Part shown: one piece after another, positions 1 to 32,000 of the stretch | Layout of the letters: each line of letters begins with the position of its first letter | Position numbering within the stretch: position 1 is the first letter of the stretch | From: Candidatus Scalindua sp. | GTDB lineage: Bacteria; Planctomycetota; Brocadiia; Brocadiales; Scalinduaceae | Direction of reading: 5' to 3' | Assembly (NCBI GenBank): GCA_031316235.1 | Contig: JALDRA010000001.1 | Coordinates: 570,001-602,000 of the forward strand | Length of the DNA: 32,000 nucleotides | The notes under the pieces: generated by a model | The model's input: the letters and a program-made list of their open reading frames with translations, nothing else | The model's database searches: none | Told to the model about the DNA's origin: nothing | Made by a program: the position numbers and the translations under genes

Positions 1-757
1 AGCTTAAGAGAGTGTTGATATAAGGGATAACGAAGAAAGCTGAAAGAAGAAGGCCGAGAACAATAGTAACGAGTGAAAACCAGAAAACCCTATTAACAGA
101 TATTTTCCAGCAATTACCTGTATTCCTACTCACCAGGTGCGTATAAAAGACAAAAAATAACAGGCAAAGCATGAAATTATATACCTGGTCAGATGGTCGG
201 CCGTACAACGCCTGGAAAGAGAATGCAAAAGCAGACAGGATTAACCAGATATATGCCTTCCCCTGTTCAGAAAATTTTATAAAACTGTAGATTATGAGCG
301 GCAGGAAGACGGCTGCGCCAAAAATCGACTGATCATGAATAAAAAATGTATGGTAGCCATTAAAACACCATATGATACCACCAACAATTGAAGCATATGA
401 AGATAGTCTCAAACTTCGAGCCATCAAAAAGAAAAAATATAGGCCCAGGAAAATATGGAAGATACCAGTAAAGACAAGTGTATCTTTTGAGGAAAAAAGT
501 AATAAGAGACTATTTTCAAAAGTAGCCATTGCTACAGTGGGAAACATTGTTGTTCCAAACCCCACATAAGGATCCCAGAACGGGAGATATCCATGTAACA
601 ATTGCTCTTTCATAGATGCGAGCCGAGGAAAAAAAAAGTTCATCGCATCGTTAAAAAAGAGAAAATGGATATCAAACACTAGATATAAAATGAGCAATGT
701 AAATGGAATGATGATAATGAGATACTTCGTTGATGAGTTATCTTTTTCTCTGCACAT
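1..757 (-). CDS. YfhO-like polytopic membrane glycosyltransferase (GT-C-like); N-terminal part only, gene runs off the left edge
   Basis: Absent from the ORF track because it has no stop inside the window. Hand translation of the minus strand from ATG 757..755 stays open to position 1: MCREKDNSSTKYLIIIIPFTLLILYLVFD...EQLLHGYLPFWDPYVGFGTTMF...IVGGIIWCFNGYH... It has several hydrophobic helices. It shares the motif G-x-x-P-[FL]-W-[DN]-P-Y-x3-G with the ORFs at 13738..16494 (NGEFPFWNPYTHGG) and 16529..19393 (NGFVPLWNPYSHAG). Confidence 0.7.
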   Translation of the reverse strand, partial: MCREKDNSSTKYLIIIIPFTLLILYLVFDIHFLFFNDAMNFFFPRLASMKEQLLHGYLPFWDPYVGFGTTMFPTVAMATFENSLLLLFSSKDTLVFTGIFHIFLGLYFFFLMARSLRLSSYASIVGGIIWCFNGYHTFFIHDQSIFGAAVFLPLIIYSFIKFSEQGKAYIWLILSAFAFSFQALYGRPSDQVYNFMLCLLFFVFYTHLVSRNTGNCWKISVNRVFWFSLVTIVLGLLLSAFFVIPYINTLLS

Positions 758-1041
758 AACGATTACCTAAATGGATTAATAATTTTTTTGTTTCAGAATT
801 TTTCTTTAATCATCAGTAAATATACTTTATCAACACTGCCTACCAAGCAGGAAAAGAGAAGGCTGGTGTATAAAGAGATTTATAGAATCTTACTGCTTAC
901 AGATACAAAATATCTAAACTGTCGTTTCGGCAATACCGCATGAGGAAATATCAAGAGAAATGGGATGCCTCCCTCAAAAGAATGAGATTAGAATTGAGTA
1001 AAAGTTCAGAGTAAACAGATATCTCACGAAAGAAAAAAACC
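758..1041. promoter_or_regulatory. Divergent intergenic region; it must carry promoters for the YfhO-like gene (minus) and the discoidin-domain gene (plus)
   Basis: 284 bp, AT-rich, lying between two divergently oriented start codons (757 minus, 1042 plus). I could not confidently place individual -35/-10 boxes. Confidence 0.35.
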
Positions 1042-1938
1042 ATGAACAATAATAAAAAAGATTTGGAATATTTTAAGAGACTAAAATACGATATAGTCAT
1101 AAGAAAAAAGAAGGATGGGTTTTTACTCTCCATTCATGAATTATCTCTTTTAGAAGAAGATAAAGATATTGAAAAGGCCTACGAGAAATTAGAATATGAA
1201 AAAGACAAATATTTCCAAAAAATGATAGAAAATGGATATCAGGAGCATATTGGAGAACCTAAATGTAAAAAAACAAAAAATGATTCTTCATGGAATCCAG
1301 CTCCTTTTTTTATAAAACTTTTTGCGATTGTTTTAATTGTCGTAATTGTGCTTTCAACAAAAAATACCATTTCTCGATCTCTCAAATATTTTGATACTGT
1401 TGCGAAAGCCGTAGCTCAAACCGCTGAGGATATTTCGCAAACCCTAAATCTTGAAGACACGGTTTTTAAGGTTACAGATACTCTTGATAGCATACAGCTA
1501 GCGAAAAGAGAGAAAAATTTATTTTTAAAATATAGACCCCTCTTTCCTCTAGATTTATATGCTAGTAATAGTCTGGACAACTTCCCAATTGAATTTGCTT
1601 TTGATTCAGACCCAAATACATTTTGGCACTCTTCAACCAACAATGCTTATCTGATAATGAAATTTGAATTTCCATCCAGATTAAAGGCATTGAGCATAAC
1701 CTCACGCCCTGATCTTCACGGAATACAGGGTCCTGAAAAGTGTTTTATTGAAGGATCAAATGACAATAAAAATTGGGAGCACATCGATAACATCTCATAC
1801 TTAAAATGGAAAAAGAGAGAGACTAAAATAGTATCGGTCGAAAACCGTGACAAATATTACGTATACTATAAATTTAGTTTTACAATTCAGGAAAAAGAGA
1901 GCTATATATCTATTGTAGAAATGGGTCTCTACCACTAA
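1042..1938 (+). CDS. Single-pass membrane protein with a C-terminal F5/8 type C (discoidin, galactose-binding-like) domain
   Basis: ATG start. The N-terminal ~85 aa are charged (YDIVIRKKKDGFLLSIHELSLLEEDKDIEKAYEKL, faintly HicB/UPF0150-like). One hydrophobic helix follows (PFFIKLFAIVLIVVIVLS). The C-terminal ~130 aa show the discoidin pattern AFDSDPNTFWHS...AYLIMKFEFPSRLKALSITSR...IEGSNDNKNWEHI. Confidence 0.6.
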   Translation: MNNNKKDLEYFKRLKYDIVIRKKKDGFLLSIHELSLLEEDKDIEKAYEKLEYEKDKYFQKMIENGYQEHIGEPKCKKTKNDSSWNPAPFFIKLFAIVLIVVIVLSTKNTISRSLKYFDTVAKAVAQTAEDISQTLNLEDTVFKVTDTLDSIQLAKREKNLFLKYRPLFPLDLYASNSLDNFPIEFAFDSDPNTFWHSSTNNAYLIMKFEFPSRLKALSITSRPDLHGIQGPEKCFIEGSNDNKNWEHIDNISYLKWKKRETKIVSVENRDKYYVYYKFSFTIQEKESYISIVEMGLYH

Positions 1939-1973
1939 ACTATCCCCATTCATAAATCAAACAATAAAAAGAA

Positions 1974-1990
1974 GATGGATACCATCCATC
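1974..1990 (-). terminator. Candidate rho-independent terminator for the B12-rSAM/DUF457 transcript
   Basis: Hairpin gatggat-acc-atccatc (7-bp stem, 3-nt loop), 13 nt past the minus-strand stop at 2003. On the minus strand it is followed by cttctttttattgttt (T-rich). The stem is short and only moderately GC-rich. Confidence 0.4.
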
Positions 1991-2002
1991 AAAGGTCTCT
2001 GG

Positions 2003-2458
2003 TTATACTCCTTCTTTAAAGAAAGTATTTCTCAGAGTATAAACATCAAAGTTGTTTCTCATCCGGAAAATGAAAAAGTAATATGGCACTTTTACGTTAT
2101 CTTTTCCCGAAAACAGAGTATTGTAAATCTGGTCTAAGACAACATGGAATACATAACCTGCAAAAATTGAATTTAAAATAGTATGAGGAAAAAAAAGCAA
2201 GTAAAGGGCAAAAAGGGATATCACTTCCCATGAATGCAGAATTAAATAATTTTTTTGAACATTATAATTCTCATACGCATGCACCATTTCACTGAGAGAA
2301 CTTATCTGACGGTGGGTTATAACATAATCAATAGTATGATCAATATCTACCATAACAGACGTAATCATGGCTATTGATGATAGTACTATATCACCGCTAG
2401 CAATGAAATAGACTGCTCCTAAGGGCAGAGAGCTCATTATGTGCTGTTTTACCTTCAA
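2003..2458 (-). CDS. DUF457/YdjM-like membrane-bound metal-dependent hydrolase
   Basis: The longest ORF begins at TTG 2458. ATG at 2437 (MSSLPLGAVYF...) is the more likely start. Hydrophobic helices are interspersed with His/Asp clusters (VDIDHTIDYVITH, HSWE, FHVVLDQ), as in the YdjM family. It lies 47 nt downstream of the B12-rSAM gene on the same strand. Confidence 0.55.
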   Translation of the reverse strand: MKVKQHIMSSLPLGAVYFIASGDIVLSSIAMITSVMVDIDHTIDYVITHRQISSLSEMVHAYENYNVQKNYLILHSWEVISLFALYLLFFPHTILNSIFAGYVFHVVLDQIYNTLFSGKDNVKVPYYFFIFRMRNNFDVYTLRNTFFKEGV

Positions 2459-2505
2459 ACTCTATTTTATTCTTTTTCAGAATTATACAAGGTTTGCAAA
2501 ATTAA

Positions 2506-4017
2506 TCATGCACGAAACGCTTTAAAAAAGAATCTTCTGCAATTCCTGCTTAAGAGAAGAAATTTTACTCCTCGGATAAAGATAGTGCTGCCTAAAACAA
2601 AAAGTGCAAACAATGTCTTTGGTGAGAGTAACTCTTTAGCTGGTAATTCAAACCACTTGCCGCTACCTTTTTGGCTCGGATTAAAAAGATTCGTAAGCTT
2701 CTTTAAATTGAAATAGAACAAGAGATTTGCCAGGAGAATGGTTCCTTCAAGTTCTGTTTCAGTTGTGTTTTCAGGTGTGTAAGGAAGATGGAAATCTTTA
2801 ATGATACCTGCAGTTACAGCGTTGGCAGCACTGAAATTCGCCCACATTGGAGCCTTTTTAATTTCGCTTAGTACCATTTCATATAGCTGTGTCCCCGGAT
2901 ATGGGGTGACATTGTTAAATCTCGCTTTATCTAAACCGGTTTCAACTGCGATCATAAATGCATCAAGCCGATCCTGGAAGGTTTCTGTTGGAAATCCAAA
3001 AATAAATGTGGCTTCAACCCCGAAACCAAGCTTTTTCGCCAATCGAATAGCATCTATATTCTCCTGGACCGTTTCATTTTTGTTTATCAACTTCATGAGC
3101 CTTTCAGAAGCAGTTTCTACACCAAACATTAATCCGTTAAAATTTGCCGACAACATTGCTTCCAACAGCTCCTTATCTATACTATCACCTCTCGTTTGGG
3201 CTCCAAAGGATGCTTTTTTATGTAATCCCCTTTTTTTAATCATTTCACATAATTCAAATACCCTTTTTTTATGTCCTGTAAAGTAATCGTCAAAGAACGT
3301 TACATTCGGTTGCTTCATCTCGTTTATCAAGAAATCGAGTTCTTCAATTACCCTCTCAGATTCTACATACCTATACATCCGTTTTGTAATAACCCTCTGG
3401 CTGCAGAAAATACAATCGAAGGGACATCCTCGTGAAGTTAAAATGAAGCCAAGATTGTAGTCAGATGGATCAAACATATGGTACGGAAACATCGGTATTT
3501 TATTTATATCAACCATTTTGGATGCAGATTTAGTATAAATATTTTTCCCATTTTCTCTATATCCCACATTCTCCAACACTTCAGGATTTACCTTTCCACT
3601 CTTAACCTGCTTAACTAATTCAAGCATGGGATATTCACCCTCACCTTTTATGATAAAGTCAACGTTGCTATCTTCCAGTACTTCATCGGGCATAACGGTT
3701 GTATGTATTCCCCCGAGTATGACGGTTGATTCTCTGTCAACCAACTTGACCATTTCTGCAATTTTAGCTCCATTTGCTATGTTTGCAGTCATAACACTTA
3801 TACCTGCAATACGTGGCTTATTACACTGTTCCATAATCTCTCTAATCTTTGAGAGATCTAATTTTATCAAATCCTGATCTACAAACTTTACAGAAATGCC
3901 ATTTTCCTTTAAAAAGCCGGCAATAATACCCAAACCGATGGGAATACTTCTCGGTACAAACCTTTTAAAAAGGCCTAGCTGAGTATTAATTGGTGAAAAG
4001 AGAACAACATCATACAT
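2506..4017 (-). CDS. Class B (cobalamin-binding domain) radical SAM enzyme
   Basis: ATG start with GGAAAGG upstream. The N-terminal region is B12-binding-domain-like (IPIGLGIIAGFLKENGISVKFVDQD...ILGGIHTTVMPDEVLE...DFIIKGEGEYPMLELV). It is followed by the CxxxCxxC cluster SRGCPFDCIFCSQ. Confidence 0.85.
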   Translation of the reverse strand: MYDVVLFSPINTQLGLFKRFVPRSIPIGLGIIAGFLKENGISVKFVDQDLIKLDLSKIREIMEQCNKPRIAGISVMTANIANGAKIAEMVKLVDRESTVILGGIHTTVMPDEVLEDSNVDFIIKGEGEYPMLELVKQVKSGKVNPEVLENVGYRENGKNIYTKSASKMVDINKIPMFPYHMFDPSDYNLGFILTSRGCPFDCIFCSQRVITKRMYRYVESERVIEELDFLINEMKQPNVTFFDDYFTGHKKRVFELCEMIKKRGLHKKASFGAQTRGDSIDKELLEAMLSANFNGLMFGVETASERLMKLINKNETVQENIDAIRLAKKLGFGVEATFIFGFPTETFQDRLDAFMIAVETGLDKARFNNVTPYPGTQLYEMVLSEIKKAPMWANFSAANAVTAGIIKDFHLPYTPENTTETELEGTILLANLLFYFNLKKLTNLFNPSQKGSGKWFELPAKELLSPKTLFALFVLGSTIFIRGVKFLLLSRNCRRFFFKAFRA

Positions 4018-4699
4018 GAGAAACCGCCTTTCCTGAACAGAGGAAGTTTAAACAAATTAAAAAAATATTGCGGTGTCATGCCGCCACATTGGAGAGTATA
4101 AAATGTCATTCATGACGAGTTTTTTTATCTCCATTCAATCATTTTGGAGTAGAGAAACACTCTATTAGATTGTCACTTTTACAAAGTGAAACAACCCGTT
4201 CTTAATCCTTAAATCTCCACAATGTTAAACATCGACCAGTTTGTCTCTTTGAATTTTTATATCAAGCAAATTGAATAAGGAGGGGGAATTCTCCACAATC
4301 AGGGGTAATAGAAAGATGCCGAAAAACAAGAAGTTTAATAAAATCAGTACTGTATTTATCCTCAATACAATATAGGGTCTTGTTTCAGACCCGCCAATTT
4401 TAAGGAAAACAGTTTCTCAAGATTTCAAACGAACTTCGCTAGCATAAATCCTATATGTAAGAAAAATATAACGGCAAAACAACTAAAACATATCCTTCCT
4501 TTACGCGTGATTTTTTACAACGGTTGTACATTATAAAAGAAGTTTGATTAAATGCAAAAAAAATAGTTGAAATCTATCGGTATTTCATCTTTAATACAGC
4601 TGTTATTATCAAAAAAGATCACCCTACTTACCCAGTAACTGTTGCAGATTGCGTCTGATTAATTTTCCCATGAGGTTCACAATTTTTTAGAGATTTTTT
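4018..4699. promoter_or_regulatory. Long ORF-free divergent intergenic region (promoters for 2506..4017 minus and 4700..6355 plus)
   Basis: 682 bp between divergent starts with no ORF of 60 aa or more on either strand. Only short hairpins are present (tcacttt-tac-aaagtga near 4172..4188; gggtct-tgtttc-agaccc near 4375..4392). An orphan strong SD-like taaggaggggg lies near 4276..4286 with no start codon at the right spacing. Confidence 0.4.
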
Positions 4700-6355
4700 A
4701 TGAATCGGAGAGACTTCCTAAAACTTACCGGAACAGCGTTTATGCTTGGTTCGCTTGGTGCACCACTCACACGAGCAAAGAGCGTGTATGGTGCTGATAA
4801 CTCGCAGGGATGCGTCGTTTTCCTCTCTGATGGTCTTCGTTTAGATCGAACCGGAGTGGGTGGAGGGCACGCAACTCCTTTTTTTGATACCTTTGCCGCA
4901 TTAAACACTGTATATCCACACGCCTATTCCCCCGACACATGGACAGCTCCTTCGCACTGGTCCATGTTTACGGGTTATCGTAATTTCCAGTCGAGCATGG
5001 CTCAACCACCTTCATCACACTGGCGTGAAATTGGCAACATACCAAGTCTTGCTCAGATACTTGGAGGTTTCGGGATTAAGACCATCCTTGCGGCAGACAA
5101 TAGTTTCCTTCAACCTGGAACAAAAGGAGAAGGAAAACTTACTACCGGCTATGAACTTGTAGACAACATGTGGTCTGATTTCCCTTTAAAAAAAATGGTT
5201 ATAGAGAGGACAAAAACCGGCCAAACCAAAAACCTTACTCTTTCACCCTTTTTCCAAGAATACTCCAATGACCACCAGATTTTAAAAGAACTCCCAAAAG
5301 ATTCACTTCGAAGAATCAAGGACATTACTTCCGTTGAAGGTTATAATCAAGGCAAGGAATTACCTCCTCATGACCAAAAGGCTCTCACTCGGTATGTTAA
5401 AATGCGTTATGAACCAACCATTAATAGCCTTATCCAATGTGCAAAGGAAAAGCGTCCGTTCTTCCTGTTCGTTAACATTCATGTACCGTGCAAAACGATA
5501 CTTTGGCCGGAAACGACAAGATGGTTTTCTGAGTATTTCAAAACAAATTTCAAAATCGATTTAACCGAGGAAGAACTCTCATTCTGCCGTAACGCGCACT
5601 ACATGTTCAGACATGAGATTAGCAATGGTTTCTACAATTTATTAGTTGACTATTTTTCCTACCTGCAGGATGGAATTATTTCTACCCTGTACGATATATT
5701 AAAACAAAATAGTATTATCACAGGCAATACAATGGTCGCATATACATCAGATCACGGCGTTATGTATGGTGAACACGAAAAGGAGTATGGCGTACCCAGA
5801 GAGGCCCACTATTTTGTCTTACCCTTCGATGAATTGATACACATTCCACTCACAATTCGCCACCCCAAGATTAAAGAAAAGAGACTTTTGGCAACAGTCA
5901 ACACAACAAGGCTTTTCCACACGGTCATTGATTATTTCGATCCTCCGGGCAAAAATATCTTTATGCGAGGTGGGGAGGCAAGTCTCGCTGATATTAACCC
6001 CCAAGCCATGGCTTGGAACTTCACGGAATCTTTCACCTCTCCTCAAACCGCTAAAGAGTTAGAAATATTCCTGAAAAACAAAACGGACGCTGCAGCAGCC
6101 TACGTGTCAGTTTCAAAACCCGGTGGGATGAAACTCGTTTGGGGCCTAGGGAACCAAACGTCCTTTCTCTTCGGTCCTCCTCCAAATGAGACTTTGATTG
6201 ATAACGAACAAAGTAGAAGGACCCTGCTTTCTCTTTGCCAAAAGTATTTCGGTGATAAATATGGGCTAACACTTGAAGGCCATGAACTTGTCAGCGAGAA
6301 ACCACATTGGCCTAATGAACAGTTGGAAACCTTAAAGAGCTTGGGATATCTTTAA
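4700..6355 (+). CDS. Tat-exported alkaline-phosphatase-superfamily enzyme (sulfatase/nucleotide pyrophosphatase-phosphodiesterase-like)
   Basis: Canonical twin-arginine leader MNRRDFLKLTGTAFMLGSLGAPLTRA. Metal-site-like FLSDGLR. Nucleophile motif TAPSHWSMFTG, which follows the T-x-P-x-H-x-S-x-x-T-G pattern of NPP-type enzymes. Late YTSDHGVMYGEH motif typical of the sulfatase/AP fold. Confidence 0.8.
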   Translation: MNRRDFLKLTGTAFMLGSLGAPLTRAKSVYGADNSQGCVVFLSDGLRLDRTGVGGGHATPFFDTFAALNTVYPHAYSPDTWTAPSHWSMFTGYRNFQSSMAQPPSSHWREIGNIPSLAQILGGFGIKTILAADNSFLQPGTKGEGKLTTGYELVDNMWSDFPLKKMVIERTKTGQTKNLTLSPFFQEYSNDHQILKELPKDSLRRIKDITSVEGYNQGKELPPHDQKALTRYVKMRYEPTINSLIQCAKEKRPFFLFVNIHVPCKTILWPETTRWFSEYFKTNFKIDLTEEELSFCRNAHYMFRHEISNGFYNLLVDYFSYLQDGIISTLYDILKQNSIITGNTMVAYTSDHGVMYGEHEKEYGVPREAHYFVLPFDELIHIPLTIRHPKIKEKRLLATVNTTRLFHTVIDYFDPPGKNIFMRGGEASLADINPQAMAWNFTESFTSPQTAKELEIFLKNKTDAAAAYVSVSKPGGMKLVWGLGNQTSFLFGPPPNETLIDNEQSRRTLLSLCQKYFGDKYGLTLEGHELVSEKPHWPNEQLETLKSLGYL

Positions 6356-6367
6356 CGGTCAGATCAA

Positions 6368-6485
6368 TATATACTCATCTCATAATGGTTTTCGGATAAA
6401 ATCCGAGATAAAATTGAGCGAGTATACCTTCACCAAGATTTGGTTTCCGATAAAACCGAAAATCAAATCGGTTTTAGTATATATA
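6368..6485. repeat. Composite palindromic REP/MITE-like element, copy A (two sub-units)
   Basis: tatatactcatctcataatggttttcggataaaatccgagataaaattgagcgagtatac + cttcaccaagatttggtttccgataaaaccgaaaatcaaatcggttttagtatatata. The ends are inverted (tatatact...agtatata). The right half recurs at 13676..13726. Both ends recur, joined, in reverse orientation at 20577..20636. The element lies between the convergent stops at 6355 (+) and 6515 (-). Confidence 0.8.
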
Positions 6486-6514
6486 CCCAAATCCTATGCA
6501 TCAATTTAGTGGCC

Positions 6515-7120
6515 TCAATTGTTCCTCTGACATAATTTCGAATCTAGTGCAACCTGGTTACGGTAAAGATCTTCATCAACAACAGATATCATATCATTCG
6601 TATTGAGAGTCTTCATCAAGAATTGATTAACCATTTTTATATGTTTGGCTGGCTCTTTTAATACTTCATTGTAATGGATGTGAAGGATTTTCATGTTTGA
6701 TTGAGTACCTATCCACCCTACTACCTTCTCTAAATGGTTATGAAAAACCATTTTCATGTTTTCATCACTTATTTGGCCTGTCGGCTGTTTTCTACCTATC
6801 AGCATACGTTTTTGAGAGTTGAGAATTTCATTCATGTTCCGATGCATAAGAATTATTTTATAGGTATATTTTTCTGGCAGATGTTGAAGAAGTGCTGTAA
6901 TAATTTTTACTCCTTTTCCTTTTGCCTCTTTCAACCATGAAGCATCTTGCGCAATCTCCTTTACTTTCTCGTATTCATAATATCCATTTGGGTTGAATTC
7001 ATCGGCTTTTCTGATTCTGTCTGTCAGGACATCCATACCGCCTGCTTCAAGCATTTTTACCATCATTGAAGTGCCGGATCGAGGTAAACCCGAAACAATA
7101 GTTATCATTTCATCAATCAT
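6515..7120 (-). CDS. Sulfotransferase-family protein (PAPS-dependent type)
   Basis: N-terminal 5'-phosphosulfate-binding-like loop IVSGLPRSGTSMM. Mid-protein HRNMNEILNS resembles the 3'-phosphate-binding R-x-x-x-[DE]-x-x-x-S motif. ~200 aa with no TM helix. The start is either ATG 7120 or ATG 7108. Confidence 0.7.
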   Translation of the reverse strand: MIDEMITIVSGLPRSGTSMMVKMLEAGGMDVLTDRIRKADEFNPNGYYEYEKVKEIAQDASWLKEAKGKGVKIITALLQHLPEKYTYKIILMHRNMNEILNSQKRMLIGRKQPTGQISDENMKMVFHNHLEKVVGWIGTQSNMKILHIHYNEVLKEPAKHIKMVNQFLMKTLNTNDMISVVDEDLYRNQVALDSKLCQRNN

Positions 7121-7242
7121 CGTTCACAGATTGTCTCAAAAAAGATGGCTTATGTACAAAACAAAATGGACAATTCCTGAGTGTCTCAAGTAAAAGCATT
7201 GGCTAACACATACCAATCATAGAGTGCATCATTTTTATATCT

Positions 7243-8073
7243 TTAAATACTAACTCTGAAAGGTCTTAACAAAAGGAAACTAAATAAAAGAGAAAGGGTA
7301 AAAAAGATTAGTATCCAATGAAAACCCCACCCAAACAACATGATCTTCATTTGAGGATATGTGACTTCAAAAAATTCCACACATCCATCTTTGTCTAAGA
7401 GAGATTCACCCGCATAGAAAAAAGATCCCATAAATCCTTCTTTTGATACTTTTGGGGCAAGCTTTGAAAGTGCGTTGCTCACAACTACTCTTTTTTTTAA
7501 TTCGATGCCAGAAAACTGAAACCTTAAATCAAAGACTCCTTCTTTCTCCGCCTTAATCCTCCAGTATATCTCCTCACCACCCCCGTTAACCCTTAGAGGA
7601 GGTGTTTCTATCTTCAACCCCTCAGGCGAAACCAGAAATCCTTTGCTACCCTTTCCCGTTAACTCTTTGGTATTCTCGATCTTTACCTTTACAATAGATA
7701 CTTCTCCAGTTCGAAGGGGTCGGTATTCATAACGCATTCCCGTCTGTATCATTATGATCATAACAGGCCAAACGACAAAACATAATGGCCTTAGCATGCT
7801 TTTTAAATAAAGGAGATTATATTTTAGTATATTTCCTTGTGCCGAGAAGACTATTCTCATATCATCTTTGAAGAGCCTTATCTCCAGAAAGTGTCCTATT
7901 ATCTTAGCTTTTGTTCGCCTTATTGATTCCTGATTTGAGGTATACTTAAAGATTGGAAGCATGATGACCGTCGTTATAAAGGAAATCGCTAACAGGCCAT
8001 ATATTGGATCGATCGTATAAAATGGGTAAAAGAATAGATCAAAAACATAATTAATAATAATAATAAAATTCAT
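7243..8073 (-). CDS. Hypothetical polytopic membrane protein with a beta-rich central domain
   Basis: ATG start. N-terminal helices with an amphipathic connector (LPIFKYTSNQESIRRTKAKIIGHFLEIRLFKDD) are vaguely reminiscent of DUF106/YidC-like insertases. The central part is soluble and beta-rich (EVSIVKVKIENTKELTG...EEIYWRIKAEKEGVFDLRFQFSG). There is a C-terminal TM helix. No family assignment is possible by eye. Confidence 0.6.
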   Translation of the reverse strand: MNFIIIINYVFDLFFYPFYTIDPIYGLLAISFITTVIMLPIFKYTSNQESIRRTKAKIIGHFLEIRLFKDDMRIVFSAQGNILKYNLLYLKSMLRPLCFVVWPVMIIMIQTGMRYEYRPLRTGEVSIVKVKIENTKELTGKGSKGFLVSPEGLKIETPPLRVNGGGEEIYWRIKAEKEGVFDLRFQFSGIELKKRVVVSNALSKLAPKVSKEGFMGSFFYAGESLLDKDGCVEFFEVTYPQMKIMLFGWGFHWILIFFTLSLLFSFLLLRPFRVSI

Positions 8074-8150
8074 ACCGGATAGATATTCAATCTCTCTTTA
8101 ACCGTAGACGGGAGTAATAACCAAATGGTTTATTGCACGAAAAATCTTTT

Positions 8151-8342
8151 TTACGACAAATAGCCTAACCCCTGCAACCTTTTTTTGATTTCCTCTTCAG
8201 AAGCAGATTCATCAAACTTCAATATCTCTTTTTCTATCATGTGGTTCACAAATTCTTCAACTGAAGAATAGCCTTTCTTTGCGGCATATGCTGTTGCTTT
8301 CTTTAACAACTCTTTATCAATCCTAATCTTTGAACTAGACAC
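8151..8342 (-). CDS. Small ribbon-helix-helix (CopG/Arc/MetJ-like) protein
   Basis: GTG start at 8342 preceded by a strong SD (aaggggaggaata-GTG). The sequence fits a strand-helix-helix pattern: KIRIDKELLKKATAYAAKKGYSSVEEFVNHMIEKEI. The tail is acidic and ends EEEIKKRLQGLGYLS. Confidence 0.6.
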   Translation of the reverse strand: MSSSKIRIDKELLKKATAYAAKKGYSSVEEFVNHMIEKEILKFDESASEEEIKKRLQGLGYLS

Positions 8343-8383
8343 TATTCCTCCCCTTTAACAATATAATTCGAATTACCCATTTG

Positions 8384-10414
8384 TTAAAAAATTGTATTTC
8401 CAACCATCTCTTTCTCTTTTTTAATACCAAATTCTGCTAAAATAGTGGGTGCAATATCATAAAGAGCAGGATCCTCTTTCCTTATCTTTCGGTTTGATAG
8501 TATAATTCCCGGGACTAGACTATTGTCCCCCAGATGTGTACCACTCCATTCCTTCATGTTGTCTCCCAGAAGTTCGTTAGGAACTTTACCTAAAGCCGTT
8601 TCCCATGATGCACGGTAACCGCGATTATAACCTATAACAAGGTCAGGTGCATCATTTCTGTATTTACCAGAATATATATCCTCTTTTTTGTAAGCCTTTT
8701 TAATGATTAAATATCCGTTTGTTGGGTCTCGCTCAACCTCAAGTTTTCTGATAATCTCTTCCAACAGCATCTCCCTCTCATTTCCTTCCAAAACGATACC
8801 AGTCCCTTCTCTCCCTTTAGTATTAATATAAATTCCATTAAAGCCAAGTGCATACGCTTTCGTTCTATTAAAATCCACATTCTCAAAAAATTCGCCGCTT
8901 TCACCTTTATATTCATGGATAAAATTAAGATATCCATTCCTTTTCAACCATGTATTCATATTAAAGTATCTACGAAAAGAGCCAAATCCGTGATCTGAAA
9001 GTACCATAATAGTAGTTTTATCTTTAATGTGGTTCATTGCCTTTCCTAAAATCCTGTCCATATCCTTATAGGTGTTTCTGATGACATGAGAATATTTCGA
9101 TGCCTCCTGAAAACTATATGCAGGATGATGCTCGTCTATGTTTCTCCAAAACATATGTTGAATTGGATCTGTCGTAGAGAAATAAACAAATAAGAGGCCT
9201 GAGTGAAATCTCCTCAATTCCATATCAAGCATCTTAACCCTTTGCTCTTTTATAAATCCAGATAGTTCCAAAAAGTTATCTTTGTGAAGATATCCCTGTT
9301 CCAATGCTTTAGTATCTTCAGGCATCCCCTGAGTGTAAAAGAGTCCAACCTCCTTGGCAACTTCAGAAGCATAGGACTTCGGTGTGCTAATATCAACAGT
9401 GGGGCTAAATGGATCAATATTAATAGGACTCACATAAAGTTCAAAATCAGGTCTCACACTCACCAAAAAAAGTCGGCATATTCCAGTTACCGTTTGAAAG
9501 GGAGCAAGTTTAAAATTAACATTCACCCAGTCACTCCACTCACCTTCATTCAAAAGAATCTCGTTTTTCCCTATCCTGATCAGAGCTACATGATTCTCCG
9601 GATCGCGCTTGATATCCACTCCTACTCTTACTCTTGATTGAGTAGTTTTAAAGGGATTTATCGGTCCCATCAACTCGGTTTTGGTGGTATCATTCAAAAA
9701 CTTTACGTTTAAAACTTTACCACTCGTAATTTCTTGCTCATTCTCTATCTCTTTAGTCGTATAAAAACTGAAGGTTCCGTACGACCCCAGTATGTCCGGC
9801 GTACCCATGCCAGACAATGTCCTCGATTTGGCTTTAACCGGTGGAAAATTCGCCGGAATCTTTATAACTGTTGAAGGAATTCCTTCAGCCTCAAGAATTT
9901 CCCAGAAAGCTTTTCCTTTTCTCAACAGTAAGGTTTCTGCCCTGGAGAATGGAATTAACCAATCTCCCAATTTAATTGTTCTCTTTGCATCGAATGTCTT
10001 TGAAGTAGAGAGGTAAGGGAGATAGGTTTTGGGCTCTCTCGCAATGAAATCAAAGATACCATGACCCCCTGGATCCATACCCGTAATTAAATTTGACCAT
10101 GCCACAGGACTTTGAGGAGGCATAGATGTGACAAGCTCCATAAAATCTCCCCTTTCCTGAAGGAGTTTAAAATTGGGCATAATTCCCTCCCCCATATATC
10201 TCCTTAACAACACCGGATCCATTCCGTCGAAACCTAAAACGAGAACTTTTTTGGTTGCCAGATCTGAGCCAGCACCACCTACCGTCGATGTGAGAAGTAT
10301 GAAAAAACCAGTGAGAAAAAACAGACTTTTCAATACAAAAAAATTTTTTTTAACCCTATCCAATTTCTCTGTCCGTATGATATTCAACCACCTGATTAGA
10401 GTCCTGAAATGCAT
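8384..10414 (-). CDS. Membrane-anchored alkaline-phosphatase-superfamily enzyme (type I phosphodiesterase/NPP-like), paralog 1
   Basis: N-terminal signal-anchor helix (FFVLKSLFFLTGFFILLTS). LVLGFDGMDP metal-site motif. MPPQSPVAWSNLITGMDPGGHGIFDF. VLSDHGF. C-terminal GTHLGDNSLVPGI and DIAPTILAEFGI. Collinear with 10468..12603 along its full length. Confidence 0.8.
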   Translation of the reverse strand: MHFRTLIRWLNIIRTEKLDRVKKNFFVLKSLFFLTGFFILLTSTVGGAGSDLATKKVLVLGFDGMDPVLLRRYMGEGIMPNFKLLQERGDFMELVTSMPPQSPVAWSNLITGMDPGGHGIFDFIAREPKTYLPYLSTSKTFDAKRTIKLGDWLIPFSRAETLLLRKGKAFWEILEAEGIPSTVIKIPANFPPVKAKSRTLSGMGTPDILGSYGTFSFYTTKEIENEQEITSGKVLNVKFLNDTTKTELMGPINPFKTTQSRVRVGVDIKRDPENHVALIRIGKNEILLNEGEWSDWVNVNFKLAPFQTVTGICRLFLVSVRPDFELYVSPINIDPFSPTVDISTPKSYASEVAKEVGLFYTQGMPEDTKALEQGYLHKDNFLELSGFIKEQRVKMLDMELRRFHSGLLFVYFSTTDPIQHMFWRNIDEHHPAYSFQEASKYSHVIRNTYKDMDRILGKAMNHIKDKTTIMVLSDHGFGSFRRYFNMNTWLKRNGYLNFIHEYKGESGEFFENVDFNRTKAYALGFNGIYINTKGREGTGIVLEGNEREMLLEEIIRKLEVERDPTNGYLIIKKAYKKEDIYSGKYRNDAPDLVIGYNRGYRASWETALGKVPNELLGDNMKEWSGTHLGDNSLVPGIILSNRKIRKEDPALYDIAPTILAEFGIKKEKEMVGNTIF

Positions 10415-10467
10415 TTTATTTTTTTTTACCCCCTCTAGAAAAACAACGATAGATGTGAGTTTAATGT

Positions 10468-12603
10468 TTAATTTATTAAAGACTTACCGTTCATATAGGA
10501 AGGAGGTTCTATTCCAAACAAATCCAGTATTGTAGGCGCCATATCGATAATATGAGGTTTATCAGATATAATTTTTTTATTACAATAGAACACTCCTGGT
10601 ACTATTTGTGGGTCCATACAATGATCTCCACTCCAGCTTTTTTTATTATCTGCAAAAACTTCTTCCTCCACTTTACCTAAAGCTGCGCCCCATGATGCCC
10701 TGTAACCCTCATTATAACCAATAATCAAGTCCGGTCCATTTTCTCTATAAGGCCCATCAAAACACTCTGTGCTGTTATAGACCTTTTTTATCGCAGTCTC
10801 CTTTTTCCCCTCATCAATTAATCCCTGCAATTTCTTTATTAACTCCTTCTTGAGTCCTTCTTTATCTTCAGGTAATACAATTCCTTTTGACTCTCTACCC
10901 GTCTGATTTATATAAATACCACTCAACCCAAAAGTGTATGCCTTTGTTTTTTTCCAATCTATATCCTGAAACCATTCTCTTCCCGTTTTTCTTCTGTTTC
11001 TCAGGGTTAGATAGCCATTTTTATAAAGCCAGGTGTTGAGATTTACGCCCCGACTAAACAGCTTGAACCCATGGTCGGAAAGAACTATGAGGACATCTTT
11101 CTCCTTAATTTTTTCCATCACCTGACCAATGAGACTATCCATCCTCATATAGAGTTTTTCTATAACATCCCTATATTTCTCTCTATCCACTCCATTATCA
11201 AGAGCAGGATGATTTTCTGACATAAAACGCATAAACATATGTTGAATTCTATCAGTTGTATCAAAAACGCATACACATAAGCCCTCTCTTGTTTTATCCA
11301 GGGCATCAAAAAACATCTTTTCTCTCTCTTGGTGATTTTGATAGGCTTGATCTAAAAAAACATCTTCATCAATAACTCGTTCGTTGAGAGCCCAAGTATC
11401 TTCAGCCAATCCCAGAGTTGCGTAACTTCCATTCATCTTGGCAAGGTAAATAGAATAGGATAAAGGAAAAGAGATAGGAAGCGAAGGTTTCTCTGGATCA
11501 ATATGTATAGGAGTCATATACATTTCAAATTTTGGATGAATTTGCTTAACAAAAAAACGGCAGATACCACAGATTTTCATGGCTGGCCCGCAACGAAACG
11601 ATAATTTAATCCATTTCGAATAGGTCCTTTTCTTTAGCATAAATTTTTCTTTAGCAATTTTTAATACAACTATTTCATTCCCACTTAGAGTAATTTCTAA
11701 TGGTATCCGCAATTCTTCGTTATCTTTTGACAAATTATTATTTGGTCCCGGTATATATGTTTTTATTTTATTGCCTTCTAAACTAACTGAAACCTGTATC
11801 CCTCCGATTCGCTTGCTTGCCTTTCTATTATTTGAGGTATAAATAGTAAATGTTCCCTGTGTCCCTTTTAAATCAGGCACACACATCCCTGAAAGCAGTA
11901 CCCCTTTCAATTTTTCTGGAGGAAAGGTAATAGGGATTCTAATAACAGAGCTGAAAATTCCGTATTCTCCCAGAATATTCCAGAAGGGCTTACTCTTTCG
12001 CAATAACTTGACTCTGGGTTTACCTCGTAAAAGTGAAAAGCTTCCTAACGAAAAAGTTTTGGAATTTTTTTCAATCTTAGTTGATGATAATTCCGGGAGG
12101 TACGTATTGAGGTCTCGGTTCAGGAAATCAAAGATATTGTGTCTGGACGGATCAACTCCTGTAATAAATGTTGACCATGCTACAGGCGATATTGATGGAA
12201 GAGTTGTTTGCAATTTCTGGTAGGTCCCAGAGCTGCTCAGTTTTAAAAGATTTGGAAGCTTTCCTTCTTTCATATACCTGGCTGCCAAATCAGGATCCAT
12301 CCCATCTAATCCGACAATGACTACACGTTTAATACCATGTTTAGCACTATTTGACTTTTTCCTTGTTACAAAAACCTTGACAATGAGTCGTAGAGGCCAG
12401 AAAAATATGGTTAATATGGCAAGAAAAATGGTGATGAAAAAAATGAAAAAGGAAGAGACAAATGCAAAGCCGGCTCCAGGTCCAATATATGCTTCAGCAA
12501 CACTCTCATGAAGGAACATTATACTTATTACAATAAACAAAAACCTTATCATTTTTGTTTGGACTAAAACAATTCGTTGTTTCCTTACACCTCTGTTTCG
12601 CAT
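10468..12603 (-). CDS. Membrane-anchored alkaline-phosphatase-superfamily enzyme (NPP-like), paralog 2
   Basis: VIVGLDGMDP, LPSISPVAWSTFITGVDPSRHNIFDF, VLSDHGF, SGDHCMDPQIVPGV, DMAPTILDLFGI. The N-terminus has a hydrophobic hairpin containing AYIGPGAGFAFVSSFFIFF that paralog 1 lacks. The true start may be the internal M at MIRFLFIV. Confidence 0.8.
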   Translation of the reverse strand: MRNRGVRKQRIVLVQTKMIRFLFIVISIMFLHESVAEAYIGPGAGFAFVSSFFIFFITIFLAILTIFFWPLRLIVKVFVTRKKSNSAKHGIKRVVIVGLDGMDPDLAARYMKEGKLPNLLKLSSSGTYQKLQTTLPSISPVAWSTFITGVDPSRHNIFDFLNRDLNTYLPELSSTKIEKNSKTFSLGSFSLLRGKPRVKLLRKSKPFWNILGEYGIFSSVIRIPITFPPEKLKGVLLSGMCVPDLKGTQGTFTIYTSNNRKASKRIGGIQVSVSLEGNKIKTYIPGPNNNLSKDNEELRIPLEITLSGNEIVVLKIAKEKFMLKKRTYSKWIKLSFRCGPAMKICGICRFFVKQIHPKFEMYMTPIHIDPEKPSLPISFPLSYSIYLAKMNGSYATLGLAEDTWALNERVIDEDVFLDQAYQNHQEREKMFFDALDKTREGLCVCVFDTTDRIQHMFMRFMSENHPALDNGVDREKYRDVIEKLYMRMDSLIGQVMEKIKEKDVLIVLSDHGFKLFSRGVNLNTWLYKNGYLTLRNRRKTGREWFQDIDWKKTKAYTFGLSGIYINQTGRESKGIVLPEDKEGLKKELIKKLQGLIDEGKKETAIKKVYNSTECFDGPYRENGPDLIIGYNEGYRASWGAALGKVEEEVFADNKKSWSGDHCMDPQIVPGVFYCNKKIISDKPHIIDMAPTILDLFGIEPPSYMNGKSLIN

Positions 12604-12683
12604 AGCTCTTTTTGCTGATCATCTGCGAAACAGTGATGGTTAAGAAAAGATTTCACTCTATTTAATGATTATGGACACCGTAT

Positions 12684-13460
12684 TTATGAAACTTTAGGTG
12701 GTTCTACCTGCCCATAACGTTTTGAAGTTATTGATTTGAAGAGAAACTTTTTCCCCCCACTTTTAGAGATTTTCATATCTCGTACTAACCGGAGGTAACC
12801 TCTCATAACTTGTAGTAATGATGGGAATGAGACAGCCTTTGAAAGCCCTTTCCTTACTCCCAGACGATAGGGAACCTCCGCAAAAAGATAACTCTTCTTT
12901 AACAACCTGATTAAAATATCCGTCTGGTAAAAAAATCCGGAACTCCTATTGTTAACGTCGCCTAATATAGCTTTCCGGTAAAGAACTGTTCCGTTTGTAT
13001 AATTTAAATTTACATTAAAAGTAGCATTAATGATAAAACGATATACATATGATAATAGATTCCTAAAAAAAGGGCGTACCTCTTTATTGAACACGAAAGG
13101 TACTACGATATCCACATGCTCTAACAGATCAAAATAACGTAACGTCTCCCAAGGGTCATTCTCATTATCTCCAGGAAACATTGATACAACCTCTTTTGTT
13201 GATTGATCAACTCCATCCCAGAATGAATTACCTACTCCATGGGGAACTGTATGATTAACGAGCTTAACACGATCATCATTTTTGATTATTTCGTTCACGA
13301 TATCTTTAGTTTTGTCGGTACTCCCATCGTTAATGACCACAATTTCTCCATTAATGCTGAGATTCTCAAAGGCTTTTAATGTATTGGTAACAGCTTCATG
13401 AATATTCTCCTCCTCATTCAACGCCGGCATTATGATAGATATACCAAATTTGTGGCTCAT
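12684..13460 (-). CDS. Family-2 glycosyltransferase (polyprenyl-phosphate sugar synthase-like, DPM1/CsbB/GtrB-type catalytic domain)
   Basis: The track ORF runs to 13646, but the GT-A fold starts at MSHKFGISIIMPALNEEENI. That ATG (13460) is preceded by aaggggagaacgctt (SD). Motifs: VVINDGSTDKT, MFPGDNENDP. I see no C-terminal TM helix. Confidence 0.8.
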   Translation of the reverse strand: MSHKFGISIIMPALNEEENIHEAVTNTLKAFENLSINGEIVVINDGSTDKTKDIVNEIIKNDDRVKLVNHTVPHGVGNSFWDGVDQSTKEVVSMFPGDNENDPWETLRYFDLLEHVDIVVPFVFNKEVRPFFRNLLSYVYRFIINATFNVNLNYTNGTVLYRKAILGDVNNRSSGFFYQTDILIRLLKKSYLFAEVPYRLGVRKGLSKAVSFPSLLQVMRGYLRLVRDMKISKSGGKKFLFKSITSKRYGQVEPPKVS

Positions 13461-13675
13461 AAGCGTTCTCCCCTTTTTAAAATTAACAAAACAAAATTGG
13501 CAATTTACAAGCGGTCCAAAATTCCCTGGACGGTAAAACCGCTGTTTGAGTTTGCAATGTGAGTATACCCTTCCTGAGGAAGGATTTAGGATGCATCGAG
13601 CAAACGAAAGACGGCTAACAATGACGAAACTGTCATAAGCTAACACATGTAGTATCTGAATGCAAATAGAAATTA

Positions 13676-13726
13676 ACCAAGATTTGGTTACCGGTAAAAC
13701 CGAAAACCAAATCGGTTTTAGTATAT
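13676..13726. repeat. REP/MITE-like element, copy B (hairpin half)
   Basis: accaagatttggttaccggtaaaaccgaaaaccaaatcggttttagtatat. The arms gatttggttaccgg / ccgaaaaccaaatc form a ~14-bp imperfect stem with a 5-nt loop. It sits 11 nt past the stop (13738) of the 918-aa YfhO-like gene. Confidence 0.8.
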
Positions 13727-13737
13727 CAAGTTAGCTT

Positions 13738-16494
13738 TCAACAAATAGCTATTACATTCTGAGATTGGAGTATCTGACTACGTTCGGACAAGAAATACAT
13801 TGCAACCCCTCCAATAACAAATGAGATAAATGCCACATAATAAATAGAGAGCGCTATTTTGAACAATAGAGGATTATAAACAAACCTAATCTCATTTTCT
13901 TCCTTCGGCAGGGGTATCGCCTTGAAATTACCATTTGCCCTATAAACAGGAGTCTCACTTCCGTTAACATAAGCACGCCACCATTTATCATATCCATCAG
14001 CCCAATACAGAATTCCTGTTTTGTTTGTTGTGGTCTTTAGAGAGATTGAGTTGTTACCGTACTGCTCAATAGTATAAGAAAAGTCCTCTTTCCCTCCTTC
14101 AGAAACAACGCCGGACTCTTCCTCAATATCTTCAACATCTCTTATCGTTACACTTGACTTATCTAAGTTCTGGTTGTACATCTGACTATCAACTAAGACA
14201 TAATTTTCTAACAACTGAAGAGATTTAATAGGTCCCATTTTGTTGAGAAAATCATAGCTATTCTCTTTATCAACGAGCACTACTCCTTTTTTGAACTGAA
14301 AAACAGGTTTGCCCACCGCAAAGATCGATTCCAAAGTTGACGGAGAGATTTCCGAATTGATAAGCTCAAAATATTCTCTAAACAGGTAAATACTGTTCCA
14401 ACGCTTATTCACTAAAGCATCTTCAAACTTATCAATTATGGTGGCCTCATCAATCATCGGAGAGAAAACAGAATGTTGTCGTACTAAAAGGGAAGTATAC
14501 CTCATTCCCTGACTGGTATTGCCATATATAGTTGGAGGAGTCAATAATCTCTTTTCCGGAAAAATAAGGTCACTGGGTGTTGTATTTACCTCAAAAACCA
14601 AGCCTGGATGTTTTTGACTATGATATAATGTCTCTGATTTACAAAAAGTGTAAATCAAATCGCCTGTTAAACTGAAAACAAAAATACAGAGCAGTATAAC
14701 TATCGAATATGCTTTTGTGCTTTTAGAGAAATATTGTCTGGTTTTGATAAAAAAAAAGATACCGACAGGGATTATAAATGCAAGAAGAACATGACAAATA
14801 AATTCCATTCTGTTCTCAGTCAAAAAAAGAACAAGACTTATGTGGCTTACTATCAAACTAAGGTATTGCCATTTTGTTTTCTGGCACTTATAAAAAATAC
14901 CAGCAAGCACAACAACAACTAAAGTGAGTACAATTAAATAAAGTGTAGAAAGAAATGCAGGTTCTGTGTACCAATAAACAGTGATTGGTACACAGAAACA
15001 AAACAAAAGAAAAGCGATAGCATTACGGTAATCTCTATTTTCCCAGAAAGGTGCTTTATGAGTAATTACTAAGTTGTCTCCGCTATACTCTTCGATAACA
15101 GATCGGTCGTGAGAGCCTCCAACATCTGATGGATAGTTTCTTTTTCTTGCCAATGAACGATTCGGAACACATCCTTTTGCATCTTCAGAGAAAACATATC
15201 CTCTCCAGGTTAAAAAGATATGATTGAGGCCTAAAACAAAAAAAAAGATCAAAGAGAACGTGAAGAACAATACTAACGGTGAGGTATGCCTGACAAACCT
15301 CATAGGTGGATATGCATAATAGAGTAGCATATGTATCCCCCCTGGTGGCCCCAACATCAACAATCCGAATCCAATAAGCACAAACAACCATACCTTCTTA
15401 AGAGCATGCTTACCTACTACCATCCCCAAGATGGCAATAGCCCATGGTAAAAGGCCGAGATACATAAATGCTTCTGAGGAGTTTCCCCAGCTTTTCCTCC
15501 CTGACCAGGGAATGTGTTTGTTCCCATCTGGAGCTATAATCTGGATAAAATCCCACATAGTTGCAAATGATCCGGTTTTGGTAATAGCATTGTATGACAT
15601 GTTAATTCCCTCAACCAAATTTTCAGGTTTTCCTTCGTACTGGAGATATGCTGCATGAGGTGCCCCGTTTCTACTGTCAACCAATTTCATCATTCTTGCT
15701 GGAAATATGAACCTTTCCTTCTCCAGCATAAGGACAATATTCGGTGCCATCATTACAAGCACAATGATAGTAGATACAGTAAATTTTGGGATCAAGCCTT
15801 TACTTTTAACTAAATCTTTTAAACAATCTCTGTGAAAAAAAACAACTCCCAAAGCGAAAAACAGGAAAAATATCCATGTGCCGGTAAAAAAATAGGATTG
15901 CCAGTTAAGGCCAATGAAACCTGATAATAGTAACCAAGAATACCATCTATAATCTCGATAATAAACAATGCGCAGCAGAAAATAGGTAATATATGGAACC
16001 CACATGAACTGATTAATAATGCCCTCTTGGTGAAAGGGGGCTAGCATGAAAGAAGAGAAGAGAAGAATAGGTATCAGAGACAACCTGATAAACAGATGTT
16101 TTGTCCAGGGTCGATATACTATATACACTCCTATCGCCATTAAAATCATTTTAATGAAGTGATTCCAGACATACATCATGACAAGATCGCTCGTAACAAA
16201 TTTCATTACATAGATCAAGACAAGAGAAATTGGTTCATAAAGTCTTACCTGGGCAAGGAGAGGATAAAACGGTTCTCCTCCGTGCGTGTATGGGTTCCAG
16301 AAAGGAAACTCCCCATTGAGTACGCTCTCTTCAAAAAATTGGGAAATTGGATAGGTCCAATAAAAACCATCATGCATTAATGTGGTTTCTCCAAAAATCA
16401 ACATCGAACGTAAGAGAAATATGAGAATCGCAATTCCAGATATTCCCGCACCAACTTCAATAATAAAGGAATTACGTCTTTTCTTTTTTGTCAT
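13738..16494 (-). CDS. YfhO-like polytopic membrane glycosyltransferase (GT-C-like)
   Basis: 918 aa with an ATG start. N-terminal HDGFYWTYP...NGEFPFWNPYTHGGEPFY, then many TM helices. The C-terminal extracytoplasmic domain ends in the YfhO-typical ILYWADGYDKWWRAYVNGSETPVYRANGNFKAIPLPKEENEIRFVYNP plus a final TM helix. Confidence 0.8.
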   Translation of the reverse strand: MTKKKRRNSFIIEVGAGISGIAILIFLLRSMLIFGETTLMHDGFYWTYPISQFFEESVLNGEFPFWNPYTHGGEPFYPLLAQVRLYEPISLVLIYVMKFVTSDLVMMYVWNHFIKMILMAIGVYIVYRPWTKHLFIRLSLIPILLFSSFMLAPFHQEGIINQFMWVPYITYFLLRIVYYRDYRWYSWLLLSGFIGLNWQSYFFTGTWIFFLFFALGVVFFHRDCLKDLVKSKGLIPKFTVSTIIVLVMMAPNIVLMLEKERFIFPARMMKLVDSRNGAPHAAYLQYEGKPENLVEGINMSYNAITKTGSFATMWDFIQIIAPDGNKHIPWSGRKSWGNSSEAFMYLGLLPWAIAILGMVVGKHALKKVWLFVLIGFGLLMLGPPGGIHMLLYYAYPPMRFVRHTSPLVLFFTFSLIFFFVLGLNHIFLTWRGYVFSEDAKGCVPNRSLARKRNYPSDVGGSHDRSVIEEYSGDNLVITHKAPFWENRDYRNAIAFLLFCFCVPITVYWYTEPAFLSTLYLIVLTLVVVVLAGIFYKCQKTKWQYLSLIVSHISLVLFLTENRMEFICHVLLAFIIPVGIFFFIKTRQYFSKSTKAYSIVILLCIFVFSLTGDLIYTFCKSETLYHSQKHPGLVFEVNTTPSDLIFPEKRLLTPPTIYGNTSQGMRYTSLLVRQHSVFSPMIDEATIIDKFEDALVNKRWNSIYLFREYFELINSEISPSTLESIFAVGKPVFQFKKGVVLVDKENSYDFLNKMGPIKSLQLLENYVLVDSQMYNQNLDKSSVTIRDVEDIEEESGVVSEGGKEDFSYTIEQYGNNSISLKTTTNKTGILYWADGYDKWWRAYVNGSETPVYRANGNFKAIPLPKEENEIRFVYNPLLFKIALSIYYVAFISFVIGGVAMYFLSERSQILQSQNVIAIC

Positions 16495-16528
16495 ATCTCA
16501 CTTTTCATAACATTCAAAATCAAGTTAG

Positions 16529-19393
16529 TTATTTCAGTAACAGGTTCAAGTTTTTCTCGTTGTGTGCGCTCTTTTGTCTCCAATCTGCGTTACTCCACAC
16601 AACAAGATCGGCAATTTCTCCCTCGAAATACCTATCATTTGCCAATGACTGTTTACCAATAGAAAGCGGAATTGATCCGAAATTAAAAGGATCTGTCTTA
16701 TTCTCCCCTGCTAATGCACCATTAAGAAAGACCTTCATCTCCCCATGTTCAGCATCAATTATTAAGAGAACATGGCTCCATTTGTTCAGCTTGAGCTTGA
16801 AGGGTATTGGAATTCCATTACAGACAAAGACCCAGTCTTCTCTTGCTAGATTTCTGGGATCAGCAGACTGCAAAACAAAATTTTGAGTAGCGGTATGTCC
16901 ATTATCAAGAATTGTCGAAAGCCCATCATTTTCCTTTTCACCTGGTTTTACCCGTAAGGAAATCACAACACCTTCCCATTGCCGAAAGTTAATGTGAGGA
17001 CGGGCGAAGGAACTCCTACCATTAAAACTGAATGTTTCCCCATATTCACCATCAAATGTTTGAAGATCCAGAAACAGATCATTCTCCCGTCCCTTGTTTA
17101 AGAATTCTGTTTCCAGTTTCCAGGTCGCAAGCGATTCCTTCGATTTTATCGTATTGTATATTTTCTCAGGAGTACTTGTCCATACGATGTTGGGCATGCT
17201 CTCAGGTTTAAAAAGAGCATACGTGAGATAAAAACCTCCAAAGATGAATACGGGAATAAAGAAAACAATTAATGATTCAGAAGAGTGTGAAACAACTCTT
17301 CTCCATAATCGACTTGCCTGAAATGCAACCGTAACTAAGAAAAATATGATCACCCCGGCTATACCGGAAAAATAGAACCACAAAGAGAGGAGGTACTTTC
17401 CTGGTTTAAAAACAAACTCAACCGTATGATCCCCTCTGCTTAAGAACACCGCTTTCTGATTATAATTTGCCTGAAACACTTTTTCTTTCACACCGTCTAC
17501 AATACATTTCCAGGCTGGATGATAACCGTCTCTGAAAAGGAGAAATCCTTCACCAGAAACCTTCACGTTCAGCTCTATGTCGTGGGGTTTATAGCTGGTT
17601 ACTTCACAAGACCATTCAGGAGCAACTCTTTGCTCATATTTTTTTTTTGGTACATCTCCTTTTTCGTGAATGATAATCGAATGCTCCAATGCTTCCAAAA
17701 GTATCTCATCACTCTTTCCATTTAAAATTTCATCACTGGGCAAGTACATATATTCAGGAAAAAAAGAAAAAACTGGAAGATTTACTCCAAGCAGGACTTC
17801 CTTGAGATCTTGTGATGCCTCTGAGGCAAGGATTTGGTAGTATAGGATAGGATAAGTAATCGAGGTTGGAGGCAACCTCTGGATTAATTCATAGTCATCA
17901 TTATCTTCAAAATCCGTTGCAACAGGAGATTTTAAGACCAAGGAACTATAATTCATATTGAAGCTATGAGGATCGCCCTGATAAAGCGGCGGTACAGATT
18001 TGATTCTACTTTTAATATGAAAAGTAGAATCTGTTTCAAAATTGGAAAATTTATCAGGATCAGTTATTTTCTTTAAACACGCTAGGGTTTTATCACTATA
18101 TATTTGATAATCATAGATAGTTAATTCAATAAGTGTAAAGATAAACAGGATGGGAACAATCCATGCACGCCCTGTTTTTTGTATGATAAGCTGAAGACCC
18201 AGAAGGAAAAAGAAAAAATAAGAAAACAGAAAATAACTCGCAAATAAAGAAGTATTCTCAACTACTCTTAAGAGAGGGAACAGAATGAACAATATTTGAT
18301 AAAGATAATTGTATTTTACAGGACCGATGAAGAGAACGACGCTGAGTATTAACAAAACAATAAATACTTTCTTATACGAATGTTTCCCCAAAATGATCCC
18401 TATCAAACCTGTCAGAAAGGGAATTGCAGAGATGTACATATTCATTTCTGACAGTTTGAAGACGTTCTGAAAAACTGATCCCGAATAGATCTGTCTTGCC
18501 AAAGGAAAAAATCCAAGCGAGAGTATATCTCCGATTTTTCCTCTGGAGCCTAATCCTTCCACAAGATTGTTAAAACCCAGGAGGATTTGTGTTTCTCCTG
18601 TACGAGAAAAAAGCATGCGAGAATAGCTGTAAAAATCATTTGTATAAAATATTAAACTCCATGCCGGGGATGAAAAGATCAGAAATAAAAGAGACGTGCA
18701 CACAATTTTCAGCTTATTATTGAGAAGCACCCTGAATTTGTCGCGATTAAAGAGTAGAAATGTTACGGCAAAGAGAAAGAGAAAAGTACCTATGTAACCA
18801 AAAGGTTGACCCTGAGCAGAAATTCCCGAAAAGAATCCGAGAAATACAACGTTGAACCAGTCACTTCGATCAAGAAAACGCAAAAAAAAGTATAAGGTAA
18901 AAGGAAAATAATGGAAGGCGATATAACCTGTTTGGTGGTAACCACTAACAGTAAATGAAGATAAAAGTACAACAAAGAAAAGGAAATAAGAATATCTCCT
19001 TAATTCCGGGAAAACCCTGTTAAAAAACAGGAGAATACCGAAAGCAATTGTGAATGTTCTGAAGAAGACGTAAAGCTCATACTGGTAAAACAGGTTATTT
19101 ATGTGAAGCAGCCTGCCAAAGTATGCACAAAAGATAGTGATAGGATCAATAAGTGATAATTGGCTTAAGAGTTGGAAAAATATTTCACCGGCATGAGAGT
19201 AGGGATTCCACAAAGGGACAAAACCATTATAAAGCGACTCTATACAATAATGATAGAGAGGGTGCCAGTAAAAGGCGTCATGCCCAAAGACAAACTGTTT
19301 GGATATTATTGGCCAAACTGAAAAAAACCATGTGATAAGACCGACGGCAAACCATGTCAGCCAATGGGAAATAATTATTTTATAGCTTTTCAT
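16529..19393 (-). CDS. YfhO-like membrane glycosyltransferase fused to a C-terminal LamG/concanavalin-A-like lectin domain
   Basis: 954 aa with an ATG start. HDAFYWHPLYHY...NGFVPLWNPYSHAGEIFF. The YfhO-type end module is FLLFRDGYHPAWKCIVDGVKEKVFQANYNQKAVFLSRGDHTVEFVFKP plus a TM helix. An extra TM helix and ~226 aa follow, containing WSHVLLIIDAEHGEMKVFLNGALAG...RYFEGEIADLVVWSNA (LamG-type F-x-G-x-I-D-x-V pattern). Confidence 0.8.
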   Translation of the reverse strand: MKSYKIIISHWLTWFAVGLITWFFSVWPIISKQFVFGHDAFYWHPLYHYCIESLYNGFVPLWNPYSHAGEIFFQLLSQLSLIDPITIFCAYFGRLLHINNLFYQYELYVFFRTFTIAFGILLFFNRVFPELRRYSYFLFFVVLLSSFTVSGYHQTGYIAFHYFPFTLYFFLRFLDRSDWFNVVFLGFFSGISAQGQPFGYIGTFLFLFAVTFLLFNRDKFRVLLNNKLKIVCTSLLFLIFSSPAWSLIFYTNDFYSYSRMLFSRTGETQILLGFNNLVEGLGSRGKIGDILSLGFFPLARQIYSGSVFQNVFKLSEMNMYISAIPFLTGLIGIILGKHSYKKVFIVLLILSVVLFIGPVKYNYLYQILFILFPLLRVVENTSLFASYFLFSYFFFFLLGLQLIIQKTGRAWIVPILFIFTLIELTIYDYQIYSDKTLACLKKITDPDKFSNFETDSTFHIKSRIKSVPPLYQGDPHSFNMNYSSLVLKSPVATDFEDNDDYELIQRLPPTSITYPILYYQILASEASQDLKEVLLGVNLPVFSFFPEYMYLPSDEILNGKSDEILLEALEHSIIIHEKGDVPKKKYEQRVAPEWSCEVTSYKPHDIELNVKVSGEGFLLFRDGYHPAWKCIVDGVKEKVFQANYNQKAVFLSRGDHTVEFVFKPGKYLLSLWFYFSGIAGVIIFFLVTVAFQASRLWRRVVSHSSESLIVFFIPVFIFGGFYLTYALFKPESMPNIVWTSTPEKIYNTIKSKESLATWKLETEFLNKGRENDLFLDLQTFDGEYGETFSFNGRSSFARPHINFRQWEGVVISLRVKPGEKENDGLSTILDNGHTATQNFVLQSADPRNLAREDWVFVCNGIPIPFKLKLNKWSHVLLIIDAEHGEMKVFLNGALAGENKTDPFNFGSIPLSIGKQSLANDRYFEGEIADLVVWSNADWRQKSAHNEKNLNLLLK

Positions 19394-19415
19394 GGCAACT
19401 TAAGAATGAACAGCA

Positions 19416-20348
19416 TCATTCAGTTTCTCCTTTTTGCGCAACAAGAACCATTTCGTTAGTTGGAGACTTAATGCTTAAATCAGGGAATAGTTTGTAAATT
19501 AAACTGGATAACGGTTTCACAGAGGACAAAAATGGGAGATTTGACAATACTTGAAAAATCTCAAAAACATAATAATGACTAAAATACGACTGGTTAATCA
19601 ACGTCTTAAAACCCATTCTCTTAAGCAGAACTGGTAGATTATGATGATTAAAATAATAAAAATGTTCCGGAGGTTTGATTAAATAAAAAGGAATTGATGA
19701 TTTTGTATCCAAGGTCGTTATCATGAGTAGACCTTCAGGTTTTAAGATTCTATTGATTTCAACAAGCATCTCTCTCGGATTAATTACATGCTCAATGGTT
19801 CCAAGAAGGAAAACAATATCGAAATAGTTATTCTCGAAATGAAACTGGTCATGTTTTTCCTGAAAGAAGATGTTCTTCAGCCCTAGATTTTCAGTCGCAT
19901 ACTGTATTGCCCACTCACTAAATTCTACACCATAAACATCACACTTCTTCAACTTTTTTATCTCATCAATATAAAACCCGCATGCACAACCAATGTCTAG
20001 GACCCGTAAAAAATCAATCTTTTTTACTTTACTGATAATATCAATATTGTTTCTGGAATTTTTTCGATAGTTCTTTTCATTGCCAACATAATTTTTGAAT
20101 CCAGTCCTTTTTACATAAAAATTTGTATAATAGTTGCTGCTATAAAATGACTTCAATTTTTTCTCATTGATAGCATCCCCTACCCAGATCAATTTGCATG
20201 TTTTACATTTATACACGGAGAAACCATGTACTTTTTTAAAAAAGAAGATCTTTCCAGAGTTACATACATAACACTGGGTTATTCTTTCTTTATTATCAAT
20301 AAGATGAGAATAATCGGTATTTTCAGATTCCTTGGTCATGCAATACAC
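19416..20348 (-). CDS. Class I SAM-dependent methyltransferase with an N-terminal Cys4 zinc ribbon
   Basis: The longest ORF starts at GTG 20348. ATG 20339 (MTKESEN...) is the likely start. The ribbon is CYVCNSGK...YKCKTCKLIW. Motif I is VLDIGCACGFY. Also present: FDIVFLLGTIEHV and LKPEGLLMITT. Confidence 0.8.
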   Translation of the reverse strand: MYCMTKESENTDYSHLIDNKERITQCYVCNSGKIFFFKKVHGFSVYKCKTCKLIWVGDAINEKKLKSFYSSNYYTNFYVKRTGFKNYVGNEKNYRKNSRNNIDIISKVKKIDFLRVLDIGCACGFYIDEIKKLKKCDVYGVEFSEWAIQYATENLGLKNIFFQEKHDQFHFENNYFDIVFLLGTIEHVINPREMLVEINRILKPEGLLMITTLDTKSSIPFYLIKPPEHFYYFNHHNLPVLLKRMGFKTLINQSYFSHYYVFEIFQVLSNLPFLSSVKPLSSLIYKLFPDLSIKSPTNEMVLVAQKGETE

Positions 20349-20576
20349 CTGAACGTGAAACTCAGTGAAAACGGGAATTCTTTCATGGGAAACGAAAGTC
20401 TAGTTTGCATTTGGATTGGATTTACGTATAGAAAATTTAGCAAACGGTATTACATCCTCATAACACTGTTTATAGTGCCATGAGATCATCAGGTATCCAT
20501 TATCGCTAAAAAATAATTGTGGAAGAGTTCAGATGATAAAGGGTGCATACGGGGCCTCAGAAAAACCTGTCCATTC

Positions 20577-20636
20577 TATATACTAAAACCGATTTGGTTT
20601 TCGGTTTTACCGGAAACCAATATGAGATGAGTATAC
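20577..20636. repeat. REP/MITE-like element, copy C (60 bp, inverted orientation)
   Basis: tatatactaaaaccgatttggttttcggttttaccggaaaccaatatgagatgagtatac. Its reverse complement joins the left end of copy A (gtatactcatctcata) to the right half of copy A (ggtttccggtaaaaccgaaaaccaaatcggttttagtatata). It lies in the 328-bp gap between the two zinc-ribbon methyltransferase genes. Confidence 0.8.
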
Positions 20637-20676
20637 AATAAAAGAACCACAATCAGGTTTTAACAGATTGTGGCAA

Positions 20677-21630
20677 CTATTCCTTTTTAGCATGAACATT
20701 TAGGGAATCAAAGGAATTAGTAATCCACATATAAAATAATAACGGTGAAGCGATGATTCTACTGACAATGTCAGCAAAGTAAATTTTAGCATACCCGGTG
20801 GAAACCATAGATTTTGAGAGGGTGCCAATTCTTTGCCTGCAAGCAACTGCAAAAAATGTTCGGACAATATCTGCCGGGAGTGCACCTGCAGTTGAAACAA
20901 TCTCGGTACGAACCGAGCAATTTTCAAAACCCGCTTTCTTTAACATATACGTCATCGACTGTTTCGTAAAATAGTGAATATGACTTGGGGGAAGAATCCA
21001 GTACCATCTTTCTTTTGACAGACTCCCAAAAAAACCTTTATAATTTGGAACAGAAAGAAAGACCTCGCCTCCTTTTACTATGTTTTTATAGATTTTCGAT
21101 ACTATTTTGAGAGGATCTTTACAATGCTCCAAAGAATGGTAGCAATAGACAAAGTCAAAAGGCGCGTTAGGATACTCCTCCATTTCTCCTGCATCTCCAG
21201 CATAAAGATTTATTCCCAACCTTTTTCTTCCTTCATCAACTATTTGTTGTGAAATATCTATCCCTGTGAGGTTTGTGAATTCGTAAAAGTCTCTCAAAAG
21301 GGCCAAAAAACATCCTGGCCCGCTACCGACTTCTAAGAATTTCAATGAACTGCTTTGTAATGACTTAAATTTAAAAATCTGTTTCAGGCGGCGTAGATAA
21401 AACTGATGAAAAGTATCTTTTCCTCCCAGATAATCTTCGATATTCCTAAAGGCATTTGCATTGCCAATGGTATCGCTCTGTTGAGAATAGTACTTGTGGA
21501 TATCCTCATCTGATGGGATCGGGTACAACTGCCGATGGGAACAGGTCCCACAGCGATATATATCGTACCCATCATACGAAAGTTCTCTTTCCTCAAGATC
21601 ACCTTCACAAACTGAACACTCTCTTTTCAC
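20677..21630 (-). CDS. Class I SAM-dependent methyltransferase with an N-terminal Cys4 zinc ribbon (paralogous architecture to 19416..20348)
   Basis: The GTG start at 21630 overlaps the upstream stop (GTGA, 4-nt overlap). No alternative ATG lies before the ribbon CSVCEG...YRCGTCSH. Motif I is FLEVGSGPGCF. Also present: FDFVYCYHSLEHC and VKGGEVFLSVPN. Confidence 0.8.
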   Translation of the reverse strand: MKRECSVCEGDLEERELSYDGYDIYRCGTCSHRQLYPIPSDEDIHKYYSQQSDTIGNANAFRNIEDYLGGKDTFHQFYLRRLKQIFKFKSLQSSSLKFLEVGSGPGCFLALLRDFYEFTNLTGIDISQQIVDEGRKRLGINLYAGDAGEMEEYPNAPFDFVYCYHSLEHCKDPLKIVSKIYKNIVKGGEVFLSVPNYKGFFGSLSKERWYWILPPSHIHYFTKQSMTYMLKKAGFENCSVRTEIVSTAGALPADIVRTFFAVACRQRIGTLSKSMVSTGYAKIYFADIVSRIIASPLLFYMWITNSFDSLNVHAKKE

Positions 21631-22670
21631 TGTATCAATTCTCTATATTTAACAGGGTTTACGGGAAAGGAAGATGATGGTTTAAGAATTTTCTCCTGAT
21701 ACTCCTTATCCCATGATACCACGCATCTTGGATACTTTCTATTTTTATGGTAATACGAGCATTCGTTGTGGATGAATCTCCAGATATCTTCCAGTGGTTC
21801 TTTCCTGATATTACCAAAAGAGATCGGGTTAATAGCACATGTTTGAACATCTCCGTAAGGAGAAATACATAATTTTTCAGTACCTCCAGGACAGCCAACG
21901 CCTTTAAAGGTATGGCTGAAGTCAGTTCTCAATACATTGAAATTTTTCCTGAGTATTTCCCATTCCTCTTCACCTAAACATTCATCATACACCTCTTTAC
22001 CGCGTCCGGTGGGGCTATACGTTGAACATCCCAATAAAATCCCTTTCGATCGGGTAAAAGCAAGCATTCTTTCAAACATCTTCATTGATGATTTGCACAG
22101 AGTAAAAGAAATCTCCACGATTATATTGTGCTTCTCACATAACTCTATTACCTTTAAGGTTCGTTCAAATGATCCTTTTCCCCTTATTTTATCATTTTCT
22201 TTCTCGTTATCGGCATCCAGGCTTATACACATATTGAAAAGCTTCACCCTGGACAGATCTTTGATTAATTTTTCATTTACATTAACGCCGTTTGTAACAA
22301 TAGAAATCAAATATTTTTCCGGTTCAAATACAGAAATAATATCGAATAAATCCCCGCGCAATGTAGGTTCTCCACCAATTATATGAACTCCAAAAGCACC
22401 CAGTTTCTTTGCCTGTCTCCAAAGGTCTCTATATTCCTCAACACTCATAATCTTCTCATTAGGCTGAATATACTTGGAAGCATAGCATACTTCACAGGAA
22501 ATATTACAGTGCGGAGTAATATTCAACTCAAGAGAACGGAGAAATGGTTTATTCAAAAGCCCCCTCATTACATAGCCGCGAAAAACACCGTATAAGCTTC
22601 TGGGCTTTTTTGCAAAACGTGGAAGGAGTAATAGTTTCTGCTTAATATTATTGTCTTTTAAAAAATTCAT
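21627..22670 (-). CDS. Radical SAM enzyme with a SPASM/twitch-type C-terminal Cys-rich domain
   Basis: ATG start. The rSAM cluster is ITPHCNISCEVCYA. GGEPTLR is present. The C-terminal region GVGCPGGTEKLCISPYGDVQTCAINP...YPRCV fits the SPASM pattern C-x-G-G-...-I-x-P-x-G-D-V-x-x-C. Confidence 0.8.
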   Translation of the reverse strand: MNFLKDNNIKQKLLLLPRFAKKPRSLYGVFRGYVMRGLLNKPFLRSLELNITPHCNISCEVCYASKYIQPNEKIMSVEEYRDLWRQAKKLGAFGVHIIGGEPTLRGDLFDIISVFEPEKYLISIVTNGVNVNEKLIKDLSRVKLFNMCISLDADNEKENDKIRGKGSFERTLKVIELCEKHNIIVEISFTLCKSSMKMFERMLAFTRSKGILLGCSTYSPTGRGKEVYDECLGEEEWEILRKNFNVLRTDFSHTFKGVGCPGGTEKLCISPYGDVQTCAINPISFGNIRKEPLEDIWRFIHNECSYYHKNRKYPRCVVSWDKEYQEKILKPSSSFPVNPVKYRELIQ

Positions 22671-22672
22671 TT

Positions 22673-23200
22673 TTATTCCGTTTCAGTTCGTTTTCCGAGA
22701 AGGAGCAGTTTCAACATAATAATCGTCTTTGCAATTAAGAGCATAAGGGGTTTCCCGATGTAGTATCTATCGTTCCGATACACAATTTGCCCCTTACTGA
22801 TCATCCGCTGAAGTCGGAGGTCAATAATGTTCGAGGCATTATAACGCTCAAGCAGATCCTCTATTGAAAGACCGTTCTGTGATTCAAAGAGCTCTCGGAC
22901 TATGCGGATACGCCTAGCAGTCTCTCCGAGATTAATAAAGTTAAAATAGCAGTAAGCCAATCCGACATAGGCAATCAAGTTTACGACTATCTGACACACC
23001 ATTTCCAGGGTGGATACACTTCTGGAGGTAAAATAGGCAACCTCTATGAGAAATAAACCTGAAAGACCGCAGAGAAATCCGACAATAACAGACTTGAACA
23101 ATCCACACTTTGCAATATATCTACAGACAAAAAGCTGAGAAATACTGTTTAATAATAACCCCAATAGAGGAGAAATGATATGAAGAAGAAATATGACCAC
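22673..23200 (-). CDS. Small membrane protein of unknown family (3 N-terminal TM helices + soluble module + C-terminal hydrophobic helix), paralog of 23208..23792
   Basis: GTG start at 23200 with GGGAGGA ~10 nt upstream. It lies 7 nt after the upstream stop and ends 2 nt before the rSAM/SPASM start. The soluble part RRIRIVRELFESQNGLSIEDLLERYNASNIIDLRLQRMISKGQIVYRNDRYYIGKP looks winged-helix-like. Confidence 0.6.
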   Translation of the reverse strand: MVIFLLHIISPLLGLLLNSISQLFVCRYIAKCGLFKSVIVGFLCGLSGLFLIEVAYFTSRSVSTLEMVCQIVVNLIAYVGLAYCYFNFINLGETARRIRIVRELFESQNGLSIEDLLERYNASNIIDLRLQRMISKGQIVYRNDRYYIGKPLMLLIAKTIIMLKLLLLGKRTETE

Positions 23201-23207
23201 GAACGGA

Positions 23208-23792
23208 TTATCCTCCCTTCCCGACTCTCATCAGATTACGATAAAAGGTAATTATGCACGCCATGAAGATCCCCTTTGCCTTGAGTCGGTATTTCCCCCC
23301 AGACAATTGCGCAATTTTATGAGTAATAAGATCATTCAATCGTGGTTTTACGAGAATACTATCGTCCATCTGTTCTCCCATTGTCTCTCTGCTTAAACCG
23401 GCTCCACTTGCTTTGGATATTTTCTCAACGATAAGAAGAGAAGGGCTATCTACTTCAATGGCTGAATAGGTATTTATGTAAGCTAATGTTAAAATCCCAT
23501 AGTATTGCCAGATTTGAAAATGTTCAAAAATTGTAACCGGAGTATGGATAGCAAATAGAGCAATAGCATCAGGATAAAGGAAAAAAAATGTGGAACCGGA
23601 AGCAAGTACTACAAAAAAAATGAGACATAAGATTTTCGTCTGTCTCTTTGGAAGACGAATCCTCCATAAAACGAAATGCATTATTAAGGCAATTACAAAT
23701 AGAGTTGATCCATAAAACAAAATAGTCATTATTCTTTGTTTACTGTGGTCACGTATGATATCGTTAGCAACTAAATTAAAATGAAAAGCCAC
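23208..23792 (-). CDS. Small membrane protein of unknown family (4 TM helices + soluble module + C-terminal hydrophobic helix), paralog of 22673..23200
   Basis: GTG start at 23792 (GGAGAG immediately upstream), or an internal ATG at MTILFYG. The soluble part SLLIVEKISKASGAGLSRETMGEQMDDSILVKPRLNDLITHKIAQLSGGKYRLKAKG aligns with the neighbour's soluble part (shared IV-[RE]-[EK], GLS, RL, [KR]-Y positions). Confidence 0.6.
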   Translation of the reverse strand: MAFHFNLVANDIIRDHSKQRIMTILFYGSTLFVIALIMHFVLWRIRLPKRQTKILCLIFFVVLASGSTFFFLYPDAIALFAIHTPVTIFEHFQIWQYYGILTLAYINTYSAIEVDSPSLLIVEKISKASGAGLSRETMGEQMDDSILVKPRLNDLITHKIAQLSGGKYRLKAKGIFMACIITFYRNLMRVGKGG

Positions 23793-23843
23793 CTCTCCGA
23801 GTAATCGTAATTATATCTTTACAATAGTAGAAGCTAACAATCA

Positions 23844-24635
23844 TCATATAGTAGCTTCAACATTTTCCAGTTCGATTGTCATCCACATGGCAAGATAATG
23901 GTATAAAGGCCTAAGCAATAATTCAAAAGTCTTAAAGAAAGGATAAGCAAACCCCGGCAGGAACGTATTAAAGGCCCCTGCACCACTGAGCTGAAATGTT
24001 ATCGGATTGTGGGTTTCAATTTTTTTTATCCGCAGGTTGGGATATTTCGACTCAAAAACTTTTCGATCTCTCATAAAAATTATCCAGGGAAGAGCTATGT
24101 TAGCATCCGCAAGATGTTTCTCCCCTGAAATCTTCCAACCCGATTCCGGATCAAAGGGTTCATGGTGCGATATCCGATACATTACCCTTGCAAAGGGGCT
24201 GTTAAAGGGCTCTATCATTACAACTTTGCCACCTGGAACCAATGCCTTTTGCACATCCTTAAAAAACAGATCGACATTTTTTATATGATGTAAAACACCT
24301 GTCATAAAAAAAACTGAAACAGTATTGTCCTTTAGCGGTAAATGTTCAGCAGAAAAACGCAGATCAATATTAAAATTCGTATTTATATCAGAACAGATCA
24401 AATCCATACGAGAAAACTCCTTTAAAAAGCCATATCCAGTACCTAATTCAACCATTTTTCCATCAGGAGCACTCGTTGCTGCATTCATAAATACTTTATA
24501 AAAATCTTCGTATACCCTCCTTACAAATCCGTGATTTTTCACATTATAATGCATCAATGGCATAATCTCCGGATTGTCATAACTCATATTTTTAATATTG
24601 GAATACTTTAAATGGGTAAGTAATTGTTTAATCAT
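23844..24635 (-). CDS. Class I SAM-dependent methyltransferase
   Basis: ATG start. Motif I is MVELGTGYGF. Also present: FFMTGVLHHI and LVPGGKVVMIEP. No zinc ribbon. Confidence 0.75.
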   Translation of the reverse strand: MIKQLLTHLKYSNIKNMSYDNPEIMPLMHYNVKNHGFVRRVYEDFYKVFMNAATSAPDGKMVELGTGYGFLKEFSRMDLICSDINTNFNIDLRFSAEHLPLKDNTVSVFFMTGVLHHIKNVDLFFKDVQKALVPGGKVVMIEPFNSPFARVMYRISHHEPFDPESGWKISGEKHLADANIALPWIIFMRDRKVFESKYPNLRIKKIETHNPITFQLSGAGAFNTFLPGFAYPFFKTFELLLRPLYHYLAMWMTIELENVEATI

Positions 24636-24716
24636 ATTTTACTGTAATTTTCCTCAACCGTTACCTCAAAAATTATCTAGTAAATTCCTTTTGTTTCAGA
24701 ACATTTACCATCGCAT

Positions 24717-25793
24717 TCATATAAAGTTAGTATGTAAGGGTGGGTGTTTTATCATCCATAACGACTCGTTAATAGCGTTTTCCTTACATCCACTGTAACA
24801 CTCCTCGTGTACATTCAAATTTTGAATTCTCTTAACCGCCTCCAGATATCTATCACTATAAAATATATCTTTAAAAGATTCTTCAATAATATTACCAATT
24901 GCAAATTCTTCGCTTCTCCAGTCGAAAAACTGCGCACATGGATATATAGTTCCATTACCAGACATTCTTAACATAAAATTACCAGCACAATAACAGACAT
25001 CATAATCCCTTTCTCTCCCTTTTAATATTTTACTCCACCTCACTACTACATCAAACGTGTCTGTTGCATACTCCTCAGCCTCTTTCAATTGATCTACCAC
25101 TTTCTGGTAGTCATCATGTTTGACACCCAAATCTCCTTGAAAATTATCACTGCAATGCTTTATTTCCAGGTAGTCAACCCCAAGATCTCTACCAAGTTTT
25201 GCTAATTTTTTGGCTTCCTCAGCATACCAAGGCATGGTAACCATTTGCAGACCTACTGTAAGAGGTAAATTATCTTGCTTTCTTATCTTTACGAACGCTT
25301 CTATGTTTTTTACCACTTTATTGAAATTATCTTCACGTGTTTTATGAATTTTCCTATAACTATTTTCATCTCCGGCACTGATATTAAATCTTATCCATAC
25401 TAAGTTGTTCGCTAAATCCGGAATTCTCTCTTCTCCTAGTCTCCCCCCCCACGTTGCAAGTCCCATACTTAACCCACATCTGTTTCCTTCAACAACAGCG
25501 TCATACACTGCAGGATTCATTGTGGGTTCAGCTTCTCCCGTAATTGAAATAGCCTTAACCCCTAACTCCGCAGCGTCCCTCAGGAACCTCAAAAGAGGTT
25601 CTTTTGGTATGTTAAAGCCACTCGGACCTATTCTTCCCTGCAAGGCACCATAGCAATAAACACACGCAATATCACACCCTTTGGATATTCCTATATCCAT
25701 ATGTAACGGGACGATTCTTTCCCCCTTTACCCACGATTCAACTCTATCCAGATGCCACCAAAGCTTGTGCCCTTCCATCCGATACTTATCCAT
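24717..25793 (-). CDS. Radical SAM enzyme with a C-terminal auxiliary Cys-rich (twitch-like) region; paralog of 28793..29860
   Basis: ATG start. MDKYRMEGHKLWWHLDRVESW... The rSAM cluster is SKGCDIACVYCYG. The C-terminal region is CYCAGNFMLRMSGNGTIYPC...ECYSGC, ending HPPLHTNFI. It is collinear with the 355-aa ORF over its full length. Confidence 0.8.
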   Translation of the reverse strand: MDKYRMEGHKLWWHLDRVESWVKGERIVPLHMDIGISKGCDIACVYCYGALQGRIGPSGFNIPKEPLLRFLRDAAELGVKAISITGEAEPTMNPAVYDAVVEGNRCGLSMGLATWGGRLGEERIPDLANNLVWIRFNISAGDENSYRKIHKTREDNFNKVVKNIEAFVKIRKQDNLPLTVGLQMVTMPWYAEEAKKLAKLGRDLGVDYLEIKHCSDNFQGDLGVKHDDYQKVVDQLKEAEEYATDTFDVVVRWSKILKGRERDYDVCYCAGNFMLRMSGNGTIYPCAQFFDWRSEEFAIGNIIEESFKDIFYSDRYLEAVKRIQNLNVHEECYSGCKENAINESLWMIKHPPLHTNFI

Positions 25794-25872
25794 AATTGAT
25801 ATCCTCTCTACAAGTAGTTTATACGTTTAAATATGGTACATAAACAACCCTCAATATTGGCAAATTAATTCA

Positions 25873-26646
25873 TCACCAATCTACCTCTATATATCCAGAG
25901 GGGACGCTATGCCAGGTAAATTTCTTAATTTTTGGTTTTGAGCCGAAAGTTTTTTGGAAATAATCATCTATCGCCTTTGTCTCTCCGCCGAAAAGATCCA
26001 GAGCATATTCATCGGCAATGATTATTCCTCCATGCACCATTAAAGGAACAAATTTCTCTAAAGCAATTTTTGTAGGCTCATAAAGATCAAAGTCAATATT
26101 TAAGAGAGCAATCCTCAATCCATGCCCTTTCGATTCAACAAATGCAGGGATAGTTTTTAAAGCATCTCCTTTAATAAACTCTATTCTTTTGAGATGCCTG
26201 ATATGCTTATCAGCCGTCATCGCCTTTTGGGCTAAATCCATATCTCTTTCGACTGTAGTACCACCTGAAAAACCTCCCACTTTTCTCCCTCGTTCCAACT
26301 CTTCGCCTCCATCTTCTTCGGCTATGTGAGGAAAGCCCTCAAATGTATCAAAACCGTAAACAACCTTTCTGACGTCTGTAGGGCAAAATATTTCACATAG
26401 TTTTGCCCAAGTGAATGTAGATGCTCCTCTGAAAACACCGAGATCAACAATTACACCGGGCAGATTGCATATCTTCTTAAATAATTCATAATGCGTGAGA
26501 AACCTTGCAATGTTGTATCGAGGCGTATACACTGGGAAATTCCTGAACATCTCAAATGGAGAAAGCTCAGTTTTTCCGAAAAGTTCTTCCAGAATTCCCC
26601 TTTGTTGCTTTTCATTTTCATGCCGTAAAGATATATCGTCTGACAT
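25873..26646 (-). CDS. TylF/MycF/NovP-family (macrocin-type) SAM-dependent O-methyltransferase
   Basis: ATG start with AAGGGGA upstream. Family motifs: VIVDLGVFRGAST, GFDTFEGFP, NIDFDLYEPT (the metal-binding D-x-D-x-Y-x-x-T), GGIIIADEY. Confidence 0.8.
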   Translation of the reverse strand: MSDDISLRHENEKQQRGILEELFGKTELSPFEMFRNFPVYTPRYNIARFLTHYELFKKICNLPGVIVDLGVFRGASTFTWAKLCEIFCPTDVRKVVYGFDTFEGFPHIAEEDGGEELERGRKVGGFSGGTTVERDMDLAQKAMTADKHIRHLKRIEFIKGDALKTIPAFVESKGHGLRIALLNIDFDLYEPTKIALEKFVPLMVHGGIIIADEYALDLFGGETKAIDDYFQKTFGSKPKIKKFTWHSVPSGYIEVDW

Positions 26647-26748
26647 TCACTATTCCCCTTAATATGTGCTACAACCGTATATTATATAGAATCACTTTCT
26701 GTAAAAACTTCACCATTTAGAAAAGTAATAACATTTCCCTTATCATCT

Positions 26749-27654
26749 TCATATACATGTCTCTATTCTCTCTCTTATGTCACTGGAAGAAAAACCATAA
26801 TGCTCTCTCATACCGTTTATATTTTTGATAACATGAATAAATTCATTGGTAATTCCCATTTTCTCCAAACGATATGGACATCTCTCTTTTGTGATCCACT
26901 CTGAAATAATACCACCTAAACTTCCATCCTTAAAATTCTCCTCAACCGTTATCAGGGTATGAACGGTATCGGAAAGAATTTCTCCAAGAAATGACGTATC
27001 GAGAGGCTGAATCATAGGAACAGATATGAGCATTGGGGAGGGTTCCATCCCATCAGTTGCTTTGACAACCTCAATAGACACCGAGCCATGAAATAGGATT
27101 GCGACGTCTTTCCCCTTCTTAACGACAATCGGCCTGCTTATGTCATTCGGTGCATTTGTATGAATCACCGGTTCACCGCTTTTGGGTATCCTTATATAGG
27201 TAGGATTTTTACTTTTGTATGCATGTTCAATACAGAGCTCTGCTTCAAGAGGATCAGATGGCGACATAATTTCCATGTTTGGTAAAGTCCTCGCTAACAG
27301 CAGATCCTCCACCCCGTAATGAGTCACACCGCCTGGGGCATATGTCACTCCGCTGCCAATTCCTAATAATGTTACAGGAACCCGCTGATAACAAATATCG
27401 TTTCTGACCTGTTCATAACAGCGGTATAAGAGAAAGGGTATTATGTTGTAAACAAATACTTTATATCCAGACAACCCGAGACCTGCAGCAAAACTTATCA
27501 TATTTTGTTCAGCCACACCCATATTTAAGAACCTCTTGGGAAATTGCTCCCGATAATTTTCCCATACACCAAAACCTGCATCTCCTACAATCAAAAAAAC
27601 ATTCTTATCTTTGTTCGCAAATTCACAGATTTTCGTTGAAACACTATTTCTCAA
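26749..27654 (-). CDS. Transketolase, C-terminal (pyrimidine-binding + C-terminal domain) subunit
   Basis: GVAEQNMISFAAGLGLSGYKVFVYNIIPFL, GIGSGVTYAPGGVTHYGVEDLLLARTLPNMEIMSPSDPLE. The start must be TTG 27654 (AAGGA 9 nt upstream, 11 nt after the N-subunit stop). The next in-frame Met is already inside the conserved domain. Confidence 0.9.
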   Translation of the reverse strand: MRNSVSTKICEFANKDKNVFLIVGDAGFGVWENYREQFPKRFLNMGVAEQNMISFAAGLGLSGYKVFVYNIIPFLLYRCYEQVRNDICYQRVPVTLLGIGSGVTYAPGGVTHYGVEDLLLARTLPNMEIMSPSDPLEAELCIEHAYKSKNPTYIRIPKSGEPVIHTNAPNDISRPIVVKKGKDVAILFHGSVSIEVVKATDGMEPSPMLISVPMIQPLDTSFLGEILSDTVHTLITVEENFKDGSLGGIISEWITKERCPYRLEKMGITNEFIHVIKNINGMREHYGFSSSDIRERIETCI

Positions 27655-27665
27655 TTATTTTTTCC

Positions 27666-28475
27666 TTATTCTTGATGTAATTCCTTAAAAGCCTGCTCTT
27701 TAAACTCATCAGTGACTACATAATAATGCCATTTCATTTCGTCTTCCATAAATGAAATACCCTGGCCCTTCTTGGTATCAGCAATAAATATTTTTGGTTT
27801 CTCATTTGTTGCTTTTTTAAAGGTTTGAATAATTTCCCCAAAGTTGTGACCATTCATTCGATGGACCTCCCAACCGAAGGCCTCCCATTTATCTACAATC
27901 GGTTCGTATGAACACAACTCACTGGGTCGTCCATAACCCTGTAAATCATTACGGTCCATAATTGCTGTAAAATTGTTGAGACCTAACTTAGGAGCAAACA
28001 TAGCCCCCTCCCATATCGCCCCCTCCTGCGACTCACCATCCCCAATGATAGAAAATACTTTCCTTTTATCTCCTTTTAGTTTCAATCCATAGGCAATCCC
28101 CAACGCAATGTTGAATCCATGCCCCAGAGAACCTGCTGAAACTTCGATCCATTTATTGGTAAATTTATCAAGATGTGCTGGTAATGTCCCATCGTTTTGG
28201 AAGTATCCAAAAAATGTATCTTTATCCATTAACTTTTTGTGAGTTAACATTGCATACAGGGCCATTGCCCCATGAGCTTTGCTTAGCACGAATATATCCC
28301 TCATTGGAAAATTTTCTTCATTGATATTTAGCTCATGGTAATAGAGATATACCAATAAATCAACGCAAGAGAGCGAGGAACCGACATGGGCACTTTTTGA
28401 TTTATTCGCAACATCAATTACCAATTTCCTTACCTCTCGGGATATTTCTTTCAATTTATTTTCTAACTTATCCAT
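27666..28475 (-). CDS. Transketolase, N-terminal (thiamine-diphosphate-binding) subunit
   Basis: ATG start. SAHVGSSLSCVDLLVYLY, LSKAHGAMALYA, GSLGHGFNIALGIA, IIGDGESQEGAIWEGAMFA (G-D-G ThDP motif). Confidence 0.9.
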   Translation of the reverse strand: MDKLENKLKEISREVRKLVIDVANKSKSAHVGSSLSCVDLLVYLYYHELNINEENFPMRDIFVLSKAHGAMALYAMLTHKKLMDKDTFFGYFQNDGTLPAHLDKFTNKWIEVSAGSLGHGFNIALGIAYGLKLKGDKRKVFSIIGDGESQEGAIWEGAMFAPKLGLNNFTAIMDRNDLQGYGRPSELCSYEPIVDKWEAFGWEVHRMNGHNFGEIIQTFKKATNEKPKIFIADTKKGQGISFMEDEMKWHYYVVTDEFKEQAFKELHQE

Positions 28476-28529
28476 TTTTTCTCAATCTTTTCTTGTCAAT
28501 CGAGTTAGTGCCCCCAGCACAACTCTTTC

Positions 28530-28573
28530 AAAATGGCTACAACTACTTCCCTGTAGTTGCTTCACGCCATTTT
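28530..28573. other. Nested hairpin inside the 317-bp gap between the rSAM and transketolase genes
   Basis: The outer stem is aaaatggc (28530..28537) / gccatttt (28566..28573). The inner stem is caactac (28540..28546) / gtagttg (28553..28559) with loop ttccct. On the minus strand the structure ends in TTTT, so it could terminate or attenuate read-through from 28793..29860. Confidence 0.35.
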
Positions 28574-28792
28574 AAGTATGTGCTAATGCGCAAAATTAAT
28601 GTAGCAGATTCATTTATTCACATTTGAAAATGATAAAACTACTTGTTTTTTGTTAAACAATGGTTATTACTTCTAAAAAGAAACTCGTATAATCAATAGG
28701 CATTTTGGATTATCAAGCATTGTTCCCCTTTTTCCTGAGCATAATCATTAAGCATTTTTCTTTACCACACCCAAAGTGTGGAAAAACAGTCT

Positions 28793-29860
28793 CTAAATAA
28801 AATTAACATGTTCTGGAGGATATTTTAATTCCCAAAGATACTTATTTACCTCGTCCATCCTGCAGTTAATTCTACAACAACCGGCATCAAACTCATGCTC
28901 TACCCACTTTAATGACTCAAGCCTTCTCTCTCCCTCCCAGATTTCCCGAAAACTGCTCTCGTTTATATTGCCATAGTAGAACCTCTCATCCCCGAGATAT
29001 ACACTGCAACCCCAGACATTGCCACCAGCATCCAGATATGACCAGAAAGGAAGTGCGATACAACGATTATAATTTCTTCCGGCTTGGTCCCACTTTTTCA
29101 TAGTCTGTATCCTGAAAATAACACTAAAGGTACTCGTATTAATTCTTTCTAGGGAATCGGCAAGACCAAGATAATCACTGTATTTAATAGATTTGTATTT
29201 GTCAGTCTTGCTTAATGGGTGTTGTGAATAAGGTTTTATTACGAGATAATCCATTCCGATGTCGCGGGCCAACTCTGCAAGAAGTACGGCTTCATGCTGA
29301 TTTTCTGGCAGTAATAAGAGTTGCATACCCAATGCACACTTACACGCACTCTCTTTCCTCATTTTTACTGCATATGTCATATTTTTTATTACGGTCTCAA
29401 AATCATCAATCTTGGAGCGATGGATCTTAGCATACGTCTCTTTCGTTGCCCCATTAATACTAACCTTGATCCATTCTGTATGTGGGAGAATTTTTTCCAC
29501 GAGAGATTTGCGCAGAAAAACCCCATTGGTAGTAATGCCGACATCAATCCCCGATATCTTTGTGTGACCAATAATCTCTGCAATATCTTTATGTAAAAAA
29601 GGTTCCCCCTCACCAGCAAACATCACGCTTTTCAATCCTAGTTCTCCCATTTCGGAGAGCTTCTCTTTTAATATACTGGTATCCAGGTACCTCTTCTTAT
29701 ATTCCATAAAATCCAGGGCACAGTAACTACAACGATGGTTACACGTTCCTGAAGGACTTATCTCCATATAAATTGGGTAAATTATTTCACCGTCCAGCCA
29801 ATCGTTAACTCTTGGGACATGATAAAGAAGCTTATGGCTGTCTATTCTATATTTATCCAT
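28793..29860 (-). CDS. Radical SAM enzyme with a C-terminal auxiliary Cys-rich (twitch-like) region; paralog of 24717..25793
   Basis: ATG start 1 nt after the upstream stop. MDKYRIDSHKLLYHVPRVNDW... The rSAM cluster is SGTCNHRCSYCA. The C-terminal region is CIALPFWSYLDAGGNVWGC...GCCRINC, ending YPPEHVNFI. Confidence 0.8.
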   Translation of the reverse strand: MDKYRIDSHKLLYHVPRVNDWLDGEIIYPIYMEISPSGTCNHRCSYCALDFMEYKKRYLDTSILKEKLSEMGELGLKSVMFAGEGEPFLHKDIAEIIGHTKISGIDVGITTNGVFLRKSLVEKILPHTEWIKVSINGATKETYAKIHRSKIDDFETVIKNMTYAVKMRKESACKCALGMQLLLLPENQHEAVLLAELARDIGMDYLVIKPYSQHPLSKTDKYKSIKYSDYLGLADSLERINTSTFSVIFRIQTMKKWDQAGRNYNRCIALPFWSYLDAGGNVWGCSVYLGDERFYYGNINESSFREIWEGERRLESLKWVEHEFDAGCCRINCRMDEVNKYLWELKYPPEHVNFI

Positions 29861-29861
29861 C

Positions 29862-31409
29862 TTATTTCAAAATTGTGTGCACAAAATCCAGCAGCTCATA
29901 TTTTTCCACAGACTTCTTGTTTCCTACAATCTGAACTGCCAGCGCCCCGACAGCATTTCCGATGAACGAGACAAGATCTAATGGATGGCCAATCGCAAAA
30001 CAGGGAGCGGTATATGCAAAAAACGCATCACCCGCACCTACTGTATCAATTACCTTTGATGAAAATATTGGAGTCCTGTTTGTTTCGCCTTTTCTATTAA
30101 TCCCGATTGAACCTCCCTTACCAAGCGTCGCAATAAGGTAATCAGAATTTATGGACTTTGAGATTTTTTTTATGACATCCTTAATATCAGTAAATTTTTC
30201 CTGAGCAGCCAACCTGATTTCAAGTTCATCCAGACAGACATAATTTGGATTATGATATTTTGTAATGAGATTGTAACCTACATTAGCCCCATTGGTCTGT
30301 GTATTAATACCAAATGTCTTTGAATGCTTTTCAATAATACTGAATATTTTTTCCGTTATAAATCCATGCCCGAAATCTGAAATCAATACTAAATCATAGT
30401 TTTCTATTTCAGACTCCAGATATTTAATGATCTCCATCTCAATACGGTTGTTGATGAAAGCATCTTCCAGATAATTGATTTCAAACAGCTTTTGGTTCAG
30501 ATAGGAGTGAATATACCTCTTCTTGACAATGGTTGGGCCATCTTCCCTGTAAAAGAACTGAGAACGGACGTTTGGTTTTAAGCTGTTTAATATGAAATCT
30601 TCTCTTGTATCTTCCCTGCCCAGCACTGTTACCAGTTGTATCTCTTCACAGAGACCTGCTATATGATTGGCAATTGCAAATACGCCTCCCGCAAAGATCT
30701 CATGGGTTAAATATTTATTTACGACAAGATTCGCCTTGGAAGACTTACCCATGGTCGCGACATAATGATATTCATCAATAATACCGTCTCCAAGGAGCAG
30801 GATTTTCATCTTTTTCAACTCATCCACTTTCTCCATGATATAATCGAAACTATACTTTTCTGAAAAGTCCTGTAAAAACTTCCTGGTCTCCTCGGGATAC
30901 ACATCGAGAAAATTATTGATAATCCGTGAAGAGCTAAAGGATATTCCCCCCGTCTCACAGATCCGGCCTTGTCCAAAATAAAATTTTTTCTCCTTCTCCA
31001 AATTTTTTTCGTAAATTCCGAGATCCTGAGCTCTTCTCTTATGTGACCTCCCCTTTGAAAACACATCGGGTTTTATCCTCTGTATGCATTCAAAAGGTGT
31101 CTCATCGTCAACCAGGCAGGTGAAATCAACCTGCTCGAGAGCAGCAACATTCTCCACTCTATAATTCTCCGGGAATATGGGTCTTCCCGGCCCTTTCCGC
31201 ACATCTTTATCCTTAATTACGGTAACTATCAAAACGTCACCCTCTCTCTTCGACATATTGAGATGTTTGATGATCCCTGGATGGATGAGGTCAAAAACGC
31301 CGTGAGTCTGAACCACAACTTTACCCTGCTGTTTCAGGTTTTCAACCTTCTCAATGAGTTTATCGAACAGTAATATCTTTCTTTCTATTGATCTGTTGGT
31401 CATTGGCAA
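29862..31409 (-). CDS. Bifunctional nucleotidyltransferase (RfaE domain II/cytidylyltransferase-like, N-terminal) + PfkB-family sugar kinase (RfaE domain I-like, C-terminal)
   Basis: The longest ORF starts at TTG 31409. ATG 31403 (MTNRSIE...) is likely. The N-terminal domain has THGVFDLIHPGIIKHL...DVLIVTVIKDKDVRKGPGRPIF...GGISFSSSRII. The C-terminal domain has KILLLGDGIIDEY...FAGGVFAIANH...DTVGAGDAFFA (PfkB signature). Confidence 0.8.
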   Translation of the reverse strand: MPMTNRSIERKILLFDKLIEKVENLKQQGKVVVQTHGVFDLIHPGIIKHLNMSKREGDVLIVTVIKDKDVRKGPGRPIFPENYRVENVAALEQVDFTCLVDDETPFECIQRIKPDVFSKGRSHKRRAQDLGIYEKNLEKEKKFYFGQGRICETGGISFSSSRIINNFLDVYPEETRKFLQDFSEKYSFDYIMEKVDELKKMKILLLGDGIIDEYHYVATMGKSSKANLVVNKYLTHEIFAGGVFAIANHIAGLCEEIQLVTVLGREDTREDFILNSLKPNVRSQFFYREDGPTIVKKRYIHSYLNQKLFEINYLEDAFINNRIEMEIIKYLESEIENYDLVLISDFGHGFITEKIFSIIEKHSKTFGINTQTNGANVGYNLITKYHNPNYVCLDELEIRLAAQEKFTDIKDVIKKISKSINSDYLIATLGKGGSIGINRKGETNRTPIFSSKVIDTVGAGDAFFAYTAPCFAIGHPLDLVSFIGNAVGALAVQIVGNKKSVEKYELLDFVHTILK

Positions 31410-31411
31410 AC

Positions 31412-31888
31412 CTATTTGATAAAATGTTGATTGAGAAGTTTTGTTGATGAAAAAACTATATCCTGGGTAAACTTGATTTCTATTCCTAATTCCCTCGTCA
31501 AGTTGTATTCCTTTTGAATCTTTCCCGTTTTATCCTGCAGATTCTGAAATTCCTGTCCCTTTACATAGATATCCGGGCATAATCGCCTCAGCGTATTTTC
31601 AGCGGTAGGCCATTTATTGACAGCCACGTAATCAACACACTCTAAAGCAGCAATTGAATCTGCCCTCAGCTCCTGGTTAAAGACCGGTCTGTCCGGCCCT
31701 TTGTCAACGTACACATCAGGGGTAACTGTTATTACGAGAACGTCCCCCATCTTTTTAGCCGACTGAAAATGTTTTATGTGTCCAGGATGCATGAGATCAA
31801 AACATCCATGACAGTGAACAATTATCTTTCCTTCATTCTTCAAAGCACGGATTTTTTGTTCTAATTCATCAAATTCAAGAATCTTCAC
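31412..31888 (-). CDS. Stand-alone RfaE domain II/cytidylyltransferase-like nucleotidyltransferase
   Basis: GTG start at 31888 with GAGAGAGG 8 nt upstream; no alternative Met precedes the active-site motif. CHGCFDLMHPGHIKHF (intact HxGH), DVLVITVTPDVYVDKGPDRPVF, IVFSSTKLL. Confidence 0.8.
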   Translation of the reverse strand: MKILEFDELEQKIRALKNEGKIIVHCHGCFDLMHPGHIKHFQSAKKMGDVLVITVTPDVYVDKGPDRPVFNQELRADSIAALECVDYVAVNKWPTAENTLRRLCPDIYVKGQEFQNLQDKTGKIQKEYNLTRELGIEIKFTQDIVFSSTKLLNQHFIK

Positions 31889-31917
31889 TGAAATACCTCT
31901 CTCGCGGGCCAGAATTT

Positions 31918-32000
31918 CTACCGGCGCTCTTCTTCATTTATTGCACTCCAGAGCTCAGGAATTGTCTCAGAGTGTTTCCCCTTAATATAATAACTTATAC
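31918..32000 (-). CDS. 3' end of an unidentified upstream gene (26 C-terminal codons only)
   Basis: Hand translation of the minus strand from the right edge gives ...ISYYIKGKHSETIPELWSAINEEERR, then TAG at 31920..31918. That stop is 29 nt before the next gene's start. The fragment is too short to name, and the other two minus-strand frames hit stops immediately. Confidence 0.3.
   Translation of the reverse strand, partial: ISYYIKGKHSETIPELWSAINEEERR

Follow-up and report, generated by a model that had tools for sequence, protein, structure and literature searches.

Organization of the gene array

The window analysed here, a stretch of 32,000 nucleotides from the anammox bacterium Candidatus Scalindua sp., carries 21 minus-strand genes in a row between positions 6515 and 31888. 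According to the ORF listing, 20 of them are ORFs of at least 100 amino acids, here designated g1 to g20 from right to left, and the other is a 63-amino acid ORF (orf63, 8151-8342, minus strand). The genes are tightly packed, with junctions of 1 nt (g2/g3), 2 nt (g1/g2 and g10/g11), 7 nt (g9/g10) and 11 nt (g4/g5), and a 4-nt overlap between g11 and g12 (21627-21630). The large gaps are of 317 nt (28476-28792), 328 nt (20349-20676) and 277 nt (13461-13737), the latter presuming that g16 starts at the ATG at 13460, which yields a product of 258 amino acids, the median length of its GT2 family, rather than at the GTG further upstream, at 13646. All these figures match those in an earlier note on this sequence. 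The array is, however, bigger than first described: upstream of the window it continues with at least five further genes in the same direction, and two more cassette genes occur at 2003-4017 on the minus strand, past one plus-strand gene.

A Pfam profile search reproduced the family assignments of the earlier note, which were essentially right. Activation and thiamine diphosphate (ThDP) genes match CTP_transf_like, CTP_transf_like plus PfkB and split transketolase; tailoring genes match Radical_SAM/SPASM (three), TylF and other class I methyltransferases (three); and the remaining genes match GT2, YfhO, Phosphodiest of the AP superfamily (two) and sulfotransferase. No NCBIfam equivalog model reached its cut-off for any array gene. 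Co-directionality by itself is unremarkable in a bacterial genome, and the array is more than a chance arrangement because the synteny of its sub-blocks is conserved across phyla.

We consider it fairly probable, jointly with the pathway proposed below, that the array combines two units in a mosaic, a glycan cassette (unit A) and an unrelated, separately inherited module (module B). Unit A is made up of g1-g16, the two genes at 2003-4017, which encode a B12-radical SAM enzyme and a 151-amino acid membrane protein, and at least one upstream gene of the GSU2086 family, and it extends beyond both ends of 6515-31888. This gene set is widespread and previously undescribed. The synteny counts given for it refer to the best 80 of at least 504 loci anchored on g3, and those from de novo clustering to 84 sequences that include the window and its duplicate, L001.

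Genes of the probable glycan cassette

At the right-hand end, g1 (31412-31888) encodes a stand-alone cytidylyltransferase-like nucleotidyltransferase resembling RfaE domain II (PF01467, 55 bits), with an intact HxGH motif (HPGH) and a match of 97 bits to TIGR02199 rfaE_dom_II, under the 181.5 cut-off. Its neighbour g2 (29862-31409; homologues in 50/80 loci) encodes an N-terminal cytidylyltransferase-like domain, 40% identical to g1, and a C-terminal PfkB kinase of the heptose-7-phosphate-kinase type, reversing the domain order of HldE. The top NCBIfam matches of g2 are HldE and rfaE_dom_I, both under cut-off, and its closest PDB relatives are HldC (5x9q) and HldA (4e84). Of the two RfaE-II-type nucleotidyltransferases previously proposed, g1 is indeed intact, but the domain fused in g2 is degenerate (HPGI), having lost the second His of HxGH. 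Likewise, the g2 motif reads HPG[IVL] in every locus with a detected stand-alone g1 (13 by ORF clustering, including the window and L001, plus three by tblastn), and loci without g1 retain HxGH in g2. These motifs suggest that g1 and g2 share labour, g1 probably being the active sugar-1-phosphate nucleotidyltransferase and g2 the kinase.

The gene immediately upstream of g1 belongs to the GSU2086 family (373 bits, cut-off 250), which in Geobacter lies between hldE and gmhA with a common Tn-seq phenotype (PMC5585712). Because HldC and HldA are the closest solved relatives, and because related genes are accompanied by GmhA-like SIS, GT9 heptosyltransferase-family and GSU2086 genes, the right-hand genes can be assigned to heptose-type activation, as the earlier note had it. 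The window lacks a GmhA-like isomerase, and the Pfam-annotated loci showed no GmhB-type phosphatase, so the substrate may differ from glycero-manno-heptose; judging from the sequences, the sugar is probably of an unusual heptose type.

The cassette anchor, g3 (28793-29860), encodes a radical SAM enzyme (Pfam) with one auxiliary-cluster (twitch/SPASM-like) domain and invariant cysteines at C40/C44/C47 and C267/C285/C329/C333. DesII, SkfB, viperin, BlsE and MoaA are the nearest folds to its predicted structure, and these are weak evidence given a poor model (mean pLDDT 64, with the C-terminal domain below 50). Downstream lie the genes for a split transketolase-like enzyme, with g4 (27666-28475) encoding the ThDP-binding N-terminal subunit (Transketolase_N) and g5 (26749-27654) the pyrimidine-binding and C-terminal subunit (Transket_pyr, Transketolase_C).

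Tailoring genes sit together with those for activation, in agreement with the earlier description. They include g6 (25873-26646), for a TylF-family O-methyltransferase (PF05711, 41.5 bits against a cut-off of 23) that is lineage-specific, with a homologue in 1/80 loci, and g7 (24717-25793), for a second radical SAM/SPASM enzyme that is a paralogue of g3 (32% identical) and whose homologues, around 41% identical, occur in 32 of the 80 loci, usually in the order GT2 then g7. The class I SAM methyltransferase encoded by g8 (23844-24635; Methyltransf_11) would also be lineage-specific tailoring, with merely weak homologues among the g3 loci, as would the third radical SAM/SPASM enzyme, from g11 (21627-22670; Pfam; homologues in three of the 80). 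Two further class I methyltransferases, g12 (20677-21630; Methyltransf_23) and g13 (19416-20348; Pfam), carry N-terminal zinc ribbons read from sequence, of the form CxxC...CxxC in g12. Outside the array, the B12-binding radical SAM gene (2506-4017; Pfam B12-binding plus Radical_SAM), with homologues in 42/80 loci and a family found in 43 g3 loci by de novo clustering, encodes a probable C-methyltransferase or rearranging enzyme. It is followed by the gene for the 151-amino acid membrane protein (2003-2458), which has hydrophobic segments and whose homologues hold the same position after the B12 gene in cassettes of Deltaproteobacteria (L069, L078, L079, L080). In a sister genome, the B12-radical SAM product is 93% identical and its gene lies directly downstream of GT2.

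The core cassette gene g16 (12684-13460) encodes a GT2 of the polyprenyl-phosphate-sugar synthase type (DPM1/GtrB/ArnC-like), with Pyrococcus DPMS (5mlz), GtrB (5ekp) and ArnC as top PDB matches and no hydrophobic segment or predicted transmembrane helix. Homologues occur in 37/80 loci, the closest being 46-68% and the weakest 23-37% identical, near g3 and its ThDP partner. Two small membrane proteins, g9 (23208-23792; N-terminal hydrophobic segments, soluble C-terminal domain, no Pfam family at cut-off) and its partner g10 (22673-23200), form a conserved pair travelling with GT2; g9 homologues, 40-46% identical, were found in 13-17 loci, nearly always with GT2 (g9 in 13/80 and g10 in 12/80 by synteny; 17 and 14, respectively, by de novo clustering). 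The polytopic GT-C glycosyltransferases are g15 (13738-16494; YfhO 40.7 bits against a cut-off of 28.5; 13 hydrophobic segments; named 'YfhO family protein' by NCBI) and the YfhO-like candidate g14 (16529-19393), with 11 hydrophobic segments, 28% identity to g15 over the membrane domain, a YfhO score of just 16 bits, under cut-off, and a C-terminal LamG (concanavalin-like lectin) domain (Laminin_G_3, 42 bits). The sister genome has a YfhO plus F5/8C paralogue in place of g14.

The earlier proposal of lipid-linked transfer by GT2 and YfhO is borne out by a linkage conserved across phyla, since g15 homologues (46% identical) lie inside the cassette, between g9 and g10, in L005 and L170. It had also called unusual the absence of Wzx/Wzy/Wzz, ABC exporter, ligase and initiating transferase; these genes are indeed missing, but their absence is to be expected in a system of polyprenyl-phosphate-sugar plus GT-C, of the kind reviewed in PMC8035078. 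A GtrA-type flippase is missing too, which counts against the pathway proposed here.

Conservation and proposed role of the cassette

Searches with g3 retrieve 4918 homologues, and those 57-71% identical occupy at least 504 species-level genome loci from more than 10 phyla, including archaea and CPR bacteria. Elsewhere the cassette consists of g1/g2, g3, g4/g5, g16, g7, B12-radical SAM and g9/g10, in some genomes with a YfhO GT-C, and in Scalindua it is interspersed with extra methyltransferase genes. Related loci also contain GmhA-like SIS genes (33 loci), a GDP-mannose-4,6-dehydratase-like SDR (32 loci), GT9 (12 loci) and an MptA_B glycosyltransferase, and L083 and L085 carry YfhO and PMT_2 genes at a distance of 5-10 kb upstream. 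For most of the large membrane proteins encoded in related loci, no Pfam family matched.

Our results suggest that unit A probably makes an unusual heptose-type sugar, which is linked to a lipid carrier and then attached on the outside of the cell. In the cytoplasm, a heptose-type sugar phosphate would be phosphorylated by the PfkB domain of g2 and then nucleotide-activated by g1. The radical SAM enzyme g3 and the split ThDP enzyme g4/g5 would act as an obligate pair, in which g3 most likely creates a carbonyl on the nucleotide sugar by oxidation or dehydration and g4/g5 then adds a two-carbon unit, giving a branched or chain-extended higher-carbon sugar. This could be tailored by the methyltransferases g6, g8, g12 and g13, the radical SAM enzymes g7 and g11 and the B12-radical SAM enzyme. 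At the membrane, g16 would place the sugar on polyprenyl phosphate; g9/g10 might, as a guess, anchor this GT2, which has no transmembrane helix, or aid the lipid-linked sugar across the membrane, and g14 and g15 would pass it on the outer face to an envelope acceptor, possibly a glycan or S-layer glycoprotein.

Sedoheptulose 7-phosphate is both a product of transketolase and the entry substrate of NDP-heptose pathways, and known sugar-modifying enzymes include radical SAM epimerases and dehydratases as well as B12-dependent C-methyltransferases, for example AprD4 and GenK. Unit A could thus be an ordinary heptose glycan locus, with adjoining GmhA-like and HldE-like genes, in which the transketolase only supplies sedoheptulose 7-phosphate and the radical SAM enzymes do no more than epimerise, deoxygenate or methylate, without any new carbon skeleton. 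We regard this as rather unlikely from the conservation of the ThDP pair, which directly follows g3 in nearly all of those among the best 80 loci whose sequence continues beyond g3, in the variants TKN+TKC, TKN plus short Transket_pyr and E1alpha plus beta-like. In some 21 of the 84 clustered sequences, an E1_dh alpha (pyruvate-dehydrogenase E1alpha-like) subunit replaces the transketolase N subunit, and such an enzyme is incapable of making sedoheptulose 7-phosphate, yet able to act as a C2 donor. The pair is also linked to g3 and not to isomerase or kinase genes, with Brocadiaceae and Deltaproteobacteria loci containing g3 and the ThDP genes without g2 or SIS, and the 57-83% identity of g3 across bacterial phyla and archaea argues for a very constrained, specific reaction.

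It is very improbable that unit A modifies a membrane lipid or cofactor instead of a surface glycan, for instance a hopanoid- or ladderane-type head group or a polyprenyl-linked end product. In favour of this, hopanoid cyclitol-ether synthesis (HpnI/HpnJ) shares the logic of GT2 plus radical SAM, some cassettes include a CbiR-like gene, and the B12-radical SAM protein matches HpnJ, HpnR and 'lipid biosynthesis B12-binding/radical SAM protein', but all these matches are far under their NCBIfam cut-offs, and the cassette occurs in CPR bacteria, DPANN archaea and many phyla without ladderanes. A glycan or glycoprotein as acceptor is also what the YfhO, PMT_2, MptA_B and GT9 glycosyltransferases and the fusions to lectin domains (LamG, F5/8C) suggest.

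The adjoining module B

Module B starts with g17 (10468-12603), for an AP-superfamily (Phosphodiest) protein with N-terminal hydrophobic segments, no PDB relative found and at least 8000 homologue clusters, and continues with its paralogue g18 (8384-10414; AP superfamily by Pfam, 41% identical). The earlier note took these AP-superfamily enzymes as extracytoplasmic; the family stands, and the location is at most putative for g17. The conserved orf63 has no Pfam family. That it is a real gene follows from its presence, with 41-75% identity and in the same slot of the module, at about 60 of 80 related loci. It is followed by g19 (7243-8073), for a 276-amino acid membrane protein without a Pfam family, and g20 (6515-7120), for a small cytoplasmic PAPS-type sulfotransferase (Sulfotransfer_1, 35.5 bits against a cut-off of 22) with PAPS-binding motifs read from sequence. 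Copies of an intergenic repeat flank g16-g20 as a single block.

At least 547 metagenome loci carry the module. Among 80 g17-anchored loci, we detected g19 in 66, g18 in 63 and g20, an optional member, in 14. Its contexts are variable, with housekeeping neighbours elsewhere such as an HflX-like GTPase and an M24 peptidase. A self-contained, very widespread and uncharacterised module, with both AP-superfamily enzymes anchored in the membrane, that merely lies beside unit A in Scalindua is, jointly with our proposal for unit A, the reading we favour.

The earlier note had instead joined all 21 genes in one pathway, the AP-superfamily enzymes and the sulfotransferase adding or trimming phosphate or sulfate last. 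This might be supported by the co-directional genes and short junctions, by the position of GT2 directly upstream of g17 and by the repeat copies bracketing g16-g20 together. However, none of the 80 g3 loci has homologues of g17-g20 and none of the 80 g17-anchored loci has a g1-g15 homologue within 10 kb, so that this sub-block never accompanies g1-g15 in either set; moreover, g20 lacks both a signal peptide and a transmembrane segment and would thus sulfate a cytoplasmic substrate. The sister genome, L169, is 84-87% identical to the window at the DNA level in g15, g16 and the B12-radical SAM gene, and in it positions 4326-12391 are replaced by about 960 nt with an IS3-type OrfA fragment, which leaves g17 truncated after codon 71 and the glycan genes intact. 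L169 has, therefore, lost module B by an IS-associated deletion while keeping the cassette. A single pathway is thus the favoured reading for g1-g16 and is not supported for g17-g20 as its final steps; its extension to the latter is largely refuted by synteny and appears very improbable, and a sulfated or phospho-substituted product is left without support, g17-g20 being an independent module. The g17 relic in L169 nevertheless shows that module B adjoined GT2 in the common ancestor, an adjacency ancestral within Scalindua that agrees with the single pathway, and there may be a lineage-specific functional link.

Gene content and extent of the array

The window (G+C ca. 37%) comes from a marine anammox planctomycete, and 21 consecutive genes run along its minus strand at 6515-31888: 20 ORFs of at least 100 aa, numbered g1 to g20 in the direction of transcription, and a 63-aa ORF, orf63 (8151-8342), between g18 and g19. 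The spacing reported in an earlier note on this DNA was reproduced, with junctions as tight as 1, 2, 2, 7 and 11 nt, one 4-nt overlap and three large gaps of 317, 328 and 277 nt, the last of which holds if the GT2 gene g16 starts at ATG 13460. The longest ORF for g16 (12684-13646, minus strand) starts at GTG 13646 and encodes 320 aa; we took ATG 13460 as the start because it is favoured by the homologues and gives 258 aa, the median length of the family. The called start of g2 (513 aa) lies 2 codons after a TTG start.

A Pfam scan, the profile check called for in that note, reproduced its family calls, all of them for minus strand genes: CTP_transf_like in g1 (31412-31888), CTP_transf_like plus PfkB in g2 (29862-31409), Radical_SAM plus SPASM in g3, g7 and g11, a split transketolase in g4/g5, TylF in g6, class I methyltransferases in g8, g12 and g13, a weak YfhO plus LamG in g14 (16529-19393), YfhO in g15, GT2 in g16 (12684-13460), Phosphodiest, of the AP superfamily, in g17 and g18, and a sulfotransferase in g20 (6515-7120). 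No Pfam family reached its cut-off for g9, g10, g19 or orf63, and the NCBIfam scan of the array genes yielded no equivalog above cut-off for any of them. Four paralogue pairs occur within the array: g3/g7 (32% identity), g1 and the N-terminal domain of g2 (40%), g14/g15 (28%) and g17/g18 (41%).

The array is longer than the span first described. In L001, an independent assembly of the same sequence, five further co-directional genes lie upstream of the window, encoding a CTP_transf_3 cytidylyltransferase, a 573-aa protein, two methyltransferases and, just upstream of the window (L001 4948-5916), a 322-aa protein of the GSU2086 family (NCBIfam NF052581, 373 bits vs a cut-off of 250). To the left of the span, beyond a plus strand gene, there are minus strand genes for a B12-binding radical SAM protein (2506-4017) and for a 151-aa membrane protein (2003-2458), whose families recur in related loci. 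A role of the B12-radical SAM gene in ladderane or hopanoid lipid biosynthesis was rejected on score and taxonomic distribution. Scans for promoters and terminators gave counts at or below shuffle expectation, with no terminator in the three large gaps, and Rfam and tRNA scans of the window returned no matches.

An intergenic repeat of ca. 45-65 nt, with the core AAAACCGAAAAYCAAATCGGTTTTAGTATAT containing an 8-bp hairpin, is present in three copies (6418-6482, plus; 13662-13726, plus; 20577-20635, minus), none being expected by chance. Two of the large gaps each contain one copy, and the blocks g13-g15 and g16-g20 are framed by the repeats. L001, a short-read contig, ends at window position 20604, inside the third copy, which suggests a multi-copy REP/MITE-like element in this genome; none of the other loci fetched has the repeat. 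Between g3 and g4, the gap of 317 nt (28476-28792) is unusual, since homologous pairs are typically ca. 10-30 nt apart, and it contains no Rfam match, no copy of the repeat and no convincing ORF.

Two units with separate distributions

All 21 genes had originally been read as a single glycan pathway. Synteny in related loci upholds this for the activation, tailoring, GT2 and YfhO genes, and separates from them the tail with the AP-superfamily and sulfotransferase genes. We thus distinguish a unit A (g1-g16, the B12-radical SAM gene, the 151-aa membrane gene and the GSU2086-family gene), a putative heptose-type surface-glycan cassette, from a unit B (g17, g18, orf63, g19 and, optionally, g20; 6515-12603, minus strand).

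The radical SAM protein g3 has homologues in 4918 clusters, the best ca. 70% identical and from Brocadia, Omnitrophota, Thermodesulfovibrionales and other groups, and a scan with one genome per species retrieved at least 504 g3 loci. The best 80 of these (57-71% identical) come from bacteria (Brocadiaceae, other Planctomycetota, Omnitrophota, Elusimicrobia, Nitrospirota, Desulfobacterota, Hydrogenedentota and Parcubacteria) and from archaea (Nanoarchaeia, Undinarchaeota, Methanoperedens and Hydrothermarchaeota), and were compared by tblastn of all window proteins and by de novo ORF clustering (84 sequences). Nearly all loci whose sequence extends past g3 have a two-subunit ThDP enzyme directly after it. 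Upstream, the activation set varies, comprising a GDP-mannose-4,6-dehydratase-like SDR, g2 and a GmhA-like SIS gene, or the GSU2086 family, g1 and g2, with or without SIS; Brocadiaceae loci carry a GT9 (heptosyltransferase-family) gene in its place. The downstream set contains GT2, a g7-like radical SAM gene, the B12-radical SAM gene and the pair g9/g10, the closest GT2s being 46-68% identical to g16. By tblastn, g2 was found in 50 of the best 80 loci, g4 and the B12-radical SAM gene in 42 each, GT2 in 37, g7 in 32, g5 in 28, the GSU2086 family in 21, g1 in 17, g9 in 13 and g10 in 12. The set can be compact, as in the contig L166 (g3 82% identical), with the order g3, transketolase N subunit (TKN), transketolase pyrimidine-binding subunit (TKpyr), g7, LPG_synthase_TM, GT2, B12-radical SAM, g9, g10; in the locus L170 the order is g1, g2, SIS, g3, TKN, TKpyr, GT2, g7, a CbiR-like gene, g9, YfhO, g10 and B12-radical SAM. 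Conversely, g6 (1/80), g11 (3/80), g12 (1/80) and g13 (2/80) are rare and g8 gave weak matches only, indicating that these five are lineage-specific tailoring genes. Literature searches for the gene combination (radical SAM with transketolase and heptose, glycosyltransferase or cytidylyltransferase; YfhO with radical SAM) retrieved nothing relevant.

Unit B is found elsewhere. A metagenome scan anchored on g17/g18 retrieved at least 547 loci; among the best 80, g19 is present in 66, g18 in 63, orf63 in ca. 60 and g20 in 14, in the orders g17, g18, orf63, g19 (then g20) or g18, orf63, g19, g17, g20. The module combines two or three paralogues of the AP superfamily with one small protein, one membrane protein and, optionally, a sulfotransferase, and it is highly conserved, with 50-70% identity in Acidobacteriota, Thermodesulfobacteriota, Aminicenantia, Spirochaetes, Planctomycetota and others. 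Within 10 kb of unit B, none of these 80 loci has a homologue of g1-g15, and a weak GT2 appears in one only; likewise, the best 80 g3 loci contain no homologues of g17-g20. The neighbours of unit B are unrelated (HflX-like GTPase, M24 peptidase, ADP-forming CoA ligase and sulfatase-TPR proteins), with sulfatase-TPR genes flanking it in 26 of the 80 loci. The g17 family comprises at least 8000 clusters at E ≤ 1e-30, its sole name is 'alkaline phosphatase family protein', and a PDB sequence search with g17 found no solved relative.

The genome of a sister lineage (L169, GCA_024449855.1) shares 84-87% DNA identity with the window over g15, g16 and the B12-radical SAM, 151-aa and F5/8C genes. In it, window positions 4326-12391 are replaced by ca. 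960 nt with an IS3-type OrfA fragment (HTH_Tnp_1), L169 14013-15183 being the equivalent of window 4326-12603, so that most of g17, and g18, orf63, g19, g20 and the plus strand sulfatase-like gene (4700-6355), are missing. The first 71 codons of g17 persist beside the IS fragment, indicating that unit B lay next to the GT2 gene in the common ancestor and that the sister lineage lost it by an IS-associated deletion, with the glycan genes left intact. We had also considered that unit B was inserted into the window genome, and rejected it on the same relic. The slot of g14 is occupied in L169 by another YfhO paralogue (with F5/8C, not LamG) and the upstream tailoring genes differ, as expected of the variability of a surface-glycan locus. 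By tblastn, the 151-aa membrane gene matches L169 in two pieces that are not in the same frame, possibly through a frameshift or an error in sequencing.

The AP enzymes and the sulfotransferase had been taken for the last steps of the pathway, yielding a sulfated or phospho-substituted product. The mutual absence in the two sets of 80 loci and the loss in the sister genome argue against such steps, and a product of that kind found no support; conservation of the gene neighbourhood, which the earlier note had proposed to examine, does not extend to the sub-block g17-g20, an outcome that it had itself named as speaking against a single pathway. By these comparisons, unit B is an unrelated, widespread module whose function is uncharacterised in the libraries searched; it is even more widespread than the cassette and merits its own study. 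In all, a long co-directional array ought not to be read as a single pathway without comparative evidence.

Individual products of unit B deserve some comment. Although without a Pfam family, orf63 is 41-75% identical in ca. 60 of the 80 loci, indicating that it is a genuine gene; by eye, it resembles a small helical, possibly ribbon-helix-helix-like protein. The g20 product scored 35.5 bits on Sulfotransfer_1 (cut-off 22) and shows, as read by eye, the motifs GLPRSGTS and HRNMNEILNS, the 5'-PSB P-loop and 3'-PB motif by which a PAPS-dependent sulfotransferase is predicted. By the positive-inside rule, the 'extracytoplasmic' location ascribed to the AP enzymes may not hold for both: with its K/R-rich N-terminus and single hydrophobic segment, g18 probably has its catalytic domain outside the membrane, but in g17 a K/R-rich stretch comes after two hydrophobic segments, and its domain may thus face the cytoplasm. 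Between the two parts of unit A, and on the opposite strand, 4700-6355 (plus) encodes a 'sulfatase'-family protein with a Tat signal (RRDFLK). It reads T-A-P-S-H at the usual C/S-x-P-x-R formylglycine site, so it is probably not a true sulfatase and is probably a Thr-nucleophile AP-superfamily phosphoesterase or transferase.

Sugar activation and the radical SAM/ThDP pair

Several lines of sequence evidence point to a heptose-type precursor for unit A. Among solved structures, g2 is closest to HldC (5x9q), a Thermoplasma 'LPS core biosynthesis protein' (3glv) and HldA (4e84); in NCBIfam its best matches, all below cut-off, are to HldE and to domains I and II of rfaE. The C-terminal domain of g2 scored 112 bits on TIGR02198 (cut-off 345), the HldE model NF008454 gave 169 bits (cut-off 521), and g1 scored 97 bits on TIGR02199 (cut-off 181.5).

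The second histidine of the HxGH motif is a catalytic hallmark of the nucleotidyltransferase superfamily. The motif is intact in g1 and degenerate in g2 (HPGI), and at the second nucleotidyltransferase motif g1 has FTQDIVFSST, g2 ETGGISFSSS. We found a stand-alone g1 in 16 loci, 13 by ORF clustering (including the window and its duplicate L001) and three more by tblastn; in all 16 the nucleotidyltransferase domain of g2 has HPG[I/V/L] and g1 keeps HxGH, whereas g2 keeps HxGH in those of the g3-related loci (L003-L085) without a detected g1. The loss of the second histidine of g2 coincides exactly with the stand-alone g1, and looks like a pseudo-enzyme and its replacement. In Scalindua, there is thus probably a division of labour in which g1 is the active nucleotidyltransferase and the N-terminal domain of g2 a pseudo-enzyme.

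Unit A shares with the ADP-/NDP-heptose pathway (GmhA, HldE or HldA plus HldC, GmhB, HldD; see also the cross-kingdom 'heptose biosynthetic enzymes' of Tang et al. 2024, as summarised in PMC11461863) a PfkB kinase and a cytidylyltransferase-fold nucleotidyltransferase, closest among solved structures to HldA and HldC. Many related loci also have GmhA-like SIS genes (33 of the 84 clustered sequences; 98 bits vs a cut-off of 209) and GT9 genes (12 loci), and there are 4,6-dehydratase-like SDR genes in 32 loci. However, the domain order of g2 is reversed (nucleotidyltransferase, then kinase), no score reaches its equivalog cut-off, the variant with g1 has a degenerate fused nucleotidyltransferase, and the motif (F/L)xxGxSTT reads here FTx[DE][IV]xFSS[ST]; moreover, we found no SIS-domain gene for GmhA in the window or L001, and no HAD-type phosphatase for GmhB in the window or the Pfam-annotated related loci. 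In Geobacter sulfurreducens, a GSU2086-family gene lies between hldE and gmhA, and the three genes show the same Tn-seq defect (PMC5585712). This family is tied to HldE-like and GmhA-like genes both in Geobacter and in the unit A cassette. A PDB sequence search with the GSU2086-family protein gave no meaningful match; we consider it a candidate for the missing heptose-activation step, for example in a GmhB-like phosphatase role.

The g3 product has a CX3CX2C motif and four further invariant C-terminal cysteines. Four extra cysteines of this kind correspond to a single auxiliary cluster, the arrangement of twitch-type radical SAM dehydrogenases, and we infer that g3 bears one. Its neighbours in sequence or fold (MoaA, BlsE, DesII, viperin and BtrN) act on nucleotides or nucleotide sugars, which is only suggestive, and its AlphaFold model is poor (pLDDT 64), being derived from a shallow, low-diversity alignment. 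On the DesII equivalog TIGR04426 (cut-off 450), g3 reached 44.9 bits and g7 34.5 bits, a likeness at the fold level only.

Transketolase domains are complete across g4/g5 (Transketolase_N, 97 bits in g4; Transket_pyr, 94, and Transketolase_C, 30 bits, in g5), the cut-offs of full-length transketolase equivalogs not being applicable to such half-proteins, and the main rival explanation is that this transketolase merely supplies the precursor. The partner of g3, however, is not always of this type: it can be Transketolase_N with Transket_pyr/Transketolase_C, Transketolase_N with a short Transket_pyr protein or, in ca. 21 loci, pyruvate-dehydrogenase E1alpha-like and beta-like subunits (E1alpha 343 bits on TIGR03182). 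Transketolase-type and E1-type partners both transfer a two-carbon unit, bound to ThDP, onto a carbonyl, and they do not share the synthesis of sedoheptulose 7-phosphate, which favours a model in which g3 would generate a carbonyl on a nucleotide sugar and the ThDP enzyme (g4/g5) would then add a C2 unit to it, giving a branched or chain-extended sugar. We advance this model tentatively, judging it rather less likely than not. A keto-sugar intermediate would fit with the genes for DegT aminotransferase (12 loci) and RmlD-like reductase (10 loci) that related cassettes contain.

There are precedents in branched deoxysugars for a radical SAM enzyme followed by a ThDP enzyme, in aldgarose (DesI/DesII, then the E1alpha/beta-like AlmDI/DII), and for ThDP-dependent two-carbon branching, in avilamycin (AviB1/B2) and yersiniose A (YerE). 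Common to these pathways and unit A is a nucleotide-sugar-type radical SAM enzyme beside a ThDP-dependent C2-transferring enzyme, and many related loci add, as in the DesI/DesII route, a 4,6-dehydratase-like SDR and a DegT aminotransferase. Unlike them, unit A would serve a primary envelope glycan and not an antibiotic, its substrate is apparently a heptose, the window has no dehydratase or aminotransferase, and g3 is not a DesII orthologue and has an auxiliary-cluster domain; to our knowledge, none has been reported for DesII. The fuller proposal, that g3 and its near-always adjacent ThDP partner form a new two-enzyme route from a nucleotide-activated heptose to a sugar with a two-carbon branch or an extended chain (C9), which polyprenyl phosphate would carry and GT-C enzymes would install, is slightly more doubtful than the model of carbonyl formation and C2 addition, and on balance unlikely. 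If true, it would represent a previously unrecognised, anaerobe-typical envelope modification common to many bacterial phyla, CPR and archaea.

Membrane steps and comparison with glycosylation systems

The g16 product (Pfam GT2, 68 bits) has no predicted transmembrane helix, and its closest solved relatives are the polyprenyl-phosphate sugar synthases DPMS (5mlz, 3e-10), GtrB (5ekp) and ArnC; it is thus predicted to be a polyprenyl-monophosphate-sugar GT2 of the DPMS/GtrB/CsbB/ArnC type. With 40.7 bits on YfhO (cut-off 28.5) and 13 hydrophobic segments, g15 has the features of a polytopic GT-C, and g14 reached only 16 bits on YfhO, below cut-off. Linkage of GT-C and GT2 genes recurs in five related loci (L005, L170, L053, L083 and L085): a homologue of g15 (46% identical, ca. 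1085 aa) lies inside the cassette, between g9 and g10, in L005 (Nitrospirae) and L170; in L083 and L085 the region 5-10 kb upstream of the cassette contains YfhO, PMT_2 and MptA_B genes; and another YfhO occurs in L053. Most large polytopic membrane proteins of related cassettes have no Pfam family. The small proteins g9 and g10 score below every Pfam cut-off, with an LPG_synthase_TM protein in a comparable slot in L166 and L169.

Multi-component transmembrane glycosylation consists of a GT2, a flippase and a GT-C, with no Wzx/Wzy, ligase or initiating phosphoglycosyltransferase, as in CsbB/GtcA/YfhO (lipoteichoic acid), GtrA/GtrB/GtrC (O-antigen), ArnC/ArnE-F/ArnT (lipid A), Pgf in Streptococcus mutans and DPM1/PMT in eukaryotes (PMC8035078, PMC7389260). 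Unit A has likewise a DPMS/GtrB/ArnC-type cytoplasmic GT2 (g16) and YfhO-family GT-C proteins (g14, g15), and the small membrane pair g9/g10 recalls ArnE/ArnF or DPM2/DPM3. ArnE/ArnF are a flippase pair, and DPM2/DPM3 anchor DPM1, itself without a transmembrane helix. The earlier note had regarded the lack of Wzx/Wzy, ligase and initiating transferase as unusual; in the Pfam scan of 25 window proteins, we indeed found no Wzx/Wzy flippase/polymerase, ABC exporter, chain-length regulator or initiating phosphoglycosyltransferase family, but these absences are ordinary in systems that follow the GT2/flippase/GT-C logic, which needs none of those genes. L170 does carry a Wzx-like gene, Polysacc_synt, on the downstream side of its cassette.

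There are also clear differences. The multi-component systems move common sugars (Glc, GlcNAc, Gal, Ara4N, Man) supplied by housekeeping enzymes, whereas the GT2 of unit A is part of a dedicated pathway, in which HldE-like activation genes and a ThDP enzyme are joined by three to five radical SAM enzymes; unit A lacks a GtrA/GtcA-family flippase (no GtrA-family Pfam match in any window protein), its host is a Gram-negative-type planctomycete, and the cassette is also present in archaea. Taken together, unit A is probably a GT2 plus GT-C periplasmic glycosylation system fed by an undescribed, very widespread radical SAM/ThDP heptose-tailoring cassette. If this holds, a lipid-carrier/GT-C glycosylation system would be fed by a sugar-tailoring cassette of which we found no description and which at least 504 species-level genomes contain, ranging from anammox bacteria to Omnitrophota, Nitrospirota, Desulfobacterota, CPR and DPANN/methanotrophic archaea. 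Testable roles would then follow for the radical SAM family, with its 57-83% identity between domains of life, and likewise for its ThDP partner, for the GSU2086 family and for the unnamed membrane-protein pair.

As to the acceptor, the S-layer protein Kustd1514 of Kuenenia stuttgartiensis, also an anammox planctomycete, carries a heavily methylated O-glycan with mainly HexNAc sugars and an unidentified 174-Da unit (PMC5088730). By analogy, an S-layer glycoprotein is a plausible acceptor class for unit A, although the genes for the Kuenenia glycan were not identified in that work; if the model holds, unit A would supply candidates for the genes behind methylated surface glycans in anammox bacteria. 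Finally, carbohydrate-binding-type domains recur in and around the locus: a membrane-anchored F5/8 type C protein is encoded at 1042-1938 (plus), LamG is fused to g14 (16529-19393), and in the sister genome (L169 6515-9991) an F5/8C domain is fused to the YfhO paralogue standing in for g14.

Follow-up and report, generated by a model that had tools for sequence, protein, structure and literature searches.

Organization of the region

The window analysed here is a 32,000-nucleotide stretch of a Candidatus Scalindua genome. Five genes that the original prediction had placed within 11 kb of it were all found on the minus strand at the predicted positions, and gene sizes, domain families, the hairpin repeat and the AYIGPGAGFAF motif were as described there (Table 1). 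The 11-kb region probably consists of two independent gene modules side by side. Module A comprises a GT2 glycosyltransferase, two YfhO-like proteins, an upstream block of sugar-activation, radical-SAM and methyltransferase genes, and a B12-binding radical-SAM enzyme. Module B comprises two AP-superfamily enzymes of 711 and 676 aa, a 63-aa protein and a 276-aa EMC3/DUF106-like membrane protein, and is accompanied in the window by a sulfotransferase and a Thr-type sulfatase-like enzyme.

Table 1. Features of the window and the evidence for their assignment.
Feature	Position	Strand	Remarks
Upstream block of module A	19416..31888	minus	Pfam/NCBIfam families and orthologous sets elsewhere
YfhO-like GT-C paralog, 954 aa	16529..19393	minus	Module A; Laminin_G_3 and homology to the 918-aa protein
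YfhO-family GT-C-type membrane protein, 918 aa	13738..16494	minus	Module A; PF09586
Palindromic hairpin repeat, intergenic	13681..13713		Directly after the stop of the 918-aa gene
GT2 glycosyltransferase, 258 aa	12684..13460	minus	Module A; PF00535, E 1.2e-18
AP-superfamily enzyme, 711 aa	10468..12603	minus	Module B; PF01663, 104.7 bits
AP-superfamily paralog, 676 aa	8384..10414	minus	Module B; PF01663, 114.8 bits
Soluble protein (s63), 63 aa	8151..8342	minus	Module B; no signal peptide
Membrane protein (u276), 276 aa	7243..8073	minus	Module B; divergent EMC3/TMCO1/DUF106-like
Small cytoplasmic sulfotransferase, 201 aa	6515..7120	minus	Sulfotransfer_1, E 9e-9
Hairpin repeat, second copy	6437..6469		Convergent junction 3' of the sulfotransferase gene
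Sulfatase-fold protein, 551 aa	4700..6355	+	Module B companion; PF00884, Tat signal RRDFLK
B12-binding radical-SAM enzyme, 503 aa	2506..4017	minus	Module A; most constant YfhO-like neighbour elsewhere

The hairpin predicted between the 918-aa gene and the GT2 gene is a genuine inverted repeat, with a minimum free energy of -22.7 kcal/mol and a fold z-score of -3.84. The second copy differs from it by three mismatches in 33 nt, no such copy being expected by chance, and another copy lies at 20579-20635. The repeat may be a terminator, an attenuator or a REP-like element. The copies flank the GT2 gene plus the AP cassette, through the sulfotransferase gene, and this bracketing could mean that GT2 is co-transcribed with module B in this window.

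The GT2 and YfhO-like proteins

Translation of the GT2 from the ATG at 13460, which is preceded by a GGGGAG ribosome-binding site, yielded a protein of 258 aa, compared with 320 aa for the mechanical ORF starting at a GTG. The protein is of the DPM1/GtrB/ArnC type of polyprenyl-phosphate sugar synthases. Its best PDB sequence matches were Pyrococcus DPMS 5MLZ (3.3e-10), GtrB 5EKP (1.5e-7) and ArnC (5e-7), all of them polyprenyl-phosphate glycosyltransferases, and partial NCBIfam matches included PgfS, ArnC, PpgS and AglJ. No hydrophobic segment and no C-terminal TM helices like those of GtrB and CsbB were detected in the 258 residues. Members of this family devoid of TM helices exist, such as PpgS and human DPM1, which the GT2 of the window resembles in this respect. 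It is 63-64% identical to the GT2 found within YfhO/sugar clusters of six other loci (L003, L005, L006, L097, L098 and L100).

The 918-aa protein is 100% identical to a Candidatus Scalindua 'YfhO family protein' at NCBI. It scored 40.7 bits against PF09586, above the gathering score of 28.5, over its last ~80 residues only (model positions 756-834 of 835). The 954-aa protein remained below this cut-off (16 bits) and was counted as YfhO-like solely through its homology to the 918-aa protein, of which it is a paralog (28% identity over 390 aa, E 1e-33). For the 918-aa protein, ~13 TM segments and a periplasmic beta-rich C-terminal domain were predicted. Its 954-aa paralog has two more TM helices and ends in a LamG/ConA-like domain (Laminin_G_3, residues 863-936, E 1.2e-10 in Pfam), predicted to be periplasmic; in a close Scalindua relative (L091) the counterpart carries an F5/8 type C domain in its place.

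The first loop of the 918-aa protein was placed outside the membrane because of the basic N-terminus and TM1 (residues 10-28). This loop carries His41-Asp42, at least 90% conserved among 43 homologs, and the 954-aa paralog has GHD at the matching position. The protein thus has a polytopic N-terminal module whose first external loop holds a conserved acidic residue, as expected of a GT-C enzyme. The only full-length matches that Foldseek returned for its AlphaFold (AF2) model (pLDDT 84.4, pTM 0.87) were GT-C enzymes (AglB, PglB, ArnT and STT3), all of them weak (E 0.018-0.55; best TM 0.48, normalised to ArnT). The best of these, to AglB, PglB and ArnT, had ArnT-normalised TM values of 0.45-0.48 at statistically weak E-values of 0.02-0.3. 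Relative to the solved GT-C enzymes ArnT, PMT and PglB/AglB, identity is 8-12% and TM 0.2-0.48, with no match at the sequence level, and a profile search of PDB sequences with the 918-aa protein gave no solved GT-C or other match.

The confinement of the Pfam match to the C-terminal end, the weak Foldseek E-values and the empty PDB search would suit a different polytopic envelope protein, such as a polymerase, ligase or scaffold, that shares the YfhO C-terminal domain and is not a glycosyltransferase. Such an identity for the 918- and 954-aa proteins is nevertheless very unlikely, given that the full-length structural matches are confined to GT-C enzymes, that an acidic residue is conserved in external loop 1 and that linkage with a DPM1-type GT2 and nucleotide-sugar genes is consistent. 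The GT2 and YfhO-type proteins plausibly form a sugar-decoration pair of the CsbB/YfhO kind.

Sugar genes of module A and comparison with known systems

Read 5' to 3' on the minus strand, the upstream block begins with an HldE-like nucleotidyltransferase and nucleotidyltransferase-kinase, a radical-SAM/SPASM protein and a split transketolase. These are followed by a TylF-type methyltransferase, a radical-SAM/SPASM protein, a SAM methyltransferase and a PAP2-like membrane protein of 194 aa, and lastly by a small membrane protein of 175 aa, a third radical-SAM/SPASM protein and two SAM methyltransferases adjoining the 954-aa gene. Further methyltransferase genes lie past the end of the window. 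The cluster is marked by HldE-like domains, DesII/BlsE-like radical-SAM enzymes and many methyltransferases, and HldE-type models fit its nucleotidyltransferases much more closely than TagD does. Orthologs of the block surround YfhO-like genes in L003, L005 and L006 and in L097, L098, L100 and L126.

The B12-binding radical-SAM gene is parted from the rest of module A by module B in the window. Of 56 metagenome loci, 26 have a 37-69% identical copy of it beside the YfhO-like gene; it is also adjacent to this gene in L003-L006, and in L091 it directly follows GT2. Other neighbours in the 56 metagenome loci included the PAP2-like protein (13), the 175-aa protein (11) and GT2 (7).

Module A was compared with CsbB/YfhO of B. 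subtilis, GtlA/GtlB of L. monocytogenes, and GtrB/PgtC2 and PgfS/PgfM1/PgfM2 of streptococci (PMC5836110, PMC12041528, PMC8035078). Shared with these systems are a GT2 related to polyprenyl-phosphate sugar synthases adjoining YfhO-family GT-C proteins and a predicted catalytic acidic residue in the first external loop; the tandem arrangement of the GT-C genes is that of PgfM1/PgfM2. Unlike them, the window contains a GT2 without TM helices, longer YfhO paralogs, one of which carries LamG (F5/8 type C in the relative), with a partial Pfam YfhO match, and, in the same cluster, genes for HldE-like enzymes, a split transketolase, at least five methyltransferases and four radical-SAM enzymes. A flippase of the GtrA/GtcA family was likewise not found by Pfam in any window ORF tested, in agreement with the original prediction. 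The host also differs in being a planctomycete in which no teichoic acid is known.

Module A would constitute a transmembrane glycosylation system of the CsbB/YfhO (GtrB/PgtC2, PgfS/PgfM) kind. An unusual heptose-like sugar, probably methylated or C-modified, would be activated as a nucleotide sugar and loaded on polyprenyl phosphate at the inner face by the soluble DPM1-type GT2. The lipid-linked sugar would then be flipped, with the 175- and 194-aa membrane proteins, both small and conserved, as candidate flippases, and the two YfhO-type GT-C paralogs, one bearing its lectin-like LamG domain, would pass it on to extracytoplasmic acceptors. Teichoic acids and Ser/Thr-rich proteins are among the glycosylation targets of YfhO enzymes (PMC5836110, PMC12041528), and S-layer proteins of anammox bacteria carry heptose chains and methylated sugars (PMC5088730; bioRxiv 10.1101/2020.12.03.409086). 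Like CsbB/YfhO and PgfS/PgfM, module A most likely attaches a modified sugar to polyprenyl phosphate and hands it on at the outer side of the membrane, the likeliest acceptor being a surface (S-layer) glycoprotein or glycan.

The AP-superfamily paralogs

The 711- and 676-aa enzymes are paralogs (41% identity over 659 aa) and both exceed the Pfam cut-off of 23 bits for PF01663 (Phosphodiest). Neither matches PF00884, and their predicted assignment to the NPP rather than the LtaS type was upheld. The likely start of the 711-aa enzyme is Met18 at 12552; it has at least 8000 homologs, 54-57% identical across phyla. Residues D100, S139, D451/H455, D510/H511 and H661 were invariant in 28 sequences including both paralogs, S139 occupying the nucleophile position and the Asp/His residues the metal-ligand positions.

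Like other members of the NPP/PhnA/iPGM branch (PF01663, PF01676), both enzymes thus match Phosphodiest and keep the metal-binding Asp/His residues. They differ from NPP in being ~300 residues longer with a large insertion, in having Ser instead of Thr as nucleophile and in that one paralog is predicted to be a membrane-tethered cytoplasmic enzyme. Their best solved relatives reached E ~4e-4 at best, over short end segments. LtaS, EptA and OpgB (PF00884) are membrane-acting members of the same superfamily; the 711- and 676-aa enzymes lack their five-helix N-terminal membrane domain, having two and one hydrophobic segments, respectively, and differ from LtaS in the Ser at the nucleophile position. 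The profile search retrieved no LtaS or EptA structures.

The N-terminus of the 711-aa enzyme begins with a signal-like helix; the invariant A-YIGPGAGFAF comes next, and a TM helix leads into an R/K-rich stretch. The motif Y[IVL]GPG[AS]G was present in 120 of 120 homologs and missing from the 676-aa paralog, which bears out its predicted restriction to the larger enzyme. In proteins of the 711-aa type, the 25 residues past the second hydrophobic helix average 7.7 K/R versus 0.7 D/E, and the short inter-helix loop averages 0.1 K/R. Because of this basic flank, the catalytic domain is predicted, from the positive-inside rule alone, to be cytoplasmic. In layout this N-terminus resembles M13 procoat, its signal-like helix being joined by a very short acidic loop to the TM helix, with a basic flank on the cytoplasmic side. 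The 676-aa paralog has a single N-terminal hydrophobic segment; among 77 orthologs, N-termini were Tat-like in 13, lipobox-like in 36 and otherwise hydrophobic in the rest. Since orthologs carry Tat, lipoprotein or Sec signals, this paralog is predicted to be exported to the periplasm. The original claim that both catalytic domains face outward therefore holds for the 676-aa enzyme and fails for its sibling, for which the predicted location is the cytoplasmic one that had been named in advance as refuting the single-system reading. An M13-procoat-like hairpin would hold the 711-aa enzyme, a putative AP-type phospho- or sulfo-esterase or transferase with a Ser nucleophile, at the cytoplasmic face, and its paralog would act in the periplasm.

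Other genes of module B

The 63-aa protein matched no Pfam, NCBIfam or PADLOC family. It ends in a conserved tail, RLxGLGY(I/L)(E/S), kept in 74 of 75 orthologs, and an RLxGLGYI tail is also found on an APS kinase, a further AP-family protein and sulfatase-like enzymes of the neighbourhood. The 276-aa protein has a putative Oxa1/YidC-superfamily-like helical core, into which an Ig-like beta-sandwich is inserted, and a TM helix at its C-terminus; its family spans 3342 representative clusters at E<=1e-3. Relatives are annotated as DUF106; PF01956 was matched by half of the family members compared (18 of 36, best E 4.8e-8), a possible likeness to Oxa1, YidC, EMC3 and archaeal DUF106. The inserted Ig-like domain sets the family apart from these proteins, and the window copy lies below Pfam detection, matching no family. 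Its AF2 model (pLDDT 90.8) gave solely Ig-like domain matches in Foldseek, with no structural match to YidC or EMC3. We infer that this Oxa1-like protein inserts or partners the hairpin anchor of the 711-aa enzyme.

Two further genes accompany the cassette in the window. The sulfotransferase is a frequent yet optional companion, with a tblastn match in 17 of 80 loci and a neighbour cluster in 14 cassette loci. The 551-aa sulfatase-fold protein has a nucleophile motif WTAPSH with Thr, not Cys/Ser-formylglycine, and a C-terminal LKSLGYL tail; it shares PF00884 and the Thr at this motif with LtaS, EptA and OpgB, from which it differs as a soluble Tat substrate and not a polytopic transferase. A sulfatase-like family, often with TPR, occurred in 59 of 82 cassette loci, and PAPS-synthesis genes adjoin the cassette in one (L010). 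None of six module-B proteins matched PADLOC (anti-phage defence, e.g., PglZ-containing systems).

Module B would remodel phosphate or sulfate esters of an envelope component at both membrane faces. It is possible, and proposed here tentatively, that it represents an undescribed, very widespread envelope system in which AP paralogs on opposite membrane faces, an EMC3/DUF106-type insertase-like partner and the C-terminal tail, as a shared docking or targeting peptide, assemble a sulfo/phospho-ester remodelling machine. A simpler role in phosphate scavenging, by a periplasmic phosphodiesterase or phosphatase with helpers and no part in envelope building, would agree with the secreted nucleotide pyrophosphatases and phosphodiesterases included in PF01663 and with export of one paralog by Tat or as a lipoprotein. 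This is quite unlikely: it leaves unexplained the strictly conserved cytoplasmic-face paralog, the EMC3/DUF106-like and 63-aa proteins and the recurrent sulfotransferase, PAPS and sulfatase-like neighbours, and the recurrent neighbours included neither a phosphate transporter nor Pho genes.

Conservation of the two modules in other genomes

A separate second AP gene was present in 77 of 80 cassette loci. Of 80 genomes, drawn from about ten phyla, 75 had the complete four-gene cassette, with s63 and u276 on the same strand and in two fixed orders. The cassette is abundant in soil and sediment phyla, among them Acidobacteriota, Nitrospirota and Aminicenantes.

Within 10 kb of the AP pair, neither YfhO nor this GT2 was found in any of the 80 genomes. 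Conversely, AP, s63, u276, sulfotransferase and sulfatase genes were all absent near the YfhO-like gene in the 56 metagenome loci, and L003, L005 and L006 contain orthologs of eleven module-A genes and no AP. In L091, YfhO-YfhO-GT2-B12-radical-SAM is kept (76% identity for the 918-aa protein, 94.5% for GT2 and 93% for the B12 enzyme) and the AP cassette is lost: this otherwise collinear locus has no equivalent of window positions 4326-12391, with a transposase fragment behind the 53 remaining codons of the 711-aa gene. A further Scalindua genome (L015) has the cassette in a different neighbourhood.

The original prediction had joined the GT2, the YfhO pair and both AP enzymes into one system for a phosphodiester-containing polymer, with NPP-type ectoenzymes in the role of LtaS, and had put forward co-conservation of the genes in other genomes as a test. 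Both the window and L092 have the genes in collinear order and in one orientation, enzymes of the AP superfamily are capable of phosphodiester transfer and one paralog is exported. Yet co-conservation was absent from the 80 and 56 loci of other organisms, the close relative lost the cassette with GT2, YfhO and B12-radical-SAM genes intact, and the 711-aa paralog is predicted to be cytoplasmic. Moreover, the AP enzymes are PF01663 proteins with one or two TM segments, versus PF00884 and five TM helices for LtaS, CDP-glycerol or ribitol genes were not found, and the nucleotidyltransferases are HldE-type, not TagD. A single polymer system of this kind is highly improbable; the GT2/YfhO half of the proposal stays plausible in view of its DPMS/GtrB/ArnC relatives and GT-C matches, and the AP part is refuted on two of the counts that the prediction itself had set.

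A narrower connection has also to be weighed, in which this Scalindua clade alone took up a mobile AP/sulfotransferase cassette into its glycan cluster, where it would modify the YfhO-assembled surface glycan by sulfation, phosphorylation or the trimming of such groups. In both the window and L092, module B sits between the module-A genes for GT2 and the B12-binding radical-SAM enzyme, the hairpin copies bracket GT2 through the sulfotransferase, and sulfated or phosphorylated glycans would need such enzymes. The stump in L091 indicates that the adjacency is ancestral in this sublineage, so that a functional link particular to it is conceivable. It is unlikely all the same: L091 has an intact module A and no cassette, phyla that lack module A have the cassette with its usual four genes and companions, the L015 cassette is located elsewhere, and envelope loci commonly adjoin one another. 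Modules A and B are likely unrelated and adjacent by chance.

Significance

To our knowledge, no anammox bacterium has been cultivated in pure culture. The surface glycans of these bacteria are heavily methylated and contain heptose, and we know of no transferase for them. Module A is a concrete candidate for a planctomycete system of extracytoplasmic glycosylation and would extend the CsbB/YfhO-type system, studied mainly in Firmicutes. Splitting the AP enzymes from GT2 and YfhO averts a wrong annotation as 'teichoic acid in Planctomycetes' and exposes a highly conserved four-gene cassette whose paralogs are predicted to occupy opposite sides of the membrane and which also features a bacterial EMC3/DUF106-like protein and a shared tail motif at the C-terminus.

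Separation of the AP pair from the GT2/YfhO pair

The original prediction had read a GT2 enzyme, two YfhO-like proteins and two alkaline-phosphatase superfamily (AP) enzymes as a single teichoic-acid-style system. Its observations were largely right: the named open reading frames (ORFs) were confirmed in position and family (see table), and the unexpected setting is an anammox planctomycete, Candidatus Scalindua, the 918-aa protein being 100% identical to an NCBI protein from a MAG of this taxon. The interpretation holds for GT2 and YfhO and was wrong in including the AP enzymes. From 6515 to 31888, every gene lies on the minus strand. The two YfhO-like membrane proteins are paralogs (E 1e-33), as are the two AP proteins (41% identity). 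The mechanical ORF of GT2 exceeds 258 aa. No tRNA genes were found in the window, and its base composition showed no clear shift that would mark an island. Scans for promoter and terminator consensus sequences found no more than shuffled sequence would give and did not establish transcription units.

Features of the window, with the identity of orthologs surrounding YfhO-like homologs in the comparison loci L003, L005 and L006
Feature	Position	Strand	Remarks	Identity
F5/8 type C protein, 298 aa	1042-1938		separately encoded	
B12-rSAM, 503 aa	2506-4017			37%
Sulfatase-fold protein, 551 aa	4700-6355		twin-arginine signal	
Hairpin copy	6437-6469			
Sulfotransferase	6515-7120	-		
276-aa protein	7243-8073	-	cassette member	
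63-aa protein	8151-8342	-	cassette member	
676-aa AP	8384-10414	-	PF01663	
711-aa AP	10468-12603	-	PF01663	
GT2, 258 aa	12684-13460	-	ATG at 13460 behind GGGGAG ribosome-binding site	63%
Partial hairpin core	13531-13541			
Hairpin	13681-13713		15+15-nt inverted repeat	
918-aa protein	13738-16494	-	PF09586 YfhO, 40.7 bits	
954-aa protein	16529-19393	-	C-terminal Laminin_G_3; YfhO match sub-threshold	
Hairpin copy	20579-20635			
175-aa membrane protein	22673-23200	-		46%
PAP2-like, 194 aa	23208-23792	-	weak PAP2_3 match	44%
158-aa nucleotidyltransferase				72%
Nucleotidyltransferase-PfkB fusion				62%
rSAM/SPASM, 355 aa				69%
rSAM/SPASM, 358 aa				42%
Both transketolase halves				~36%

Context look-ups for three homologs of the 711-aa protein returned an identical four-gene set each time, consisting of an AP of ~700 aa, an AP of ~670 aa, a 63-aa ORF and an ORF of ~276 aa without Pfam match. 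A survey with one genome per species yielded 80 loci, spanning Acidobacteriota, Nitrospirota, Aminicenantes, Thermodesulfobacteriota/Deltaproteobacteria, Spirochaetes, Myxococcota, Omnitrophota, Binatia, Eiseniibacteriota, Methylococcaceae, Chitinophagaceae and Scalindua. These were queried by tblastn with every window protein. The second AP was present in 80/80 loci, the 63-aa and 276-aa proteins in 75/80 each and the sulfotransferase in 17/80; GT2 and either YfhO-like protein were found in none of the 80. The cassette genes share one strand in every locus and follow either of two orders, 711-676-63-276 or 676-63-276-711; the few incomplete cassettes are contig ends. Near the cassette of L007, a metagenome relative, a divergent GT2 and a GT-C protein (PMT_2 with TPR) are encoded on the opposite strand (L007:3442-6214), together with two sulfatase-fold genes; this GT2 gave no tblastn match and is not an ortholog of the window GT2.

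YfhO-like homologs at 44-47% identity in L003, L005 and L006 are surrounded by orthologs of eleven window genes, with no AP gene around them. Among 56 metagenome loci retrieved with the YfhO-like profile, B12-rSAM recurred in 26, the PAP2-like protein in 13, the 175-aa protein in 11 and GT2 in 7; the AP, 63-aa, 276-aa, sulfotransferase and sulfatase proteins had no match in any. Tandem YfhO-like genes were common. Co-conservation of GT2, YfhO and AP, on which the single-system reading depended, was thus not borne out (0/80 AP loci, 0/56 YfhO loci). The AP pair is part of its own cassette, and the GT2/YfhO pair belongs to another conserved cluster, distinct from it.

NCBIfam searches gave no family for either AP, the sulfotransferase or the proteins of 63, 276, 175 and 194 aa. 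A PADLOC search matched the cassette proteins to no defence system. Literature searches on the cassette (DUF106 with alkaline phosphatase; pyrophosphatase with sulfotransferase and sulfatase) and on YfhO in anammox bacteria returned nothing relevant.

Natural deletion in a close relative

Two related loci were compared with the window. L092, with a 918-aa protein 82% identical, has the gene order of the window. L091 (76% identical) carries YfhO (1158 aa, F5/8 type C), YfhO (923 aa), GT2 (258 aa), a 70-aa ORF, a transposase fragment, B12-rSAM (503 aa) and an F5/8 type C protein; by nucleotide alignment, the equivalent of window 4326-12391 is absent. In the 70-aa ORF, the start of the 711-aa gene (53 codons, MIRFLF...AYIGPGAGFAF...FFWPL) runs into unrelated sequence, and the region L091:14061-14565 (window ~12392-12603) holds this stub and then an HTH_Tnp_1 transposase fragment. 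Cassette, sulfotransferase and sulfatase-like gene were lost beside an insertion-sequence remnant, which suggests that an IS-associated event deleted about 8 kb. GT2 (94.5% identical) and B12-rSAM (93%) remain intact there. Because L091 retains the 53-codon stub, adjacency of the two gene groups was ancestral in the sublineage of the window and L091. The cassette of a further Scalindua genome, L015, has other neighbours on both sides. A lineage-specific functional link in Scalindua is possible but unlikely; nothing requires one.

The carbohydrate-binding-type domain appended to the upstream YfhO paralog varies among close relatives, being LamG in the window and F5/8 type C in L091:6515-9991 and several other homologs.

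The predicted repeat hairpin is real: none of 200 shuffles folded as well (z -3.84). It belongs to an intergenic palindromic family with core CGGTAAAACCG, two copies of which bracket the block from GT2 to the sulfotransferase. The repeats may be REP-like elements or terminators.

Fold and topology

An AlphaFold model of the 918-aa protein was built from 43 homologs (pLDDT 84.4, pTM 0.87). Its full-length PDB matches were GT-C enzymes only (AglB, PglB, ArnT, human STT3), with weak scores (E 0.018-0.55; best TM score 0.48, normalised to ArnT); these matches are supportive of a GT-C fold, not decisive. The first external loop carries H41-D42, conserved to at least 90%. The YfhO-like family profile had no match among PDB sequences. 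The nearest solved relatives of GT2, which has no TM helix, are DPMS, GtrB and ArnC.

PDB searches gave no close solved relative of the AP family: the 711-aa protein had no phmmer match and the family profile only marginal end-segment matches (iPGM, sulfatase, PhnA, NPP). The metal-ligand residues are conserved without exception across both paralogs, as is a Ser in the place of the nucleophile; both fall in PF01663, LtaS and EptA in PF00884. The AP enzymes contain an insertion of ~190 residues.

Both AP domains had been expected to face outward. Among the matches listed for the 711-aa protein, Y[IVL]GPG[AS]G directly follows a signal-peptide-like helix in 120/120 homologs, with Ala at -1 in 110/120 and a small residue (Ala, Ser, Val, Thr or Cys) at -3 in 100/120. 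The 13-residue loop averages 0.1 K/R, and the second hydrophobic helix is followed by 25 residues averaging 7.7 K/R and 0.7 D/E. M13 procoat has the same N-terminal layout. Judged from this K/R flank, the 711-aa AP domain should be cytoplasmic, with or without cleavage of the first helix. Outward orientation stands for the 676-aa paralog, which is predicted to be exported, its orthologs having Tat-like RRxFLK (13), lipobox-like (36) or other hydrophobic (28) N-termini.

Relatives of the 276-aa protein are labelled DUF106, and 18/36 matched PF01956 (EMC3/TMCO1); the family comprises 3342 representative clusters at E <= 1e-3. Modelling (pLDDT 90.8) gave a protein of long helices with an Ig-like sandwich, ending in a helix; in Foldseek searches the Ig-like insert dominated and no insertase was matched. 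The protein would be a divergent bacterial EMC3/TMCO1/DUF106-like member of the Oxa1 superfamily carrying an Ig-like insert. Discussion of this lineage has mostly concerned archaea and eukaryotes.

Putative functions of the two gene groups

Neighbours of 82 cassette loci were clustered. Of these, 59/82 have a member of a sulfatase-fold family, in many cases with TPR repeats, and 14/82 a small sulfotransferase; genes for ATP sulfurylase and APS kinase adjoin the cassette in L010. A strict motif search succeeded for 24-26 of the sulfatase-fold neighbours: they have Thr at the formylglycine position (T-x-P-S-H), and Cys/Ser-x-Pro-x-Arg occurs in none of them; the 551-aa window protein has Thr-x-Pro-Ser-His as well. 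Because of this replacement, the PF00884 proteins beside the cassette are probably not true, classical sulfatases. The rSAM/SPASM genes were rejected as maturases of the window 'sulfatase', since that protein has Thr-x-Pro-Ser-His and the rSAM genes travel with GT2/YfhO. The cassette theme might be phosphate/sulfate ester chemistry on both membrane faces, and the EMC3/DUF106-like protein would insert or partner the hairpin anchor of the 711-aa AP, a putative role.

An acidic linker followed by (K/R)xLxxLGY(I/L/V)x ends the 63-aa protein in 74/75 orthologs. The window 551-aa protein ends in the variant LKSLGYL. Among 86 sulfatase-like neighbours (loci L011-L090), the tail is C-terminal in 11 and internal, just N-terminal of the TPR domain, in 74; an APS kinase and another PF01663 protein also end in it (L010:5694-6296, L010:16885-18792). 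It occurred in only 3/599 unrelated ORFs. The AP enzymes carry an invariant internal N-x-W-L-x-x-N-G-Y-L. The tail may be a common docking or targeting peptide.

Genes upstream of GT2/YfhO match HldE kinase and adenylyltransferase domains and include a split transketolase, TylF-type and other methyltransferases, and SPASM radical-SAM enzymes of a sugar-modifying kind. The 158-aa nucleotidyltransferase was considered for TagD-like CDP-glycerol synthesis, a reading rejected because the protein matches HldE domain II far better (6.8e-28 vs 5.4e-9). Modification enzymes are unusually dense in the window (19416-31888 plus B12-rSAM), where five methyltransferases stand beside three rSAM/SPASM enzymes and one B12-rSAM; no fewer than two further methyltransferases are encoded upstream, past the window end (L149:1-5916). 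The 175-aa protein has about four hydrophobic segments. In other phyla, it and the 194-aa protein (44-48% identity) are again encoded together with the YfhO-like gene; both are candidates for the missing flippase or a lipid-phosphate recycling step.

Undecaprenyl-phosphate-linked sugars are the donors of YfhO enzymes, whose acceptors are teichoic acids or Ser/Thr-rich proteins (PMC5836110, PMC12041528, PMC8035078). In Kuenenia, the S-layer protein is decorated with heptose chains and with glycans that contain methylated HexNAc and dimethyl-deoxyhexose (PMC5088730; bioRxiv 10.1101/2020.12.03.409086). Because of the HldE, rSAM and methyltransferase content, these YfhO roles and the Kuenenia glycans, lipid-linked extracytoplasmic sugar transfer is the favoured function of the GT2/YfhO cluster, with putative acceptor, sugar and flippase: a modified, lipid-linked sugar would be transferred outside the cytoplasm to a surface glycoprotein or glycan.

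Follow-up and report, generated by a model that had tools for sequence, protein, structure and literature searches.

Three-component systems of periplasmic glycosylation are known in several forms, namely GtrA/GtrB/GtrC, CsbB/GtcA/YfhO, ArnC/ArnE-F/ArnT and ORF15/14/12 of Citrobacter youngae, and both varied flippase types and enzymes that act on the lipid-linked sugar are documented among them (PMC11127046). Here we analyse a 32,000-nucleotide stretch of DNA from Candidatus Scalindua sp. (the window), in which a minus-strand gene cluster resembles these systems in combining a GT2 glycosyltransferase of the polyprenyl-phosphate type with YfhO-type and other large polytopic proteins, small membrane proteins and sugar-tailoring auxiliary enzymes. 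Unlike those systems, its small membrane proteins, TM173 and TM175 (the pair), are paralogues with winged-helix domains, for which no similarity to GtrA, SMR/EamA or MATE flippases is detectable; clusters of this kind also contain a split transketolase and more than one radical SAM and B12-radical SAM enzyme.

Two further comparisons are analogies. In the eukaryotic dolichol-phosphate-mannose synthase complex DPM1/DPM2/DPM3, DPM2 and DPM3 (proteins of two TM helices that lack a winged helix) anchor DPM1, and here a TM-less polyprenyl-phosphate GT2 is likewise accompanied by two small membrane proteins that may anchor and stabilise it; TM173 and TM175 nevertheless have no sequence or fold homology to DPM2/DPM3, and the likeness is one of analogy only. 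ArnE and ArnF, 4-TM proteins of the SMR/DMT fold without soluble domains, offer the second, that of two adjacent, overlapping, paralogous genes for small membrane proteins in a lipid-linked sugar pathway, whereas TM173 and TM175 each have three TM helices plus a winged helix and no homology to ArnE/F is detected. PDB sequence, fold and family searches found no flippase or DPM2/3 homology of the pair. As an observation on the domain itself, and a counterpoint to an anchor or flippase model, a winged helix is unusual for either role.

Results

Re-deriving the open reading frames from the window confirms the six minus-strand genes, and their coordinates, that a preliminary description of this DNA had put forward. 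With the hairpin that follows them, they are:

24717..25793, minus strand: rSAM358, radical SAM protein, 358 aa (Pfam)
23844..24635, minus strand: MT263, methyltransferase, 263 aa (Pfam Methyltransf_11)
23208..23729, minus strand: TM173, membrane protein (ORF as called to GTG 23792, 194 aa)
22673..23200, minus strand: TM175, membrane protein, 175 aa
21627..22670, minus strand: rSAM347, radical SAM protein, 347 aa (Pfam Radical_SAM and partial SPASM)
20677..21630, minus strand: MT317, class I SAM methyltransferase, 317 aa (Pfam Methyltransf_23/11/25)
~20636..20674, minus strand: hairpin and T-rich tract (RNA fold)

Homologues of every one of the six exist elsewhere, so that chance ORFs can be excluded. 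As called, the junctions measure 81, 51, 7 and 2 nt, followed by a GTGA overlap of 4 nt. The hairpin directly after MT317 (9 bp, -12.1 kcal/mol, z = -3.67 by RNA folding) and its T-rich tract form a probable intrinsic terminator that would end the transcription unit; a consensus terminator scanner missed it because its loop is 11 nt long. The block is best explained as one stretch of a ~30-kb minus-strand cluster, in which two units had been read as one.

The first membrane protein is a real gene, and its reported length of 194 aa and the 51-nt gap before it are likely wrong. The invariant Met that opens the TM173 family is M22 of the window ORF (alignment A3, 25 members), and the counterpart in a close relative, locus L108, is also called at 173 aa; the start is thus most likely ATG 23729, giving 173 aa, and the gap from MT263 is probably 114 nt. 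The sequence that follows has three TM helices and a winged-helix-like domain, with an amphipathic helix at the C-terminus that ends in KGG, and the family motifs are W-x-I-R-L-P-K-R-Q-T-K, TYSAxE(A/V)DSPSL and PRxxDL. Pfam gives one weak match, to PAP2_3, in just one of the 25 members.

TM175 is built on similar lines, with a winged helix and a C-terminal helix besides its three TM helices; TM3 ends in the invariant motif Y(C/G)YF(H/N)FxNLGETARRxR (alignment A1). We draw the architecture of the pair from an AF2 model (pLDDT 82.7 for TM175) and from hydropathy; the topology as a whole is modelled, with the winged-helix domains predicted to be cytosolic. Searching the PDB with TM175 returns no sequence match and no fold match at E<1, and no Pfam or NCBIfam model covers its family, which counts 1,759 representatives at E<=1e-3 (50% clustering). 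When the two families are compared with each other by hhalign, their profiles align with an E of 4.7e-8 over 133 columns (2.3e-5 in a second comparison), which at the level of profile similarity shows TM173 and TM175 to be distant paralogues. A TM173 homologue adjoins a TM175 homologue in 63 of 69 loci, always on the strand of its partner in these cases and separated from it by a median of about 0 nt, and the loci come from Omnitrophota, Nitrospirota, Desulfobacterota, Planctomycetota, Elusimicrobiota and Verrucomicrobiota as well as from a CPR genome and an archaeon. With this adjacency and ~1,760 representatives, the suggestion that the two membrane proteins are an undescribed conserved unit holds.

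A winged helix raises the question of regulation. The soluble domain has winged-helix topology in the AF2 model and is matched weakly in fold by Crp/PrfA, DtxR, IclR and MarR regulators, as one would expect if the pair were a membrane-tethered regulator or sensor of glycan-cluster expression. Those matches all have E>1, however, and the remaining weak ones are winged-helix dimerisation domains of methyltransferases; conservation peaks at the end of TM3 and not in the putative recognition helix, and in almost all loci the pair genes sit mid-operon, translationally coupled between enzymes. We consider a regulatory role very improbable.

The preliminary description had centred instead on rSAM347, proposing that it may work with the two membrane proteins as a membrane-tethered complex on a membrane-presented substrate, a proposal it was prepared to give up if the triad proved not to be conserved in other genomes. 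The junctions of 7 nt, 2 nt and the 4-nt overlap are consistent with co-translation here. Yet no rSAM347 orthologue lies <=4.5 kb from the pair in any of 34 full-context loci, and the pair is absent from all of about 12 distinct rSAM347-homologue loci. In L108, the closest relative available, the neighbours are 80-94% identical and synteny stops exactly at the TM175/rSAM347 junction, and the closest rSAM347 homologue (68% identical) comes after a YfhO-like gene instead. The triad is not conserved, so the claim fails by the test it set itself; the complex is largely refuted and we now hold it to be very improbable. The position of rSAM347 beside the pair looks to be that of a chance neighbour, a lineage-specific tailoring enzyme.

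Few proteins belong to the rSAM347 family (about 25 at E<1e-34), and its members elsewhere neighbour Zn-ribbon methyltransferases or B12-rSAMs. In locus L009 the 68% identical homologue (E 2e-167) is followed by MT317 (E 2e-144) and MT310 (E 1e-111), and this block lies between YfhO-like genes without the pair. MT317, which carries an N-terminal CxxC...CxxC zinc ribbon and shares the 4-nt overlap with rSAM347, is thus the conserved partner of rSAM347 in the locus of its closest homologue, and together the two look like a swappable tailoring cassette.

rSAM347 had been labelled rSAM/SPASM, of which the radical SAM part stands and a full SPASM domain does not: the Pfam match spans model positions 1-44 of 67 only, and besides its CX3CX2C motif the family retains no more than three invariant Cys in its C-terminal part (C260, C278 and C316), which points to one auxiliary cluster in a twitch-like domain, as opposed to a 7-Cys SPASM. 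rSAM358 also has CX3CX2C, with four invariant C-terminal Cys. Twitch-domain radical SAM enzymes act on sugars and small molecules, as in BtrN and MoaA (compare DesII and BlsE); rSAM347 and rSAM358 resemble them in having CX3CX2C and a single C-terminal set of 3-4 conserved Cys, and like those acting on sugars they sit in sugar-tailoring clusters. Both fall below the cut-off of every curated family, and their best matches, to WgkB, AhbD, NirJ2, MoaA and TIGR04317, are partial. One could still read the block as a RiPP-like system of SPASM maturase, methyltransferases and membrane export or immunity proteins, given Pfam SPASM matches on both enzymes and best sub-threshold NCBIfam matches that include the peptide maturases WgkB, PqqE and MftC, but all of these NCBIfam matches are far below family cut-offs, each enzyme has the Cys set of a single auxiliary cluster, and the surrounding genes are all sugar or glycan enzymes. 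We sought a precursor-like ORF, peptide-processing gene, protease or ABC exporter around the block and found none plausible. A RiPP-like system is therefore extremely unlikely. With a twitch-like domain, and with neither a precursor-like ORF nor a gene for peptide processing found, the argument from SPASM to a peptide substrate is weak as well.

The rest of the cluster places the pair among glycan genes. Upstream of rSAM358 lie:

25873-26646, minus strand: TylF-type methyltransferase (Pfam/NCBIfam)
26749-27654 and 27666-28475, minus strand: split transketolase (Pfam/NCBIfam)
28793-29860, minus strand: rSAM355 (Pfam/NCBIfam)
29862-31409, minus strand: HldE-like nucleotidyltransferase/PfkB kinase (Pfam/NCBIfam)
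31412-31888, minus strand: small nucleotidyltransferase (Pfam/NCBIfam)

These genes (25873..31888), which by their annotation serve sugar activation and tailoring, are syntenic in L108 at 89-94% identity. The rSAM358 family is large (2,071 homologues at E<=1e-30), and its relatives are surrounded by the same upstream genes together with SIS/GmhA-like, HAD, transaldolase and epimerase genes. MT263 is 89% identical in L108; in most other loci rSAM358 (or GT2_320) is separated from the pair by no gene, and MT263 is a lineage-specific insertion at this place. Downstream of the block are:

16529-19393, minus strand: Big954, large polytopic membrane protein (Pfam Laminin_G_3, C-terminal)
13738-16494, minus strand: YfhO918, large polytopic membrane protein (Pfam YfhO)
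12684..13460, minus strand: GT2_320, GT2 glycosyltransferase (profile match to polyprenyl-phosphate glycosyltransferases)
2506..4017, minus strand: B12rSAM503, B12-binding radical SAM protein (Pfam B12-binding and Radical_SAM)

The probable start of GT2_320 is M63, giving ~258 aa. Among solved relatives its profile is closest to the polyprenyl-phosphate glycosyltransferases ArnC (full-length, 7e-16), DPMS (full-length, 1e-15) and GtrB (over the N-terminal half), and a TM helix is predicted in 0 of 35 orthologues; profiles and helix prediction thus show it to be polyprenyl-phosphate-GT-like and TM-less, lacking the TM hairpin of GtrB and ArnC. With 12-13 hydrophobic segments each, YfhO918 and Big954 may be periplasmic glycosyltransferases of the GT-C type. 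The presence of YfhO-like proteins and of a GT2 of the polyprenyl-phosphate type bears out the membrane-linked glycan pathway that had been proposed as context.

To see how general this company is, we counted neighbours by crude ORF calling and phmmer matches to the window's own proteins, in the main count over the 34 full-context loci holding the pair and a radius of 4.5 kb. Within it, a GT2_320 orthologue occurs in 18/34 loci and another GT2 in 8 more, a transketolase in 17/34, an rSAM358/355-type gene in 24/34 and a B12-rSAM in 14/34; GT2_320, the rSAM358 family and a B12-rSAM are thus the partners that recur with the pair. In 26/37 loci large polytopic proteins are found close to it, at a median distance of 1.2 kb, and they include YfhO and DUF2079 proteins (Pfam, few cases checked). 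A GT2_320-like gene is absent <=8 kb from the pair in 10/33 full-context loci (about 30%), many of which have a B12-rSAM as the adjacent gene instead, and in the present genome GT2_320 sits 9 kb away; the link between pair and GT2 is therefore statistical and not obligate. Among contexts sampled from the rSAM358 side (n=4), just the one that contains a short GT2 also contains a pair, in divergent form. No GtrA-type flippase is found in the window or among nine other small polytopic ORFs of 80 loci.

The abundance of radical SAM genes in these counts moves the earlier idea to other enzymes: the pair might be an adaptor that binds polyprenyl-phosphate-sugar at the inner leaflet, its winged helices recruiting soluble rSAM358-type and/or B12-rSAM503-type enzymes to modify the sugar while it is lipid-bound. 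We regard this reading as unlikely. A radical SAM gene does lie <=4.5 kb from the pair in 30/34 loci; the immediately upstream gene is of the rSAM358/355 type in 13/34 and a B12-rSAM in 4/34, and the immediately downstream gene is a B12-rSAM in 7/34. B12rSAM503 orthologues adjoin the pair in L013, L017, L018, L020, L021, L023, L026, L032, L044, L070 and others (orthologue-level matches of about 1e-106 to 1e-124, and 4e-238 in L012 and 4e-231 in L035). Enzymes on polyprenyl-phosphate-sugars are known, e.g. DprE1/E2-type epimerases (PMC11127046), and partial NCBIfam matches of B12rSAM503 include the lipid-acting HpnJ, HpnR and a ladderane-type B12-rSAM, but the scores of BchE and ApyD are higher and the matches to lipid-acting families are all far below family cut-offs. 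Against an adaptor, the clusters are rSAM-rich in general, so that proximity is weak evidence, and proteins of the rSAM358 family are also present where the pair is not: in Geotalea daltonii and two metagenome contexts they stand beside nucleotide-sugar genes, which suggests soluble nucleotide-sugar substrates.

Discussion

We give even odds to a reading in which the pair serves as membrane component in a periplasmic glycosylation route of three-component-like type, with rSAM347-MT317 as a separate cassette. On this account the cluster would make and attach a heavily tailored, probably heptose-derived surface sugar. It is likely that TM173 and TM175, both of which combine three TM helices with a winged-helix domain and a helix at the interface, associate as a parallel heterodimer. 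At the end of TM3 one partner has a strictly conserved Arg-rich motif (GETARRxR) and the other an acidic/Ser-Pro motif (ExDSPSL). The pair would dock the TM-less GT2_320, its proposed catalytic partner, at the membrane, and may do the same for the soluble tailoring enzymes rSAM358 and B12-rSAM; it may also translocate the polyprenyl-phosphate-sugar, which YfhO-like GT-C proteins would then transfer onto an envelope acceptor. Such a role would be comparable with that of DPM2/DPM3 towards DPM1, or with those of GtrA and ArnE/F. The rSAM347-MT317 cassette would contribute a twitch-type radical SAM step and then methylation of the sugar, having been inserted directly downstream of TM175 in this lineage by happenstance. 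The interest of the locus thus lies not in a radical SAM enzyme but in a widespread, near-always paired and undescribed family of small membrane proteins.

Gene structure of the block and of the surrounding cluster

Six minus-strand open reading frames fill positions 20677-25793 exactly as the preliminary description gave them, and their junctions also agree with it: four gaps of 81, 51, 7 and 2 nt, and then an overlap of 4 nt.

Genes of the six-gene block in order of transcription
24717-25793, minus strand, rSAM358, a 358-aa radical SAM enzyme with Pfam Radical_SAM and SPASM matches
23844-24635, minus strand, MT263, a 263-aa methyltransferase with a Pfam class I methyltransferase domain
23208-23792, minus strand, a 194-aa membrane ORF with no family match
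22673-23200, minus strand, TM175, a 175-aa membrane protein with no family match
21627-22670, minus strand, rSAM347, a 347-aa radical SAM enzyme with Pfam Radical_SAM and SPASM matches
20677-21630, minus strand, MT317, a 317-aa Zn-ribbon methyltransferase with a Pfam class I methyltransferase domain

The family of the 194-aa ORF starts at an invariant Met that corresponds to M22 of the window ORF, giving a 173-aa protein from 23729, and in the closely related contig L108 the gene likewise encodes 173 aa; we refer to this protein as TM173, and to TM173 and TM175 together as the pair. Directly 3' of MT317, RNA folding finds a stable hairpin with a T-rich tail, missed by a consensus terminator scan, so the transcription unit of the block probably ends just after this gene. 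A search of MT317 against the PDB returned generic methyltransferases only, and Rfam and tRNA scans of the whole window were empty.

A single large glycan cluster on the minus strand takes up the whole window. In order of transcription it comprises HldE-like nucleotidyltransferase and kinase genes; rSAM355, a paralogue of rSAM358; a split transketolase and a TylF-type methyltransferase; the six-gene block; MT310, a second Zn-ribbon methyltransferase; two large polytopic proteins, one with a YfhO match; the GT2 glycosyltransferase GT2_320; two type I phosphodiesterase-family proteins; a sulfotransferase; and a B12-radical SAM enzyme. That the block is a RiPP system is very unlikely, because no credible small ORF that might encode a precursor peptide is found in the intergenic gaps and the surrounding genes are all sugar genes (sugar enzymes, glycosyltransferases, methyltransferases); none of the curated maturase models comes near its cut-off score.

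Between rSAM355 and the N-terminal half of the transketolase lies a non-coding gap of 317 nt (28476-28792), with a CCACAC...GTGTGG hairpin right after the rSAM355 stop codon; L108, 89-92% identical, has about 55 nt at this place, roughly 260 nt less than the window. Sulfation genes recur: positions 4700-7120 hold a sulfatase (plus strand) and a sulfotransferase, and in another contig (L114, 7936-11697) a sulfotransferase and a fused protein with an ATP-sulfurylase domain adjoin an rSAM358 homologue. The glycan of the cluster may be sulfated. The tandem paralogues at 8384-12603 (676 and 711 aa) each begin with a TM segment and end in a type I phosphodiesterase domain (PF01663), and may be transferases or hydrolases of envelope-glycan phospho-substituents.

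The junction between TM175 and rSAM347

We now consider the proposal, made in the preliminary description, that rSAM347 and the two membrane proteins form one functional unit. The rSAM347 family is rare (about 25 proteins at E<1e-34), and neither membrane protein occurs near its homologues at about 12 distinct loci (29-68% identity). What recurs immediately downstream of these homologues is a Zn-ribbon methyltransferase or a B12-rSAM, and their surroundings are glycan clusters rich in GT9, transketolase and radical SAM genes. The closest homologue, 68% identical (contig L009), keeps the block rSAM347-MT317-MT310-YfhO, preceded not by the pair but by the C-terminus of a YfhO-like protein. Searching from TM175, we find an rSAM347 orthologue at none of 34 pair loci that are flanked on each side by 4.5 kb or more of sequence. 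By the criterion that the preliminary description itself set, this neighbourhood survey, of the kind originally suggested, refutes the triad, which is not conserved at the loci examined.

The position at which conservation stops is visible in L108, where eight genes, rSAM355 through TM175, are kept in the same order at 80-94% amino-acid identity. Immediately after TM175 the synteny ends and two GT2 genes and other radical SAM genes come next; the best rSAM347 match on this contig is 27% identical and 8.5 kb distant. Given this divergence, and since rSAM347 and the pair do not co-occur at the other loci examined, the TM175/rSAM347 junction is a boundary despite its 2-nt spacing here: the module on one side is conserved, and the tailoring cassette on the other varies. 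For annotation, this is a warning that tight gene junctions by themselves do not define a functional unit.

MT310 (19416-20348), with a CxxC...CxxC pattern, stands beyond the terminator-like hairpin and a 328-nt gap, and is syntenic with rSAM347-MT317 in L009 (E 1e-111); given this synteny, the cassette may be three genes long (rSAM347, MT317 and MT310).

A widespread pair of paralogous membrane proteins

A word-indexed search with TM175 returns 173 matches. An exhaustive search gives 1,759 representatives after clustering at 50%, nearly all of which are proteins of about 175 aa that stand alone, and a genome scan yields 80 loci. These 80 loci are spread over Omnitrophota, Nitrospirota, Desulfobacterota, Planctomycetota (including Brocadiales and Scalindua), Elusimicrobiota and Verrucomicrobiota, and also include a CPR genome and a Woesearchaeote. 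Of the 69 loci with a called TM175 ORF, 63 have a homologue of TM173 as the next gene upstream in the same orientation, and the median gap between the two genes is about 0 nt. The families are distant paralogues of one another (hhalign E 4.7e-8 over 133 columns; E 2.3e-5 in a second comparison).

Neither protein matches a Pfam or NCBIfam family, the PDB holds no match to the TM175 family at E<=10 by sequence or by profile, and the literature searched does not describe the pair, with only general papers on three-component systems surfacing. We discarded a PAP2_3 match of the 194-aa ORF (E 2e-4, below cut-off), which is seen in 1 of 25 members and begins in the over-extended N-terminus. A 336-aa fusion member (P0286) was likewise set aside as a Rosetta-stone clue: judging by its sequence, we take its C-terminal half to be an unrelated YraN-type nuclease domain, probably a read-through of a neighbouring gene. 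The pair is thus real, widespread and uncharacterised, and sits within a recognisable kind of pathway; to this extent the idea of an undescribed unit stands, with rSAM347 no part of it.

The AF2 model of TM175 (pLDDT 82.7) has three TM helices, the third of which extends out of the membrane into a winged-helix domain that is followed by a C-terminal helix. The single-sequence model of TM173 (pLDDT 50) is unusable. By the positive-inside rule, both proteins probably have their N-terminus outside and their winged helix in the cytosol, an arrangement that would imply a parallel heterodimer. In the family alignments, conservation is strongest at the end of TM3, with the motif Y(C/G)YF(H/N)FxNLGETARRxR in TM175 and TYSAxE(A/V)DSPSL in TM173; TM173 also has WxIRLPKRQTK after TM1 and KGG at its terminus. 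The invariant residues include E93, R96, R97 and R99 of TM175 and E113, S116 and P117 of TM173 (ORF numbering). The topology that DSSP assigns to the soluble domain of TM175, helix-helix-helix-beta-hairpin, is that of a winged helix and would suit a membrane-tethered regulator. Foldseek against the PDB finds nothing at E<1 (its best matches, PrfA, DtxR and IclR, all have E>1), and Pfam gives no HTH match. We consider the role of a regulator unlikely, since the genes are coupled in mid-operon and conservation is concentrated at the TM3 end.

Neighbours of the pair

At the 34 full-context loci, scoring genes within 4.5 kb of the pair, we find an rSAM358/355-type gene in 24, a GT2_320 orthologue in 18 and another GT2 in 8 further loci, a transketolase in 17 and a B12-rSAM in 14. 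The most frequent gene order is TKn-TKc-GT2_320-rSAM358-TM173-TM175, and the co-location of GT2_320 with the pair is a statistical one.

The likely start of GT2_320 is M63, which makes the protein about 258 aa long. The best matches to the profile of its family are ArnC (7e-16) and DPMS (1e-15), aligned along the entire catalytic part (about 205 positions), while GtrB aligns with the N-terminal half; all three are polyprenyl-phosphate glycosyltransferases. ArnC, GtrB and archaeal DPMS are membrane-anchored. No TM helix is predicted in any of 35 GT2_320 orthologues, and a TM-less GT2, putatively of polyprenyl-phosphate type, accompanies the pair in many uncultured phyla.

Of 37 loci, 26 encode a large polytopic protein, defined as one of 400 aa or more with 7 or more hydrophobic segments; the median distance to the pair is 1.2 kb, and those checked are YfhO, DUF2079 or unclassified. 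Of the two in the window, YfhO918 has a Pfam YfhO match confined to its C-terminus (E 1.4e-10), and Big954 has about 12 TM segments without a GT-C Pfam match. No window ORF scanned has a Pfam match to a recognised flippase (GtrA PF04138, SMR/EamA, MATE), and nine other small polytopic ORFs in the 80 loci include no GtrA-type flippase, with one sub-threshold EamA match only.

The pair might instead recruit rSAM358 or the B12-rSAM to a lipid-linked sugar, and a radical SAM gene does lie within 4.5 kb of it in 30 of 34 loci. However, these clusters are rich in radical SAM genes in any case, and relatives of rSAM358 occur without the pair: of the four contexts sampled from the rSAM358 side, those in Geotalea daltonii FRC-32, on a TARA contig and on a JGI contig contain genes of heptose type (HldE-like, SIS, HAD, transaldolase, transketolase, epimerase; GT9 in Geotalea) but lack both a short GT2 and the pair. 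In the fourth, a short GT2 is accompanied by a divergent 177/178-aa pair. The related cluster of the cultured Geotalea (CP001390.1, 727662-748753) holds five radical SAM enzymes and a B12-rSAM, GT9, a split transketolase, methyltransferases, NUDIX and a carbamoyltransferase, and might offer an experimentally accessible system in which to study the pathway's soluble steps.

Class of the radical SAM enzymes

Both rSAM347 and rSAM358 have the CX3CX2C motif and the Radical_SAM domain that define the superfamily (PF04055, E 7e-22 and 4e-16), and the cluster-binding Cys are invariant (C55/C59/C62 and C40/C44/C47, respectively). Membership of the SPASM subfamily, to which rSAM347 had been assigned, is defined by two auxiliary 4Fe-4S clusters and a seven-Cys motif including CX2CX5CX3C, which is absent from both families. 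The rSAM347 family keeps just three C-terminal Cys (C260, C278, C316) and its Pfam SPASM match is truncated, reaching from position 1 to 44 of a 67-position model; in the rSAM358 family four are conserved (C267, C286, C332, C336). Judged by these residues, both enzymes fit a single auxiliary cluster and are twitch-like, so the SPASM label no longer holds for rSAM347.

rSAM355 (28793-29860) and rSAM358 (24717-25793) are 32% identical and have in common an N-terminal MDKYR...HKL and a C-terminal tail PP(E/L)H(V/T)NFI. Even between phyla, orthologues of rSAM355 show high conservation (E about 1e-157), and they are accompanied by the HldE-like gene and the split transketolase. Conservation is extreme in the B12-binding B12rSAM503 (2506-4017), which matches a Brocadiales MAG at E 4e-238 and Scalindua at 4e-231; it lies 19 kb from the pair in the window, yet directly flanks it in many other genomes, and its partial NCBIfam matches include the lipid-acting B12-rSAMs HpnJ, HpnR and ladderane type.

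Proposed role of the pair

In the mechanism we propose, the upstream genes would make and tailor a nucleotide-activated sugar, probably heptose-derived given the HldE-like, SIS and transketolase content, and GT2_320 would transfer it onto polyprenyl phosphate at the inner leaflet. Because GT2_320 lacks a membrane segment, we suggest that a TM173/TM175 heterodimer supplies its membrane and lipid-phosphate interface; the pair may also translocate the product, taking the otherwise empty slot of GtrA or ArnE/F, after which YfhO-like proteins would complete transfer outside the membrane. rSAM347 and MT317 would be one of several interchangeable tailoring pairs, with a twitch-type radical step followed by methylation. 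The role would be analogous to that of DPM2/DPM3 serving DPM1, with which the common ground is a TM-less GT2; DPM2/3 have no homology to TM173/TM175.

There are documented cases of such three-component glycosylation in which the flippase comes from one of various families and enzymes work on the sugar while it is bound to the lipid (PMC11127046). We tentatively put forward, as a possibility that we hold to be less likely than not, that TM173/TM175 represent a widespread heterodimeric membrane apparatus of a new class that handles polyprenyl-phosphate-linked sugars, either a new flippase type or obligate membrane subunits of a bacterial DPM-synthase-like complex, whose winged helices recruit the soluble glycosyltransferase and radical SAM enzymes to the lipid-linked sugar.

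In eukaryotes, the flippases for Dol-P-Man and Dol-P-Glc are not known to have been identified. Flippase assignments for GtrA, ArnE/F and MATE are still mostly inferential (PMC11127046), and the flippases and membrane partners of polyprenyl-phosphate monosaccharides are poorly defined in general. Since its members are consistently found together, strongly conserved, without a family model or structural relative, and beside a TM-less GT2, the pair is a concrete and testable candidate for this missing function, and it marks a large class of radical-SAM-rich surface-glycan clusters.
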